64,000 bases of DNA from Mobula birostris (taxonomy: Eukaryota). Positions 1 through 64,000 of this stretch are shown one piece after another; positions within the stretch are counted from its first letter, which is position 1, and every line of letters begins with the position of its first letter. The notes under the pieces were generated by a model that was not told where the DNA came from, ran no database searches, and saw only the letters and a list, made by a program, of their open reading frames with translations. The translations under genes and the position numbers were made by a program. The DNA lies in the NCBI RefSeq assembly GCF_030028105.1, contig NC_092383.1:98045604-98109603 (forward strand), written 5' to 3'.

Positions 1-410
1 GGCTATCGATGAATTCCCATCTCTATCACCCATCTCACTAGAAAGCGGCCAGTGAGTGAGTGGGCCAGTGAAGGAGTGGAGCTTTGAGGTTTTGACTCGA
101 GAGAGTCTGGCAGTTTTGGCAGTTGGACTGCACAATCAAGTCAATCAAGATTTGAATAGATCAGCAGAAAGCAGTTGATTAGACAATCAAGATTTGAATA
201 GCTCAGACTCAGCAGAAAGCAGCTGATTGGGCAGTCAAGGTCAGGTGACGAAGCAGTTTGAAAACCTCAAACAAATAAATAGAGGGGTAGCTCAAGCGGA
301 GCAGCCAGTGAGTGAGCGGGCCAATGAAGGAGTGGAGCTTTGAGGCTTTGACTTGAGAGGCTTCGACGAGAAGAGGCGGAGGACGAGCTTGCTCCCAGTT
401 AGGCTTTACA

Positions 411-1342
411 ATGCTTCCTGAGACGGTGATGTGCCTCTCATGTGAGATGTGGCAGTCTTGGGGAACGCCCCTCTCCCGCAGAGTCACACCTGCCAGAAGT
501 GCATACGGCTGGGCGAACTGGAAGACCGTGTAAGGAATCTGGAGCAGCAGCTGGATGACCTTCAACTCATAAGGGAGAATGAGGCAGTCATAGATGAGAG
601 CTACAGGGAGGTAGTCACACCTAGGCTGTCGGAAACAGGTTGTTGGGTGACAGTCAGAGGGGGAAAAGTGAAGGTGAGTAGACAGGTAGTGCAGAGCACC
701 CATTACCCTGAAAAATAAGTTTACCATCCTGGATACTGTTGGCGGGGATGATCGACCGGGGTGAGCCACGGTGGCAGGGCCTCCGGCACTGAGTCTGACC
801 TGGTGGTGCAGAAGGGTGGGACAGAGAAGAGGAGAGCTGTCGTCATTGGAGACTCTATAGTCAGGGGAGCAGACAGGAGACTTTGTGGACGTGAGAAGGA
901 CACCCGCACGGTTTGTTGCCTCCCGGATGCCAGGGTCTGGGATGTCTCTGACCGGGTGCACGACATTCTGGTACGAGAGGGAAAGCAACCAGAAGTCGTG
1001 ATACATGTTGGTACCAATGACATAGGCAGGAAGAGGGATGAGGTCCTGAAGTGTGAGTTTCGGGAACTAGGCAGAAGGCTGAAGAACAGGACCTCAAGGG
1101 TGGCGTTCTCAGGACTGCTGCCAGTGCTACGTGACAGTGATGTTAAGAATAAGAGAAGATTTCAGTTGAATGCGTGGCTGAGGAGTTGGTGCAGGGAGCA
1201 GGGTTTTAGATTTTTGGATCATTAGGATCTCTTCTGGGGAAGGTGGGACCTGTACAGATTGGATCGGTTGCACCTGAACTCGAGGGGGAGCAATATCCTT
1301 GCAGGTAGGTTTGCTAGCATGGTTCGGGAAGGTTTAAACTAA
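411..1342 (+). pseudogene. CR1 ORF1: Zn-finger/coiled coil plus SGNH/GDSL esterase domain, disrupted
   Basis: ATG at 411 gives MLPETVMCLSC; after a frameshift comes HTCQKC..LEDRVRNLEQQL. Esterase blocks are GDSIVRG, HVGTND and DRLHLN (1262). In-frame TAG at 1223-1225. Confidence 0.85.
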
Positions 1343-1469
1343 TTTGCAAGGGGAATGGGACCCAGAGCGATAGAGCAGTGAAAGAAGTGCATGGAGTTAA
1401 GCCAGATCTAACATATAGAGAGGCTTTGAGGAAAGAGAAGCAGAATAAACGGTGTAAAGCCAGTAAGGT

Positions 1470-4193
1470 AGAAGGGCTGAAATGTGTGTACCTCAATGCA
1501 AGAAGCATCAGGAACAAAGGTGAGGATACATACACAGAATTATGATGTAGTGGCCATTACAGAGACTTGGCTGGCACCAGGGCAGGAATGGATTCTCAAT
1601 ATTCCTGGATTTCAGTGCTTTAAAAGAATAGAGGTGGGGGAAGGGGAGGAGGGATGGCGTTACTGGTCAGGGATACTATTACAGCTACAGAAAGGGTGGA
1701 TAATGTAGCAGGATCCTCTTTTGAGTCAATACGGGTGGAAGTCAGGAACAGGAAGGGAGTAGTTACTCTATTGGGAGTATTCTGTAGACCCCTGGTAGCA
1801 GCAGAGATACCGAGGAGCAGATTGGGAGGCAGATTTTGGAAAGGTGCAAAAATAACAGGGTTGTTATCATGGGTGACTTTAACTTCCCTAATATTGATTG
1901 GCACCAAGGGTTTAGACAGGGCGAAGTCTGTTAAGTGTGTCCAGGATGGATTCCTGTCACAGTATGTTGACAGGCCAACTAGGGGGAATGCCATACTAGA
2001 TCTAGTATTAGGTAATGAACCGGGTCAGGTCACAGATCTCTCAGTGGGTGAGCATCTGGGGGACAGTGACCACCGCTCCCTGGCCTTTAACATTATTATG
2101 GAAAAGGATAGAATCAGAGAGGACAGGAAAATTTTTAATTGGGGAAGGGCAAATTATGAGGCTATAAGGCTAGAACTTGCGGGTGTGAATTGGGATGATG
2201 TTTTTGCAGGGAAATGTACTATGGACATGTAGTCGATGTTTAGGGATCTCTTGCAGGATGTTAGGGATAAATTTGTCCCGATGAGGAAGATAAAGAATGG
2301 TAGGGTGAAGGAACCATGGGTGACAAGTGAGGTGGAAGAAGGCAGCATACATGAGGTTTAGGAAGCAAGGATCAGATGGGTCTATTGAGGAATATATGGA
2401 AGCAAGAGAGGAGCTTAAGAAGGGGCTGAGAAGAGCAAGAAGGGGGCATGAGAAGTCCTTGGTGAGTAGGGTAAAGGAAAACCCCAAGACATTCTTCAAT
2501 TATATGAAGAACAAAATGATGACAGGACAGAAGGTAGGACCGATTAGAGTTAAAGGTGGGAAGATGTGCCTGGAGGCTGTGGAAGTGAGTGAGGTCCTCA
2601 ATGAATACTTCTCTTCAGTATTCACCAATGAGAGGGAACTTGATGACGGTGAGGTTGATGTTCTGGAGCATGCTGATACTAAGGGAGAGGAGTTGATGGA
2701 GTTGTTAAAATACACTAGGATGGATAAGTCTCTGGGACCTGACGGAATATTCCCCAGGCTGCTCCACGAGGTGAGGGAAGTGATTGCTGAGCCTCTGGCT
2801 AGGATCTTTATGTCCTCGTTGTCCACGGGAATGGTACCAGAGGATTGGAGGGAGGCGAATGTTGTCCCCTTTTTCAAAAAAGATAGTAGGGATAGTCCGG
2901 GTGATTATAGACCAGTGAGCCTTATGTCTGTGGTGGGAAAGCTGTTGGAAAAGATTCTTAGAGATAGGATCTATGGGCATTTAGAGAATCATGGTCTGAT
3001 CAGGGACAGTCAGCATGGCCTTGTGCAGGGCTGATCATGTCTAACAAGCCTGATATAATTCTTTGAGGAGGTGACCAGGCATATAGATGAGGGTAGTGCA
3101 GTGGATGTGATCTACATGGATGTTAGGAGGCATTTGACAAGGTGCCACACAGTAGGCTTATTCAGAAAGTCAGAAGGGAAGTTTTGCCAGGTGGATTCAG
3201 AATTGGCTTGCCTGCAGAAGGCAGAGGATCATGGTGGAGGGAGTACATTCAGATTGGAGGGCTGTGACTAGTGGTGTCCCATAAGGATCTATTCTGGGAC
3301 CTCTACTTTTCGTGATTTTTATTAACGACCTGAATGTAGAGGTAGAAGGGTGGGTTGGCAAGTTTGCAGACGACACAAAGGTTGGTGGTGTTGTAGATAG
3401 TGTAGAGGATTGTCGAACATTGCAGAGAGACATTGATAGGATGCAGAAGTGGGCTGAGAAGTGGCAGATGGAGTTCAACCCGGAGAAGTGTGAGGTGGTA
3501 CACTTTGGAAGGACAAACTCCAAAGCAGAGTACAAAGTAAATGGCAGGATACTTGGTAGTGCGGAGGAGCAGAGGGATCTCGGGGTACATGTCCACAGAT
3601 CCCTGAAAGTTGCCTCACAGGTAGATAGGTTAGTTAAGAAAGCTTATGGGGTGCTAGTTTTCATAAGTCGAGGGATAGAGTTTAAGAGTTGCGGAGTAAT
3701 GATGCAGCTCTATAAAACTCTGGTTAAGCCACACCTGGAGTACTATGTCCAGTTCTGGTCGCCTCACTATAGGAAGGATGTGGAAGCATTGGAAAGGATA
3801 CAGAGGAGATTTACCAGGATGCTGCCTGGTTTAAAGAGTATGGATTATGATCAGAGATTAAAGGAGCTAGGGCTTTACTGTTTGGAGAGAAGCAGGATGA
3901 GAAGAGACATGATAGAGGTATGCAAGATATTAAGAGGAATAGATAGAGTGGACAGCCAGTGCCTCTTCCCCAGGGCACCACTGCTCAATACAAGGGGACA
4001 TGGCTTTAAGGTAAGGGGTGGGAAGTTCAAGGGGGATATTAGAGGAAAGTTTTTTACTCAGAGAGTGGTTGGTGCGTGGAATGCACTGCCTGAGTCAGTG
4101 GTGGAGACAGATACACTAGTGAAATTTAAGAGACTACTAGAAAGCTGTATGGAGGAATTTAAGGTGCGGGTTTATATTGGAGGCAGGGTTTGA
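1470..4193 (+). pseudogene. CR1 ORF2: APE endonuclease plus reverse transcriptase, with multiple stops and frameshifts
   Basis: Motifs include DVVAITETWL, LDLVLGNE, GDSDH, GPDGIFPRLL, YRPVSL, KFADDTK and HLEYYVQFWSP, split across several ORFs. Confidence 0.92.
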
Positions 4194-4419
4194 GGGTCGG
4201 CACAACATTGTGGGCTGAAGGGCCTGTCCTGTGCTGTACTATTCTATGTTCTATGTACCCTCTATACTGAGCCAGTTTCTCAAGGTTGGACCAGGCATGT
4301 CCCCACCATCTAATTTCAGTCTCGACATCTCTCCCCTATGTGTTTAACGAATTTAGCTTCCAAAGGAAGCGAGCTTTGAACCTTTGAGAACAATGGAATA
4401 CTTCTCTCTGCGTCAACTT

Positions 4420-4890
4420 CATCACTACAACAAAGCCTTCGATACTTAGACAGAAACACCATATGGAAACTGATGAAACACTATGGAATACTGCAGAAAT
4501 TTGTCAATATCTTTAGGAACTCCTACAACATGTCATGCAAAGTCATACATGTGGGAAAACTGGCAGAAAGCTTCAATGTCAACACTGGGGTGAAGCTGGA
4601 ATGTTTGGGTCCTTTCCTGTTCCTGTTGGCAATAAGCAGGATTATGAAACAGACAACAGGTGAAAAATAAAATGGAATCCAGTGCACTATGTGGCAACTT
4701 GATGACTGAGTTTGCAGATAACATCACCCTACTGTCTCACTCTAACCAACAGATATAAGAGAGATCAGCACTCTTGACCACTAATTCCACCATGCTGGGT
4801 CTAAGACCAAACGTAGATAAAATGGAAGAGATGAGGATAAACTGCACCAGCAATAGACCTATAGTGATGAGAGATACAACCCTGGAAGAA
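4420..4890 (+). mobile_element. Degraded RTE-clade LINE RT fragment
   Basis: KAFD..DRNTIWKLMKHYGILQKFVNIFRNSY..FNVNTGVK is a typical RTE RT segment. Confidence 0.6.
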
Positions 4891-5162
4891 CTTTTATTCC
4901 TGAAATAATTCTCACGAACTTCCTCTGGACCCTCTCCAATGCCAGCACATCTTTTATTTGATCAGGGGACCAAAACCCCTCACAGTACAGCAAGTGTGGT
5001 CTGACCAGTGACTTCTAAAGCCTCAGCTTTACATTCTTGATTTTATATTCTGGTTCTCACAAAATGATTGCAAACATTGCATTTGTCATCCTTACCAGCA
5101 AATCAACCTGAAAATTAAACAACTGATTTTATCTTCTCCCTCACAAACTACAGGGTATGTAC

Positions 5163-5300
5163 TATCAGATCAGAATCAGATTTGGGTTTAATATCACCGG
5201 CATATGTTGTGAAATTATTTAACTTTGCAGCAGCAGAACAATGCGATACATGATAATAGGGAGAAAAAAAAACTGAATTGCAGTAAATATACATATAGAA
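5163..5300 (-). mobile_element. 3' tail of a Rex1/Babar(L2)-like LINE
   Basis: Reverse complement of the ctgctgc..aagtt..aatttcac..gtgata.taaa..ctgattctga tail also seen at ~6700-6775, 47200-47277 and 58870-58935. Confidence 0.6.
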
Positions 5301-5499
5301 TGTATAATGTGTCGAGGAAAGCGGACCGGGTCGAGACAACAGAGACTTTTGGAGAAGAGGAGTTCGGTGGGTAATACTGTTCTGCCTGACCGGAAGTGCA
5401 CTGAGAGCAGTAAGCGTAAAGGAGTTGGGGGCTTACTGATCTGCCTAACAACAGATGGTGCAATCCGGGTCATATTACGATCGAGGAACGTGTTTGCAG

Positions 5500-5810
5500 A
5501 CAGAATACTGAACTTTTTACTGTTGGACTTCGGCCACGTTCCACCGAGATTCTACACTGGGCGGCATGGGAGGTCGTTCCTGCCTGTGGCCATCGAACGT
5601 GCAGCTCCTCCCGTGGAGGGTCAGACATCCTGAGCCAATAGACTGGTCCTGGACTTATTTTCCATCTGGCATAGTTTGCATTTTGTTGTTTGATTGTTGG
5701 GGTTTTTGTATTGCTATATTTACGCTCTATTCTTGGTTGGTGCGGCTGTAACAAAACCAAATTTCCCTCGGGATTAATAAAGTGTATCTAGCTATCTATC
5801 TATCTATAAT
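5500..5810 (+). mobile_element. 3' end of a second Rex1/Babar-like LINE subfamily
   Basis: RHGRSFLPVAI C-terminal remnant and a 3'UTR ending aataaag plus (tatc)n. Homologous to 18795-19050 and 49350-49660. Confidence 0.6.
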
Positions 5811-6420
5811 ATGTATAGGAAGCTTCTCACAGGACATCTGTAGAAATTTTCAAGCCTTTTCGGTGACAAAACAAATCTCCTCAAACTCCTAATGAAATAT
5901 AGCTGCTATTTTCTCGTCATTATAGCTGCGTCGATATTTTGTGTCCAGGTTCGGTCCTCAGAGATATTGACACCCAGGAACTTGAAAATACTCACTGTGT
6001 CCACTTCTGATCACTCCCTGAGGAGTGTGTGTTCCCTCATCTTACCCCTCCTAAAGACCACAATCAGTTCTTTGGTCTTACTGATGTTGAGTGCAAGTGA
6101 GTTCTGGCAACACCACTCAACTAGCCGCTCCTGTACGCCCGCTCATCACCACCTGAGACTCTGCTAACAATGGTTGTATCATCAGCAAATTTATAGATGT
6201 CAGTTGAGCTGTGCCTAGCCACATCGTCATGGGTGCAGAGTAAGCACGCGTCCCTGAAATGTGCCAGTGTTGATTGTCAGCGAAGTAGAGATGTTATTTC
6301 CAATCTGCACACATCGTGTCTTCTGGTTAGAAAGCTGAGGATCCAGTTGCAGATGAGGTACAGAGGCCCAGGGTGTGGAGCTTCCCAGATTTTGCGACTC
6401 ATCCTGTTGACTGTAATTTT
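5810..6420 (-). mobile_element. Rex1/Babar-like RT fragment
   Basis: The minus strand encodes [18 protein letters not shown] and remnants of the KTKELIVDF region. Confidence 0.65.
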
Positions 6421-6899
6421 GTCCAGTCATCAGCCTCTCCTTGCTAGTAGTCTCACAGCACATTGCCTCTATTAATGCTCTTCTTTACTATTTCTGTTTT
6501 TGCACCATTTTTAATATATTCAATATGGAAGGCAATGGCAAACCACTGTTGTAACCTGCACCCTATGTGGTTCCTCACTACATCAGAGAGGCATGGAGGG
6601 AAATCGTCCACTAACCGGAGAAACTCCGGATGCGACGTACCTTTCCTTTTCCATATACATATACATTAATTAATGTTTCTATATTACGGTATGTCTTTCA
6701 TTGAACTGCTGCTGCCAAGTGAACAAATTTCACGACTCATGCCTGTGATAATAAAGCTGATTCTGACTCTGACTCAGAATCAAGGTCAGGATTGGGGGAG
6801 AGAGTCGTCCCAGACCAGCCGGTGACCAGTCCTGAGTTTGGGTAAGGAACAAGAAGGGATTTAGAAGAAGGGACAAGACTCGATATAGATTAAAATAGG

Positions 6900-8150
6900 G
6901 ACGTCAGTGTTTAGTATTTGGTTGGCCAACTAAGGGGAAGTGCTAGATAATAAAATAAAGTATAAGCAATATCCGAAGAAAGATTGAAAATTATAAGTAG
7001 ACGAAACAACTCGTGGGTGACCCGTTGTTTCCCCTGGGTTTGCTCGCCGACAAAGTTGTTTGGAAACAAGGGACAGCAGGTACTCTGTAACAGTCTCTCG
7101 AGATTTGTGTGGGTGAAGTTGTGGTGATTGGCCGTACGGTGGGTCTATTGATCTAAAGACAATTCAGTCCTGGAAACACTAAACAGCAGCTGGAAATGGG
7201 GATCTGAACTGGGACAAACTGGTGTTTTAATAATTGGGAAGGGTTGGCAAGACATTAACAGCCACCAAAGGTTAAATCTAAGAAAGAAGAGAGCCAGACC
7301 CTCAGAAGGCAGAGGCGCCACCATTGGGACCCTCGGCTGCAACCGGACTATCGTCAACAGTTAAACTTTCGTCCACCCAAACGAGACCCCCGACAATTCG
7401 CCTACCGACACAACCAATCAACAGACGACACAGAGTTCATTTTCAATATGATTCCTGATAACAGTACTTACTTTGCCTGCGGCTACTGGGCCTTTCCCCG
7501 GCTGCCCCGAAACTGGGCACGGTCTGTTATTTGGCCTATGTGGCTCTCTTTATGAGGCACCAAAAACCATTGAACTTGCATCGCAACCTCTGGGTTAAGA
7601 GAGCTATCACCGGGGCTGGGAGGTTCTGGACGATTGTTTCTTACTTCTGGGGCAGACAGGGCAGCACAAGAATTGACACAAGTGGCCTCAGCCGTTGAAA
7701 GATAGACAATGATATCGCTTTGGTCCTGGAGGAAACTCAGCAGTGGATTCTGGAACTGACTGCTGAGAGTGGCCCTGAGAAATCGAATGTCTCTGGACTT
7801 CACACTAGCTGAGAAAGGTGGAACCAGTGCTATCACAGGACAGGAATGTTGTACCTGTATCCCAGTGAGACCGAGAATATAATCCATATGGCCGGCCATA
7901 TTCAGAAGAGTGGGAAAGAAATATGTAAGGTAGGAGAAGAATTTCTTAACTATTATTCTCCCGGACGCTGGTGGCTTTTTGGGAATCTCTAAGGATGGTG
8001 GTGGACATCGGTGGTGCATTATGTATTAATGTTAGTATTGATAGTAGTGGCAGTAGGAATCTTTAAATTTTCATGTTCCCTGGTATCCCAGCCCGGGCAG
8101 GGATATGTCTAAAGGTGAAGTTGTAACCCTTTGATCCTGGGTATGAAGAT
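6900..8150 (+). pseudogene. env: Endogenous retrovirus env remnant (gamma/epsilon-type SU+TM), frameshifted
   Basis: Manual translation shows, in order: SU motif YFACGYWAFPRLPRNW../CYLAYV (7469-7550); cleavage site WVKR|AITGAGRFW (7591-7602); heptad segments; ISD VALRNRMSLDFTLAEKGGTSAITGQECCTCIP (7769-7864, an SX6CC version of CX6CC); TM WWWTSVVHYVLMLVLIVVAVGIF (from 7996). Confidence 0.88.
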
Positions 8151-8249
8151 GCTTGTTTAGACATGCGGCCTCTACCCCCAAGCTATGAAGCCCCCTATCC
8201 AGAAGATGAGGAGGGATAAATGTGATCTGACGATCAAAAAGGAGGGGAC

Positions 8250-8850
8250 TCTGGAAGAAAATTAAGCTCAACAAAAACATGAGGATAGCAGGGCAGGGTA
8301 AGAAGCAAATAGGATCTGCCTGTCCAGTCAGACTGTTAGAAATGAAGAACTGATAAGCACGGATGCAGAAAGTTCTGTTGGTAACGCAGAACTGATATGG
8401 ACGGATGTAGAAAGTTCTGTTAGAAATGAAGAACTGATAAGCACAGATGGTGTATGTAAGGCGGCACCCTTAGCCCTCAAGACGACATGACTAATAACTT
8501 GGTTTCTTATAATGAATGGGGAGGTTCCTTCGGCCTCCAAGGGCTACTGGACTGATAGCTTGCTTTCTTCTAATTGATGGGAAACTGATTGTGTATGTGG
8601 GGATCCACTGCCTAATTCTGTGTAATGTATGGAAGCATCCTGAACCTTGTCAATAAGGTCTAAGCAGGAACTCTTGATCCTGAAAACTGCTGAACTGCAC
8701 ATATTTTAAGGCATAAAAGAACATGTTTATGTTTGCTTTAGCAGAGTCTCTTAGTGGGCTCTCCTTCATCACATACTAAAGAAATTGAACCAAGTACCGG
8801 GGTCTGTGTCTTTGTTTAAGTCTGATCGGTGTGAGCAAATTTCTCTGATA
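8250..8850 (+). mobile_element. Probable 3' LTR of the ERV
   Basis: Polypurine tract aaaaaggagggga at 8236-8248 directly after env. About 42-bp U3 tandem repeats (tgttagaaatgaagaactgataagcac at 8334 and 8418). TATA-like cataaaag at ~8713. Termini are degenerate. Confidence 0.65.
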
Positions 8851-9160
8851 ATCTGGCATGTTTCCTCCTTCCCTTTCTCCCATGCTCCACTCTCCTCTCC
8901 TATCAGATTCCGTTTGCTTCAGCCCTTGACATTTCATCTCACGTTCTCAACATTTATTGCTCAGTTAGTTATTATTGTTCTTTCTTTTTTTTTCGCACAG
9001 TTTGTTGTCTTTTGCACATTGGTGGTTTATAAATCCTGTTGTGTGCGGTCTTTCATGGATTTGGTTCTGTTCCTTGGATTTACCGCAAGAAAACAACTGT
9101 CAGTGTTGTATATGGTGATTATATATGTACTGAGATAATGAATTTACTCTGAAACTTGAG
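8851..9160 (+). mobile_element. Short Penelope 3' fragment followed by a Rex/L2-like 3' tail
   Basis: Resembles the pyrimidine-rich Penelope 3' region (~50030-50110) and the LINE tail at 59340-59515. Confidence 0.45.
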
Positions 9161-9424
9161 AACCATCTAGACATTTCTTCAGAAGGCCTTACTCGACACA
9201 TTCAACTAACTCCATCCCATTCAATACCCTGGTACTGTGGCAGTCCCATTCTCTGTCAGGGACCTGTAACAATGCTATTATTCCTACAGCTATCTGTAAC
9301 TTCTCTAATTCCGACTGATTACTGGGACCTACAGCACAGTACATCCCTCAAAGTGATCATCCCCTATAAGCTGTACATGTATAGCCTCACTGGATGACCC
9401 TCCAGGAATAGACTCTCCAAGTAT

Positions 9425-9690
9425 TACCATGATCAAAACTGGTGGCTACGAGCTTGTGGACACTATGGAGATGTGGCTGAAAGAGGGTCAGCGCTGGGAC
9501 GTAAACATCCAATGATATACATCCCATCAAAAAGGTAGGTGGGTGGGCAGAGGGGAGGAGTGGCACTCTCAGTAAAATATGAAATTAATCCCATAAAACA
9601 GAGTGATGATAGGATCAGAAGATGAAGAACATTTGTGGGTAGAGTTGAAGAATTTCAAAGGTTACAAGACCCTGAAGGGAGTTTTTACAG
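9425..9690 (+). mobile_element. Degraded CR1 endonuclease fragment
   Basis: ETWL-like, GGGVAL-like and LWVELKN segments. Confidence 0.55.
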
Positions 9691-10299
9691 GCTGCAGAAG
9701 AGCAGTCAGGATGAGGGTACAAACGACATGGGAGAAACACTACCAGGAGATCGAGAAAGCACGTGGGAAAAGCACCACCACCTACAGGTTCCCCTCCACA
9801 TCCCACAGCCTCCCTGACCAGCTGGACAAACCATCTCCTTCTCCCTGCTGTGTGGAGTTCTCCCCCTCACTGCAGTCTACAGAAACAATTCTTGCACCAC
9901 CTACAGGGCTGCTTCACCCTGTCCCCTCATTTGACTCCTCATCCAGTAAAGACACCTACCTCCCTTTGCAACTCGATCTTTAACCTCCTGACTAGCAGAC
10001 CACAATCAGTAAGGAAAGTATCTATCTATCGAAAGCCAGTGACATCCACAGCACAATTATTCTCAGAATGTTTGCCCTATCTACAACACTCCTCTCCAGC
10101 CCTACAGTTAGGCGTAAACTATTTCTGTCATTGTTAGATTACTCATGGAGGAAGAAAGAGTGAAAGGGAAAAGAGGAGGATAGAGACTGAGTTTATGGAG
10201 AGAGACACAGAGTTCTCTGAACACTTCAGAGAGGGGTGAGTCTGATAATCCAAGGCTTCTCAGCAAAAACGAGGCGGTGGGGGGGGGTGGAGAGGATGC

Positions 10300-10412
10300 G
10301 TTGAGTTTGTTTGTCGTAGTGGTCTGGCAGACCCCGAGAATGAGGCGGGGTGGAGGGGAGGGGATGCTTTGTGTCTGTTTGTCGTAGTGGTCTGGCAGAC
10401 CCTGAGAATGCC
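10300..10412. repeat. Short direct duplication (tttgtcgtagtggtctggcagaccc.gagaatg x2)
   Basis: Two near-identical copies at ~10310 and ~10377. Confidence 0.8.
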
Positions 10413-11059
10413 ACGATGGGCAGAAAAGTCTTCTGCCCGCAGCGAACATCTCACACACTCACTGCTCCGCAAGCAGAGCTGATCACGGAAACTAAACCTT
10501 GCAAATGGTGGCGAGAAAATGAGATTGTTGGGACTCAGGACGTGGGGTGGTGGGGGCGGGGGGAGCGGGTGGCTGAGGAAGAGAAGGGGAGCAGTGGGTG
10601 GAATGAGAGGCGAAGGGAGGGAGAGGTCAGTAGCCCCTCTCTCAGACCACAGTGGGTTGAAAGCCAATCGCAGAAACACGCTTCACACCGGTCACTCCCT
10701 CACCGTTGTGCAACCTGTTCCCCCTGTTCTCTAATCACTACTGGTGACCACAATCTGAACTTACCCACACAGGTGACCCAGATGGCAACGCAGAGCAGGG
10801 ACGGCACCATCCCGAAGAGAATTCCACACTGAGCGCTTTTTGGCGATCTGGAGTTTCGGAGACTGTTGGGAGATTTCTGGTTACAGCTGCCAAGCCCTTT
10901 CTGAAATGCAGGAATTCAGTGAGACGATGCTCTCGGTCTGTTATGATGCATTGCTCTGCTTTATCTTCGCCCACAGCCTTGTTTAATCGCTATCCCTGCC
11001 TGTTTCCTCCTGCTGCACCCACCCCGTACGCTCTATCACTAAAGAGGTAGTGCTGAGCA

Positions 11060-12575
11060 GACGTGGGACAACTCCGCTGGTGGAATACATCCCAGGGTAC
11101 TGAAATAAATGGCAGAGGTTATAGCTGCGGCTTTGGTGGTAATTTACCAAAATTCTCTGGACTCTGGGCAGGTCCCGGCGGATTGGAGGATAGTGAATGT
11201 CACGCCACTGTTCCAAACAAGCATGTCGACAAAAGGCAGGAAAATATAGGCCAGTCAGTTCAACATTTGTAGTTGGCAAAATGCTTGAAGCTGTCATTAA
11301 AGAAGAAAGCGAAGCATCTGAAAAGAAATGGATCCATCGTGACGACGCAACATGGATTCAGCAAAGGAAGGTCCTGTTTGAGAAACTTACTGGAGTTCTT
11401 TGGGGATATAACGAGCACAGTGGATAGAGGGGAACAGATGGATGTTATTTACTTGGCTTTCCAGAAGGTGTTCGATAAGGTGCCATATAAAGGACTTATC
11501 GATAGGATAAGGCTGCAGAGAGTTGGAGGTGATGTCTTAGCATGGATATAGCGTTGGTGAAACAATAGGAAGCAGAAAGTCGGTATACATGGGTGTTATT
11601 CTGATTGGCAATCAGTGGTGTGCGGTGTGCCGCAGGGTTAGATGCTGGGCCTGCAACTGTTACCGATATGCATTAACGATCTGGAGGGGACTGAGTATAG
11701 TGTATCTAAGTTTGCTGATGACACTAAATTGAGTGGAAAAGCAAATTGTACAGAAGATACGGAGAGTCTGCAGAGAGACATAGATGGGTTAAGTGAGTGG
11801 GCAAGGGTCTGGCAGATGGAATACAATGTTGGTAAATACGAGGTCATCCACATTGGAAGTAAAAATGGAAGATCAGATTACTAGTTAAATGGTAAAAGAT
11901 TGCAGTATGCTGCTGTGCAGAAGGACTTGGGAATGATTGTGCATGAATCACAAAAGGTTGGTTTGCAGGTTCAGCAGGCTATCAAAAAGGCAAATGGGAT
12001 GTTGGCCTACATTGCTAGAGGGATTGAACTTAAGAGCAGGGAGGTTATGCTACAACTGTACAGGGTACTGGTGAGGTTACACCTGGAGTACCACATGCAG
12101 TTCTGGTCTCCTTACTTGAGGAAGGATATACTGGCATTGGAGACAGTGAAGAGGAGGTTCACCAGGTTGATTCCAGAGATGAGGGGGTTAGACTATGAGG
12201 AGAGATTGAGTCACCTGGGACTGTACTCACTGGAATTCAGAAAGATGAGAGGAGATCTTATAGAAATATATAAAATTATGAAAGGGATAGATAAGATAGG
12301 GGCAGGAAAGTTATTTCCACTGGTAGACAAGACTAGAACTAGGGGACATAGCCTCAAAATTTGAGGGAATAAATTTAAGATGGCGATAAGCGAAAACTGC
12401 TTTACCCAAAGAGTGATGAATGTGTGTAATTCGCTGCCCAATAAAGCAGCGGAGGCTACCTTGGGAAATATATTTAAGAATGTTAGATAGATTTTTTGCA
12501 TAGTTGGGGAATGAAGGGTTACGGGGAAAAGGCAGGTAGATGGAGATGAGTCCATTGTCAGGAAAGCCATGATCT
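11060..12575 (+). mobile_element. 5'-truncated degraded CR1 LINE (RT to 3' end)
   Basis: YRPVS, QHGFSKGRSCLRNLLEFF, SKFADDTKLSG, QFWSPY and TRGHSLKI motifs. Confidence 0.9.
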
Positions 12576-12769
12576 TATTGGTACCTACTCCGGTTCCTAT
12601 TTTTTATGTTCTTATCTCTTAATTGCTTTCCCCCTCCTCTCTCTCTCACTCCACCACAATCAGCCCCCAGTAGTCTCAGGACAAACCCCGTGTGATGGTC
12701 AGGTGTGTAGGAAATCCTTGAGCAGGCACCAGATTTACAAACATGCAAATAATCATGCAAAGCAAATAA

Positions 12770-13105
12770 AGCAGCATCCATCCTCAAGAACACCACTATC
12801 CATTTCATGCTCTGTTCATACTGCTACCATCAGGATGGTGGTACAGGAACCTCAAGTTCCACATCACCAAGTTCAGGAATAGTTATTACTCCTCTTGAAC
12901 CAGACAGGGTAACTTCACTCATCCAAACACTGAACGAATTCCACAACCTGTGGACTCACTTTTAAGGACCTTATAATTTGTATTCACATTATTTTTTCCT
13001 TATTTTATTTATAATTGATTTTCTTTTCTCTTTGTATTGTGTTTATTGCCTTTGTTCATTGGTTGTTTCTCCATCTCTGTTGTTTTTCATTGATTCTATT
13101 TTGTT
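12770..13105 (+). mobile_element. Rex1/Babar-like 3' fragment
   Basis: A LLPSG.WYR..RNSY C-terminal remnant followed by a T-rich tail. Confidence 0.55.
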
Positions 13106-13107
13106 TA

Positions 13108-13275
13108 AAAAAACATAGAAACATAGAAAACCTATAACGCAATACAGGCCCTTCAGCCCACAATGCTGTGCCGAAGTGTACTTACCTTAGAAATTAACTA
13201 GGGTTACCCATAGCCCTCTATTTTTCTAAGGTCTGTGTACCTATCCAGGGGCCTCTTAAAAAGACCCTATTGTAA
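13108..13275 (-). mobile_element. CR1 3' tail fragment
   Basis: aaacatagaaacatagaaa tail followed by the ggcccttcagcccaca hairpin region. Confidence 0.75.
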
Positions 13276-13459
13276 GTGGCCAAGAACTGAGAACCTGTAC
13301 TGATGAACTGGCTGGAGCGTTCACTCATATCTTTGAGTTCTCGCTTCGGCAGTGAGGTACCCACCTGTTCAACCAGGCTTCACTCATACCTGTGCCAACG
13401 TGGTTAGAACGAGGTAACCTGCCTGAATGACTATCGTCCAGTAGCAGTTACATCCACAG

Positions 13460-15900
13460 GATGGTGAAGAAGGAGCTGTAACATTTGGTTTCATCAGTCA
13501 GGTATTGAGTACTAGAGTTAGGATGTGATGACACAACTGTACAAGTCAGTGGTGAGACCACTCTTGGAGCGCTGTGCACAGATCTGATCCCACCATTGCA
13601 GGAAGGGTGTCTGAAGCTAGAAACAGTGCGGAAAAGATTCACAATGAAGTCACCAGGCTTGGAGAGCTTGAGTTGTAAAAACAGACTGGATAGTCTATGT
13701 CTACATTCCATGGAGCACTGAAGCTTGAGGGGTGATCCTGTAGAAGTATATATAATCATTAAAGATATGGAGAACATGGACAGCAATGTACATCAAAGTT
13801 GCTGGTGAACGCAGCAGGCCAGGCAGCATCTCTAGGAAGAGGTACAGTCGATGTTTTGTGCCGAGACCCTTCGTCAGGACAGTCAGTTTTCTTTTCCCCA
13901 GGAAATGGCATTTTAATACTACACTGCACAGGTTTAAGGTGAGAGAGGAAAGTTTTAAAAGGAACCTCAAGAGCAACTTTTTTTATAGAGACTGTTGGGT
14001 ACATGAAACAAGCTGCTTGAAGCTGTATTACAATATTTAGCAGATAATTGTACAAGTACATGAATAGAAAAAACAGGGAGATATGGACCATTGGGGTGAG
14101 TATTGAGGATGGAGGAACCATGACTGACAAAAGCTATGGAACATCTAGCCAAGAGGAAGCAAAAAAGCTTACTTAAGGTTTGGGAAGCAATGATCAAGTC
14201 AGGGCTCTAGAGAGTTACAGGGTATCCAGGAAGGAGCTGAAGAATGGACTTGGGAGAACAGGGGTGGGCCAGGGCAGGAGATGGCCTTGACAGGTAGAAT
14301 TAAGAAAGATTCCAAGTCCTACACATGCTGCATATTGAAGAACAGGGGAATGGCTAAAGAGAGGGTAGGAATGACCAGGGATGAAAGAGGAAATGTAGAG
14401 GTAGAAGAGGTCCCTGCTATACTTTAAAATTCACCAGTGAGAAGGACCTTGACAAATGTGAGTTTGAGCATAGACCAGACTGATATTCTGGAACATGTTA
14501 TCGTTAAGTCAGAGGATGTGCTGAAACTTTTGGGAAATGTTCGGATAAATAAGTCCCCATGTCTGGACAGGATACACCTCTATGGGAGGTGTGATTGCTG
14601 TACCTTTGGCAATTATCGATGAATCCTCACTGGCCACAGTAGTAGTACCAGATGATTGGAGAGTAGCAAATGTTATTCCTTTGTTCAAGAAAGGGAGTAG
14701 GGATAACCCTGAGAATTACAGAGTAGTGAGTCTTACTAATTCTTACTTCAGTAGTGGGCAAGTTATTGGAGAAGATTCTTAGAAATGAGATTTACAAGTA
14801 TCTGGAGAAGCAAAGTCTGATTAGGGATAGTCAACATTGCTTTGTGATGGGCAATTCATGCATTGTGAGAGTAATTGAACTCTTTCAGGATGTGACAAAG
14901 CACATTGATGAAGGTAAGGCAGTGGATGTAGTGTGTATGGATTTTAATAAGGTGTTTGATAAGGTACCCTGTGGTAGGCTTATTCAGAATGTCAGGAAGT
15001 ATGGCATCCAGGGAAACTTGGCTGTCTGGATTCAGAATTGGCAGAGCGTAGTTGGCGATTGGGTGCATTCTGCCTGGAGGTTGGTGATCACTGATCTGTT
15101 CGGGGAGCCTTAACTATTTGTGATCTGAATAAATGACTTGGATGAGGAAGTGGAATGGTGGTTTAGTAAGTCTGCAGATACACAAAGGTTGGTCATGTTG
15201 TGGAAGTGTTCAAGGTTGTTCCAGGTTACAGAGTGAGGCTGAGAAGTGGCAGATGGAGTCCTGGAAAACTGCGAAGAGATTCACTTTGAAAGTCAAATTT
15301 GAAAGGCAGAATACAGGTTAATGACAGGATTTTTAACAGTGACGGGTAACAGATCTTGTGGTCTACATCCATAGATTCCTCAAAGTCGCTGCATAAAATG
15401 ACAAGTTATTAAGAAAGTATATGATGTGTCGGGGGATTGAGCTCAGGTGCTGTGAGGTAATATTGTTCTATAAAACTCTGGTTAGTCCTCAGTTGGAGTA
15501 TTGTGCTCACTTCTCCTTGCCTCATTATAGGAAGGGTGTGGAAGCTGGAAAGAGTGCAGAGGAGATATACCAGGATTACAGAGCGTATGCTATGAGGACA
15601 GGATGATCAAGCTGGAATTTTGTCTTTGAAGCAGAGGAGGATCAGAGGTGACGATAGAGCTGTACTGGGTGATAAGAGGCATAGATTGCGTGTACAACCA
15701 GAGACTTTTTCCCATGAAGGAAATGGTGAATATCAGGGGACATAATTGTAAGGTGTTGAGGGGAAAGTGTAGGGTGGATGACAGAGGTAGGTGTTTTTAC
15801 ACAGATAGTGATGGGTGCGCTTGGTGGTGGCAGAGACAGCTACATTAGTGACATTAGTGACATTTAGATAGACACATGGATGATAGAAATATGGGAGATT
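13460..15900 (+). mobile_element. Cluster of old degraded CR1 RT fragments, containing a Penelope terminal piece at 13790-13880
   Basis: DWRVANVIPLFKKGSRDNPENYR, DFNKVFDKVP and LEYCAHFS motifs. The inserted piece matches the Penelope terminus at 43817-43905. Confidence 0.75.
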
Positions 15901-15984
15901 ATGCAGGCAGTAGGCTGCTACTCACACTGAGTTCTCAAAACATTGCTGTGGACCTGTTCCCTTGTACTTTCCCAAAACATTTAC

Positions 15985-18072
15985 ACAAGAGATTCTAAAG
16001 ATGCTGGAAATCCAGAGCAACACTCACATCATGCTGGAGGAACTCAGCAGGTCAGGCAGAGTCTATGGAGAGGAAAACAGTCACCGTTTTGGGCCAAGAA
16101 CTTTCATCAGGACTGGAAAGGAAGGGGGCAGAAGCTAGAAACTAGGTGTGGGGAGGGTAAGGAGTACAAACCATCACGTGATAGGTGAGACCAGGTGAGG
16201 AGGGAGGTGGATGAGTTGGGAGGGGGGATTATGTGAGAACCTAGGAGGCGATTGGTGGAAGGGTTGAAGAAGAAGAAATCTGATAGAAAAGGAGAGTAGA
16301 CCATGGGAGAAAGGGAAGAAGGAGAGGCACCGGGGCGGAATGATGGACATTGGAGAGGAGTAAGAGGTGTCACATAGCCCGTGACGGGTTAAGGAACCAG
16401 CAGAAATGGAAAACACTTGGCAGTCCAGTATTACTATTAACTAATGGTATTTGTTAGTAACTACACAGTACAGTAATATAAAATTATATATATAAAACAG
16501 GTCAGCAATGAATATATATATATATATATATATATAAGTGTGGAAATATATGAAAACCAAGCTTCTTCAAGTCTAGGGGTGAATAGATCTTCTTACAATG
16601 ATGAGTAAAGTTCAGTTCAGTTCGTGGTATTGAGTTGAGTAGTGATGGAGAGAGAGAGATTTGAGTCTTCAGGTGAGCTGACGCCGTTGATCTTCCCATT
16701 GTCCTCCAAAATCCTTTAGAAGTCACCGACTGTGACTACAACAAAGGGGACCGTTCTTCTGTGGTGGAATTATCAACCCAGGCGAGGGTTGGCACACAAA
16801 TAACTCCCCACTGGTCACTCCCTTTTTACACTGCAAGAGCCACTGATCGATCCTCCAAAACCCACCTTTTCTGTGGGCACAACAAAGCTCATTCAGTTTC
16901 CAAAACCATGTGTCTGTAGGTCTAACAACTGACCTTCTATTTATCTCACCGTGCTGATCACCAGCTGTCCATCAAGCAGCTCCTCCCTTCTCTCTTCCTG
17001 CAAACTCATTCCAGAAAACATGCAGAAAACTTGTAAGAGTCATTTATCAATACTCAGTATTGAACCCAACTCACCCCTTTTCGGTCTACTAAAAGTTAAA
17101 ACCAGGACCTCACTCACTGGTGTCTTTCATTGATCGAATCCATCTTGACTTCGAGCATGTGTTTCCCTGTGTCTGTAAATGTCCTTGTAAAAAGTAAACA
17201 CACCGCAGAGAAACCATAACATCGATTGTCCATCAAGTAACTCCACCTCTCTCTCTTTCCATGGCAACCCAAGAGCTGACAGCAGTAGTCACTGTCCTTG
17301 TAAATTCAAAACACGAGCTGGAAGGTAGACTCTGCCCTTCTCTCTCCCAACAGAAATCCAAAAGTTCTTCCTCGTGCCTTAAAGTGACAGCTCACAGCAA
17401 AAAGGAACCCCAGGGGTACATAACAAGAGAAACCATAACACCATCTCAAAGCAATCTTTGCCTCTCTCTCTCTCTCTCTTAATAACAAGGTATTTGTGTT
17501 GTACAACTCTCTCTCTCTTTTTAAAGGTATAGCCGATAAAAAATATGACCCCTAGGGGTACATAACAGAGGGAAGCTAAATAGCAAATGGAAAATGAGGA
17601 GGAAGGGAGGAAGGGAAATGACTGTAATTTGGAGAAATCGATGTTCATGTTGTCAGATTAGAGGTTTCCCAGCTAGAATATGAGGTGTTGATCCTCCAAA
17701 CTGAGTGTGGCCTCATTGTGACCGTAGAGGAGGCCATAGACCAACATGTTGAAATGGGAAAGCAAAGTGGAATTAAAATAGTTAGCCACCAGGAAATCTT
17801 CTCTGTTGTGGCCAGACTGAAGATGCTTGACGAAGAGGCAGCCCACACTTGTGTCTACTTGTGTCTCACAGATACACACTGATAAGAAGCGATTCAGTAG
17901 GTGACTCTGACAGACTAGCACTTGAAATGTTGCCTCAGCTGGAAGGACTGTTCGGGGCTGTGAATGGTAGTGAGGGGGGAAGGAGGTGAATGGGTGGGTG
18001 CAGCACTTCTTCCACTTGCAAGGATAAATGTTAGGAGGGAGATCATTGGGGAGGGGACAAGGGGACAAGTGA
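15985..18072 (-). mobile_element. Degraded Penelope-like element (GIY-YIG end plus terminal repeat), split by an LTR insertion
   Basis: ORF 17673-18068 (YPCKWKKC..VANYFNS..EDQHLIF) matches the better-preserved Penelope C-terminus at 45977-46720. Confidence 0.8.
16368..17567. mobile_element. Solo-LTR-like element with TG...CA ends and a 4-bp TSD
   Basis: Starts tgtcac and ends cataaca, flanked by gagg (16364-16367 and 17568-17571). Non-coding, with internal (TA)n and (TC)n tracts. Confidence 0.7.
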
Positions 18073-18794
18073 TGTCACATACACATCCCACCCTGCAAAA
18101 ACTCATTTCAGGGAGGTACCACCACCATTTCAGGGAGGTAGCACCCCTGCCCCCCACAACCCCATATCCCCCCCCCCCCCACTGATCGACCTCCAAGGGT
18201 GTATGTAATACTTTGCTTAGTGATTTTGTCTAATCTGTAAACCAAGTTGGGTATATGCAGAAAATGTGACATTAAAATATGTACTTCTATTATGTTATAT
18301 TATCATGTTTACTCTATTACAACTTTAAGCAACTCTACAGGGAGTTTGGCCTCATCATGTAGGACATCAATAGAGTAGCTCCTTGGCAGCTAGCCAGCTA
18401 GTTTAAATAACGTTAGCTGTGCTAATGAACGAATGGCACCTGTTAAACTCACCTCAACAGGTTTTTAACATTTTAACCCACCATGGGCAATAGAAAAGTC
18501 ACTGTTGCAAACAGTGCAGCGAGCAACACTCATTATTTTTGAGGTCGGCTGTACAGCCCGCCCACAGAGAAAACTGATAGGTCTACTTAGCAGGGGTCCC
18601 CAACCTTTTTTTGCACCGTGGACCAGTTTAATATTGACAATATTCTTGCGGACCGGCCGACCGGGGTTGGGGGTGTTAATCACAACCGGAATATACGTGA
18701 TAAGTCAACTATAAGTCACTTATACACTCAGTTTCGTTTCTAAAAGGGTTTGCCTAACGAATCTAATATTAAACACTCAGCACATATTTTCCTG

Positions 18795-19050
18795 GCATGA
18801 ATATAGACATAAACATAGACATAGACATAGACATACGTTATTGATCCCGAGGGAAATTGAGTTTTGTTACAGCTGCACCAACCAAGAATAGAGCATAAAT
18901 ATAGCAATACAAAAACCACAAACAATCAAACAACAATATGCACACTATGCCAGATGGAAATAAGTCCTGGACCAACCTATTGGCTCAGGGTGTCTGACCC
19001 TCCAACTCCTTTACGCTTACCACTCTCAGTGCACTTCCAGTCAGCCCGAA
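18795..19050 (-). mobile_element. Rex1/Babar-like 3' tail inserted in the hAT
   Basis: Reverse complement of 5620-5800, with an (acatag)n tail. Confidence 0.65.
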
Positions 19051-19129
19051 TATAGTGATAAGTCAATTATAAGTCACTTATAAGTCAATACCATCATAAC
19101 ATTTTAAGTAACGTTTGGATATTAAACAA

Positions 19130-20432
19130 GTCAGCATGGATTTGTGAAAGGAAAATCATATCTGACGAATCTCATAGAATTTTTTGAGGATATAACTAGT
19201 AGAGTGGATAGGGGAGAACCCGTGGATGTGATATATTTGCATTTTCAAAAGGCTTTTGACAAGGTTCCACACAGGAGATTAGTGTGCAAACTTAAAGCAC
19301 ACGGTATTGGGGGTAAGGTATTGATGTGGATAGAGAATTGGTTGGCAGACAGGAAGCAAAGAGTGGGAATAAATGGGACCTTTTCAGAATGGCAGGCAGT
19401 GACTAGTGGGGTATCGCAAGGCTCAGTGCTGGGACCCCAGTTGTTTACAATATATATTAATGATTTAGACGAGGGAATTAAATGCAGCATCTCCAAGTTT
19501 GCGGATGACACGAAGCTGGGCGGCAGTGTTAGCTGTGAGGAGGATGCTAAGAGGATGCAGGGTGACTTGGATAGGTTAGGTGAGTGGGCAAATTCATGGC
19601 AGATGTAATTGAATGTGGATAAATGTGAGGTTATCCACTTTGGTGGCAAAAACAGGAAAACAGATTATTATCTGAATGGTGGCCGATTAGGAAAAGGGGA
19701 GGTGCAACGAGACCTGGGTGTCATTATACACCAGTCATTGAAAGTGGGCATGCAGGTACAGCAGGCGGTGAAAAAGGCGAATGGTATGCTGGCATTTATA
19801 GCAAGAGGATTCGAGGACAGGAGCAGGGAGGTACTACTGCAGTTGTACAAGGCCTTGGTGAGACCACACCTGGAGTATTGTGTGCAGTTTTGGTCCCCTA
19901 ATCTGAGGAAAGACATTCTTGTCATAGAGGGAGTACAAAGAAGGTTCACCAGATTGACTCCTGGGATGGCAGGACTTTCATATGATGAAAGACTGCATCG
20001 ACTAGGCTTATACTTTCTGGAATTTAGAAGATTGAGGGGGGATCTTATTGAAACGTATAAAATCCTAAAGGGATTGGACAGGCTAGATGCAGGAAGATTG
20101 TTTCCGATGTTGGGGAGGTCCAGAATGAGGGGTCACAGTTTGAGGATAAAGGGGAAGCCTTTTAGGACCGAGATGAGGAAAAACTTCTTCACACAGAGAG
20201 TGGTGAATCTGTGGAATTCTCTGCCACAGGAAACAGTTGAGGCCAGTTCATTGGCTATATTTAAGAGGGAGTTAGATATGGCCCTTGTGGCTAAAGGGAT
20301 CAGGGGGTATGGAGGGAAGGCTGGTACAGGGTTCTGAGTTGGATGATCAGCCATGATCATACTGAATAGCGATGCAGGCTCGAAGGGCCGAATGGCCTAC
20401 TCCTGCACCTATTTTCTATGTTTCTATGTTTC
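19130..20432 (+). mobile_element. 5'-truncated young CR1 (RT C-half plus tail) inserted in the hAT
   Basis: ORFs 19144-19608 and 19609-20337 are in frame and separated by one TAA. Tail tttctatgtttctatgtttct. Confidence 0.93.
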
Positions 20433-21799
20433 TAAACAGCGCATATTTTCCTTGTATGAACATATAAAATCACTACAACACACCAATATCGCTGAATCAG
20501 TGCGTGCCCTGGGCTTGTTCCCCTGCAACAAGACAGTCCCATCGAGGGGTGATGGGAGACAGCGATACTCGAAGGGGGTTCCTTCTGTCCAGTCTATTCC
20601 GCAATTTAGTTTTCGTTGCATTCATTGCAGAATACACCGCTTTGCAGAGATATGTTGGAAATGGAAGCAACGTTTTCAGTGCTTTCATGGCTATCTCAGG
20701 ATATTTAGCCTTGACTTTGATCCAGAATACCGGCAGAGATGTTATTTCAAACATACTTTTCAGCCCACCGTCATTTGTAAGCTCGAGGAGTTGATGATCT
20801 TCCCACGCTGACATGGATGACATGCGGGTAATGACCTCGTGTGGGTTCAAGTTCAACAGTGGGCGTGACAAGGAATGAGGAAAGGTGCAGCTGACTCATA
20901 TCGCCAAATCATATCGTTTCCTCACGGCCCAATAGCACATGCTTTGCGGCCCGGTACCGGTCCCCGGCCCGCTGGTTGGGGACCACTCTTAGAACGAAGA
21001 GAGACCAATCAGGATGCTCGCTCTCCCTCTCCCTCTCTTTCTCAAAAAAATCGAATTCCGGGATATTGTATATAATTTCCGGCCATCAGGGAGTAGCTAT
21101 CAATATGCGGGAGACTCCCGGAACTTCCGGGAGAGGTGAGATGTCTGTGTCACAGTAAGAGCAATGGTCACACCTCCCTACCAAGCGTGGGTAAGCATGC
21201 CCGATGAGGGTCACCATTTGGAAGAACAAAAATGGTAATCTGCAACAGCACGTTAGTGAAAGGGGATTTATTTTGTGCCAGGAGGAAAAAGTGCAAAAGC
21301 TGCCCCAAGGTTGTGAAGAAAAATATTTACAAGTTGGCAAATGAAAAGAAAAACAGATGTATAAAAATTTACAAATATGCAGAGGCTTTCTCCTCAACGC
21401 ACTTTGTCTTAACTTTCCAGTATAACTGTACATCAACCGCCAACTCCAGCCTTCACACCTCTCTAGCAAAACCAGACTGAACGTTTAAATCTGCCTCTTC
21501 CTGGCCCGGAAGAAACAGGAAATTCTATTATTGGGTTGGGGGTAATAACTATTTCAGATGCAGAATTCGAACATTCCAACAGGGATTCTAGCATCCTACA
21601 GTTTTATTCCACAACAAATGTCTTACTTGAACCCACAGATCAGTGTCCACATGATTAGATGAATATATAGGATATTGCCCTCCCACCAGTGTAGGGGGTA
21701 CTGTACTTGCTCCCACTAACCCAGGCATTGTTTTCGGATGCCCCAAACTGTCCAAAGTGTGTGAACTACTGGGGAAACTGGACAGGGGCAGAACGAGGA

Positions 21800-22090
21800 G
21801 GAGTGACTAACGGGGCAAAAGGGTAAGATTAGTGGGAGAAATGGCATTGCCAAACTGTTCTGTCTCTGAGATCCTTGCAGAAATGGAATGGGGAGGGTGG
21901 GAAAGATGTGAATGGCTCAGAGACAGTGGTGACGGTAGAACAGTCTGCATCATGACTGGCATGGACCTCGCTGAGGTGTGGGTACCTGAAGGCAAAGCTC
22001 AGGCCCTTGCTGAGGACAGAGCGTTCCACATTAGCGAGGGGAAAGTCAGGTGAGATGGTGAAAGGATGAGAGTGGTAGGGCAGAGGCAAA
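21800..22090 (-). mobile_element. Penelope ORF N-terminal remnant
   Basis: FTISPDFPLANVERSVLSKGLSF motif. Confidence 0.65.
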
Positions 22091-22775
22091 CTGGGTGAGG
22101 GAAAGGACGGGATGAGAGGTAGAGTAGAGGGAGGGGGTTATGCGGAGGAAGTGATGACAGCGGCAGTGGGAGAGGAATGAAAGAGGATGGTGAGGTGAAG
22201 CGGGTAGGGCAGTAGTGCAAGGGGGAAGGGAGGGGAAGGGGGAGGGAGAAGGAAGGGACGAGGGTGAGGGAAGGAATGAACAGGTGTGTGAGAGAGAGGA
22301 AGGAAGGAGGAGGGCATACAGAGGCAGGAGGGAGATTGAGAGGAGATAGAGGAGGAGGATGGGGTGAGGGATGGTCAGGGGAAGGGGTGAGTTGAAGGCG
22401 TTGGAGGGGAGAGAGGGAGGAGAGGAGAAGGAGGAGGAAGAGTAGAGGGCAGAGGGTGAGGGATGAAGTGGGGAGGAGAGTGGGCAGGGAATGAGGGGGT
22501 AGGTGGGAGGATAGAGTTGGAGAGAGAGGGTGATTCCGGATGTGAGGGGTGGGGAAGAGGAAGAGATGGAGGGGATCTCACAGTCAGTGTCCCTCCACAG
22601 AGGATGGAGAGATGTCGACTCTTGTCCCCGTGTAAGTTCACCTGCAACAGTAGACTGGCTGATGAATGCAGGGAGAGGGGAAGGAGAAGATGGAGAGGAG
22701 GGAGTGTACAAAGAGGGAGACAGAGAGGGGTAGAGTAAAGAAAAGGAGAGGAAGATGAAGGGAGGGGGAAAAGGG
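22060..22775. repeat. Purine-rich (GA/GGA) low-complexity tract
   Basis: About 700 bp strongly dominated by G and A on the + strand. Confidence 0.85.
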
Positions 22776-22854
22776 AGGATTGGGAGAGATTGTATGAAAA
22801 TGACACCGAGATATAAACATACTCACAAAAAGGAATCTCTTTTTAAAGGCACCC

Positions 22855-23145
22855 CACTCCGTACCCCAGCATCTATATCAGCACCTCATCCCGTACCCCA
22901 GCATCTATATCAGCAACCCACCCCGTACCCCAGCATCTATATCAGCAACCCAACCCGCACCCCAGCACCCCACCCCGTACTCCAGCATCTATATCAGCAC
23001 CCCAACCCGCACCCCACCTCACTCCACACCCCAAAATCTATATCAGCACCCCAACCCGCACCCCACCTCACTCCACACCCCAAAATCTATTTCAACACCC
23101 CAACCCACACCCCAGCATCCCAATATGCACCCCAGCATCTATATC
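22855..23145. repeat. C-rich minisatellite, ~30-bp variable unit (accccagcatctatatcagcacc)
   Basis: catctatatcagcac-like core repeated several times. Confidence 0.85.
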
Positions 23146-23149
23146 AGAC

Positions 23150-23720
23150 TCTTGGCAGCTTGGGTGGTCGGGATGAAGCCGTTGAAAGTCAATAATCAGA
23201 TCAGGATTCAAACTATTCCGGACGAGAACTCAAATTCTTTCCTCTGGACCATTCCCTCCCAATCAACTCAGTACTGGAGCTGCCCCTTAACCTGCCTTAA
23301 GTCAAGTACCAGGAGGGGGATCAGTGGGAGGGATGAATGGAATAGGGAGCAATCCCTGTGGAAAGTGGGAAGCGGGGGCAGACCACAGGGAAAGATGTGC
23401 TTAGTGGTGCAATCCTATTGGAGATGGCAGAAGTCATGGAGGCTACTGGGATGGTAGGTGAGGGCAAGGGGAACCCTATCCCTGTAGGCTGTGAATAATG
23501 GAGGAGATGTGACGAGGGCAGCGTCGATGGTGGTGGAAGTAAAGCCCGTTTCTTTGAAGGAGGAGGGCACCTCATTCTTTCTGGAATGAAAAACCTCATC
23601 CTGAGAGCAGATATGGTGGAGGCGAAAGAACTCAAGGAAGGGGATGGCAGTTTTACAAGTGACAGGGTGGGAAGAGGTGTAGTCCAGGTAGCTGTGAGAA
23701 TCAAAGAATCCTCTTTCTTT
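23150..23720 (-). mobile_element. Degraded Penelope RT fragment
   Basis: Similar to 44520-45040 (cctcatcctgagagcagat.. segment). Confidence 0.7.
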
Positions 23721-23729
23721 AGATGACCT

Positions 23730-24900
23730 CCTTCTTCAAAAAAAGAGGACCTTCTTCAAAGGTAGAGAGCCAAGCTGCTGACCCACACAAAAAGAAAGTC
23801 TCAGACACCTCCTCCTGATGGAATAGGACTGTGGCTTCACCAAAGTCCAAAGACTTCTTGGCTTGAAGCCATCGCTGTCTACAGCACTCGACAAAGGGAA
23901 CACAAACTGATATTCGAAAGGGGACACGTTAATCGAAGATGGTGGTGTGTTATGAGCTACTACAAAGAGTTGGTTATCAGAGACAGGGCAACAAAGGGTG
24001 CGTCCCAGATCTTGGCTAGTCCTCTCCGTCTGGCCAGTTGTTTGTGGGTGAAAGCTAGAGGAGAGGTGAGAAGTAGATCCATAAGTTGACAAAACGCCTG
24101 CCGAAATTTGGGCACAAATCGTGTACCCCTGTCAGAGACAGTGTCAGAATGAAATTCCTGCACCCAAAACACCTGCTCCGTTTCACGGGCTGTGGGCTAT
24201 TTAGTGAAGGGAAAAAATTAATGAGACTTGGAAAATCGATCAACTGCGACGAAAGTGGCAGTAAAGGAGCGTGACCTGGGCAAACCAGTGATGAAAATCC
24301 AGCGAGAGATGGGACCAGGAGCGGGAGGGGACAGAAAAGACCCCGAGGAGGAGAATGGAATCTTTGGAACTGGCACAAATGTCTCAGGCTAATGACTTAA
24401 CTTCCCTTTTAATACCAGGCCAGCACAACGTCTTTTTATGAATTCTAGGGTGCGTGAAATCCCGAGGGTGCGCTTTTACCTTGGATGCGTGCATTCATTT
24501 GAGGACTTCCAACCTCATTTCGTGTGGCAGAAAAAGGCGACCTCGGGGACCATTACTGGGAAGCAGATTACTCCCCTCAAGTGCTTGTCTGACTTGGGAA
24601 TCAATATCCCAAGTGACCGGATCCAGAATTTTATACTCCCGAAGATTCGACTCCGGCATCAGTACTTTTCGCAACCAACAAGAAGTCTGGTGCTAGTCAA
24701 ATTTGAAGGGCCATCATTTTGGCAGTAATATCATTGATGGCCTGGCTCATAACATGTAGCTCTAGACTCTTCAATAGCCAATCCCTCTAGTAGCGCCGAG
24801 GGCATATTGATGCTTGCGTGAGCCAGTCTGACGGGTCCCCAGAACAGGGATGCTATTAACCAGAAATGCTGAGTTTTTGTATTACCTTTGATGGCAGCCC
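23730..24900 (-). mobile_element. Degraded Ty3/Gypsy pol remnant (end of RNase H, integrase Zn-binding region and core)
   Basis: Minus strand: YEPG; GRLFLPHEMRLEVL..HASKVKAHP/ISRTLEFIKRR; VSDRGTRF; SSFHPQTTGQTERT. Confidence 0.75.
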
Positions 24901-24919
24901 CAAACAATAGGATGTCGAG

Positions 24920-24999
24920 CAGGGGATCCCAACCTTCTTCATGCCATGGACCAATACCATTACGGAAGGGGTCCATGGACCCTGGGTTGGGAACCCCTG
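24920..24999. mobile_element. 80-bp hAT MITE
   Basis: TIRs caggggatcccaacc / ggttgggaacccctg. 8-bp TSD atgtcgag / atgtcgac (7/8 match). Confidence 0.85.
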
Positions 25000-25549
25000 A
25001 TGTCGACAGAACATAGGCAAGGTGGTACATGGATCTGGTTCAGGTCAAATATCCCATTTCAGAAGGCATTCCGCTGGCAGACAGTGTTAGTTCTGATGGT
25101 CACACGTCCAGTAAGAACCATTAATGGGATTTGGAGGATCACCAGTCATATAAACGTATTTCACATATTGTTACCTAAGCCTCGTCTCATCTCTTTGTGC
25201 TTACAGTAGGGGACTTCACCCGAATCCTCATGAAGCAGCTTCCGAGATGGGGGTTTATGCAGGAAGGTTGATTACATCTTTCAAAACAGTTGATTGGCGG
25301 GTGTCATTCCTATGGGCAGTGCCGTTGCATGCTCCCTTCACAGCTCCAGTCTCATTATCAAAGTATCAAACTCACTTTGGTTCAGGGCTATAGGCTGCAC
25401 TAGCAGACCAGCTTCCCCTGTAGCACATCCAACAACCCATCAGGTTAGTTTGTACGTGACACATGTTAGTAACTAAGATAAGATGTTAGGAGTGTCAGTG
25501 TCGTTCTGTGATTAGGCAGAAAACAGAATTATCCAAAAGTTACAATGCA

Positions 25550-26200
25550 TAGCTAGGTTTTAAAAAGCATAAATATGGATAGATTCCCAGGACCTGTCCA
25601 AGTATGCCCCAAGATATTGTGGGAGGCCAGGGAAGTGAGGGCCTTTGGAATGATATTGGTGTTGTCTTTTGCAGAGATGAGGATCTGAAATACAGGAGGG
25701 AGGCTAATTTGTGCCTTTTTCTCAGAAGGACTGCAGGGACGCACCTGGGAACTCTTAAGTCTGATGTCAGTACAGGGAATGTTACTTGAAGGAATTATTA
25801 GACTCGCACAAGGTGAGGACTGATTAGATGTGGTCAGCATGGCTTTGTGCCTGAGAAACCATGGCTCATAATTCTGATTGAAGTTTTTGAAGATGTCACC
25901 AGATGATTAACGAGGCTATTGAGATAGATGTTGTCTGCATGGACCTTAGCAATTGATGGCAAAGTGGACAGTGAAAACAATTATTGAGCTTGATCAGCTG
26001 GGGAAGTGGGCTGAAGAATCACGAATGGTGGTTAGTTTAGGGAAGTATAAAGTATTGCTTATTGGTAAGTCACACAGAGGCAGGACATACACATCAAATG
26101 GTCGGCTCTGGAGTGTGTTATGGAACTGAGCGAGCAAGGGACACAGGTCCATAGTTCCCATAATTCCCTGAAAGTGACAACACAGGTAGACAGGATGATG
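25550..26200 (+). mobile_element. Degraded CR1 RT fragment
   Basis: Remnants resembling the DKSPGPD, QHGFV and LIEVFE regions. Confidence 0.6.
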
Positions 26201-26224
26201 AACATTGAATAAGATGGAAATTGA

Positions 26225-26570
26225 GATTTATTTGTTATTAATCGCGTTTATTGAAACATACAGTGAAATGCACCATTTAGGTTAACAACCAACACAACAT
26301 GAGGATGTGCTGAGGGCAGCCCGCAAGTGTCGCCACAAGTTCTGGCGACAATATTGCATGCCCATAATGTCTTGTAGAACAACATGTAACCAACATAGAA
26401 CTGGGAAAAACAACAAAAAAAACCCTTTCCCAACCCCCACTCCCACACACAGACAGGTTTCCCTCCCCAGGGCAGACCACCTCGTGGCCTCTGACAGCCA
26501 GACTGTGTCCCCAGACTCTCAGACATGGAAACTCTGATCTTTGGGCTTCAACACCAGGACTCACCAATCA
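26225..26570 (-). mobile_element. LINE 3' tail / SINE-like repeat
   Basis: On the minus strand it has a LINE-tail layout ending tttcaataaa. No coding motif recognised. Confidence 0.4.
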
Positions 26571-27089
26571 AGAGCCGCTGACCTCAGGACTTGCTGAATG
26601 ACCTTGGACCTCCAATCCTGGGACTCACTGACCTCGGGAATCACTGGCCCTTGTTCTTGGGGATCACTAACCTCTAACCTCAGAGCAGCCCGAACTGATT
26701 GTCCAGTTCCTTCCCCTAACTCCTCGCTTTCTGCCCTTGACCTCTCACTCCCCTCACCAGGTCACTACTGCTAACCTAGCCTGAAACTTCCCACCCTGTC
26801 ACCATTAACTGTCCCTGCGAACCTAAACCACAAAGTGACAGGAGCATCACAACTCAGTGCCACCTTGTAAAAAATAATGAGAGCAGTCGTGATGTCATTT
26901 TACACCTGGACAAGTCATAGGTGAGACCTTTTCCGGCCATTACGCCACATCCTGGCTGTGAACCAGTGTTGAGGGTTGATTGCCTGAGGTGGGGTAGCAG
27001 TGAGAAGATGGACGCTGGGCACAAACTCAATTTTTCAATTAATAATAAACTACTGGATAAGTGGGTGTCAACAGGCCAATTTTAGACAG

Positions 27090-27600
27090 GGAAAGTTACA
27101 GACAAGGGGGATTATGGACTGGGGAAGTGGGTACAGACGGTTCGATTACTGATGGGGTTGTGGCTGCAGACGGGTCAATTGCGGATGGGGGAGTGGGTGC
27201 ACACAGGTCGATTACTGATGGGGTTGTGGGTGCAGATGGGTCTATTATGGATGGGGTTGTGGGTGCAGACAGGTTAATTACAAACGGGGGTTGTGGGTGC
27301 AGACAGGTTAATTACAAACGGGGGTTGTGGGTGCAGACAGTTCGATTACTGATGGGGTTGTGGCTGCAGACGGGTCGATTACAGACTGGGAAGTGTGTGA
27401 AGATGGGTTGATTACAAACGGAGGATGTGGGGGCATACGGGTCCATTACAAACGGGGAATGTTGGGGCAGGTAGGTCGATTATGGGCTAGGGAGTGTGTG
27501 CAGATGGGTCGATGAAAGACAGGGTTGTGGGTGCAGACAGGTTGATTATGGACAGAGGTGTGGGTACACATGGGATGATTACGGACAGGGGCGTTTGTAC
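27090..27600. repeat. G-rich minisatellite, ~33-bp unit (ggggttgtgggtgcagacgggtcgattactgat)
   Basis: About 15 diverged tandem units. Confidence 0.85.
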
Positions 27601-27799
27601 AGATGGAGCTCACAAACAAAGTCGATAAACTAATATCCAACACTTACAAAGTCCAGCAGGAATGTGCAGCCACATTGTTGTCCCATTAGTCCCACCACAA
27701 CCTTCAACTTCCCGACACAAATCCCACAAACCTTTCCACAACTTGAAAAACCTCGATTCCTATGATGAACACACACAATAGCACCAATACTAGCACACC

Positions 27800-28140
27800 A
27801 ACGTTCCTGCCAGTGGTGGTCTGATCAAGGACCCCACCTCACTCCTCACGGGCTTTACTACAGCTATCAGAAAATACTGGACAGCCGCAAATAGACTCAG
27901 AAGTCGACATGCCAAAACAGCGCAAATTCTGCACCCATGGGGCATTCGACAAACCCCAGCTTTCCCCTGTGGTGCCACGTCCCAGGACACACTCCACCTG
28001 GTCCCAACATGCCCTCTCAACAAAGTCCAAGACGGCTTTGCTGTGGTCCATTGAGTTGGAGGACTGGCTTGACAGAAACCAATTAGACGTGTGAAGAGAA
28101 AAACAGCTGCCATACGAAACAACATCAACAGCCACAACCA
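27800..28140 (+). mobile_element. Vingi/Ingi-like LINE 3' remnant
   Basis: Manual translation from 27803: TGFTTAIRKYWTAANRLRSRHAKTAQILHPWGIRQTPAFPCGATSQDTLHLVPTCP../LEDWLDRNQLDV*, then ccatacg and a CAA-rich tail. Confidence 0.6.
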
Positions 28141-28254
28141 CGGGACACAGTGAATCCCCAATATCTCCCTACCCACCCTCGGCTCCCCTCGAGGGTCAGT
28201 GCCATCCTTGTGCCTGAGCGAAGGGAGGTAGGGTCCATCCTAGACTGCGGGACG

Positions 28255-28365
28255 TTATCTACGGGCTGCTTCTTCTCCAGCCGATCCAGGGGGTGGTCTG
28301 GCACGGAACGTGACTGCAGCGTACACTGTGTGGGGAGTCTCGGGGTGAACCTCAGGATCAACAAA
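28255..28365 (-). CDS. CD2/SLAM-family receptor, last coding exon (ITSM 2)
   Basis: Acceptor tccttctgttgcag| is phase 0 and matches the upstream donor. Encodes FVDPEVHPETPHTVYAAVTFRARPPPGSAGEEAARR*, with ITSM TVYAAV. Confidence 0.8.
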   Translation of the reverse strand, partial: FVDPEVHPETPHTVYAAVTFRARPPPGSAGEEAARR

Positions 28366-28823
28366 CTGCAACAGAAGGAAAGCCTGTCAGTCTCACACCA
28401 GTTCAGGGTTACACAGAGAAGGACATGGAGGCAGGGACAAAGATAGAGAGGACTTCAAGGAGATGGAACACCCAGAGTTAGGAGACACGGGACTGGACAT
28501 ACGGAGAGATGGACAGGGCACATCGGGAGAAAAACAAATGCAGAGAAACACACAACGGGACACAGACTCAATAGTTCCAGTCACCCCCACATCACCAATC
28601 ACAAAGTCCAAACACCGACACTGACCCAACATCAACACAACTTTCTATCTGAACAAACTGCTGACCAGTACAAACATTACATCCCGGTCTGATCATCAGA
28701 AATTACACAGAACTGGACATTAATGCAGAAGATTGTGCAGATGCTGGAAATGCACATAGCCGGACACAAACTGCTGGACGATCTCTGCAGGTCAGGCAAC
28801 ATCCATGGAAATGAAAAAAAAAC

Positions 28824-28859
28824 AGTTGATGTTTCAGTCCGAGACCCTTCATCAGAACT
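28824..28859 (-). ncRNA. Penelope-type minimal hammerhead ribozyme, partly degenerate
   Basis: RC reads agtt CTGATGA agggtctcggact GAAAC ATC aact. Stem I (agtt/aact) is intact; the palindromic ACGU has become ACAU. Confidence 0.55.
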
Positions 28860-28869
28860 GAGCCATATA

Positions 28870-31320
28870 TGGGGTGGACGACAGTGCATCCCAGTGGCTG
28901 GGTGTGTGGGGACAGTGTACCCCAGTGACTGGGTATGTGGGGGGACAGTGTACTCCAGTGACTGTGTGGGGGGGACAGTGTACCCCAGTGACTGGGTATG
29001 TGGGGGGACAGTGTACTCCAGTGACTGTGTGGGGGGGACAGTGTACCCCAGTGACTAGATGGGAGGAAGTGTACCCCAGTGACTGGTCATGTTGGGGACA
29101 GTGTACACCAGTGACTGGGTGTGTGATGGGTACAGTGTACCCAGGTGACTGGGTGTGTGGGGTAGTGTACCCCAGTAACTGGGTGGGGGGACAGTGTACC
29201 CCAGTGACTGGTTTGGGGGGACAGTGTACCCCAGTAACCTGGTGTGGGGAGGACAGTGTACCCCAGTGACTGGGTGTGTGTGGGACAGGTTCCGACAGCG
29301 ACTGGATATGTGGGGGACAGTGTACCTCAGTGACTGGGTGTGTGGGGAGACAGTGCACCCCAGTGACTGGGCATGTGTGGGGGACAGTTCACTCCAGTGA
29401 CTGGGCCTGTGGGGGACAGTGCACCCCAGTGACTGGGTGTGGCAGACAGTGTGCCCCAGTGACTGGGTGTGTGGGGGGGACAGTGCACCCCCTGGTGACA
29501 GGGTGTGTGTGGGACAGTTTCCCACAGTGACTGGATGTGTGGAGACAGTGTATCCCAGTGACTGGGTGTGTGGGGAGACAGTGCACCGCAGTGACTGGAC
29601 ATGTGTGGGGGACAGTTCACTCCAGTGACTGGGCCTGTGGGGGACAGTGCACCCCAGTGACTGGGTGTGGCAGACAGTGTGCCCCAGTGACTGGGTGTGT
29701 GGGGGGGACAGTGCACCCCCTGGTGACAGGGTGTGTGTGGGACAGTTTCCCACAGTGACTGGATGTGTGGAGACAGTGTATCCCAGTGACTGGGTGTGTG
29801 GGGAGACAGTGCACCCCAGTGACTGGACATGTGTGGGGGACAGTTCACTCCAGTGACTGGGCCTGTGGGGGACAGTGCACCCCAGTGACTGGGTGTGTGA
29901 GGGGACAGTGTACCTCAGTGACTGGCTGTGGCAGACAGTGTGCCCCAGTGACTGGGTGTGTGGGGGGGACAGTGCACCCCCTGGTGACAGGGTGTGTGTG
30001 GGACAGTTTCCCACAGTGACTGGATGTGTGGAGACAGTGTATCCCAGTGACTGGGCATGTGTGGGGGACAGTTCACTCCAGTGACTGGGCCTGTGGGGGA
30101 CAGTGCACCCCAGTGACTGGGTGTGTGAGGGGACAGTGTACCTCAGTGACTGGCTGTGGCAGACAGTGTGCCCCAGTGACTGGGTGTGTGGGGGGGACAG
30201 TGCACCCCCTGGTGACAGGGTGTGTGTGGGACAGTTTCCCACAGTGACTGGATGTGTGGAGACAGTGTATCCCAGTGACTGGGCATGTGTGGGGGACAGT
30301 TCACTCCAGTGACTGGGCCTGTGGGGGACAGTGCACCCCAGTGACTGGGTGTGTGAGGGGACAGTGTACCTCAGTGACTGGCTGTGGCAGACAGTGTGCC
30401 CCAGTGACTGGGTGTGTGGGGGGGACAGTGCACCCCCTGGTGACAGGGTGTGTGTGGGACAGTTTCCCACAGTGACTGGATGTGTGGAGACAGTGTATCC
30501 CAGTGACTGGGTGTGTGGGGGGACAGTTCACCCTAGTGACTGGGCCTGTGGGGGACAGTGCACCCCAGTGACTGGGTGTGTGAGGGGACAGTGTATGCCA
30601 GTGACTGTGTGGGGGGGCAGTGTACCCCAGTGACTGGCTGTGGCAGACAGTGTGCCCCAGTAACTGGGTGTGGGGACAATGTACCCCAGTTACTGGGTGT
30701 GTGTGGGACAGTGTACCTCGGTGACTGGGTGAGTGGGGACAGTGTACTCCAGTAACTGGATGTGGGGGGAACAGTGCATCCCGATGACAGGGTGCATGTG
30801 GGGCAGTTTCCCACAGTGACTGGATGTATGGGGGACAGTGTACCTCAGTGACTGGGTGTGTGGGGGGATAGTGCACCCCAGTGACTGGGTGTGTGGGGGG
30901 ATAGTGCACCCCAGTGACTGGGTGTGTGGGACGACAGTGCCCGCTGCTGACTGGGTGTTTGGGGACAGTGCACCCCAGTGACTGGGTGTGTGAGGGGACA
31001 GTGTATGCCATTTACTGTGTGGGAGGGGACAGTGTACCTCAGTGACTGGCTGTGGCAGACAGTGTGCCCCAGTGACTGGGTGTGGGGGGGACAGTGCACC
31101 CCCTGGTGACAGGGTGTGTGTGGGACAGTTTCCCACAGTGACTGGATGGGTGGGGACAGTGTATTCCAGTGACTGTGTGTGCGTGGGAGACAGTGCACCC
31201 CAATGTATATGGGGGGGACAGTGTACCCCAGTGACTGGGTGTGTGGGGGACAATTCAGCCCAGTTACTGGGTGTGGGGTGTGGGGTACAGTGTATGCAAG
31301 TGACTGGGCGCATGAGGGGG
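28870..31320. repeat. Large minisatellite (~30-34-bp unit gacagtgtaccccagtgactgggtgtgtgggg) with a 228-bp higher-order repeat
   Basis: Continuous tandem array. Near-identical ORFs start every 228 bp (29419, 29647, 29875, 30103, 30331). Confidence 0.95.
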
Positions 31321-31496
31321 TTGATGTGCCCTGACAACTGGGCACGTGGGGGTGGGGTGGGGGTGGTGTTGGGCATGTGGAGTGATTGGTTGGTATGGCA
31401 CGGTGATGGGTGATGGTGATGCTGATGGTGGTGTCAGTGGCCTGAGTGATTCAGGCTGCCTGTTCCCTGTCTCTGGCTTATCATGTCTGCCATTAC

Positions 31497-31585
31497 CCTC
31501 TCGTTCCCCTTGGGGGGCTGCTGGCCAGTGCGACTCTTTGCATTCCACCGAATATTTGCGTAAACAGTGTTCTCCGCTGCCGGGT
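31497..31585 (-). CDS. CD2/SLAM-family receptor, cytoplasmic exon (ITSM 1)
   Basis: Acceptor ctttctgtcccgcag| (phase 1). Encodes DPAAENTVYANIRWNAKSRTGQQPPKGNER, then donor |gtaatg (phase 0). ITSM TVYANI. Confidence 0.82.
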
Positions 31586-31750
31586 CTGCGGGACAGAAAG
31601 TAGAGGTGAGAGGCTCCATACGGAAACCCTTCCCCACTGTACCTTATCTCACCCCTCCCTCCAATGTCATCATTTTCCTCGACCTACCCTGCCCCACCCA
31701 TTCTCCCTCCCTCCCCACAACCACCAGCCTCACGGATTGGATCCACTTGC

Positions 31751-31894
31751 CTTCAGTGCCTGAAGACGTTTCTTTTCCAGCAGCTCTTCTCCTCCACGTG
31801 ACCAAGAGAATCACAATGAGAGTGGAGACCAGGAGGGCCCCCACTATGGACAGTCCGATCACCAGGGTCAGTCTCGAGGACACAGGATCTGCAT
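31751..31894 (-). CDS. CD2/SLAM-family receptor, transmembrane exon
   Basis: Acceptor ctctctgcttcccag|. Encodes DADPVSSRLTLVIGLSIVGALLVSTLIVILLVTWRRRAAGKETSSGTE. Donor is AG|GCAAGT, with an alternative in-frame GT donor at 31687. Confidence 0.88.
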
Positions 31895-32149
31895 CTGGGA
31901 AGCAGAGAGGACTCTGTGATTAATCCCAACCTCACATTCCCAGAGACGCAGAACCAATGGATTCATTCCATCCCATCTCAGGCCCGATAATATTCTTTGT
32001 TTCCCAAACACTGTACATCAATCGCCTCCAATCACCCCATCTCATTCCGTTCTCCTATCCCCTCAATCCCCCGCCATTCCCCTCGCATCACTCCCCTCCA
32101 ACCCCTCCTACACTATGGTGCTCCCATGATACACAAAGAGAGATTTTAG

Positions 32150-33065
32150 ACTAATTTATTTTTCTTTTCAAATCTTCTTATTGTTATATTATACAAAAAA
32201 AATGAGTACATTGAAGTAACAACACTTACAATGTCTCAAAAAAGACATTATCTTAAAGACTGAAAAAAAATTGTGATAACAAAAAAAACCTACTAAGCAG
32301 AAAAAGTGGGGGAAAGAACCCATTAGGTGTTCAACCCCGGAGCCATGCCTCATATAAAAAGCTTCTAAAGATAAACATCAAACTGCCAGCAAGAAAAGAA
32401 AATATACCAAAAAAATTTACAATTAGATCGTGGAAAAAATCTATCAATTAGCTCAAATGATAATAACGAGCAAATAAGCCCCATCTTTTCTGAAAATCAA
32501 ACAAAGGTTCAAAGGTTCGACTTCTAATTTTCTCCAAACTAAGACATAGCATCACTTGAGAGAACCATTGTGACAAATTGGGAGCTGATGTATCCTTCAA
32601 CTTCAACAAAATGGCCCTCCTAGCTATCAATGTACCAAATGCAATAACATTTTGGTCAGACACAGAAATACCATGAATATTTTGAGGAATTATTCCAAAA
32701 AGCACAGTTAATTTATTAGGTTGCAGATAAATTTTAAGTGCTTTAGAAATTGTTGAAAAAACTGACTTCCAGAACTGTTCCAATAAAGAACAAGACCAAA
32801 ACATATGTGTCAGTGTAGCTATCTCAGTTTTACATCTATCACAATAATTATCAACATTAGAAAATATTTTAGAAAGTCTCTCTTTCGTCAAGTGATAACG
32901 ATGTACAATTTTAAATTGAATCAATGAATGGCTCGCGCAAATTGAAGAAGAGTTAACCAACTTCAAAATCCGCATCCAATCCTCCGTCATAAAAGTCAAA
33001 TTAAGGTTCTTTTCCCAATCCTGTTTAATCTTAGATAAAGGACCCTTGATCGAAGGGTTCATACT
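32150..33065 (-). mobile_element. 5'-truncated L1/Tx1-type LINE (ORF2 C-terminal Zn-binding domain plus A-rich tail)
   Basis: ORF 32448-33062: LIQFKIVHRYHLTKERLSKI..CDRC..LTHMFWSC. A-rich end near 32150. Confidence 0.85.
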
Positions 33066-33344
33066 CTAACAGGTCAGGATTTGTGACGGTGATTAAGGAA
33101 ATGGCCGGGGAATTACACAAATACTTGTCTGTATTCCCAAACAAAAGCACAAACTATCCCAGACACACTGAAGACCCAGTGGCCTATTGATGGTATTTGT
33201 AATGGAAACTCAAACACACCAATGCAGCTGTTCTGACCACATGGACAGTTATCTTGTCAGACACACCCTTCGATCAATCTGATAATAATGTTCCAGAAAG
33301 TCGAAGATATGTATTTGATCTTTTATTAGCAACTGACAAAATAT

Positions 33345-36070
33345 ACGAGGCAGAGGAATGAAAAGTGAGGGAGTAGCATTGCTTGTTAGGGAAAATATTA
33401 CAGCAGTGCTCAGGCAGGACAGATTAGAGCGCTTGTCTACTGAGTCCTTATGGGTGGAGCTGAGAAACAGGAAAGGTATGGCCACATTAGTGGGATTGTA
33501 TTACAGACCACCCAATAGTCAACGAGAATTGGAAGAGCAAATCTGCAGAGAGATAGCAGGCAACTGCAGGAAACATAAAGTTGTGGTGATAGGGGATTTT
33601 AATTTTCCATATATTGATTGGGACTCCCATACTGTTAGGGGTGTAGATGGTTTAGAGTTTGTAAAATGTGTTCAGAAAAGTTTTCTAAATCAATATATAG
33701 AGGGACCAACTAGAGCGGATGAAATATTGGATCTCCTGTTAGGAAACGAGTTAGGACAAGTGACGGAGGTCTATGTAGGGGAGCACTTTGGTTCCAGTGA
33801 TCATAACACCATTAGTTTCAACTTGATCATGGACAAGGATAGATCTGGTCCTAGGGTTGAGGTTCTGAACTGGAAGGCGGCCAAATTTGAAGAAATGAGA
33901 GAGGATCTGAAAAGCGTAGATTAGGACAGGTTGTTCTCTGGCAAAGATGTGATCGGTAGGTGGGAAGCCTTCAAAGGGGAAATCTTGAGAGTGCAGAGTT
34001 TGTATGTTCCTGTCAGGATTAAAGGTAAAGTGAATAGGAATAAGGAACCTTGGTTCTCAAGGGATATTGCAACTCTGATAAAGAAGAAGAGGGAGTTGTA
34101 TGACATGTATAGGAAACAGGGAGTAAATAAGGTGCTTGAGGAGTATAAGAAGTGCAAGAAAATATTTAAGAAGGAAATCAGGAGGGCTAAAAGAAGACAT
34201 GAGGTTGCCTTGGCAGTCAAAGTGAAGGATAATCCAAAGATCTTTTACAGGTATATTAAGAGCAAAAGGATTGTAAGGGATAAAATTGGTCCTCTTGAAG
34301 ATCAGAGTGGTCGGCTATGTGCAGAACCAAAGGAAATGGGGGAGATCTTAAGTAGGTGTTTTGCGTCTGTATTTACGAAGGAAACTGGCATGAAGTTTAT
34401 GGAATTAAGGGAAACAAGTAGTGAGATCATGGAAACTGTACAGATTGAAAAGGAGGAGGTGCTTGCTGTCTTGAGGTAAATTAAAGTGGATGAATCCCCA
34501 GGACCTGACAGGTGTTCCCTCGGACCTTGAAGGAGACTAGTGTTGAAATTGCAGGGGCCCTGGCAGAAATATTTAAAATGTCGCTGTCTACAGGTGAGGT
34601 GCCGGAGGATTGGAGAGTGGCTCATGTTGTTCCATTGTTTAAAAAAGGATTGAAAAGTAATCCGGGAAATTATAGGCCAGTAAGTTTAACGTCGGTAGTA
34701 GGTAAGTTATTGGAGGGAGTACTAAGAGACAGAATCTACAAACATTTGGATAGACTGGGACTTATTAGGGAGAATCAACATGGCTTTGTGCGTGGTAGGT
34801 CATGTTTGACCAATCTATTGGAGTTTTTCGAGGAGGTTACCAGGAAAGTGGATGAAGGGAAGGCAGTGGATATTGTCTACATGGACTTCAGTAAGGCCTT
34901 TGACAAGGTCCCTCATGGGAGGTTAGTTAGGAAAATTCAGTCGCTAGGTATACATGGAGAGGTGGTAAATTGGATTAGACATTGGCTCAATGGAAGAAGC
35001 CAAAGAGTGGTAGTAGAGAATTGCTTCTCTGAGTGGAGGCCTGTGACTAGTGGTGTGCCACAGAGATCAGTGCTGGGTCCATTGTTATTTGTCATCTATA
35101 TCAATGATCTGGATGATAATGTGGTAAATTGGATCAGCAAATTTGCTGATGATACAAAGATTGGAGGTGTAGTAGACAGTGAGGAAGGTTTTGAGAGCCT
35201 GCAGAGGGACTTGGACCAGCTGGAAAAATGGGCTGAAAAATGGCAGATGGAGTTTAACACAGACAAGTGTGAGGTATTGCACGTTGGAAGGACAGACCAA
35301 GGTAGAACATACAGGGTTAATGGTAAGGCACTGAGGAGTGCAGTAGAACAGAGGGATCTAGGAATACAGATACAAAATTCCTTAAAAGTGGTGTCACAGG
35401 TAGGTAGGGTCGTAAAGAGAGCTTTTGGTACATTGGCCTTTATTAATCGAAGTATTGAGTATAAGAGCTGGAATGTTATGATGAGGTTGTATAAGGCATT
35501 GGTGAGGCCGAATCTGGAGTATTGTGTTCAGTTTTGGTCACCAAATTACAGGAAGGATATAAATAAGGTTGAAAGAGTGCAGAGAAGGTTTACAAGGATG
35601 TTGCCGGGACTTGAGAAACTCAGTTACAGAGAAAGGTTGAATAGGTTAGGACTTTATTCCCTGGAGTGTAGAAGAATGAGGGGAGATTTGATAGAGGTAT
35701 ATAAAATTATGATGGGTATAGACAGAGTGAATGCAAGCAGGCTTTTTCCACTGAGGCAAGGGGAGAAAAGAAACAGAGGACATGGGTTAAGGGTGAGGGG
35801 GGAAAAGTTCAAAGGGATCATTAGGGAGGGCTTCTTCACACAGAGAGTGGTGGGAGTATGGAATGAGCTGCCAGGCGAGGTGGTAAATGCAGGTTCTTTT
35901 TTAACATTTAAGAATAAATTGGACAGATACATGGATGGGAGGTGTGTGGAGGGATATGGTGCGTGTGCAGGTCAGTGGGACTAGGCAGAAAATGGTTCGG
36001 CACAGCCAAGAAGGGCCAAAAGGCCTGTTTCTCTGCTGTACTTTTTCTGTGGTTTCTATGGTTTCTATAC
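33345..36070 (+). mobile_element. CR1 LINE with nearly complete ORF2 (APE+RT), two lesions
   Basis: ORFs 33358-33924 and 33931-34479 are in frame across a TAG. 34512-35984 follows after a stop/frameshift. Tail ggtttctatggtttctat. Confidence 0.95.
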
Positions 36071-36565
36071 AATCTTGGAGCAATGTAATTAAATGCAGTC
36101 CCCAGCTATAAACTGCCGACAACAAAGTCTGAACATATATCTAAACCCTTCATTTTCACCACACCCTCCCACGTGAATAGCTACCATGACAAACATAATA
36201 ACCGTGCAACACGGGCTACAATGCTGATTAAAATAGATGCCTGGTGTCTACAGTATTAATACAGATGGATAAATACCACGGTCACAACAATCTAATCACA
36301 GAGCTTGGGTGAGGGATCTGCTGGGGTACTGAATGACCTAGCTATCATCTTCCAAACATTTACAGGTTCTGGAACGGTTCCGCTGACTGGAAAGAATTTA
36401 ATGTCACTGTTTCAGAAAGGAGACAGACATAGAGAGAACAAACAGGGAACTACTGACCTGTTGGGTTGACTCTGGAAGTTGGCACAGTGGTGGAATCTGT
36501 GATAATGAATGTGATATCAGGATATTTAGAAAATATTTCCATGACTGGACAAAGATACTATGTTT

Positions 36566-37905
36566 TGTAACTTCAAAACATTAAATGAATTCTAAGAAAC
36601 TCATGGGAGTCAGAAAATACGGCTGTAACATCATATTTACTTTAAGTGAGGCACGCACGTATCATGTGGTAGCGTAAATGACATATAATCTGTAATTAAT
36701 TAAGTGAAGAAGAATGCTTAATCAAACTATATATATGTATATATAGCCCCCCCGGCCAGCCTCAGGGTCGCTCGGCTCGCTGTCGCCAAGGGAAACAACC
36801 CTCGGCCCCGCCAAACTGGATAATTCGTTTGTGTGGTTGCTGTGTGATGTACCCCACCCCACCCAAATAACAGACAATACACCAGATACGATTAAATGAT
36901 TTACAGTTTATAGATATTACTGGAACTATATAATCAATAGAGCATAAAATATAAAAGGAAAATAAAAGGTGCCACACTTATCAAAGTTCAATCATTTCGT
37001 GCACAAGCAGTTGGAGCTCAGGACCCTTCTTCTTCACCCTGCAATCCTTCGGACCACCTTGACCGGCCGCCTGGGACCAACAACGGTGGTCGACCAGATG
37101 CTCCACACGAGTCCGTCTCCATCTCCCCTCCTCGCCGAACACCCCGCTCAGGGTCTGACCCCGTTAGCGGACTCACAGCACCTGGTCCATCCTCTGTCTC
37201 TCTCTCCCGCCTTCTCCCCCAAAACCCCGCGCATACAAAAACTTCCAGATACACCAAAAATATAACAACCATTGCAATTAGTTCATAACACCTTATCAGT
37301 AACGTGATTCAACAAACTGCTAGCGGGAGGGACTTTCTCAGCATTTAACATAACAAAGAAGCATTCCCAAGTATAACATAACAAAGAAGCCATTTTAATT
37401 AGCCTACGCAGTAACATAAAAGACGAAATCCCCTTACATGTACAAACAGAAGATTACTCAAATATTACTGAAATATTAAATACACAGCACCCCTCCCTGT
37501 TCATCTATGAACTTCAACTCAAAAGAGAAGGCATTCCAACAATATTCTCAGTACATTATATAATACAACTACTATATGCAGACATTAGCAGAGTAAAGTT
37601 TACATTCTCTTATTCGGGCTTAAAGATTTACTTGCTGTGGAGGATTCGTTATTCTTGTGGGATAGTGTTTTTCCTGATGGGGGGGGGTCACTCTGCTTAA
37701 CAGGTGAGACTTGTGGCTGTGAAACAATCTCAGGCTCTGGGGCTCTGTCAGTGCTCATTGTGGGAGTGGACTCTGGGACTGCAGGGAGTGGTTCTGATAG
37801 CGGTAGCCAACTTTCTTCTCTAAATATTGACTCTGCTCTCCTCAAATGATCAATACGTCATCTCCAGATGATATCAGACTCAACTTCCATTTGTGTAGGA
37901 GAGTG
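36566..37905 (-). mobile_element. Gypsy 3' end (integrase C-terminus, PPT, LTR) with a second LTR-like insert at ~36745-37437
   Basis: Minus strand reads WR*RIDHLRRAES.. followed by a Pro/Ser-rich tail, PPT-like cagggaggggtgc and then tgtgtattt. The insert sits in a (TA)n tract and ends ccccttaca. Confidence 0.6.
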
Positions 37906-38940
37906 AAACATAGAAAACTTACAGCACAATACAGGCCCTTCGGCCCACAATGCTGGGCCGAACATATTCTTACTTTAGAAATTACTTAGGGTTACCCATA
38001 GCCCTCTATTTTTCTAAGCTGCATGTACCTATCCAGGTGTCTCTTAAAAGACCCTATCGTATCCGCATCCATCACCATCGCTGGCAGCCCATTCCATGCA
38101 CTCACCACCTTCTGCCTAAAATCTTGCCCCTGACATCTCCTGTGTATCTACTTCCAAGCACCTTAAAGCTGTGACCTCTCGTGTTAGCCATTTCAACCCT
38201 GGGAAAAAGCCTCTGACTATCCACAAGATCAATGCCTCTCATCATCTTATACATCTCTATCAGGTCAACCCTCATCCTCCGTCGCTCCAAGGATAAAAGG
38301 CCAAGTTCACTCAACCTATTCTCATAAGGCATGTTACCCAATGCAAGCAACGCCCTTTCTATAGTTTCCACATCCTTCCTGTAGTGAGGTGACCAGAACT
38401 GAGCACAGTACTCCAAGTGGGGTCAGACCAGGGTCCCATATAGCGGCAACATCACCTCTTGGCTCTTGAACTCAATCCCACAGTTGATGAAGGCCAATGC
38501 ACCGTATGCCTTCTTAACCACAGTCAACCTGCACAGCAGCTTTGAGTGCTCTATGGACTCGGACCCCAAGATCCCTCTGATTCTCCACACTGCCAAGAGT
38601 CTTACCATTAATACTATATTCTGCCATCATATTTCACCTAAAAAAATGAACCACCTCACACTTGGTTGAACTCCAACTGCCACTTCTCAACCCAGTTTTG
38701 CATGCAACCTACGTCCCTCTGTAACCTCTGACAGCCCTCCACAATATCCACAACACCTCCAACATTTGTGTCATCAGCAAAATTACTAACCCATCCCTCC
38801 ACTTCCTCATCCAGGTTATTTATAAAAATCACGAAGAGAAGTGGTCCAAAAACAGACCCCTGAGGCACACCACTAGTCACCGACCTCCATGCAGAATATG
38901 ACCCGTCTACAACCACCATGCAGAATATGACCATTCTGCA
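37905..38940 (-). mobile_element. 5'-truncated CR1 (RT C-terminus plus tail)
   Basis: SGVPQGSVFGPLLF, NFADDT and EYCAQFWSPHY motifs. aaacatagaaa tail at ~37905. Confidence 0.9.
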
Positions 38941-38999
38941 ACCAGGTTCTGGAGTGGTCTAGTTCTGTCCTTAATCTTTCCAAATATCCACTTTTGATC

Positions 39000-40740
39000 A
39001 CCTCTGTAGTTTATGCCCATCTAGTCTATACCAAAAACATTTAAACATCGACCTGCACGGGGACCCTAGTCCTCCACACCCCTACCATCCATGTACCTAA
39101 TCCAAAATTCTCATAGACATTCAAGGGGAGGAGAAGATGGCGGCGCGACGCAGCTTGCAGCGGCCACTTCGGTGAATTATATCTGTTATTTGTCAAGTAG
39201 GGTGCTGTGCACAATCCTGATTTGATGGAGACGGACGTGAGAGCACAGAGGAACATCTGGTGAAACTTCTGAAATGCCTGCTTCGCTGCTGCTGCTACTG
39301 TGTGATCCATGTGTCGATGACTAACTGTTCTGGAGTTGCAGTCATAGAATCACAGGGTCATGCAGAAGTACAGCACAGGAACAAGCCCTTCAGCCCATCC
39401 AGTCCATGCCAAAAACATTTAAACATCTACCTGCACTGGGACCCTAGCTCTCCATACCCCTACCATCCATGCACCTATCCAAACTTCTCATAGATATTCA
39501 AATTGAGCTCACATGCACCCCTCATTCCGGCAGCTCATTCCACACACTCATCACCCTCCATGTGAAGAGGTTTTCCCTCATGTTCCCTGTAAACTTTTCA
39601 CCTTTCACCTTTAACCCATCACCTCTGGCTGTAGTCCCACCCAATCTCAGTGGGACAAGCCTGCTTGCGTTAACCCTATCTCTACCCCTCAGAATTTTGT
39701 ATATAAGATGATGAGAGGCATTGATTGTGTGATAGCCAGAGACTTTTCCCCAAGTTTGAAATGGCTAGCACAAGGAGGCATAGTCTTAAGGTGCTTGGAA
39801 GTAGGTACAAAGGGGATGTCAGAGTAAGTTTTTCCACGCAGAGTGTAATACACTGCCAGTGAAGGTGGTAGAGGTGGATACAACAGAGTTTTTTGAGAGA
39901 TTCTTAGATTGGTACATGGAGCTTAGAGAAATATAGGGCAATGCCGTAAGGAAATTCAAGACTGTTTCTAGAGTAGGTTGCATGGTGGGCGTAACATTGT
40001 GTGCCGAAGGGCCTGTAGTGTGCTGTAGATTTCTGTGTTCTATGTTCTATGCCCTTTGTTCTCTCGCAAATCTCTTCTCAATCTTCTATGTTCTGAGAAC
40101 CTATTCAATCTTTCCTTATAAGTCAGGTACTACAGATCCGGCGACATCCTTGTAAATTTTCTCTGCACTCTTTCATACTTACTAAAATCTTTCCTATAGA
40201 TAGGTGACCAAAACTGCAAATAATACTCCAAATTAGGCCTCACCACTGTCTTATACAATTTCAACGTAACATCCCATATCCTGCACTCAATACTTTGATT
40301 TATGAAGGTCAATGTGCCAAAAGCTGTGATGCCGCTTTCAATGAATTATGGGGCTTTGTTCCACCACACTCCTCAGTGGGCTACAATAGTCCTTTAAGAG
40401 GTTCTTAGATGGGTACATAGAGCTTAAAAAATAGACATGACCTACCATGCAGAAAGCCATACCAACTATCCGTAATCAGTCCTTGTCTATCCAAGTACTT
40501 ACATAACCAGTCCCTCAGAATACCTTCCAATAACTTTCCCACATCTGATGTCAGACTCACTGGCCTATAATTTCCTGGTATATGTTCAGTGCCTTTCTTA
40601 AACAGTGGAACAACACTGGCTATCCTCCTGTCCTCTGGTACCTCTCCTGTCACTAACCATGTTTTAGATACCTCTGCTAGGGCACCGGCAATTTCTGCAC
40701 TTGCCTCCTGTCGAGCCCAAGCAAACACTTTGTCAGTCTT
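39000..40740. mobile_element. Mosaic of short CR1 fragments in both orientations plus an unclassified repeat (39125-39330)
   Basis: CR1 3'-end and RT pieces (ORFs 40130-40312 and 40405-40758). An ~85-bp duplication at 39040 and 39415. Confidence 0.65.
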
Positions 40741-41272
40741 TGTGAAGAGGCTTCTCAATAGACCAACAGTGTAGAGTCTGCAGTGGAGGCTATCAGGAAC
40801 ACTTCAAGTCACATTGTAGCTGCATTCACCACTACCAAGAAATTTGTGCCCATGAATGATCTGGCAAAAGCCACATGAATCCACTGTTAGGGCAATGCAG
40901 GCCATTCCCAAGGATGCTGGTGTGCAGCTCTTGGCATCTTCTGGATATGTTGGCATCCTGTACAGTCCATGGTTACTTGCTCAATCTGCTAATGTATCCT
41001 AGACCACCAGACAAAGATTCAAGCCAATGCTTTCATTTTCACCACACCTAGATGACTGGCATGTATCTCCTCCAACACTTTAGCTCTCAGCTTTGATAGT
41101 ACAACAGCTCTCAATCCTCAATGGTAACCTCTGCTCTACAGTACACGACCAGGTAGTGTCAGAGAGCAGGATAGATCGAGACTGAAGGTCCTCTACTCTG
41201 TCCTGTCACTCACTCCTGGGACAGGGTAACCACCCTCCTCTCTAAATCCCAACTTCTTCCTCTGATGCTCAC

Positions 41273-41560
41273 CAAATGTGTGCAGTTTGCAGATCTCCCA
41301 CAACCGAATCTGCGCTGTGCCCACACTGACGGGATTCTTGGCTTCACACCTGTACACAAGGTCCATGCTCTCTGGTGTGTGATAAATCTCCAATGTCTCT
41401 CCAATTCCCCAGAGGTTATGGGTTCTGTCGGTCACCACAGCTTCTTCGCCCCTCCACCATCTGAAGCTGGTGTTGTCACCTGAAGTCACCGAGCAGGTCA
41501 GGATGAAGTTACAGACTCCAGTATTATTTTGAACTTTGATGTTTGTTCCTGACACCGGCT
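41273..41560 (-). CDS. CD2/SLAM-family receptor, Ig C2-set exon
   Basis: 288-bp phase 1-1 exon (..ccgtcacag| and |gtgagc). Encodes EPVSGTNIKVQNNTGVCNFILTCSV..FRWWR..YRCEAKNPVS..EIC, with the four-Cys CD2/SLAM C2 pattern and the NPVS hallmark. Confidence 0.93.
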
Positions 41561-41974
41561 CTGTGACGGAGAGTTGAAAGACGAGTAAAGGAGATCTTCG
41601 TGGACCCCTTGAGGATCAAAGTAAACTCTAAACTGATCCCCGCTCATTTCCACCCACCAGTTTAACTTTCCCTTCACCCTTCAGTTCCTGCTGGAGAAAA
41701 TTCCCACATGTGTCCTGCTCATATACTGCTTTTGACACTTTACGACTGACTCAAACAAGAAATTAAATATAAATAACCTCGAAGTTAACCTTAAATGAAT
41801 TCTGACTGCCAAACCCCTTTGCACCTCCAATATCTGAATTCTCTTCCCAAGCAGAATTACTAAATCATTGTGTAATGCTGAAAAAGGGTAATTTCACAGG
41901 TTCATCTGTCCCTCAACCTATCTTGGTTTTGGCTACAAATTTGGTGACAACGCCATCTTTTAAATACCATTGTA

Positions 41975-42210
41975 TTTCAGGGAACACAAGGAGAAGATTC
42001 TTCACGTAGAGGGTGGTGAGAGTATGGAATGAGCTGCCAGCACAAGTGGTGGATGCAATTTTGATTTGAATTTTTAAGAGAAATTTGGATAGGTACATGG
42101 ATAGGAGGGGTGTGGAGGGCTATAGCCTGGGTACAGATCAATGGGACCAGGCTGCTTTGTCATGGACTAGATGGGCTGAAGGTCTTCTTTCTGTGCTGTA
42201 GTGTTCTATG
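41975..42210 (+). mobile_element. CR1 3' fragment
   Basis: ttcttcacgtagagggtggtgagagtatggaat segment through the hairpin and ttctatg tail. Confidence 0.75.
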
Positions 42211-42439
42211 GCTCCATGACTCTATTTCCTTCATCCATTTCATTCTAAAGTGAAATATCTTCATGCCTAAAGTGAAAATTTGTCACAACACTGAACTCTG
42301 AGGCACTCCACTCAAAACTGACAGCCTTCCTGAAAAGGGCCCCATTTGTCCCCACTCACACACCCCTGCCAGTCAGCCAATCTTCTATCCATGCTGGTAC
42401 CTTGCCTCTAACACCAAGTTCTCTGATGTATAAACACAA

Positions 42440-43045
42440 GAAATTCTGTGGATACTGGAAATCCAAAGCAACATACACAAAATCTGGTGGAACTCAGCAG
42501 GTCTGGCAGCAGCTATGAAAATAAATAAATATTGCCCTGATTCAGGTGGAACAGTGAGTCACGGGGCACAACTACTTCTTGGGAGACTCAAGACTGCAGA
42601 TGCTCCAATGTGTAGTCACACCAGCAGCTGTAGATCAGATAGTATCAACTGAGAGAAATTGACAGACAGTGGTACATATTTGCTGGAAGAGCAATAGAGA
42701 AATTACGCTTGCAGAGGGCTCGGTGCAATGAGAGGGTGACGCAGGTTAGCCGGGTGGAATCACCAGAGAGATGACGGATGCTGAAAACCTGGCACGACAC
42801 ACAAAATGCTGCAACAACTCAATGGGTCGGGCAGCATCTATGGAGGGAAATGGAACATGGACGTTTCGGCTCAAGACCCTTCATCAGACTGGTCAACCAG
42901 ATAAGCCAAAGCCAATGGAATGAAAACACAAACAAGAGAGAATCTGCAGATGCTGGAAATCTGAGCAACACACACAAAATGCTGGAGGAACCCAGCAGGC
43001 CAGGCAGCATCTGTGGAAATGAGTAAACAGTCGATGTTTCAGGCT
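42440..43045 (-). mobile_element. Several short Penelope terminal fragments, one with a hammerhead core (42857-42890)
   Basis: Repeated atgctgga..aactcagcagg module. RC agtCTGATGAagggtcttgagccGAAACGTC has a broken stem I. Confidence 0.6.
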
Positions 43046-43816
43046 GATAGAACTATTGTTGGTAGAATCTCAGATGGTGACGAGAGGACGTACAGGAGCG
43101 AGATATGCCAACCAGTGGAGTGGTTCCACAGCAACAACCTGGCACTCAGTGTCAGTAAGACGAAAGAGCTGATTGTGGACTTCAAGAAGGGTAAGATGAA
43201 GGACCACATACCAATCCTCATAGAGGGATCAGAAGTGGAGAGAGTGAGCAGCTTCAAGTTCCTGGGTGTCAAGATCTCTGAGGATCTAACCTGGTCCCAA
43301 CATATCGATGTAGTTACGTTTGTATAAAGAAGGCAAATCAGCGGCCATACTTTATTAGGAGTTTGAAGAGATTTGGCATGTCAACAAATACACTCAAAAA
43401 CTTCTATAGTTGAACCGTGGAGAGCATTCTGACAGGCTGCATCACTGTCTGGTATGGAGGGGCTACTGCACAGGACCAAAAGAAGCTGCAGAAGGTTGTA
43501 AATCTAGTCAGCTCCATCTTGGGTAATCACCTACAAAGTACCCAGGACATCCTCAAGAAGCGGTGGCTCAGAAAGGCAGTGTCCATTATTAAGGACCTCC
43601 AGCACCCAGGGCATGCCCTTTTCTCACTGTTACCATCAGGAAGGAGGTACAGAAGCCTGAAGGCACACACTCAGTGATTCAGGAACAGCTTCTTCCCCTC
43701 TGCCATCCGATTCCGAAATGGACATTGAAGCTTTGGACACTACCTCACTTTTTTTTAATATGCAGTATTTCTGTTGTTGCACATTTTTTAATCTATTCAA
43801 TATACATAATAGATTT
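43045..43816 (+). mobile_element. Rex1/Babar-like LINE RT C-terminus; its tail resumes at 47160-47277
   Basis: [35 protein letters not shown] and LLPSGRRYRS motifs. Confidence 0.85.
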
Positions 43817-43868
43817 CAAAGTTGCTGGTGAATGCAGCAGGCCAGGCAGCATCTCTAGGAAGAGGTAC

Positions 43869-43904
43869 AGTCGACGTTTCAGGCCGAGACCCTTCGTCAG
43901 GACT
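43869..43904 (-). ncRNA. Penelope-associated minimal type-I hammerhead ribozyme, intact core
   Basis: RC: agtc CTGACGA agggtctcggcct GAAAC GTC gact. Stem I agtc/gact, short stem II, palindromic ACGU helix III, GUC cleavage triplet. Confidence 0.75.
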
Positions 43905-45059
43905 AACTGAAGGAAGAGTGAGTAAGAGATTTGAAAGTGGGAGGGGGAGGGGGAGATCCAAAATGATAGGAGAAGACAGGAGGGGGAGGGATGGAGCCAA
44001 CAGCTGGACAGGTGATAGGCAAAAGGGATATGAGAGGATCATGGGACAGGAGGCCCAGGGAGAAAGATGGGGGGGGAGGGGAAACCCAGAGGTTGGGCAA
44101 GGGGTATATTCAGAGGGACAGAGGGAGAAAAAGGAGAATGAGAGAAAGAATGTGTGTATAAAAATAAGTAACAGATGGGGTACGAGGGGGAGGTGGGGCA
44201 TTAGCGGAAGTTAGAGAAGTCGATGTTCATGCCATCAGGTTGGAGGCTACCCAGACGGAATATAAGGTGTTGTTCCTCCAACCTGAGTGTGGCCTCATCT
44301 TTACAGTAGAGGAGGCCGTGGATAGACATGTCAGAATGGGAATGGGATGTGGAATTAAAATGTGTGGCCACTGGGAGATCCTGCTCTCTCTGGCAGACAG
44401 AGCGTAGGTGTTCAGCAAAGCGGTCTCCCAGTCTGCGTCGGGTCTCGCCAATATGTAAGGGGCCACATCGGGAGCACCGGACGCAGTATATCACCCCAGC
44501 CAACTCACAGGTGAAGTGTCGCCTCACCTGGAAGGACTGTTTGGGGCCCTGAATGGTGGTAAGGGAGAAAGTGTAAGGGCATGTGTAACACTTGTTCCAC
44601 TTACACGGATAAGTGCCAGGAGGGAGATCAGTGGGGAGGGATGGGTGGTCGAATGAACAAGGGAGTTGTGTAGGGAGCGATCCCTGTGGAATGCAGGGGG
44701 GGGAGGGAAAGATGTGCTTAGTGGTGGGATCCCGTTGGAGGTGGCTGAAGTTACGGAGAATAATAAGTTGGTCCCGGAGGCTGGTGGGGTGGTAGGTGAG
44801 GACCAGGGGAACCCTATTCCTAGTGGGGTGGCGGGAGGATGGAGTGAGAGCAGATGTACGTGAAATGGGGGAGATGCGTTTAAGAGCAGAGTTGATAGTG
44901 GAGGAAGGGAAGCCCCTTTCTTTAAAAAAGGAAGACATTTCCCTCGTCCTAGAATGAAAAGCCTCATCCTGAGAGCAGATGCGGCGGAGACGGAGGAATT
45001 GCGAGAAGGGGATGGTGTTTTTGCAAGAGACAGGGTGAGAAGAGGAATGGGGGCCGGCG

Positions 45060-45370
45060 CTTTATTTTCACCATGGATGTCCCGTCCCTGGCCTCCACCG
45101 CTTTATTTTCACCATGGATGTCCCATCCCTAGCTCCCACCGCTTTATTTTCACCATGGATGTCCAGTCCCTGGCCCCCACCACTTTATTTTCACCATGGA
45201 TGTCCCATCCCTGGCCCCCACAGCTTTATTTTCACCATGGATGTCCAGTCCCTGGCCCCCACCACTTTATTTTCACCATGGATGTCCCATCCCTGGCCCC
45301 CACAGCTTTATTTTCACCATGGATGTCCAGTCCCTGGCCCCCACCGCTTTAGTTTCACCATGGATGTCCA
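45060..45370 (+). repeat. 41-bp x8 minisatellite derived from the Penelope RT motif
   Basis: ATGGATGTCC recurs every 41 bp from 45073 to 45360. The last copy runs into the genuine FTMDVQSLYTSIP coding sequence. Confidence 0.92.
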
Positions 45371-47012
45371 GTCCCTATATACTTCCATCCCCCTCAGGAA
45401 GGTCTCAAAGCTCTCCGCTTCTTTTTGGATTCCAGACGTAATCAGTTCCCCTCTACCACCACTCTGCTCCGTCTAGCGGAATTAGTCCTTACTCTTAATA
45501 ATTTCTCCTTTGGCTCCTCCCACTTCCTCCAAACTAAAGGTGTAGCTATGGGCACCCGTATGGGTCCTAGCTATGCCTGCCTTTTTGTTGGTTTTGTGGA
45601 ACAATCTATGTTCCGTGCCTATTCTGTTATCTGTCCCCCACTTTTCCTTCGCTACATCGATGACTGCATTGGCGCTGCTTCCTGCACACATGCAGAGCTC
45701 GTTGACTTTATTAACTTTGCCTCCAACTTTCACCCTGCCCTCAAGTTTACCTGGTCCATTTCCGACACCTCCCTCTCCTTTCTAGATCTTTCTGTCTCTG
45801 TCTCTGGAGACAGCTTATCCACTGAAGTCTACTAAAAGCCTACTGACTCTCACAGCTATCTGGATTATTCTTCTTCTCACCCTGTCTCTTGCAAAAACAC
45901 CATCCCCTTCTCGCCATTCCTCCGTCTCCGCCGCATCTGCTCTCAGGATGAGGCTTTTCATTCTAGGACGAGGGAGATGTCCTCCTTTTTTAAAGAAAGG
46001 GGCTTCCCTTCCTCCACTATCAACTCTGCTCTTAAACGCATCTCCTCCATTTCACGTACATCTGCTCTCACTCCATCCTCCCGCCACCCCACTAGGAATA
46101 GGGTTCCCCTGGTCCTCACCTACCACCCCACCAGCCTCCGGGTCCAATATATAATTCTCCGTAACTTCCGCCACCTCCAACGGGATCCCACCACTAAACG
46201 CATCTTCCCCTCCCCACCTCTCTCTGCTTTCCGCAGGGATCGCTCCCTACGCGACTCCCTTGTTCATTCGTCCCCCCCATCCCTCCCCACTGATCTCCCT
46301 CCTGGCACTTATCCGTGTAAGCAGAACAAGTGCTACACATGCCCTTACACTTCCTCCCGTACCACCATTCAGGGCCCCAAGCAGTCCTTCCAGGTGAGGC
46401 GACACTTCACCTGTGAGTTGGCTGGGGTGATATACTGCGTCCGGTGCTCCCGATGTGGCCTCTTACATATTGACGAGACCCGACGCAGACTGGGAGACCG
46501 CTTTGCTGAACACCTACGCTCTGTCTGCCAGAGAAAGCAGGATCTCCCAGTGGCCACACATTTTAATTCCACATCCCATTCCCATTCTGACATGTCTATC
46601 CACAGCCTCCTCTACTGTAAAGATGAAGCCACACTCAGGTTGGAGGAACAACACCTTATATTCCGTCTGGGTAGCCTCCAACCTGATGGCATGAACATCG
46701 ACTTCTCTAACTTCCGCTAATGCCCCACCTCCCCCTCGTACCCCATCTGTTACTTATTTTTATACACACATTCTTTCTCTCACTCTCCATTTTCTCCCTC
46801 TGTCCCTCTGAATATACCCCTTGCCCATCCTCTGGGTCCCCCCCCCCCATCTTTCTTCCCGGACCTCCTGTCCCATGATCCTCTCGTATCCCTTTTGCCT
46901 ATCACCTGTCCAGCTCTTGGCTCCATCCCTCCCCCTCCTGTCTTCTCCTATCATTTTGGGTCTCCCCCTCCCTCTCCCACTTTCAAATCTCTTACTCACT
47001 CTTCCTTCAGTT

Positions 47013-47048
47013 AGTCCTGACGAAGGGTCTCGGTCTGAAACGTCGACT
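47013..47048 (+). ncRNA. Penelope-associated minimal hammerhead ribozyme, intact core
   Basis: agtc CTGACGA agggtctcggtct GAAAC GTC gact. Confidence 0.75.
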
Positions 47049-47479
47049 GTACCTCTTCCTAGAGATGCTGCCTGGCCTGCTGCGTTCACCAGCAACTTTT
47101 ATGTGTGTTGCTTAAATTTACAGCATCTGCAGAATTCCTGTTGTTTACGTAATAGATTTACTTGTTTTATTATTATTTTTGTCTCTCTGCTAGATTATGT
47201 ATTACATTGAACTGCTGCTGCTAAGTTAACAAATTTCACGTCACATGCTGGTGATAATAAACCTGATTCTGATTCTGATCAGGACTGGAAAAAAGATGAG
47301 AAGTTGGAGCAGGGAGGTGGGTGAGGGGAGAAAGAAGTAGAAGGATGCTGTTCGGCTCCAGGTTCTTGATTTAAGACTGTTTCTTAAGAACATACAGAGT
47401 GAATTGTCCCGCTGTATCAGGGATTTTTAATGCACATGTCACCTTTAAAACTTCATGCAATGCATATCAATTTAACGAC

Positions 47480-48010
47480 ATCAATGGAAAAGAGTACAGT
47501 CGATGTTTCAGGCCAAGACCCTTCTGTAGGACTGGAGAAAAGAAATGAGGAATACATTCAAAAGGTGGGGAGGGAGAGAGAAACACAAGGTGATAGGTGA
47601 AACCGGGAGGGGGAGGAGTGAAGTAAAGAGCTGGGAAGTTGATTGGTGAAAGAGATACAGGGCTGGAGAAGGGGGAGTCTGATAGGTGGGGATAGAAGGC
47701 CATGGAAGAAAGAAAATAGAAACATGGAAAACATAGAAAATAGATGCAGGAGTAGGCCATTCGGCCCTTTGAGCTTGCACCGCTATTCAGTATGATCATG
47801 GCTGATCATCCAACTCATCCAAATGGGGGAGGAACACCAGAGGGAGGCGATGGACAGGCAAGGAGGCAAGGTGAGAGAAGGAAAAGCAGATGGGGACCAG
47901 TGAAGGAGAGGGCAACTTCCATTACCGGAAGTTTGAGAAATCAGAAATCCCTTTCTCTCAATTTCTCCATCTCCTCCATCTCTATCACATCTGCTCTCAG
48001 AATGAGGCTT
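47480..48010 (-). mobile_element. Penelope terminal fragments with an embedded CR1 tail (47715-47820)
   Basis: Degenerate hammerhead at ~47495-47530. The CR1 tail matches the type at 20340-20432. Confidence 0.65.
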
Positions 48011-48012
48011 TT

Positions 48013-48905
48013 CCAAGTCAAGTCGCTTTTATTGTCATTTTGTCCGTAAACTGCTGGTACAGTATACAGTAAAAACGAAACAACGTTCCTCCAGGACCAT
48101 GGTGCTACATGAAACAACACAGAACTACAGCAGACTGAGTGAGACAACATAAGACTACACTAGACTATGTAAAACAACACAAAATCTACACTAGACTACA
48201 GACCTACACAGGACTACATAAAGTGCACAGAACAGTGCAGGGCAGTACAGTAAATAATAAACAAGACAAGAGGCACAGTAGAGGAAAAATTACAATATAA
48301 TAATAAATGATGTAGATGTCAGTGTAGACTCTGGGTAATAATGAGTCTGATGGCTTGGGGGAAGAAACTGTTGCACAGTCTGGTCATGAGAGCCCGAATG
48401 CTTCGGTACCTTTTGCCAGATGGCAGGAGGGGGAAGAGTTTGTGTGAGGGGTGCGTGGGGTCCTTCACAATGCTGTTGGCTTTACAGGTGCAGCATGTGG
48501 TGTAAATGTCTGTGATGGCGGGAAGAGAGACCCTGATGATCTCAGCTGACCTCACTATCTGCTGCAGGGTCTTGCGATCCGAGACGGTGCAATTCCCAAA
48601 CCAGGCAGTGATGTAGCTGCTCAGGATGCTATGGATACAACCTCTGTAGAATGTGGTGAGGATGGGGGGTGGGAGATGGACTTTTCTCAGCCTTCGCAGG
48701 AAGTAGAGACGCTGCTGGGCTTTCTTGGCTATGGAGCTGGTGTTCAGGGACCAGGTGAGATTCTCTGCCAGGTGAACACCAAGAAATTTGTTGCTCTTAA
48801 CGATCTCAATGGAGGAGCCGTCAATGTTCAGCGGACAGTGGTTGCTCGGTGCACTCTTGAAGTCAACAACTATCTTTTTTGTTTTGTTCACATTCAGAGA
48901 CAGGT
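48013..48905 (-). mobile_element. Rex1/Babar-like LINE 3' part
   Basis: ORF 48319-48891: [32 protein letters not shown]. (caagt)n tail at 48013. Confidence 0.85.
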
Positions 48906-50345
48906 TCTAGAATGAAGGAGGTGTCCTCCTTTTTCAAAGAAAGGGGCTTCCCTTCTTCCACCATCAACACTGCCCTCAATCACATCCCTTCCATTTCACA
49001 CACGTCTGCTCTTAAACCATCTTCCTGCCACCCTGTCAGGGACAGGGGTCCTCTTGTCCTTACCTACCACCCCACAAGCCTCCGTGTCCAGCATATAATT
49101 CTCCAGATCTTCCGCCAACTCCAATGAGATCCCACCACCAAGCCTCCCCCCCACTTTCTGCTTTCTGCGGGGATCACTCCCTACACGACTTCCTTGTCCA
49201 TTCGTCCTTCCCCACTGATCTCCCTCCTGGCACTTATCCTTGCAAACAGAACAAGTGCTACATCTGCCCCTACACCTCCTCCCTCACTACCATTCAGGGC
49301 TCCAAACAGTCCTTCCAGGTGAAGTGACACTTCACCTGTGAGATCGTTGGGGTCATATAGTCATAGTCATACTTTATTGATCCCGGGGTAAATTGGTTTT
49401 CATTACAGTTGCACCATAAATAATAAATAGTAATAGAATCATAAATAGTTAAATAGTGATATGAAAAATTGTGAAATAAGTCCAGGACCAGCCTATCGGC
49501 ACAGGGTGTCTGACCCTCCAAGGGAGGAGTTGTGAAGTTTGATGGCCACAGGCAGGAATGACTTCCTATGGCGCTCTGTGCTGCATCTCGGTGGAATGAG
49601 TCTCTGGCTGAATGTATTCCTGTGCCCAACCAGTACATTATGTGGTGGATAGGAGACATTGTCCAATGACATATATTGTGTCCAGTGCTCCTGGTGTGGC
49701 CTCCTGTATATCAGCAAGTCCCGATGTAGATTGGGAGACTGCTTCGTCAAGCACCTATGCTCCATCCACCAGAAAAAGCAACTTCTCCCAGTGGCCATCC
49801 ATTTTAATTCCACCTCCCATTCCGCTCCAATATGTCTATCCATGGCCTCCTCTACTGTATTAATGAGGCCACACTCAGGTTGGAGGAACGACACCTTATA
49901 TTCTGTCTGGATAGCCTCCAATCTGATGGCATGAAATTCGATTTCCCAAACTTCCAGTAATGACCCCTCCCGTTTTCCCACTCTCACCCTATCTCCTTCC
50001 CTGCACATCTCCTCCCCCTGGTGCTCCTCCCCACTTTTCTTTTTCCATGGCCATCATTCTCTTCTGTCAGACTTCCCCCCCTTCTCCAGCCCTGTATCTC
50101 ATCCACCGATCAGCTTCCCAGCTCTTCACTTCACCTCACCCCCCCATCCCCCCGTCCCGATTTCACGTAGCACCTTGTGTTCCTCTGTCCCCTCCCCCCA
50201 CCTTTTAACTCTACTCTTCAGCTTTTACTTTCCAGTCCTGCTGAAGTGTTTCGGCCCAAAACGTCAACTGTATTTATTCCATTGATGTTGCCTGGCCAGC
50301 ATTTTGTGTGTGTTGCTTGGATTTCCAGCATCTGCAGATTTTCTC
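48905..50345 (+). mobile_element. Older Penelope 3' part interrupted by a Rex-like tail (49350-49660, minus strand)
   Basis: SSFFKERGFPSS, PLVLTYHP and IYCVQC motifs. Degenerate hammerhead at ~50235-50270. Confidence 0.8.
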
Positions 50346-50349
50346 TCGT

Positions 50350-52170
50350 TTGTTTTATGGAATCTTGGTTAACCCTTTCCATGCCAGACACAGTGATTCA
50401 AATAGACGGGTTCACAATATATTGTCAAGTAAGTCAGTCAAGTCTCTCAAAAGTAGAGGCCATCTTGATAAAGTCACTAAGTGATTATTATCAAGAAATC
50501 ACCAGTAGTACCAGAGGAAATAACTCTCTGGATCACAGTTACACTAAGTTCAAAAGTGCCTGCTGTGTTATTCCACACTCACACTTCGGGAAGTCTGATC
50601 ACCTACTCCCCGAGTACAGGCAGAGCCTGAAGACTGCAGCACCAGTAGTGAGGACCAAGTGGGTTTGGACAAGCGGAGCACGGGAGCACCTGCTGGACTG
50701 CTTTGAATTGGTGGACTGGACTGTATTCAGGGATTTATCTTTGAATCTGGATGAGTATGCTGCAGTTGTTACCGACTTCATCAAAACCTGTGTGGATGAG
50801 TGTGTGCCTACGAAAACTTGCTGTACATTCCCAAACCAACAGCCATGGATGAACCAGGGGGTTTGTCGTCTGCTGAGGGCTGATGCTATTTGATGCTATT
50901 TAAGTCTATTTAAGTTTGGTTACTCATGTCTGTACAAGAAAGCCAGGTATGATTTGCTGAGGGCTATTTCAAGAGGGAAGAGACAATTCTGAGTGAGGTT
51001 GGAGGTGACATCGGATGTACATCAACTCTGGCCGGATTGTAGGACATTATTTTCTACAAAGTGAAACCCAATAACATGAACAGCAGCGATACTTCACTAC
51101 CAGACATGCTCAACACCTTTTATGCCCGCTTTGAAAGGGAGAATAAAATTACAGCTCTGAGGATCCCTGCTGCACCCAGTGACCCTGTGATCTCTGACCC
51201 AGAGGCCGGTGTCAGGCTGTCTTTCAGGAGGGGGAGCGCTCGCAAGGCAGCAGGTCCCGATGGAGTACCTGGTGAGGCCCTGAAAACCTGTGCCACACAA
51301 CTGGCAGGAGTATTGAAAGACATTTTCAATCTCTCACTGCTACAGTCGGAAGTTCCCACCTGCTTCAAAAGGGCAACAATTATACCAGTGCCCAAGAGTA
51401 GCGTGAGCTGCCTCAACAGCTGTCGTCCACAGTGCTCACATCTACAGTGATGAAATGCTTTGAGAGGTTGCTCATGGTCAGACTCAACGCCTGTCACAGG
51501 AAGGACCTGGACCCATTGCAATTTGCCTATCGCCACAATAGGTCTACGACAGATACGATCTCAATTGCTTTCCACACTGCCTTGAATCTCCTGGAGAATG
51601 CAAATTCCTATGTCAGGATGTTGTTTATTGACTATAGCTAAGCGTCTAACACCATCACTTCCACAGTACTGATAGAAAAGCTACAGAACCTGGGCCTCTG
51701 TAACTCCCTCTGCAACCGGATCCATGACTTCCTAACCGGAAAACCACAATCTGAGCCGATTGGAAACAACATCTCCACCTCGCTGACAATTAACACTGGC
51801 GCTCCACAGGGATGTGTGCTTTGTCCACTTCTGTACTCCCTCCACTCCCTTGACTGTGTGGCGAGGTATAGCTCAAACAGCATCTGCAAATTTGCTGTTG
51901 AAACAACCATTGTTGGCAGAGTTTCAGATGGTGGTGACGAGAGGGCGTACAGGAGCGAGATATACGGGTCAGTTGAGTGGTGTCGCAGTAGCAACCTTGC
52001 ACTCAATGTCAGAAAGACCAAAGAGCTGATTGTGGACTTCAGGAAGGGTAAGACGAGGGAACACAGACCAATCCTCACAGAGGGATCCAAAGTGGAGAGA
52101 GTGAGCAGTTTCAAGTTCCTGGGTGTCAATATCACTGAGATCCTAACCTGCTCCCAACATATTGATACAA
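50350..52170 (+). mobile_element. Rex1/Babar-like LINE (APE remnant plus RT); a probable 3' continuation lies at 58580-58935
   Basis: GKSDH, KAAGPDGVPG, MKCFERL, DPLQFAYRHNRST, CKFA and [11 protein letters not shown] motifs. Confidence 0.85.
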
Positions 52171-52171
52171 A

Positions 52172-54140
52172 TATAAACATAGAAACATGGAAACATAGAA
52201 AATAGGTGCAGGAGTAGACCATTCGGCCCTTCGAGCCTGCACCGCCATTTATTATGATCATGGCTGATCATCCAACTCAGAACCCTGTACCAGCCTTCCC
52301 TCCATACCCGCTGATCCCCGTAGCCACAAGGGCCATATCTAACTCCCTCTTAAATATAGCCAATGAACTGGCCTCAACTGTTTCCTGTGGCAGAGAATTC
52401 CACAGATTCACCACTCTCTGTGTGAAGAAGTTTTTCCTAATCCCGGTCCTAAAAGGCTTCCCCTTTATCCTCAGACTGTGACCCCTCGTTCTGGACTTCC
52501 CCAACATCGGGAACAATCTTCCTGCATCTAGCCTGTCCAATCCCTTTAGGATTTTATACGTTTCAATCAGATCCCCCCTCAATCTTCTAAATTCCAACGA
52601 GTACAAGTCCAGTTCATCCAGTCTTTCTTCATATGAAAGTCCTGTCATCCCAGGAATCAATCTGGTGAACCTCCTTTGTACTCCCTCTATGGCAAGGATG
52701 TCTTTCCTCAGATTAGGGGACCAAAACTGCACACAATACTCCAGGTGTGGTCTCACCAAGGCCTTGTACAACTGCAGTAGTACCTCCCTGCTCCTGTACT
52801 CAAATCCTTTCGCTATAAATGCCAGCATACTATTCGCCATTTTCACCGCCTGCTGTACCTGCATGCCCACTTTCAATGACTGGTGTATAATGACACCCAG
52901 GTCTCATTGCACCTCCCCTTTTCCTAATCGGCCACCATTCAGATAATAATCTGTTTTCCTACTTTTGCCACCAAAGTGGATAACTTCACATTTATCCACA
53001 TTAAATTGCATCTGCCATGAATTTGCCCACTCACCCAACCTATCCAAGTCACCCTGCATCCTCTTAGCATCCTCCTCACAGCTAACACTGCCGCCCAGCT
53101 TCGTGTCATCCGCAAACTTGGAGATGCTGCATTTAATTCCCTCATCCAAGTCATTAATATATATTGTAATCAACTGGGGTCCCAGCACTGAGCCTTGCGG
53201 TACCCCACTAGTCACCGCCTGCCATTCTGAAAAGGTCCCGTTTATTCCCACTCTTTGCTTCCTGTCTGCTAACCAATTCTCTATCCACATCAATACCTTA
53301 CCCCCAATACCGTGTGCTTTAAGTTGCACACTAATCTCCTGTGTGGGACCTTGTCAAAAGCCTTTTGAAAATCCAAATATACCACATCCACTGGTTCTCC
53401 CCTATCCACTCTACTAGTTACATCCTCAAAAAATTCTATGAGATTCGTCAGACATGATTTTCCTTTCACAAATCCATGCTGACTTTGTCCGATGATTTCA
53501 CCGCTTTCCAAATGTGCTGTTATCACACCTTTGATAACTGACTCCAGCAGTTTCCCCACCACCAACGTTAGGCTAACCGGTCTATAATTCCCTGGTTTCT
53601 CTCTCCCTCCTTTTTTAAAAAGTGGGGTTACATTAGCCACCCTCCAATCCTCAGGAACTAGTCCAGAATCTAACGAGTTTTGAAAAATTATCACTAATGC
53701 ATCCACTATTTCTTGGGCTACTTCCTTAAGCACTCTGGAATGCAGACCATCTGGCCCTGGGGATTTATCTGCCTTTAATCCCTTCAATTTACCCAACACC
53801 ACTTCCCTACTAACATGTATTTTGCTCAGTTCCTCCATCTCACTGGACCTTCTGTGTCCTACTATTTCTGGAAGATTATTTATGTCCTCCTTAGTGAAGA
53901 CAGAACCAAAGTAATTATTCAATTGGTCTGCCATGTCCTTGCTCCCCATAATCAATTCACCTGTTTCTGTCTGAGGGGACCTACATTTGTCTTTATCAGT
54001 CTTTTCCTTTTTACATATCTATAAAAGCTTTTACAGTCAGTTTTTATGTTCCCTGCCAGTTTTCTCTCATAATCTTTTTTCCCCTTCCTAATTAAGCCCT
54101 TTGTCCTCCTCTGCTGAACTCTGAATTTCTCCCAGTCAAG
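52172..54140 (-). mobile_element. Young 5'-truncated CR1 LINE
   Basis: ORFs 53290-53955, 52904-53329 and 52277-52876. aaacatagaaacatggaaacatagaaa tail. Confidence 0.95.
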
Positions 54141-54827
54141 ACATCAACTATACCTACCCTGAACACTCCGTGGTGACTATTGACCCCGTACCCACCGATA
54201 TACGTACCCACGAGACACCGCGCACTCCAAACCCTACACAGACACCACACGACACTCCCATACTGGGTGCGATGCACACGCACGAGGGATTACCAACGCC
54301 TAATGTGCTGGCAGCTCAAGTCAGGCCGGAGCCAGCACAACCGCCGTGCGACACATGGGGGCAGCCATCTTGGTCGGCGCCACCTCCCACTGCCTACGAC
54401 CAACGGTGCTCACGGGGCACCCCACCGCACCGGACCAAGACAGCGGCCCAACCCTGGCTTCCGTGACCCTCGACCAAAGCGCTCTCCACCAGCTCAATGA
54501 TGGACATCCTGGGGGAGGGGCGCAGGACAAGCTGCCTGTTTGACACGGGCAGCACGGAGAATTTTATCCACCCAGGCACGGTGCAACATTGCGGACTCAT
54601 GATATGGCCGGTAAGTCAAAGGGTCACCATGGCTTCCGGGTCGCATACAACAGACATCCGGGGGGGTGGTTGTGTAGCGACGCTAGTGGTGCAGGGCAAA
54701 CAATATCGAGACTTTACGTTACTGGTCATGTTTCAACTGTGTGCCCCTGTGCTATTGGGGCTCGACTTCCAGAGCCACCTGAAAAGAGTGACAATGGAGT
54801 ATGATGGACCCCTCCCACCAATTACTG

Positions 54828-55758
54828 TCGACCTGGATGTGGGGGTAGGAGGGTGGGTTGGCAAGTTTGCAGACGACACAAAGGTTGTTGGTGTTGTAGA
54901 TAGTGTAGAGGATTGTCAAAGATTGCAGAGAGACATTGATAGGATGCAGAAGTGGGCTGAGAAGTGGCAGATGGAGTTCAACCCAGAGAAGTGTGAGGTG
55001 GTACACTATGGAAAGACAAACTCCAAGGCAGAGTACAAAGTAAATGGCAGGATACTTGGTAGTGTGGAGGAGCAGAGGGATCTGGGGGTACGTGTCCACA
55101 GATCCCTGAAAGTTGCCTCACAGGTAGAAAGGGTAGTTAAGAAAGCTTATGGGGTGTTAGCTTTCATAAGTTGAGGGGTAGAGTTTAAGAGTTGCGATGT
55201 AATGATGCAGCTCTATAAAACTCTGGGTAGGCCACACTTGGAGTACTGTGTCCAGTTCTGGTCACCTCACTATAGGAAGGAATCGGAAGCATTGGAAAGG
55301 GTACAGAGGAGATTTACCAGGATACTGCCTGGTTTAGAGAGTATGCATTATGATCAGAGATTAAGGGAGCTAGGGCTTTACTCTTTGGAGAGAAGGAGGA
55401 TGAGAGGAGACATGATAGAGGTGTACAAGATATTAAGAGGAGTAGATAGAGTGGATAGCCAGCGCCTCTTCCCCAGGGCACCACTACTCAATACAAGGGG
55501 ACATGGCTTTAAGGTAAGGGGTGGGAAGTTCAAGGGGGATATTAGAGGAAGGTTTTTTACTCAGAGAGTGGTTGGTGCGTGGAATGCACTGCCTGAGTCA
55601 GTGGTGGAGGCAGTTACACTAGTGAAGTTTAAGAGACTACTAGACAGGTATATGGAGGAATTTAAGGTGGGGGCTTATATGGGAGGCAGGGTTTGAGGGT
55701 CGGCACAACATAGTGGGCCGTAGGGCCTGTACTGTGCTGTACTATCCTATGTTCTATG
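54828..55758 (+). mobile_element. CR1 3' fragment inserted between Gypsy protease and RT
   Basis: KFADDTK through a ctatgttctatgt tail. Very similar to 3325-4256. Confidence 0.92.
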
Positions 55759-58350
55759 TAAATTCCCGGTTTTGTAGAGATATGTCACGTACCCCGCTAC
55801 TGACCGCACACACACACCGTCCCGCGCATCCCACCCAACATCATGCCAACTGCCACACTACCGACGCCACTTGCGGCCTCTCCACCCTCAGGATCCCTCC
55901 CCCACCGCTGTTCGCCAACCTGACCCCCGACTGTAAACCTGTGGCAACTAAAAGCAGGAGGTACAGCGCGGGGGACAGAGCTTTCATTAAGTCGGAGGTG
56001 CAGCGGCTGCTCAGGGAGGGGGTCATTGAGGCAAGCACAAGTCCTTGGAGGGCGCAGGTGGTCGTTGTTCGGAACAGGGAGAAGAATAGGATGGTCGTGG
56101 ACTATAGCCAGACCATCAATAGGGTCACGCAGCTCGACGCGTACCCCCTACCCCGCATCGCGGATATGGTCAATCAGATAGCACAGTACAAGGTGTACTC
56201 AGCCATAGACCTAAAATCCTCTTACCATCAGCTCCCCATCCACCGGGAGGACCACCCTTACACTGCCTTCGAGGCAGACGGCAGGCTTTATCAATTCCTG
56301 CGCGTCCCCTTTGGTGTCACGAATGGTGTATCTGTCTTCCAGAGGGCAATGGACCGGATGGTGGACCAGTGCCAACTGAAGGCCAGGTTCCCATATCTGG
56401 ATAACATCACCATCTGTGGTCAGGACCGGCAGGATCATGACAACAACCTCCAAATATTTCTCCAAGCGGCCAAAGCCTATAACAAGGACAAGTGTGTATT
56501 CGGGACCACCCGGCTTGCTATCCTTGGGTGTGTCGTGGAGAAAGGAGTCATTGGCCCTGACCCCGACCGTATGCGCCCCTTGTTGGAACTCCCTCTTCCC
56601 AACACCCTCAGAGCCCTCAAAAGGTGCCTGGGCTTCTTTTCATATTACGCCCAATGGGTCTCTAACTACGCAGACAAGGCCCGCCCCCGGTCAAGTCCAC
56701 CACATTCCCCCTCTCAGCCGAGGCCCACGCGGCCTTCAACCGCATAAAAGGGGACATTGCCAAAGCAGCAATGCATGTGGTGGATGAGGCCATTCCCTTC
56801 CAAGTAGAGAGTGACGCCTCCGACTTTGCACTGGCTGCTACCCTCAACCAGGCGGGAAGACCGGTGGTGTTCTTCTCCCGTACCCTTCAAGGCCCTGAAA
56901 TTCGGCACTCTGCAGTGGAGAAAGAGGCCCAGGCCATAGCGGAAGCTATTAGGCACTGGAGGCACTATCTCACCGGCAAAAGGTTCACCCTGCTAACTGA
57001 CCAGCGCTCAGTCGCATTCATGTTTAGCAAACAACAGCGGGGCAAAATCAAAAATGATAAAATTCCGAGGTGGAGAATCGAACTCTCCACCTACAACTAT
57101 GACATCATGTACAGGCCTGGGAAGCTCAACGAGCCCTCCGATGCTCTATCCCGGGGAACGTGCGCCAGCGCGCAGATCGACCGGCTGTACGCCCTACATG
57201 TAGGTCTTTGCCACCCGGGGTCACCCAGCTTTTCCACTTTGTGAGAGCCCGGAACCTGCCTTACTCCCTTGAGGAGATCAGGACGATGACCAGGGACTGC
57301 CAAGTCTGCGCAGAGTGCAAACCGCACTTCTACTGACCCAAAAAGGCACCACCCATCAAGGCCACCCGCCCCTTTGAGCGACTGAGTGTTGACTTTAAGG
57401 GCCCCCTTCCCTCCTCCGACCGCAATGTGTACTTTCTTAACGTTATTGCCCAGTACTCACGGTTTCCCTTCGCCATCCCCTGCCCCGACACCACTACCAC
57501 GTCAGTTATAAAAGCCCTGCGCAAGCTCTTCACTCTGTTCGGATACCCATGCTATATCCACAGTGACAGAGGGTCCTCGTTTATGAGTGACGAGCTGTGC
57601 CAATATCTACTGGCTAGGGGAATTGCAACCAGTAGGACCACGAGCTATAATCCCTGGGGGAATGGACAGGTGGAGAAGGAGACTGGCACGGTGTGGAAAG
57701 CCACACTCTTAGCCCTCAGGTCAAAGGGATTGCCGGTCTCCCACTGGCAGGAGGTCCTTCCCGAGGCACTCCACTCCATCCGCTCCCTGTTATGCACGTC
57801 CACCAATGCCACCCCTCATGAGCGGCTCTTTTCTTTTCCCAGAAAATCGACCACTGGAACCACCCTACCAACTTGGCTGACGTCCCCGGGGCCAGTGCTG
57901 CTTCGGAAACATGCGAGGAGCAATAAATACTCCCCGATAGTCGAGAGGGTTCACTTACTTCATGCGAACCCCCAGTATGCCTACGTGGTTTTACCTGATG
58001 GGCGGGAGGACACGGTCTCCATCCGCGACCTGGCGCCCGCAGGAGCTCCGGGCCCCTACCCTGAACACTCCGTGGTGACTATTAACCCCGTATCCACCGA
58101 TGTATATACCCATGAGACACCGCACGACACTCCCACACCGGGAGCAACGCACACGCAGGAGGGATTACTGACACCTAACGTGCTGGCACCTGAAGTCAGG
58201 CCAGAGCCAGCACAACCGCCATCGCCGGTGCTACGTAGATCACAGCGACGGACTCGACCGCCTGATAGACTTGACCTGTAAATATACTTCTTGTAAATAT
58301 TGTCAGTCACTTCACCCCGCGGGACTCTTTTTTAAAAAAGGAGGGGTGAA

Positions 58351-58579
58351 TGTGGTAAACCATGTATATATGTTGTAACTCGGTTACCTGTCTGGACGCA
58401 CCCCTCTGCTGACTGCCCCTGTGGCTCCTCCCACAGAGTCCTGTATAAAGGTGTTCGTCTTGCCCCTCCCCCTCAGTCCGGGGGCAGACACTCACTGTGG
58501 AGGTCGTATTGTACAGTGAATAAAAGCCTTTCAGTATTTTACCCAACCTCAGTCTTTTGGAGTAATTGAAGGTGCTTCA
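58351..58579 (+). mobile_element. Gypsy 3' LTR (229 bp)
   Basis: Follows the PPT aaaaaggaggggtgaa. TG...CA ends, tataaa at ~58445, aataaa at 58519. Confidence 0.85.
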
Positions 58580-59659
58580 GGTGGGCATCCATCGTTAAGG
58601 ATCCCCACCGCCCAGGACAGGCCCTCTTCACACTGTTACCGTCAGGTAGGAGGTACAGGAGCCTGAAGGTACACACTCAGCGATTCAGGAACAGCCTCCT
58701 CCCCTCTGCCATCCAATTCCTAAATAGATATTGAACCCGTGAACACTATCTACTGTCACTATATTTTTTTATTTATTTTGCATTACTTATTTTAACTTAA
58801 CTACTTAATAGACGTGTATATATTTAATGTAACTCAGTTTTTTTCTCTATATTTATTTATCATGTGTTACCATGTACCGCTGCCGTAAAGTTAACAAATT
58901 TCAAGACATATGCCAGTGATGTTAAATCTGATTCCAGTTATGACTGTATCGAGGTGGCAGGGCCTCGGCCCGAGAGTGAAGGACGACCCGAGGTTTGACC
59001 AATTTAAGTGCCGGGCTGAATTGGAAAGGTTGGGTACAGGCCAACTCGAGGCAGTGAGGCACGGACCCGAGGGTGTATCCAAACAGCAGTATCTTGTCCA
59101 AGAGTGAGGAATGAGCTGATGTTTGGACGATTTACGTGCCGGCCAGATTGTAAAGGTCAGGGTGTTGGGGTCAAAGGTAAGGTACAGGCCAGTGTTCACC
59201 ACGCTGCACAGTGAGATTTACTCATCTCTGTGCTGAACTGAGGCTGCGGCCTACAATTATCAGGCTCCTGGATCAGCTTCAGTGATGCCTGGCTTCGTGG
59301 CTGTGGACTCACTTTCAGGATCTTCCGTTCTGAATGTTATTTGCTTACTTTCATTGTTCACACAATTTTTTTTACTGCACATTGGGTGTTTGACGGTCTT
59401 TTCTTAATGGGTCCTATTGGGTTTCTTTGTTTTGTGGCTGCCTGTAAGGAGACGAATCACAAAGAGATATATATATAATAAAAATACTTTGATAATAAAT
59501 GTATTTTGAACTTTAACCTACTAACTGGTAGATCTTGGGTTGTGGTACATTTGTTTAGATTGGAAACAGGCAACAAGAGGGAGTAAAGGAAACATTTTAA
59601 CATCATGATGAATTACTGGAAGAGTGAGTCAGCAGAGATTTGTTGAAGTTGTTATGGCC

Positions 59660-60160
59660 GGGGTTGGTAGTGGGGATAATCTTCCACCACCTATGAAATG
59701 CTCCCAATGGTGTGTGTCTCAAATACCTCTGACAACCAAGTCCAGCTCCTGACCTTCACGTGTGGGTCAGCTACTAAGCTCAGTGGAACAGTTTCTACCG
59801 ACAGGTAAAGGGGTAAAGGTGGGTTAATTCAGCAGGTTAAACCAGTGGCTTTGGCAGATGGAGAAAGAAAAGTCTGATCTCAAACCTCAACGGATTTGCG
59901 ACTATACCCACTCATGGGGAAGGCTTCAGGGAAACGTCTGGAGCTGGAGTGCCTAAGGCTGTTGACTTTAATGTCTGGTAACCCCAGCGACACTGCTGGT
60001 GCCAAACTGTATTGGATCTGCCATTCCTTTGGGTTCATCAGATGTGTGGAGAGGGATCTTGCTGCACGGGCAACAGCTTGCTCTCCATATTGTACTGTCC
60101 AGGCTTGTGTATCCAGACAGCTAGGAGGCAATATCCATGGTCAACCCTGGCCAATGGAGG
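59660..60160 (+). mobile_element. Non-coding interspersed repeat, possibly an RTE-clade 5'UTR
   Basis: Recognised by general resemblance only; no coding motif. Confidence 0.3.
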
Positions 60161-60233
60161 CCTCTGAGTCAGGGACCATATTGCTGTGTGTGAGTGTGCT
60201 GTGTCACTCACTGGGACACTATATTCAGTGTAA

Positions 60234-61096
60234 TGTTACATGCCTCATGGATATCTTGTGATTGTTTTATGAGGATGATGTAATGGTCTTGCGGAGGTCA
60301 CATGATGTAATTTTCCCGCCGATGTCAGGTCAAGTGATGACCTGTTCTCACCAGGTATGTAAGTGTGGATCCCTGGTGACGCAGTTAGTTTTCCAGTTAG
60401 AACGTTAGCCAGATACTCCGCTCCACTGCGTATTTGTTTTATGACACAGTTTCCATTTAGAACGGAGTTTTGGGTTCTATTGTAAGGTACAACAGTGTTG
60501 GGCTGGCAGTTTAATCAATTGCTGCCAGGTTTGTTGATGTATCTCTCCAGTAGTGTTGGAGAGTGAAGACAAGGACCTGAAGGAGTTGTTCGACGGTTGA
60601 AAGGATCGACCATTATTGAATTTGTTCAAGAAAGACTGATCTGCATGAGATAGCCTCTGCTAAAAGTGGCAGGAAAGGCTGTGCAGGATCTAGTATCCAG
60701 AAGGATAGGTCAGTGCCTTTAAACCGTTTTATTTCCGTTGTCGTGAATCCTGCGGATAAGGCAGGATCTGGATGGGACTGGCCTGATGTCGTGTCTTCGT
60801 GGAATTATTTGCTTCAGGGAAGTCTCTCCTAATTGACTGTATAAATCTCTTGGACTTTCGAATTTACCATTCTAAGAACTGTGTTTGAATTTACTGCTTT
60901 AAGAACTGTTCTCGCATTTATCACTTTAAGAACTAGTACTGAGTGGCGGTTTGTTAAATGGCCGCATGGTAGTTTACTTCCGATTAAGATTTTCGTTTGT
61001 TTTTTTTATATTGAGCAGAATTTAATAAATGTTTGATTGTTTTTATAAAACCTGACTCAACTCAATTCTATATTCATTGTTGCCGGTCACGTGATA
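60234..61096 (+). mobile_element. Solo LTR with a 4-bp TSD
   Basis: tgttaca...gtgata (degenerate CA), flanked by gtaa at 60230-60233 and 61097-61100. aataaa at ~61024. Confidence 0.7.
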
Positions 61097-61439
61097 GTAA
61101 TGAACACACAGGGTCTCACCCAGCACAGCACAGCATGAAGGCTGAGGAACAAACACTTTGCTGAGCTCAGACCTCAGTCTGGAGAAGTCACAAGCAGTGC
61201 CCTCGGAAAATGGGATCCCTGAACATGACAGACCAGGCCTTTGACTGGAGATACAGTGTGTGAAAACAGATACAGACTGTTCAGGCCATTCACACCAGGT
61301 CCATTCTCCCTGTGTGCTGAGCTCCCTCCGTCTCAGGTACATGAGATTCCCCAATGTTGGTTCGATCCCTTCCGGCTCCTGTCTCAGTTTCGGTGGATGT
61401 GACGGGTGTGTCCTCCAAACTCACACTGACTCAGCCTCA

Positions 61440-61780
61440 CTACACTGGGACCGTGTGAATAGTCAGAGGCTTTTCCCCAGGGCTGAAATGGTTCCCACAG
61501 AGGACACGGGTTTAAGGTACTGGGGAGTAGGTACAGAGGAGATGTCAGGGGTAAGTTTTTTACACAGAGAGTGGTGAGTGCGTGGAATCGGCTGCCGGCA
61601 ACAGTGGTGCAGGCAGATACGATAGGGTCTTTTCAGAGATTTTTGGATAAGTACACGGAGCTTAGCAAAATAGGGTAAGGTCCTATGGGTAAGCCTAGTA
61701 ATTTCTAAGGCAGGGACATGTTTGGCACAACTTTGTGGGCCAAAGATCCTGTATTGTGCTGTAGGTTTTCTATGTTTCTA
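61440..61780 (+). mobile_element. CR1 3' fragment
   Basis: cagaggcttttccccagg..cagagagtggtgagtgcgtggaat segment and a tttctatgtttctatg tail. Confidence 0.8.
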
Positions 61781-61914
61781 TGAGCCCAGCTCTGGACACG
61801 GACAGTCAGTGGGGCTCAGTAAACAGGGGAACACACAGGATCTGCCCTCAGCCAGTAATTAGGAGTGTTTCAGGAACCGGTGAAACCTGAGCCCCTCCGC
61901 AGTGTCTTACTCAC

Positions 61915-62238
61915 CGTACACCTCCAGTCGCACTGTTGTTATACTTTCAGCTCCTGAAACTGCTGCTGCAAACATCACCTCGTAATCACCAGAGTCCTCT
62001 CTCCGTAGATCATGGATTTCCAGACTGAAGTTCCCAGGATGAAAGGTTATCCGTCGCTTGTACTCGTCAGGACCGAAGTAGCTAACGTTACCCTTCGAGT
62101 ACTTCACTATCATGTTTCTGGGTGATACCCGTCTCCACACAACATCAGCAACGTCCGGTCCGACTGGGATCCCAGGATGTAAGGAGACCGAGTGTCCCCG
62201 AGCTCTGTTCACGGTGGTCGGGGGAGCCCCAGTCCCAG
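61915..62238 (-). CDS. CD2/SLAM-family receptor, Ig V-set exon
   Basis: 324-bp phase 1-1 exon (ctcttgtctcctcag| and |gtgagt). Encodes ..SVSLHPG..VVWRR..RITFHPGNFSLEIHDLRREDSGDYEV..LEVY. It has no B-F disulfide, as is typical of CD2/SLAM V domains. Splicing to the C2 exon gives LEVYEPVS. Confidence 0.93.
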
Positions 62239-63269
62239 CTGAGGAGACAAGAGGAGACAGTCAGCAGATCAGCTCAGTGACTGGTGGAGGAATCAGAGCT
62301 GTGAGAATCATAGATATAGCAACAGGCCGTACGGCCCATCGTCTGTCTCCCAGCCCTGTGAGAGAGCTGGCCCACAGATCCTCCATCACACAGTGAGCCC
62401 ATGGGGGGGGTGGGGGAACAGAATGAAGACTCTCTGTACCCCGCCCTGAGGAAGAAATCGCAGCCTGCAGGCGGGGGGGGGGGGGATGTGCTCAGACATA
62501 TCCTGGGAAGTTTGGGGGGCTGACACTGGGACACACCTCACTGTGGGTGTGCAGGGGTCAGGGGTCAGGAGATAGAGTGATTAGACTCGAGGTGACCACC
62601 ACTCAGCTGGAATTGTCACTGGACCCGGGTCCCCAAACCCTCCTCCAGAGGTGGCTCATCACACCCTGAACCATCCTCGGGAAATGTCCCACCGGGTGCA
62701 CCACCCCTCCCCAGTCTGCACTGTCTGAATCTCTCTGGCGTCTGGACCACTCGTGACAGGTGATGAGGAGGGTCCCGGTGAGTCTCTGTCTGTGAGGAGC
62801 CCTCCCCGTCTACCTCAGGACCCCGCGTGGACAGTCCGGTGCTACAGGCTTTGGGCAGATTACTGTGGTCCTGGGGGAGGGGGGGGTGGCATGGTCAGAT
62901 TTCCCTACGAAGTTCAAGAGGTTGCAGCTCCTTGTGAGTATCTGAAGGGCTGTTCTTCAGCCCCACTGTCCCCGGTGGGGAGGGGAGGAGGTGAGTACAA
63001 TAAAATAATACTAACACCAAACCCCCCCCCCCAACGCAATGGGGTCTAGAAAGAAAGGTCAGAACAACCTGGACTGGATCCAGCTGTTCCCCGTGTGAAG
63101 GGGAGCTGCATCTGTCATCAGCTGGAGACGGTGGTGCTTAGTGGGGCAGGAGGACTCCGGGGGACCCCTCACCATCTGTGCTGGTGTGGGAGAGAGGACA
63201 GGACCGACTTTCCCAGACAGGAGGGGAACCAAGCTGGGTTCCTCACAGCATGGGAATGTGTGGGGACAA

Positions 63270-63715
63270 GAGACACAAGTGACTGAAGATGCTGGAATAT
63301 GGAGCAATTTTTCAGCAGTTCTTTTGATTTTTGTCATTTTTCTGCCTGAGTTTCAAACCATCAACCACCAGTCTGCCCATCATCCCTTCCTCAGCTGGCT
63401 CCACCAATCATGTGTCAGTCCCTTTCTCACCCCTCCCCCCCATCAATGCCCATCATCCCTTCCTCAGCTGGCTCCACCAATCACATGTCAGTCCCTTTCT
63501 CACCCCTCCCCATGCACATCATCACATCCTCCACTGGCTCCACCAATCAGGTGTCAGCCCCTGCCTCACCCCTCCCTCTTGCCCTTTTCCCTTGGCCCCC
63601 TCCCCTCGATGCCCTCAGTTCAGTTGCCGAGTCCTGATCTGAAATGTCGAACATCCTTCTGCCTCCTCAGATGTTGCTCAGCCAGCTGAGTTCCTCCAGC
63701 AGTTTGTTTTTTTTG
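63270..63715 (+). mobile_element. Degraded Penelope terminal fragments
   Basis: gaagatgctgga and cagctggctccacc repeats, a collapsed hammerhead remnant at ~63630, and gagttcctccagca. Confidence 0.5.
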
Positions 63716-64000
63716 CTGGTATGGGAGAGACTGAGGGTGGGGCTGCCCAGTGTTACAGAGAGGCTGGGGTCCTCTCACCCTGTGTACAGGAACCCCCTTC
63801 CCCACCTGTCTTCGGCCCAGGACCCCTGGAGTGTGCAGACTGTTCCTGTGTTACCCCAGAGTGGGACGAGCTCAGGTTGTTACCTCGGAGACAATATCCT
63901 CTTCCCTCATGACTGAGAGTTGGAAAGACGAGGTGTTTGAAGGCACTCCGGAAAATCCACTTCAGCTCAGCTCAGCTCAGAGTCCAAGCCATTTCTAGTG

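Follow-up and report, generated by a model that had tools for sequence, protein, structure and literature searches.

The locus considered here raises the question of whether the short exons dispersed along a stretch of vertebrate DNA belong to a single receptor gene, and if so, which family the gene represents and what form its product takes. An earlier note, made from the letters alone, had joined five minus-strand exons of the window (the whole stretch of DNA analysed, 64,000 nucleotides in length) into a hidden CD2/SLAM-type receptor gene of a host supposed to be a cartilaginous fish. The host is the giant manta ray, Mobula birostris, and all five exons were found at the coordinates proposed, with AG acceptors and compatible phases; their joined frame opens with a split codon, continues for 318 codons without internal stop, and ends at position 28255. 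Judged on sequence, such a five-exon open frame, with its accompanying Pfam and database-protein matches, lies far beyond chance. The gene was nevertheless not hidden, in that RefSeq already annotates it as the 255-aa protein XP_072133953.1, named "CD48 antigen-like". Comparison with that protein added a stalk exon that the five-exon model had missed, and the coding features of the window, together with two downstream hexamers, are as follows.

61915..62238 (-): V-set Ig exon, 324 nt, phase 1-1, AG/GT
41273..41560 (-): C2-set Ig exon, 288 nt, phase 1-1, AG/GT; absent from the RefSeq transcript model
36458..36496 (-): stalk mini-exon, (D)STTVPTSRVNPT, 39 nt, phase 1-1; located via the RefSeq protein
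31751..31894 (-): transmembrane (TM) exon, 144 nt, phase 1-1, AG acceptor, GC donor (AAG/GCAAGT)
31497..31585 (-): cytoplasmic exon 1 with ITSM 1, 89 nt, phase 1-0
28255..28365 (-): cytoplasmic exon 2 with ITSM 2, 111 nt including the stop, phase 0 to the TAA at 28257-28255
26227..26252 (-): two AATAAA hexamers, ~2 kb downstream of the stop, candidate polyadenylation signals

All six in-window coding exons were open with intact splice sites. XP_072133953.1 matched four of the five exons originally proposed (V, TM and both ITSM exons), its C-terminal 113 residues corresponding to the TM exon plus the two tail exons; the inclusion of the remaining exon, C2, has no counterpart in the public model. 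A leader exon sought in 62239-64000 was not found there, in agreement with the earlier suspicion that it may lie beyond position 64000, and the gene span of 57,001 bp places it some 19-21 kb past the window end. The window very probably contains every other coding exon of this one M. birostris CD2/SLAM receptor gene. Retroelements crowd its very long introns, in which a 2.4-kb minisatellite also lies.

The V exon (acceptor ...ctcctcag/, donor /gtgagt) encodes 107 residues that agree at every position with 22-128 of XP_072133953.1 (100%, E 1.3e-65), and matched the Pfam V-set family (1.2e-8) together with weak matches to Receptor_2B4 and SLAM. It encodes two N-glycosylation sequons and no Cys over its 107 residues, reading DSGDYEV where the canonical DxGxYxC would be expected, and thus specifies an N-terminal V-set domain without the canonical B-F disulfide. 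Matches in the PDB were to CD48 (V domain, 8e-4), SLAMF6, SLAMF5 and CD2, with MXRA8 ranked above these CD2-family entries on a weak and partial alignment (residues 40-105). At 92% identity, the nearest V domain belongs to P0190/P0241, a neighbouring gene whose membrane module is of another, short-tailed kind.

Located between the C2 and TM exons, the stalk exon (acceptor ...tatcacag/, donor /gtcagt) ranked first for Ser/Thr/Pro richness among the 36 possible 39-nt phase-1 exons of that interval, and was the only one of them confirmed by the RefSeq protein; homologous 13-aa phase-1 stalk cassettes are optional in the isoforms of the neighbouring paralogue P0169 (XP_072133955.1). The TM exon specifies in turn a juxtamembrane DADPVSS, a hydrophobic segment of ~25 residues, the stop-transfer signal RRR and the first residues of the tail, and its GC donor generates the junction ...SSGTE-D-PAAEN, which is used both in XP_072133953.1 and in homologues of four ray species, a set made up of paralogues and likely orthologues. 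The tail of 80 residues carries one motif of the SLAM type TxYxx[V/I/L] on each of its two exons: TVYANI, within ENTVYANI at 31551-31574, and TVYAAV, within PHTVYAAV at 28312-28335, the two tyrosines being spaced 36 residues apart. Both cytoplasmic exons agreed fully (100%) with the RefSeq protein, exon 2 with its C-terminus, and for exon 1 the identity to homologues from four ray species was 86-93%. Both ITSM positions are conserved in Mobula, Hemitrygon and Hypanus homologues, and the tail and TM exons share 89-94% identity with the sister gene, the motifs being preserved. The architecture previously read from the letters, namely a Cys-less V domain, LEVY/EPVS across the V/C2 junction, a four-Cys C2 domain, a TM segment followed by RRR, and both ITSM exons, was borne out at the level of the exons in each of these respects.

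What form the ectodomain takes depends on the C2 exon (acceptor ...gtcacag/, donor /gtgagc; 95 open codons), which encodes four Cys, the Trp of FRWW, an NPVS motif and two N-glycosylation sequons, and matched Pfam Ig_3 (1.3e-6). Its four Cys align with the four of the paralogues, as expected of a gene-encoded four-Cys C2-set domain, and it is 85% identical to the C2 of P0169. XP_072133953.1, the sole public transcript model, skips this exon and uses the stalk exon, and no C2-containing product of the gene was present among the 5.8 billion proteins searched. Inclusion of the C2 exon in some transcripts, which would then encode a classical V-C2 ectodomain, is judged slightly likelier than its absence from all. 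A serious competing explanation, with a somewhat less than even chance of being correct, is that the gene makes a V-stalk-TM-ITSM receptor only, and that its C2 exon recently fell out of use, a relic which has yet to decay. That explanation accounts directly for the omission of C2 from the sole public model and from the protein-database products of this gene; moreover, V-stalk-TM models with the same tail in the stingrays Hypanus and Hemitrygon (P0227, P0229), and V-only SLAM-like genes in Mobula itself (P0009/P0228), make a V-only product plausible. It is also consistent with the unique C2 substitutions striking otherwise conserved positions (an NFT sequon lost, WGHGE changed to WGIGE), and following recent duplication from P0169 the exon could have remained intact by chance, which makes intactness weak evidence of use. 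It has, however, to be set against the retention of 95 open codons, consensus AG/GT sites, the correct phase, all four Cys and the Trp, and against the absence of any acceleration: lineage-unique C2 substitutions number five here and three in P0169, an expressed paralogue, the C2 end branch measures 0.098 as compared with 0.081 and 0.090, and by these sequence measures the exon appears to have evolved no faster than the C2 of P0169. Furthermore, the sister gene includes C2 in every isoform (3/3), and the automatic models of this family are often incomplete, as exemplified by P0013, which stops just beyond the equivalent of the TM-exon donor.

In terms of the annotated transcript, the predicted product would be a type I membrane glycoprotein with a disulfide-less V domain at its tip, a short Ser/Thr/Pro stalk, and a single membrane span followed by RRR and the 80-residue tail with TVYANI and TVYAAV. 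By analogy with mammalian SLAM receptors, its V domain may bind itself or a paralogue on another leukocyte, and both tail tyrosines may be phosphorylated by Src-family kinases; the phosphorylated motifs would then recruit either activating single-SH2 adaptors of the SAP/EAT-2 type or the inhibitory SHP-1, SHP-2 or SHIP. What has been shown for the manta gene is its exons, splice phases, motifs, family membership and species; that it is expressed, what it binds, and that its tail is phosphorylated and engages adaptors are inferred, the adaptor binding purely by analogy. The ITSM consensus TxYxxV/I/L and its binding by SAP/EAT-2 have been described (PMC3958483), as has the need for a hydrophobic residue at pY-1 for SAP binding (PMC12151841). 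In both Mobula motifs the tyrosine is preceded by Thr (-2) and the hydrophobic Val (-1), and position +3 is Val/Ile; to judge from these residues TVYANI and TVYAAV are of the SAP-favoured form.

It is rather unlikely that the tail serves purely as an ITIM-like inhibitory docking site for SHP-1, SHP-2 or SHIP with no SAP-dependent switch. Such a role would be in keeping with the second motif of the stingray orthologues, TEYAAV, in which Glu occupies pY-1 as in PD-1, a form argued to be unlikely to act as a SAP switch (PMC12151841), with the first motif of one species, IVYADI, being an ITIM, and with the binding of phosphatases by mammalian ITSMs also (PMC3958483). The Mobula motifs themselves, by way of contrast, conform to T-V-Y-x-x-[V/I] with the hydrophobic pY-1 that SAP favours (PMC12151841), and T cells of the bamboo shark express an sh2d1a-like gene (PMC11372145).

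The gene does not stand alone. At least 15 family proteins with consecutive accessions (XP_072133947-133959) are encoded on the same 99.8-Mb chromosome in a tandem cluster, and the gene is a member of a large tandem expansion of CD2/SLAM receptor genes in sharks and rays. Phylogenetically it is sister to P0169 (support 96/92), a placement that indicates recent duplication, within a clade (97/93) that also contains P0163 of M. hypostoma, P0164/P0165 of Hemitrygon and P0167 of Hypanus. It is improbable that the gene, as one copy in a cluster with fast turnover, has fallen silent or is on its way to becoming a pseudogene: none of the transcript-derived (Logan) proteins matches it, and its introns are very large, rich in retroelements and interrupted by the minisatellite, but these points are opposed by the six open coding exons with intact splice sites, by the 89-94% identity of the tail and TM exons to the sister gene with motifs kept, by a short end branch (0.075) in the tree and by the normal protein-coding status, free of a LOW QUALITY flag, accorded to the gene by RefSeq. 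The manta receptor gene is real, and one of dozens alike in sharks and rays.

Its evolutionary significance had been overstated in the earlier note, which saw a SAP-type switch receptor in the oldest lineage with adaptive immunity. Annotated genomes of sharks and rays contain many SLAM-like genes with an ITSM, the motif occurring in 34 of the 78 membrane-anchored (TM-bearing) elasmobranch family proteins, sharks included, and slamf, Slamf6 and sh2d1a-like genes had already been reported from sharks (PMC10751288, PMC10529500, PMC11372145); the elasmobranch MHC chromosome carries slamf genes (PMC10751288), and Slamf6 has been reported in Tfh-like cells of the nurse shark (PMC10529500). A two-ITSM SLAM-like tail in a ray is thus a correct but fairly ordinary observation, ITSM tails being common in the elasmobranch expansion.

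Membership of the CD2/SLAM family, as originally proposed, holds. Against a profile built from 30 family sequences, CD2 (1hnf) scored 61.1 bits and SLAMF6 (2if7) 58.8 bits, each as a single stretch over both domains, and CD48/CD2 and CD48 followed at 57 and 55.6 bits, again in one stretch each; the best single CEACAM1 stretch reached 34.2 bits. The nearest proteins outside the elasmobranchs were SLAMF1 of the duck (3.7e-26), further avian SLAMF1 fragments and one 2B4-like protein. Fold comparison was conducted on an AF2 model of P0169, the 85-89% identical paralogue, in place of the XP_072133953.1 product; this model, in which block-mean pLDDT exceeded 90 for the greater part of the V domain and was 53-94 in C2, retrieved 2dru, 2if7 (x4), 1hng, 1hnf and 1ccz as its top eight Foldseek PDB matches, that is, CD48/CD2, NTB-A, CD2 and CD58 (TM 0.78-0.83, rmsd 2.6-3.4 A), and reproduced both the two-domain CD2/SLAM fold and its interdomain geometry, whereas CEACAM1 ranked 14 or lower (TM 0.69-0.71). 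That the gene is instead a CEACAM, or belongs to another IgSF family, is scarcely credible, for although CEA is the top PDB sequence match of the C2 exon (1.7e-7), CEACAM1 tops the summed profile score, CEACAM N domains likewise have no disulfide, the CEACAM1 tail has ITIM/ITSM motifs and automatic naming has labelled some paralogues CEACAM5-like or HEPACAM2-like, the CEACAM profile scores are sums over repeated domains (59-61 bits per stretch for CD2/SLAMF6 as against 34), eight CD2-family ectodomains precede CEACAM1 in the fold search, the four Cys of the C2 domain are the CD2/SLAM pattern, and the nearest sequences outside the elasmobranchs are SLAMF1.

No mammalian orthologue is assignable, as the earlier note had concluded and the tree confirmed, all 37 sampled elasmobranch sequences grouping together apart from bird SLAMF1 and 2B4, albeit at a weak fork (84/68). 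The names given to this gene and its relatives (CD48-like, SLAMF8-like, Ly-9-like) are best-hit labels rather than statements of orthology: the sister gene, at 88% identity, goes under 'SLAM family member 8-like', and its orthologue in M. hypostoma under 'Ly-9-like'. CD48 (SLAMF2) itself is GPI-anchored and has no cytoplasmic tail. The manta gene resembles it in its CD2-family ectodomain, CD48/CD2 2dru being the top fold match of the P0169 model, but differs in having a TM segment, RRR and the 80-residue ITSM tail, and was therefore rejected as a CD48 orthologue.

Closer parallels are the mammalian SLAM receptors with ITSM tails, SLAMF1/CD150, SLAMF6/NTB-A, SLAMF5/CD84, SLAMF3/Ly9, SLAMF4/2B4 and SLAMF7. 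Like them, the gene encodes a V domain without disulfide and a C2 domain with four Cys, each on an exon of its own between phase-1 introns, then one TM and a tail whose two TxYxx[V/I] motifs occupy different exons, and it sits in a tandem paralogue cluster; SLAMF6 and CD2 provide the best sequence and fold matches. Unlike them, the manta gene possesses an additional exon for a 13-aa stalk cassette, a GC-AG intron after its TM exon, no 1:1 orthologue and a public model without C2, an architecture that mammalian SLAM receptors are not known to have. The CEA family has been described as including paired receptors with homogenised N domains; CEACAM1 shares with the manta gene a disulfide-less N-terminal V domain, NPVS-like C2 motifs and an ITIM/ITSM tail, but CEACAM C2 domains have one disulfide where the manta C2 has four Cys, and the per-domain sequence and fold scores of CEACAM1 fall below those of CD2/SLAM. 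Among annotated elasmobranch SLAM-like genes, P0169, P0163 ('Ly-9-like'), P0164/P0165 and P0167 match the manta gene exon by exon, with identities of 75-94% from the leader through V, C2, stalk and TM to the two-ITSM tail, and the manta model differs from theirs in its omission of C2.

Exons were read from the DNA and then spliced by script, and database searches were run exon by exon. The five exons proposed in an earlier note made from the sequence alone were all present in the window DNA at the proposed coordinates, and when joined read open through 318 codons and a split first codon, without an internal stop. The set was nevertheless incomplete, a 39-nt stalk exon at 36496-36458 having been overlooked. 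The corrected set of exons in the window, all on the minus strand, reads as follows.

Exons of the CD2/SLAM-family receptor gene in the window, in order of transcription
62238-61915, minus strand: V exon, 324 nt, phase 1-1, AG/GT
41560-41273, minus strand: C2 exon, 288 nt, phase 1-1, AG/GT
36496-36458, minus strand: stalk exon, 39 nt, phase 1-1, good splice sites, encoding DSTTVPTSRVNPT
31894-31751, minus strand: transmembrane (TM) exon, 144 nt, phase 1-1, AG acceptor, GC donor AAG/GCAAGT
31585-31497, minus strand: tail 1 exon, 89 nt, phase 1-0, with ENTVYANI at 31551-31574
28365-28255, minus strand: tail 2 exon, 111 nt, phase 0-stop, TAA, with PHTVYAAV at 28312-28335

The individual features attributed to these exons were likewise borne out: a Cys-less V domain whose open frame ends with LEVY at 61916, the sequence LEVY/EPVS spanning the V/C2 junction; a four-Cys C2 domain, the open frame of which (41561-41325) holds EPVS and NPVS; and a TM segment followed by RRR and two TxYxx[V/I] motifs, the tyrosine-based switch motif (ITSM), set 36 residues apart. 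Further Ig exons, as would be expected of a Ly9-like V-C2-V-C2 build or of a second gene, were sought by searching the window with each exon in tblastn, which returned only the exons themselves. The interval between C2 and TM was also checked for another stalk cassette: of 36 possible 39-nt phase-1 exons, only that at 36496-36458 matched the RefSeq protein, and it was the most Ser/Thr/Pro-rich of the candidates, the runner-up being of similar composition and without support.

The gene is real and, having been described in the earlier note as hidden, proved already to be carried by RefSeq; it belongs to a large gene expansion that was known before. A HMMER search of 1.84 billion representative proteins with the V exon returned, at 100% identity over all 107 residues, the 255-aa protein XP_072133953.1 (P0008; "CD48 antigen-like [Mobula birostris]"), which is coded for on a 99.8-Mb chromosome of GCA_030028105.1 by a gene spanning 57,001 bp; since that identical protein is from Mobula birostris, the guess that the host was a cartilaginous fish was correct. 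The order of parts in P0008 is a leader lying outside the window, the V exon, the 13 residues DSTTVPTSRVNPT, and then exactly the proposed TM and two tail exons; the C2 exon is absent from the model. The exon map is therefore corrected in two respects, one stalk exon being added to the original proposal and one intact C2 exon being missing from RefSeq. No ATG-initiated hydrophobic phase-1 exon was found in 62239-64000, and none of the six reading frames of the window encodes the RefSeq leader peptide, in agreement with the suggestion that the leader lies beyond 64000; from the 57-kb span and candidate poly(A) signals near 26.2 kb of the window, it is expected roughly 19-21 kb past the window end.

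Whether the C2 exon is used or skipped was approached by comparison with P0169 (XP_072133955.1, "SLAM family member 8-like isoform X2"), the paralogue closest to the window gene, which lies on the same chromosome and has the full V-C2-stalk-TM-two-ITSM build. The window C2 exon is intact and in phase, keeps all four Cys plus the Trp, and is 85% identical to that of P0169, while the other exons match at 89-94%. When polarised by three outgroup sequences, unique C2 substitutions numbered 5 in the window gene and 3 in P0169, and in a C2-only tree the end branch of the window gene (0.098) was close to those of two expressed relatives (0.081 and 0.090). Because the exon is intact, and both its substitution counts and its branch length are near those of its relatives, its sequence shows nothing to suggest that constraint has been relaxed. 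The sister relationship of the two genes (96/92 support, with an M. hypostoma gene as the next branch) points, however, to a recent duplication, after which intactness of the C2 exon alone is weak evidence of its use.

A P0008 search of 5.8 billion proteins returned no C2-containing product of the window gene, whether as an isoform or as a transcript. Models of V-stalk-TM build with the same tail exist in the stingrays Hypanus sabinus (P0227) and Hemitrygon akajei (P0229), and P0009 and P0228 are other V-only members of the family. In the RefSeq isoforms of the sister gene (P0236, P0169 and P0237), two 13-aa (39-nt) stalk cassettes are optional and C2 is always kept. On balance it is judged slightly more likely than not that some transcripts of the window gene, at least, include C2. 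Receptor stalk length is, for its part, set by duplicated, optional phase-1 mini-exons. Three 13-aa stalk cassettes occur in the Hypanus protein P0167, and the isoforms of the sister gene also differ by an alternative first exon.

The TM exon is followed by a GC-AG intron. The sequence of P0008 across the TM-to-tail junction, ...SSGTE-D-PAAEN..., can arise only if the GC donor is used. An alternative GT donor (31733; TCC/GTGAGG) lies 17 nt downstream of the GC donor AAG/GCAAGT (window 31732-31751, minus strand); it is of phase 0, and its use would frameshift the next exon, giving a stop after 30 codons and no ITSM. Since the GC junction is the one seen in the RefSeq protein and in homologues from four species, the GT donor was rejected as the source of the principal form. 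The model of a Hypanus paralogue (P0013) ends ...SETESKWM, which resembles read-through of the equivalent donor; taken with the GC donor itself, this apparent read-through suggests that gene predictors may mishandle the TM-tail junction across the family, other models seeming to trip at the same place.

Assignment to the CD2/SLAM family drew on several lines of evidence. Pfam searches with the V exon gave V-set (1.2e-8) plus weak Receptor_2B4 and SLAM matches, and those with the C2 exon gave Ig_3/ig/I-set. Against the PDB, the V exon alone matched CD48, SLAMF6, SLAMF5 and CD2, ranked below weak partial MXRA8 matches (residues 40-105), and the best match of the C2 exon alone was CEA. A family profile (A2) built from 30 elasmobranch members matched CD2 (1hnf, 61 bits) and SLAMF6 (2if7, 59 bits), each as one continuous match across the two domains, with CD48 and CD48/CD2 scoring just below. 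In a large database, its only non-elasmobranch matches were duck SLAMF1 (3.7e-26), other bird SLAMF1 fragments, a 2B4-like protein and one zebrafish CEACAM5-like protein. The fold was assessed on P0169 as a proxy for the product of the window gene, using an AlphaFold2 model with block-mean pLDDT >90 over most of V and 53-94 across C2. Its eight best PDB folds were 2dru (CD48/CD2), 2if7 (NTB-A, four chains), 1hng and 1hnf (CD2), and 1ccz (CD58), with TM scores of 0.78-0.83 as against 0.69-0.71 for CEACAM1.

Membership of CEACAM was discounted on that lower fold score and on the four-Cys C2; the A2 profile total for CEACAM1 was higher, but it is a sum over repeated domains, the best stretch of which scored 34 bits. 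The profile, the predicted fold of the proxy, the four-Cys C2, the phase-1 layout of one domain per exon and the tandem cluster all agree with the original family call, and the window gene is accordingly classed in the CD2/SLAM family.

As the earlier note had anticipated, no mammalian orthologue could be assigned: all 37 elasmobranch sequences sampled grouped together and away from bird SLAMF1 and 2B4, at a weakly supported fork (84/68) with the two bird sequences on long branches. The automatic RefSeq names carry zero orthology information in this family, near-identical genes being named CD48-like, SLAMF8-like, Ly-9-like or SLAMF5-like. One well-supported clade of five bears all four of these names plus 'uncharacterized', and more distant members are named HEPACAM2-like, CEACAM5-like, NCAM2-like, hemicentin-like and unc-89-like. 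The CD48 label is wrong in kind, because CD48 is GPI-anchored whereas the window gene codes for a TM segment and an 80-residue tail. Automatic names and automatic exon models are both capable of misleading here.

ITSMs follow the consensus TxYxxV/I/L, with SAP and EAT-2 as primary partners in competition with SHP-1, SHP-2 and SHIP (PMC3958483), and a hydrophobic residue at pY-1 is given as necessary for high-affinity SAP binding (PMC12151841, citing Poy et al. 1999). The two manta motifs have the form T-V-Y-x-x-[I/V] and, with a hydrophobic pY-1, fit what SAP favours. Stingray orthologues carry TEYAAV as their second motif, and one species has IVYADI as its first; compared with the manta form, these suggest that switch as opposed to purely inhibitory use may differ between lineages. 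By analogy with known SLAM receptors, the V domain would bind ligand, the tail tyrosines would become phosphorylated, and the phosphorylated motifs would recruit adaptors.

The elasmobranch family as listed comprises roughly 90 proteins from 15 species, with at least 15 on the manta chromosome that carries the window gene, around which accessions run consecutively from XP_072133947 to XP_072133959. Among the 78 proteins with a recognisable TM, 34 have at least one TxYxx[V/I] motif and 21 at least two, the carriers including proteins of basking shark, catshark and sevengill shark. The window gene confirms that a batoid has SLAM-type receptors whose switch motifs are of the canonical, SAP-favoured kind. 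No long-standing question is opened. Earlier reports place slamf genes on the MHC chromosome of elasmobranchs (PMC10751288), and describe Slamf6 in Tfh-like cells of nurse shark (PMC10529500) and an sh2d1a-like gene in T cells of bamboo shark (PMC11372145). The gains are small, consisting of the corrected exon map, the GC-AG intron and a lead on V-exon homogenisation.

That lead arises from the V exon (61915-62238), which has its closest match (92%) in the V of P0190/P0241, a neighbouring gene whose C2 is 70% identical to that of the window gene and whose tail is short, tyrosine-free and unrelated. The V exons of five neighbouring manta genes on the same chromosome (the window gene, P0190/P0241, P0174, P0169 and P0009) are 85-92% identical, although their membrane and tail modules differ, the window gene and its sister having a two-ITSM tail and P0009 combining a mucin stalk with a single ITSM. 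In a V-only tree these five genes, with three membrane/tail modules between them, clustered by species (83/94), as did those of stingray (94/98), whereas a C2-only tree clustered by gene type across species; supports in both trees are moderate and the domains short. The pattern is what would be expected if the V exons of paired receptors underwent gene conversion or were co-selected, and suggests, as a tentative and rather unlikely reading, that the window gene belongs to a 'paired receptor' module with V exons homogenised or co-selected across the cluster. Were it so, one ligand specificity would feed switch, null and decoy outputs, and the receptors would further vary in height through C2 and stalk exons that are included or skipped. 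To our knowledge, no paired-receptor system with shared V specificity has been described for SLAM receptors.

Retroelement remains are plentiful in the introns and also lie downstream of the gene.

Retroelement features of the window
761-4190, plus strand: GDSL-esterase/OSK ORF then reverse-transcriptase fragments (esterase-bearing LINE), downstream of the gene
19144-19605, plus strand: reverse transcriptase fragment, downstream of the gene
32451-33062, minus strand: zf-RVT fragment, retroelement remains
33358-35981, plus strand: LINE endonuclease and reverse transcriptase, in an intron
55713-56744, plus strand: reverse transcriptase, in an intron; with the integrase, an LTR-type element
57427-58278, plus strand: integrase, in an intron; of the same LTR type

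Rfam gave zero matches in the window at gathering thresholds, and zero with E up to 1 in 43500-47500, where two long ORFs were also without a Pfam match. A 2.4-kb minisatellite at 28880-31308, with a 32-bp G-rich unit in about 76 copies and a 228-bp higher-order period (75-84% matches), takes up the greater part of the last intron and accounts for the long spurious ORFs at 28852-31376.
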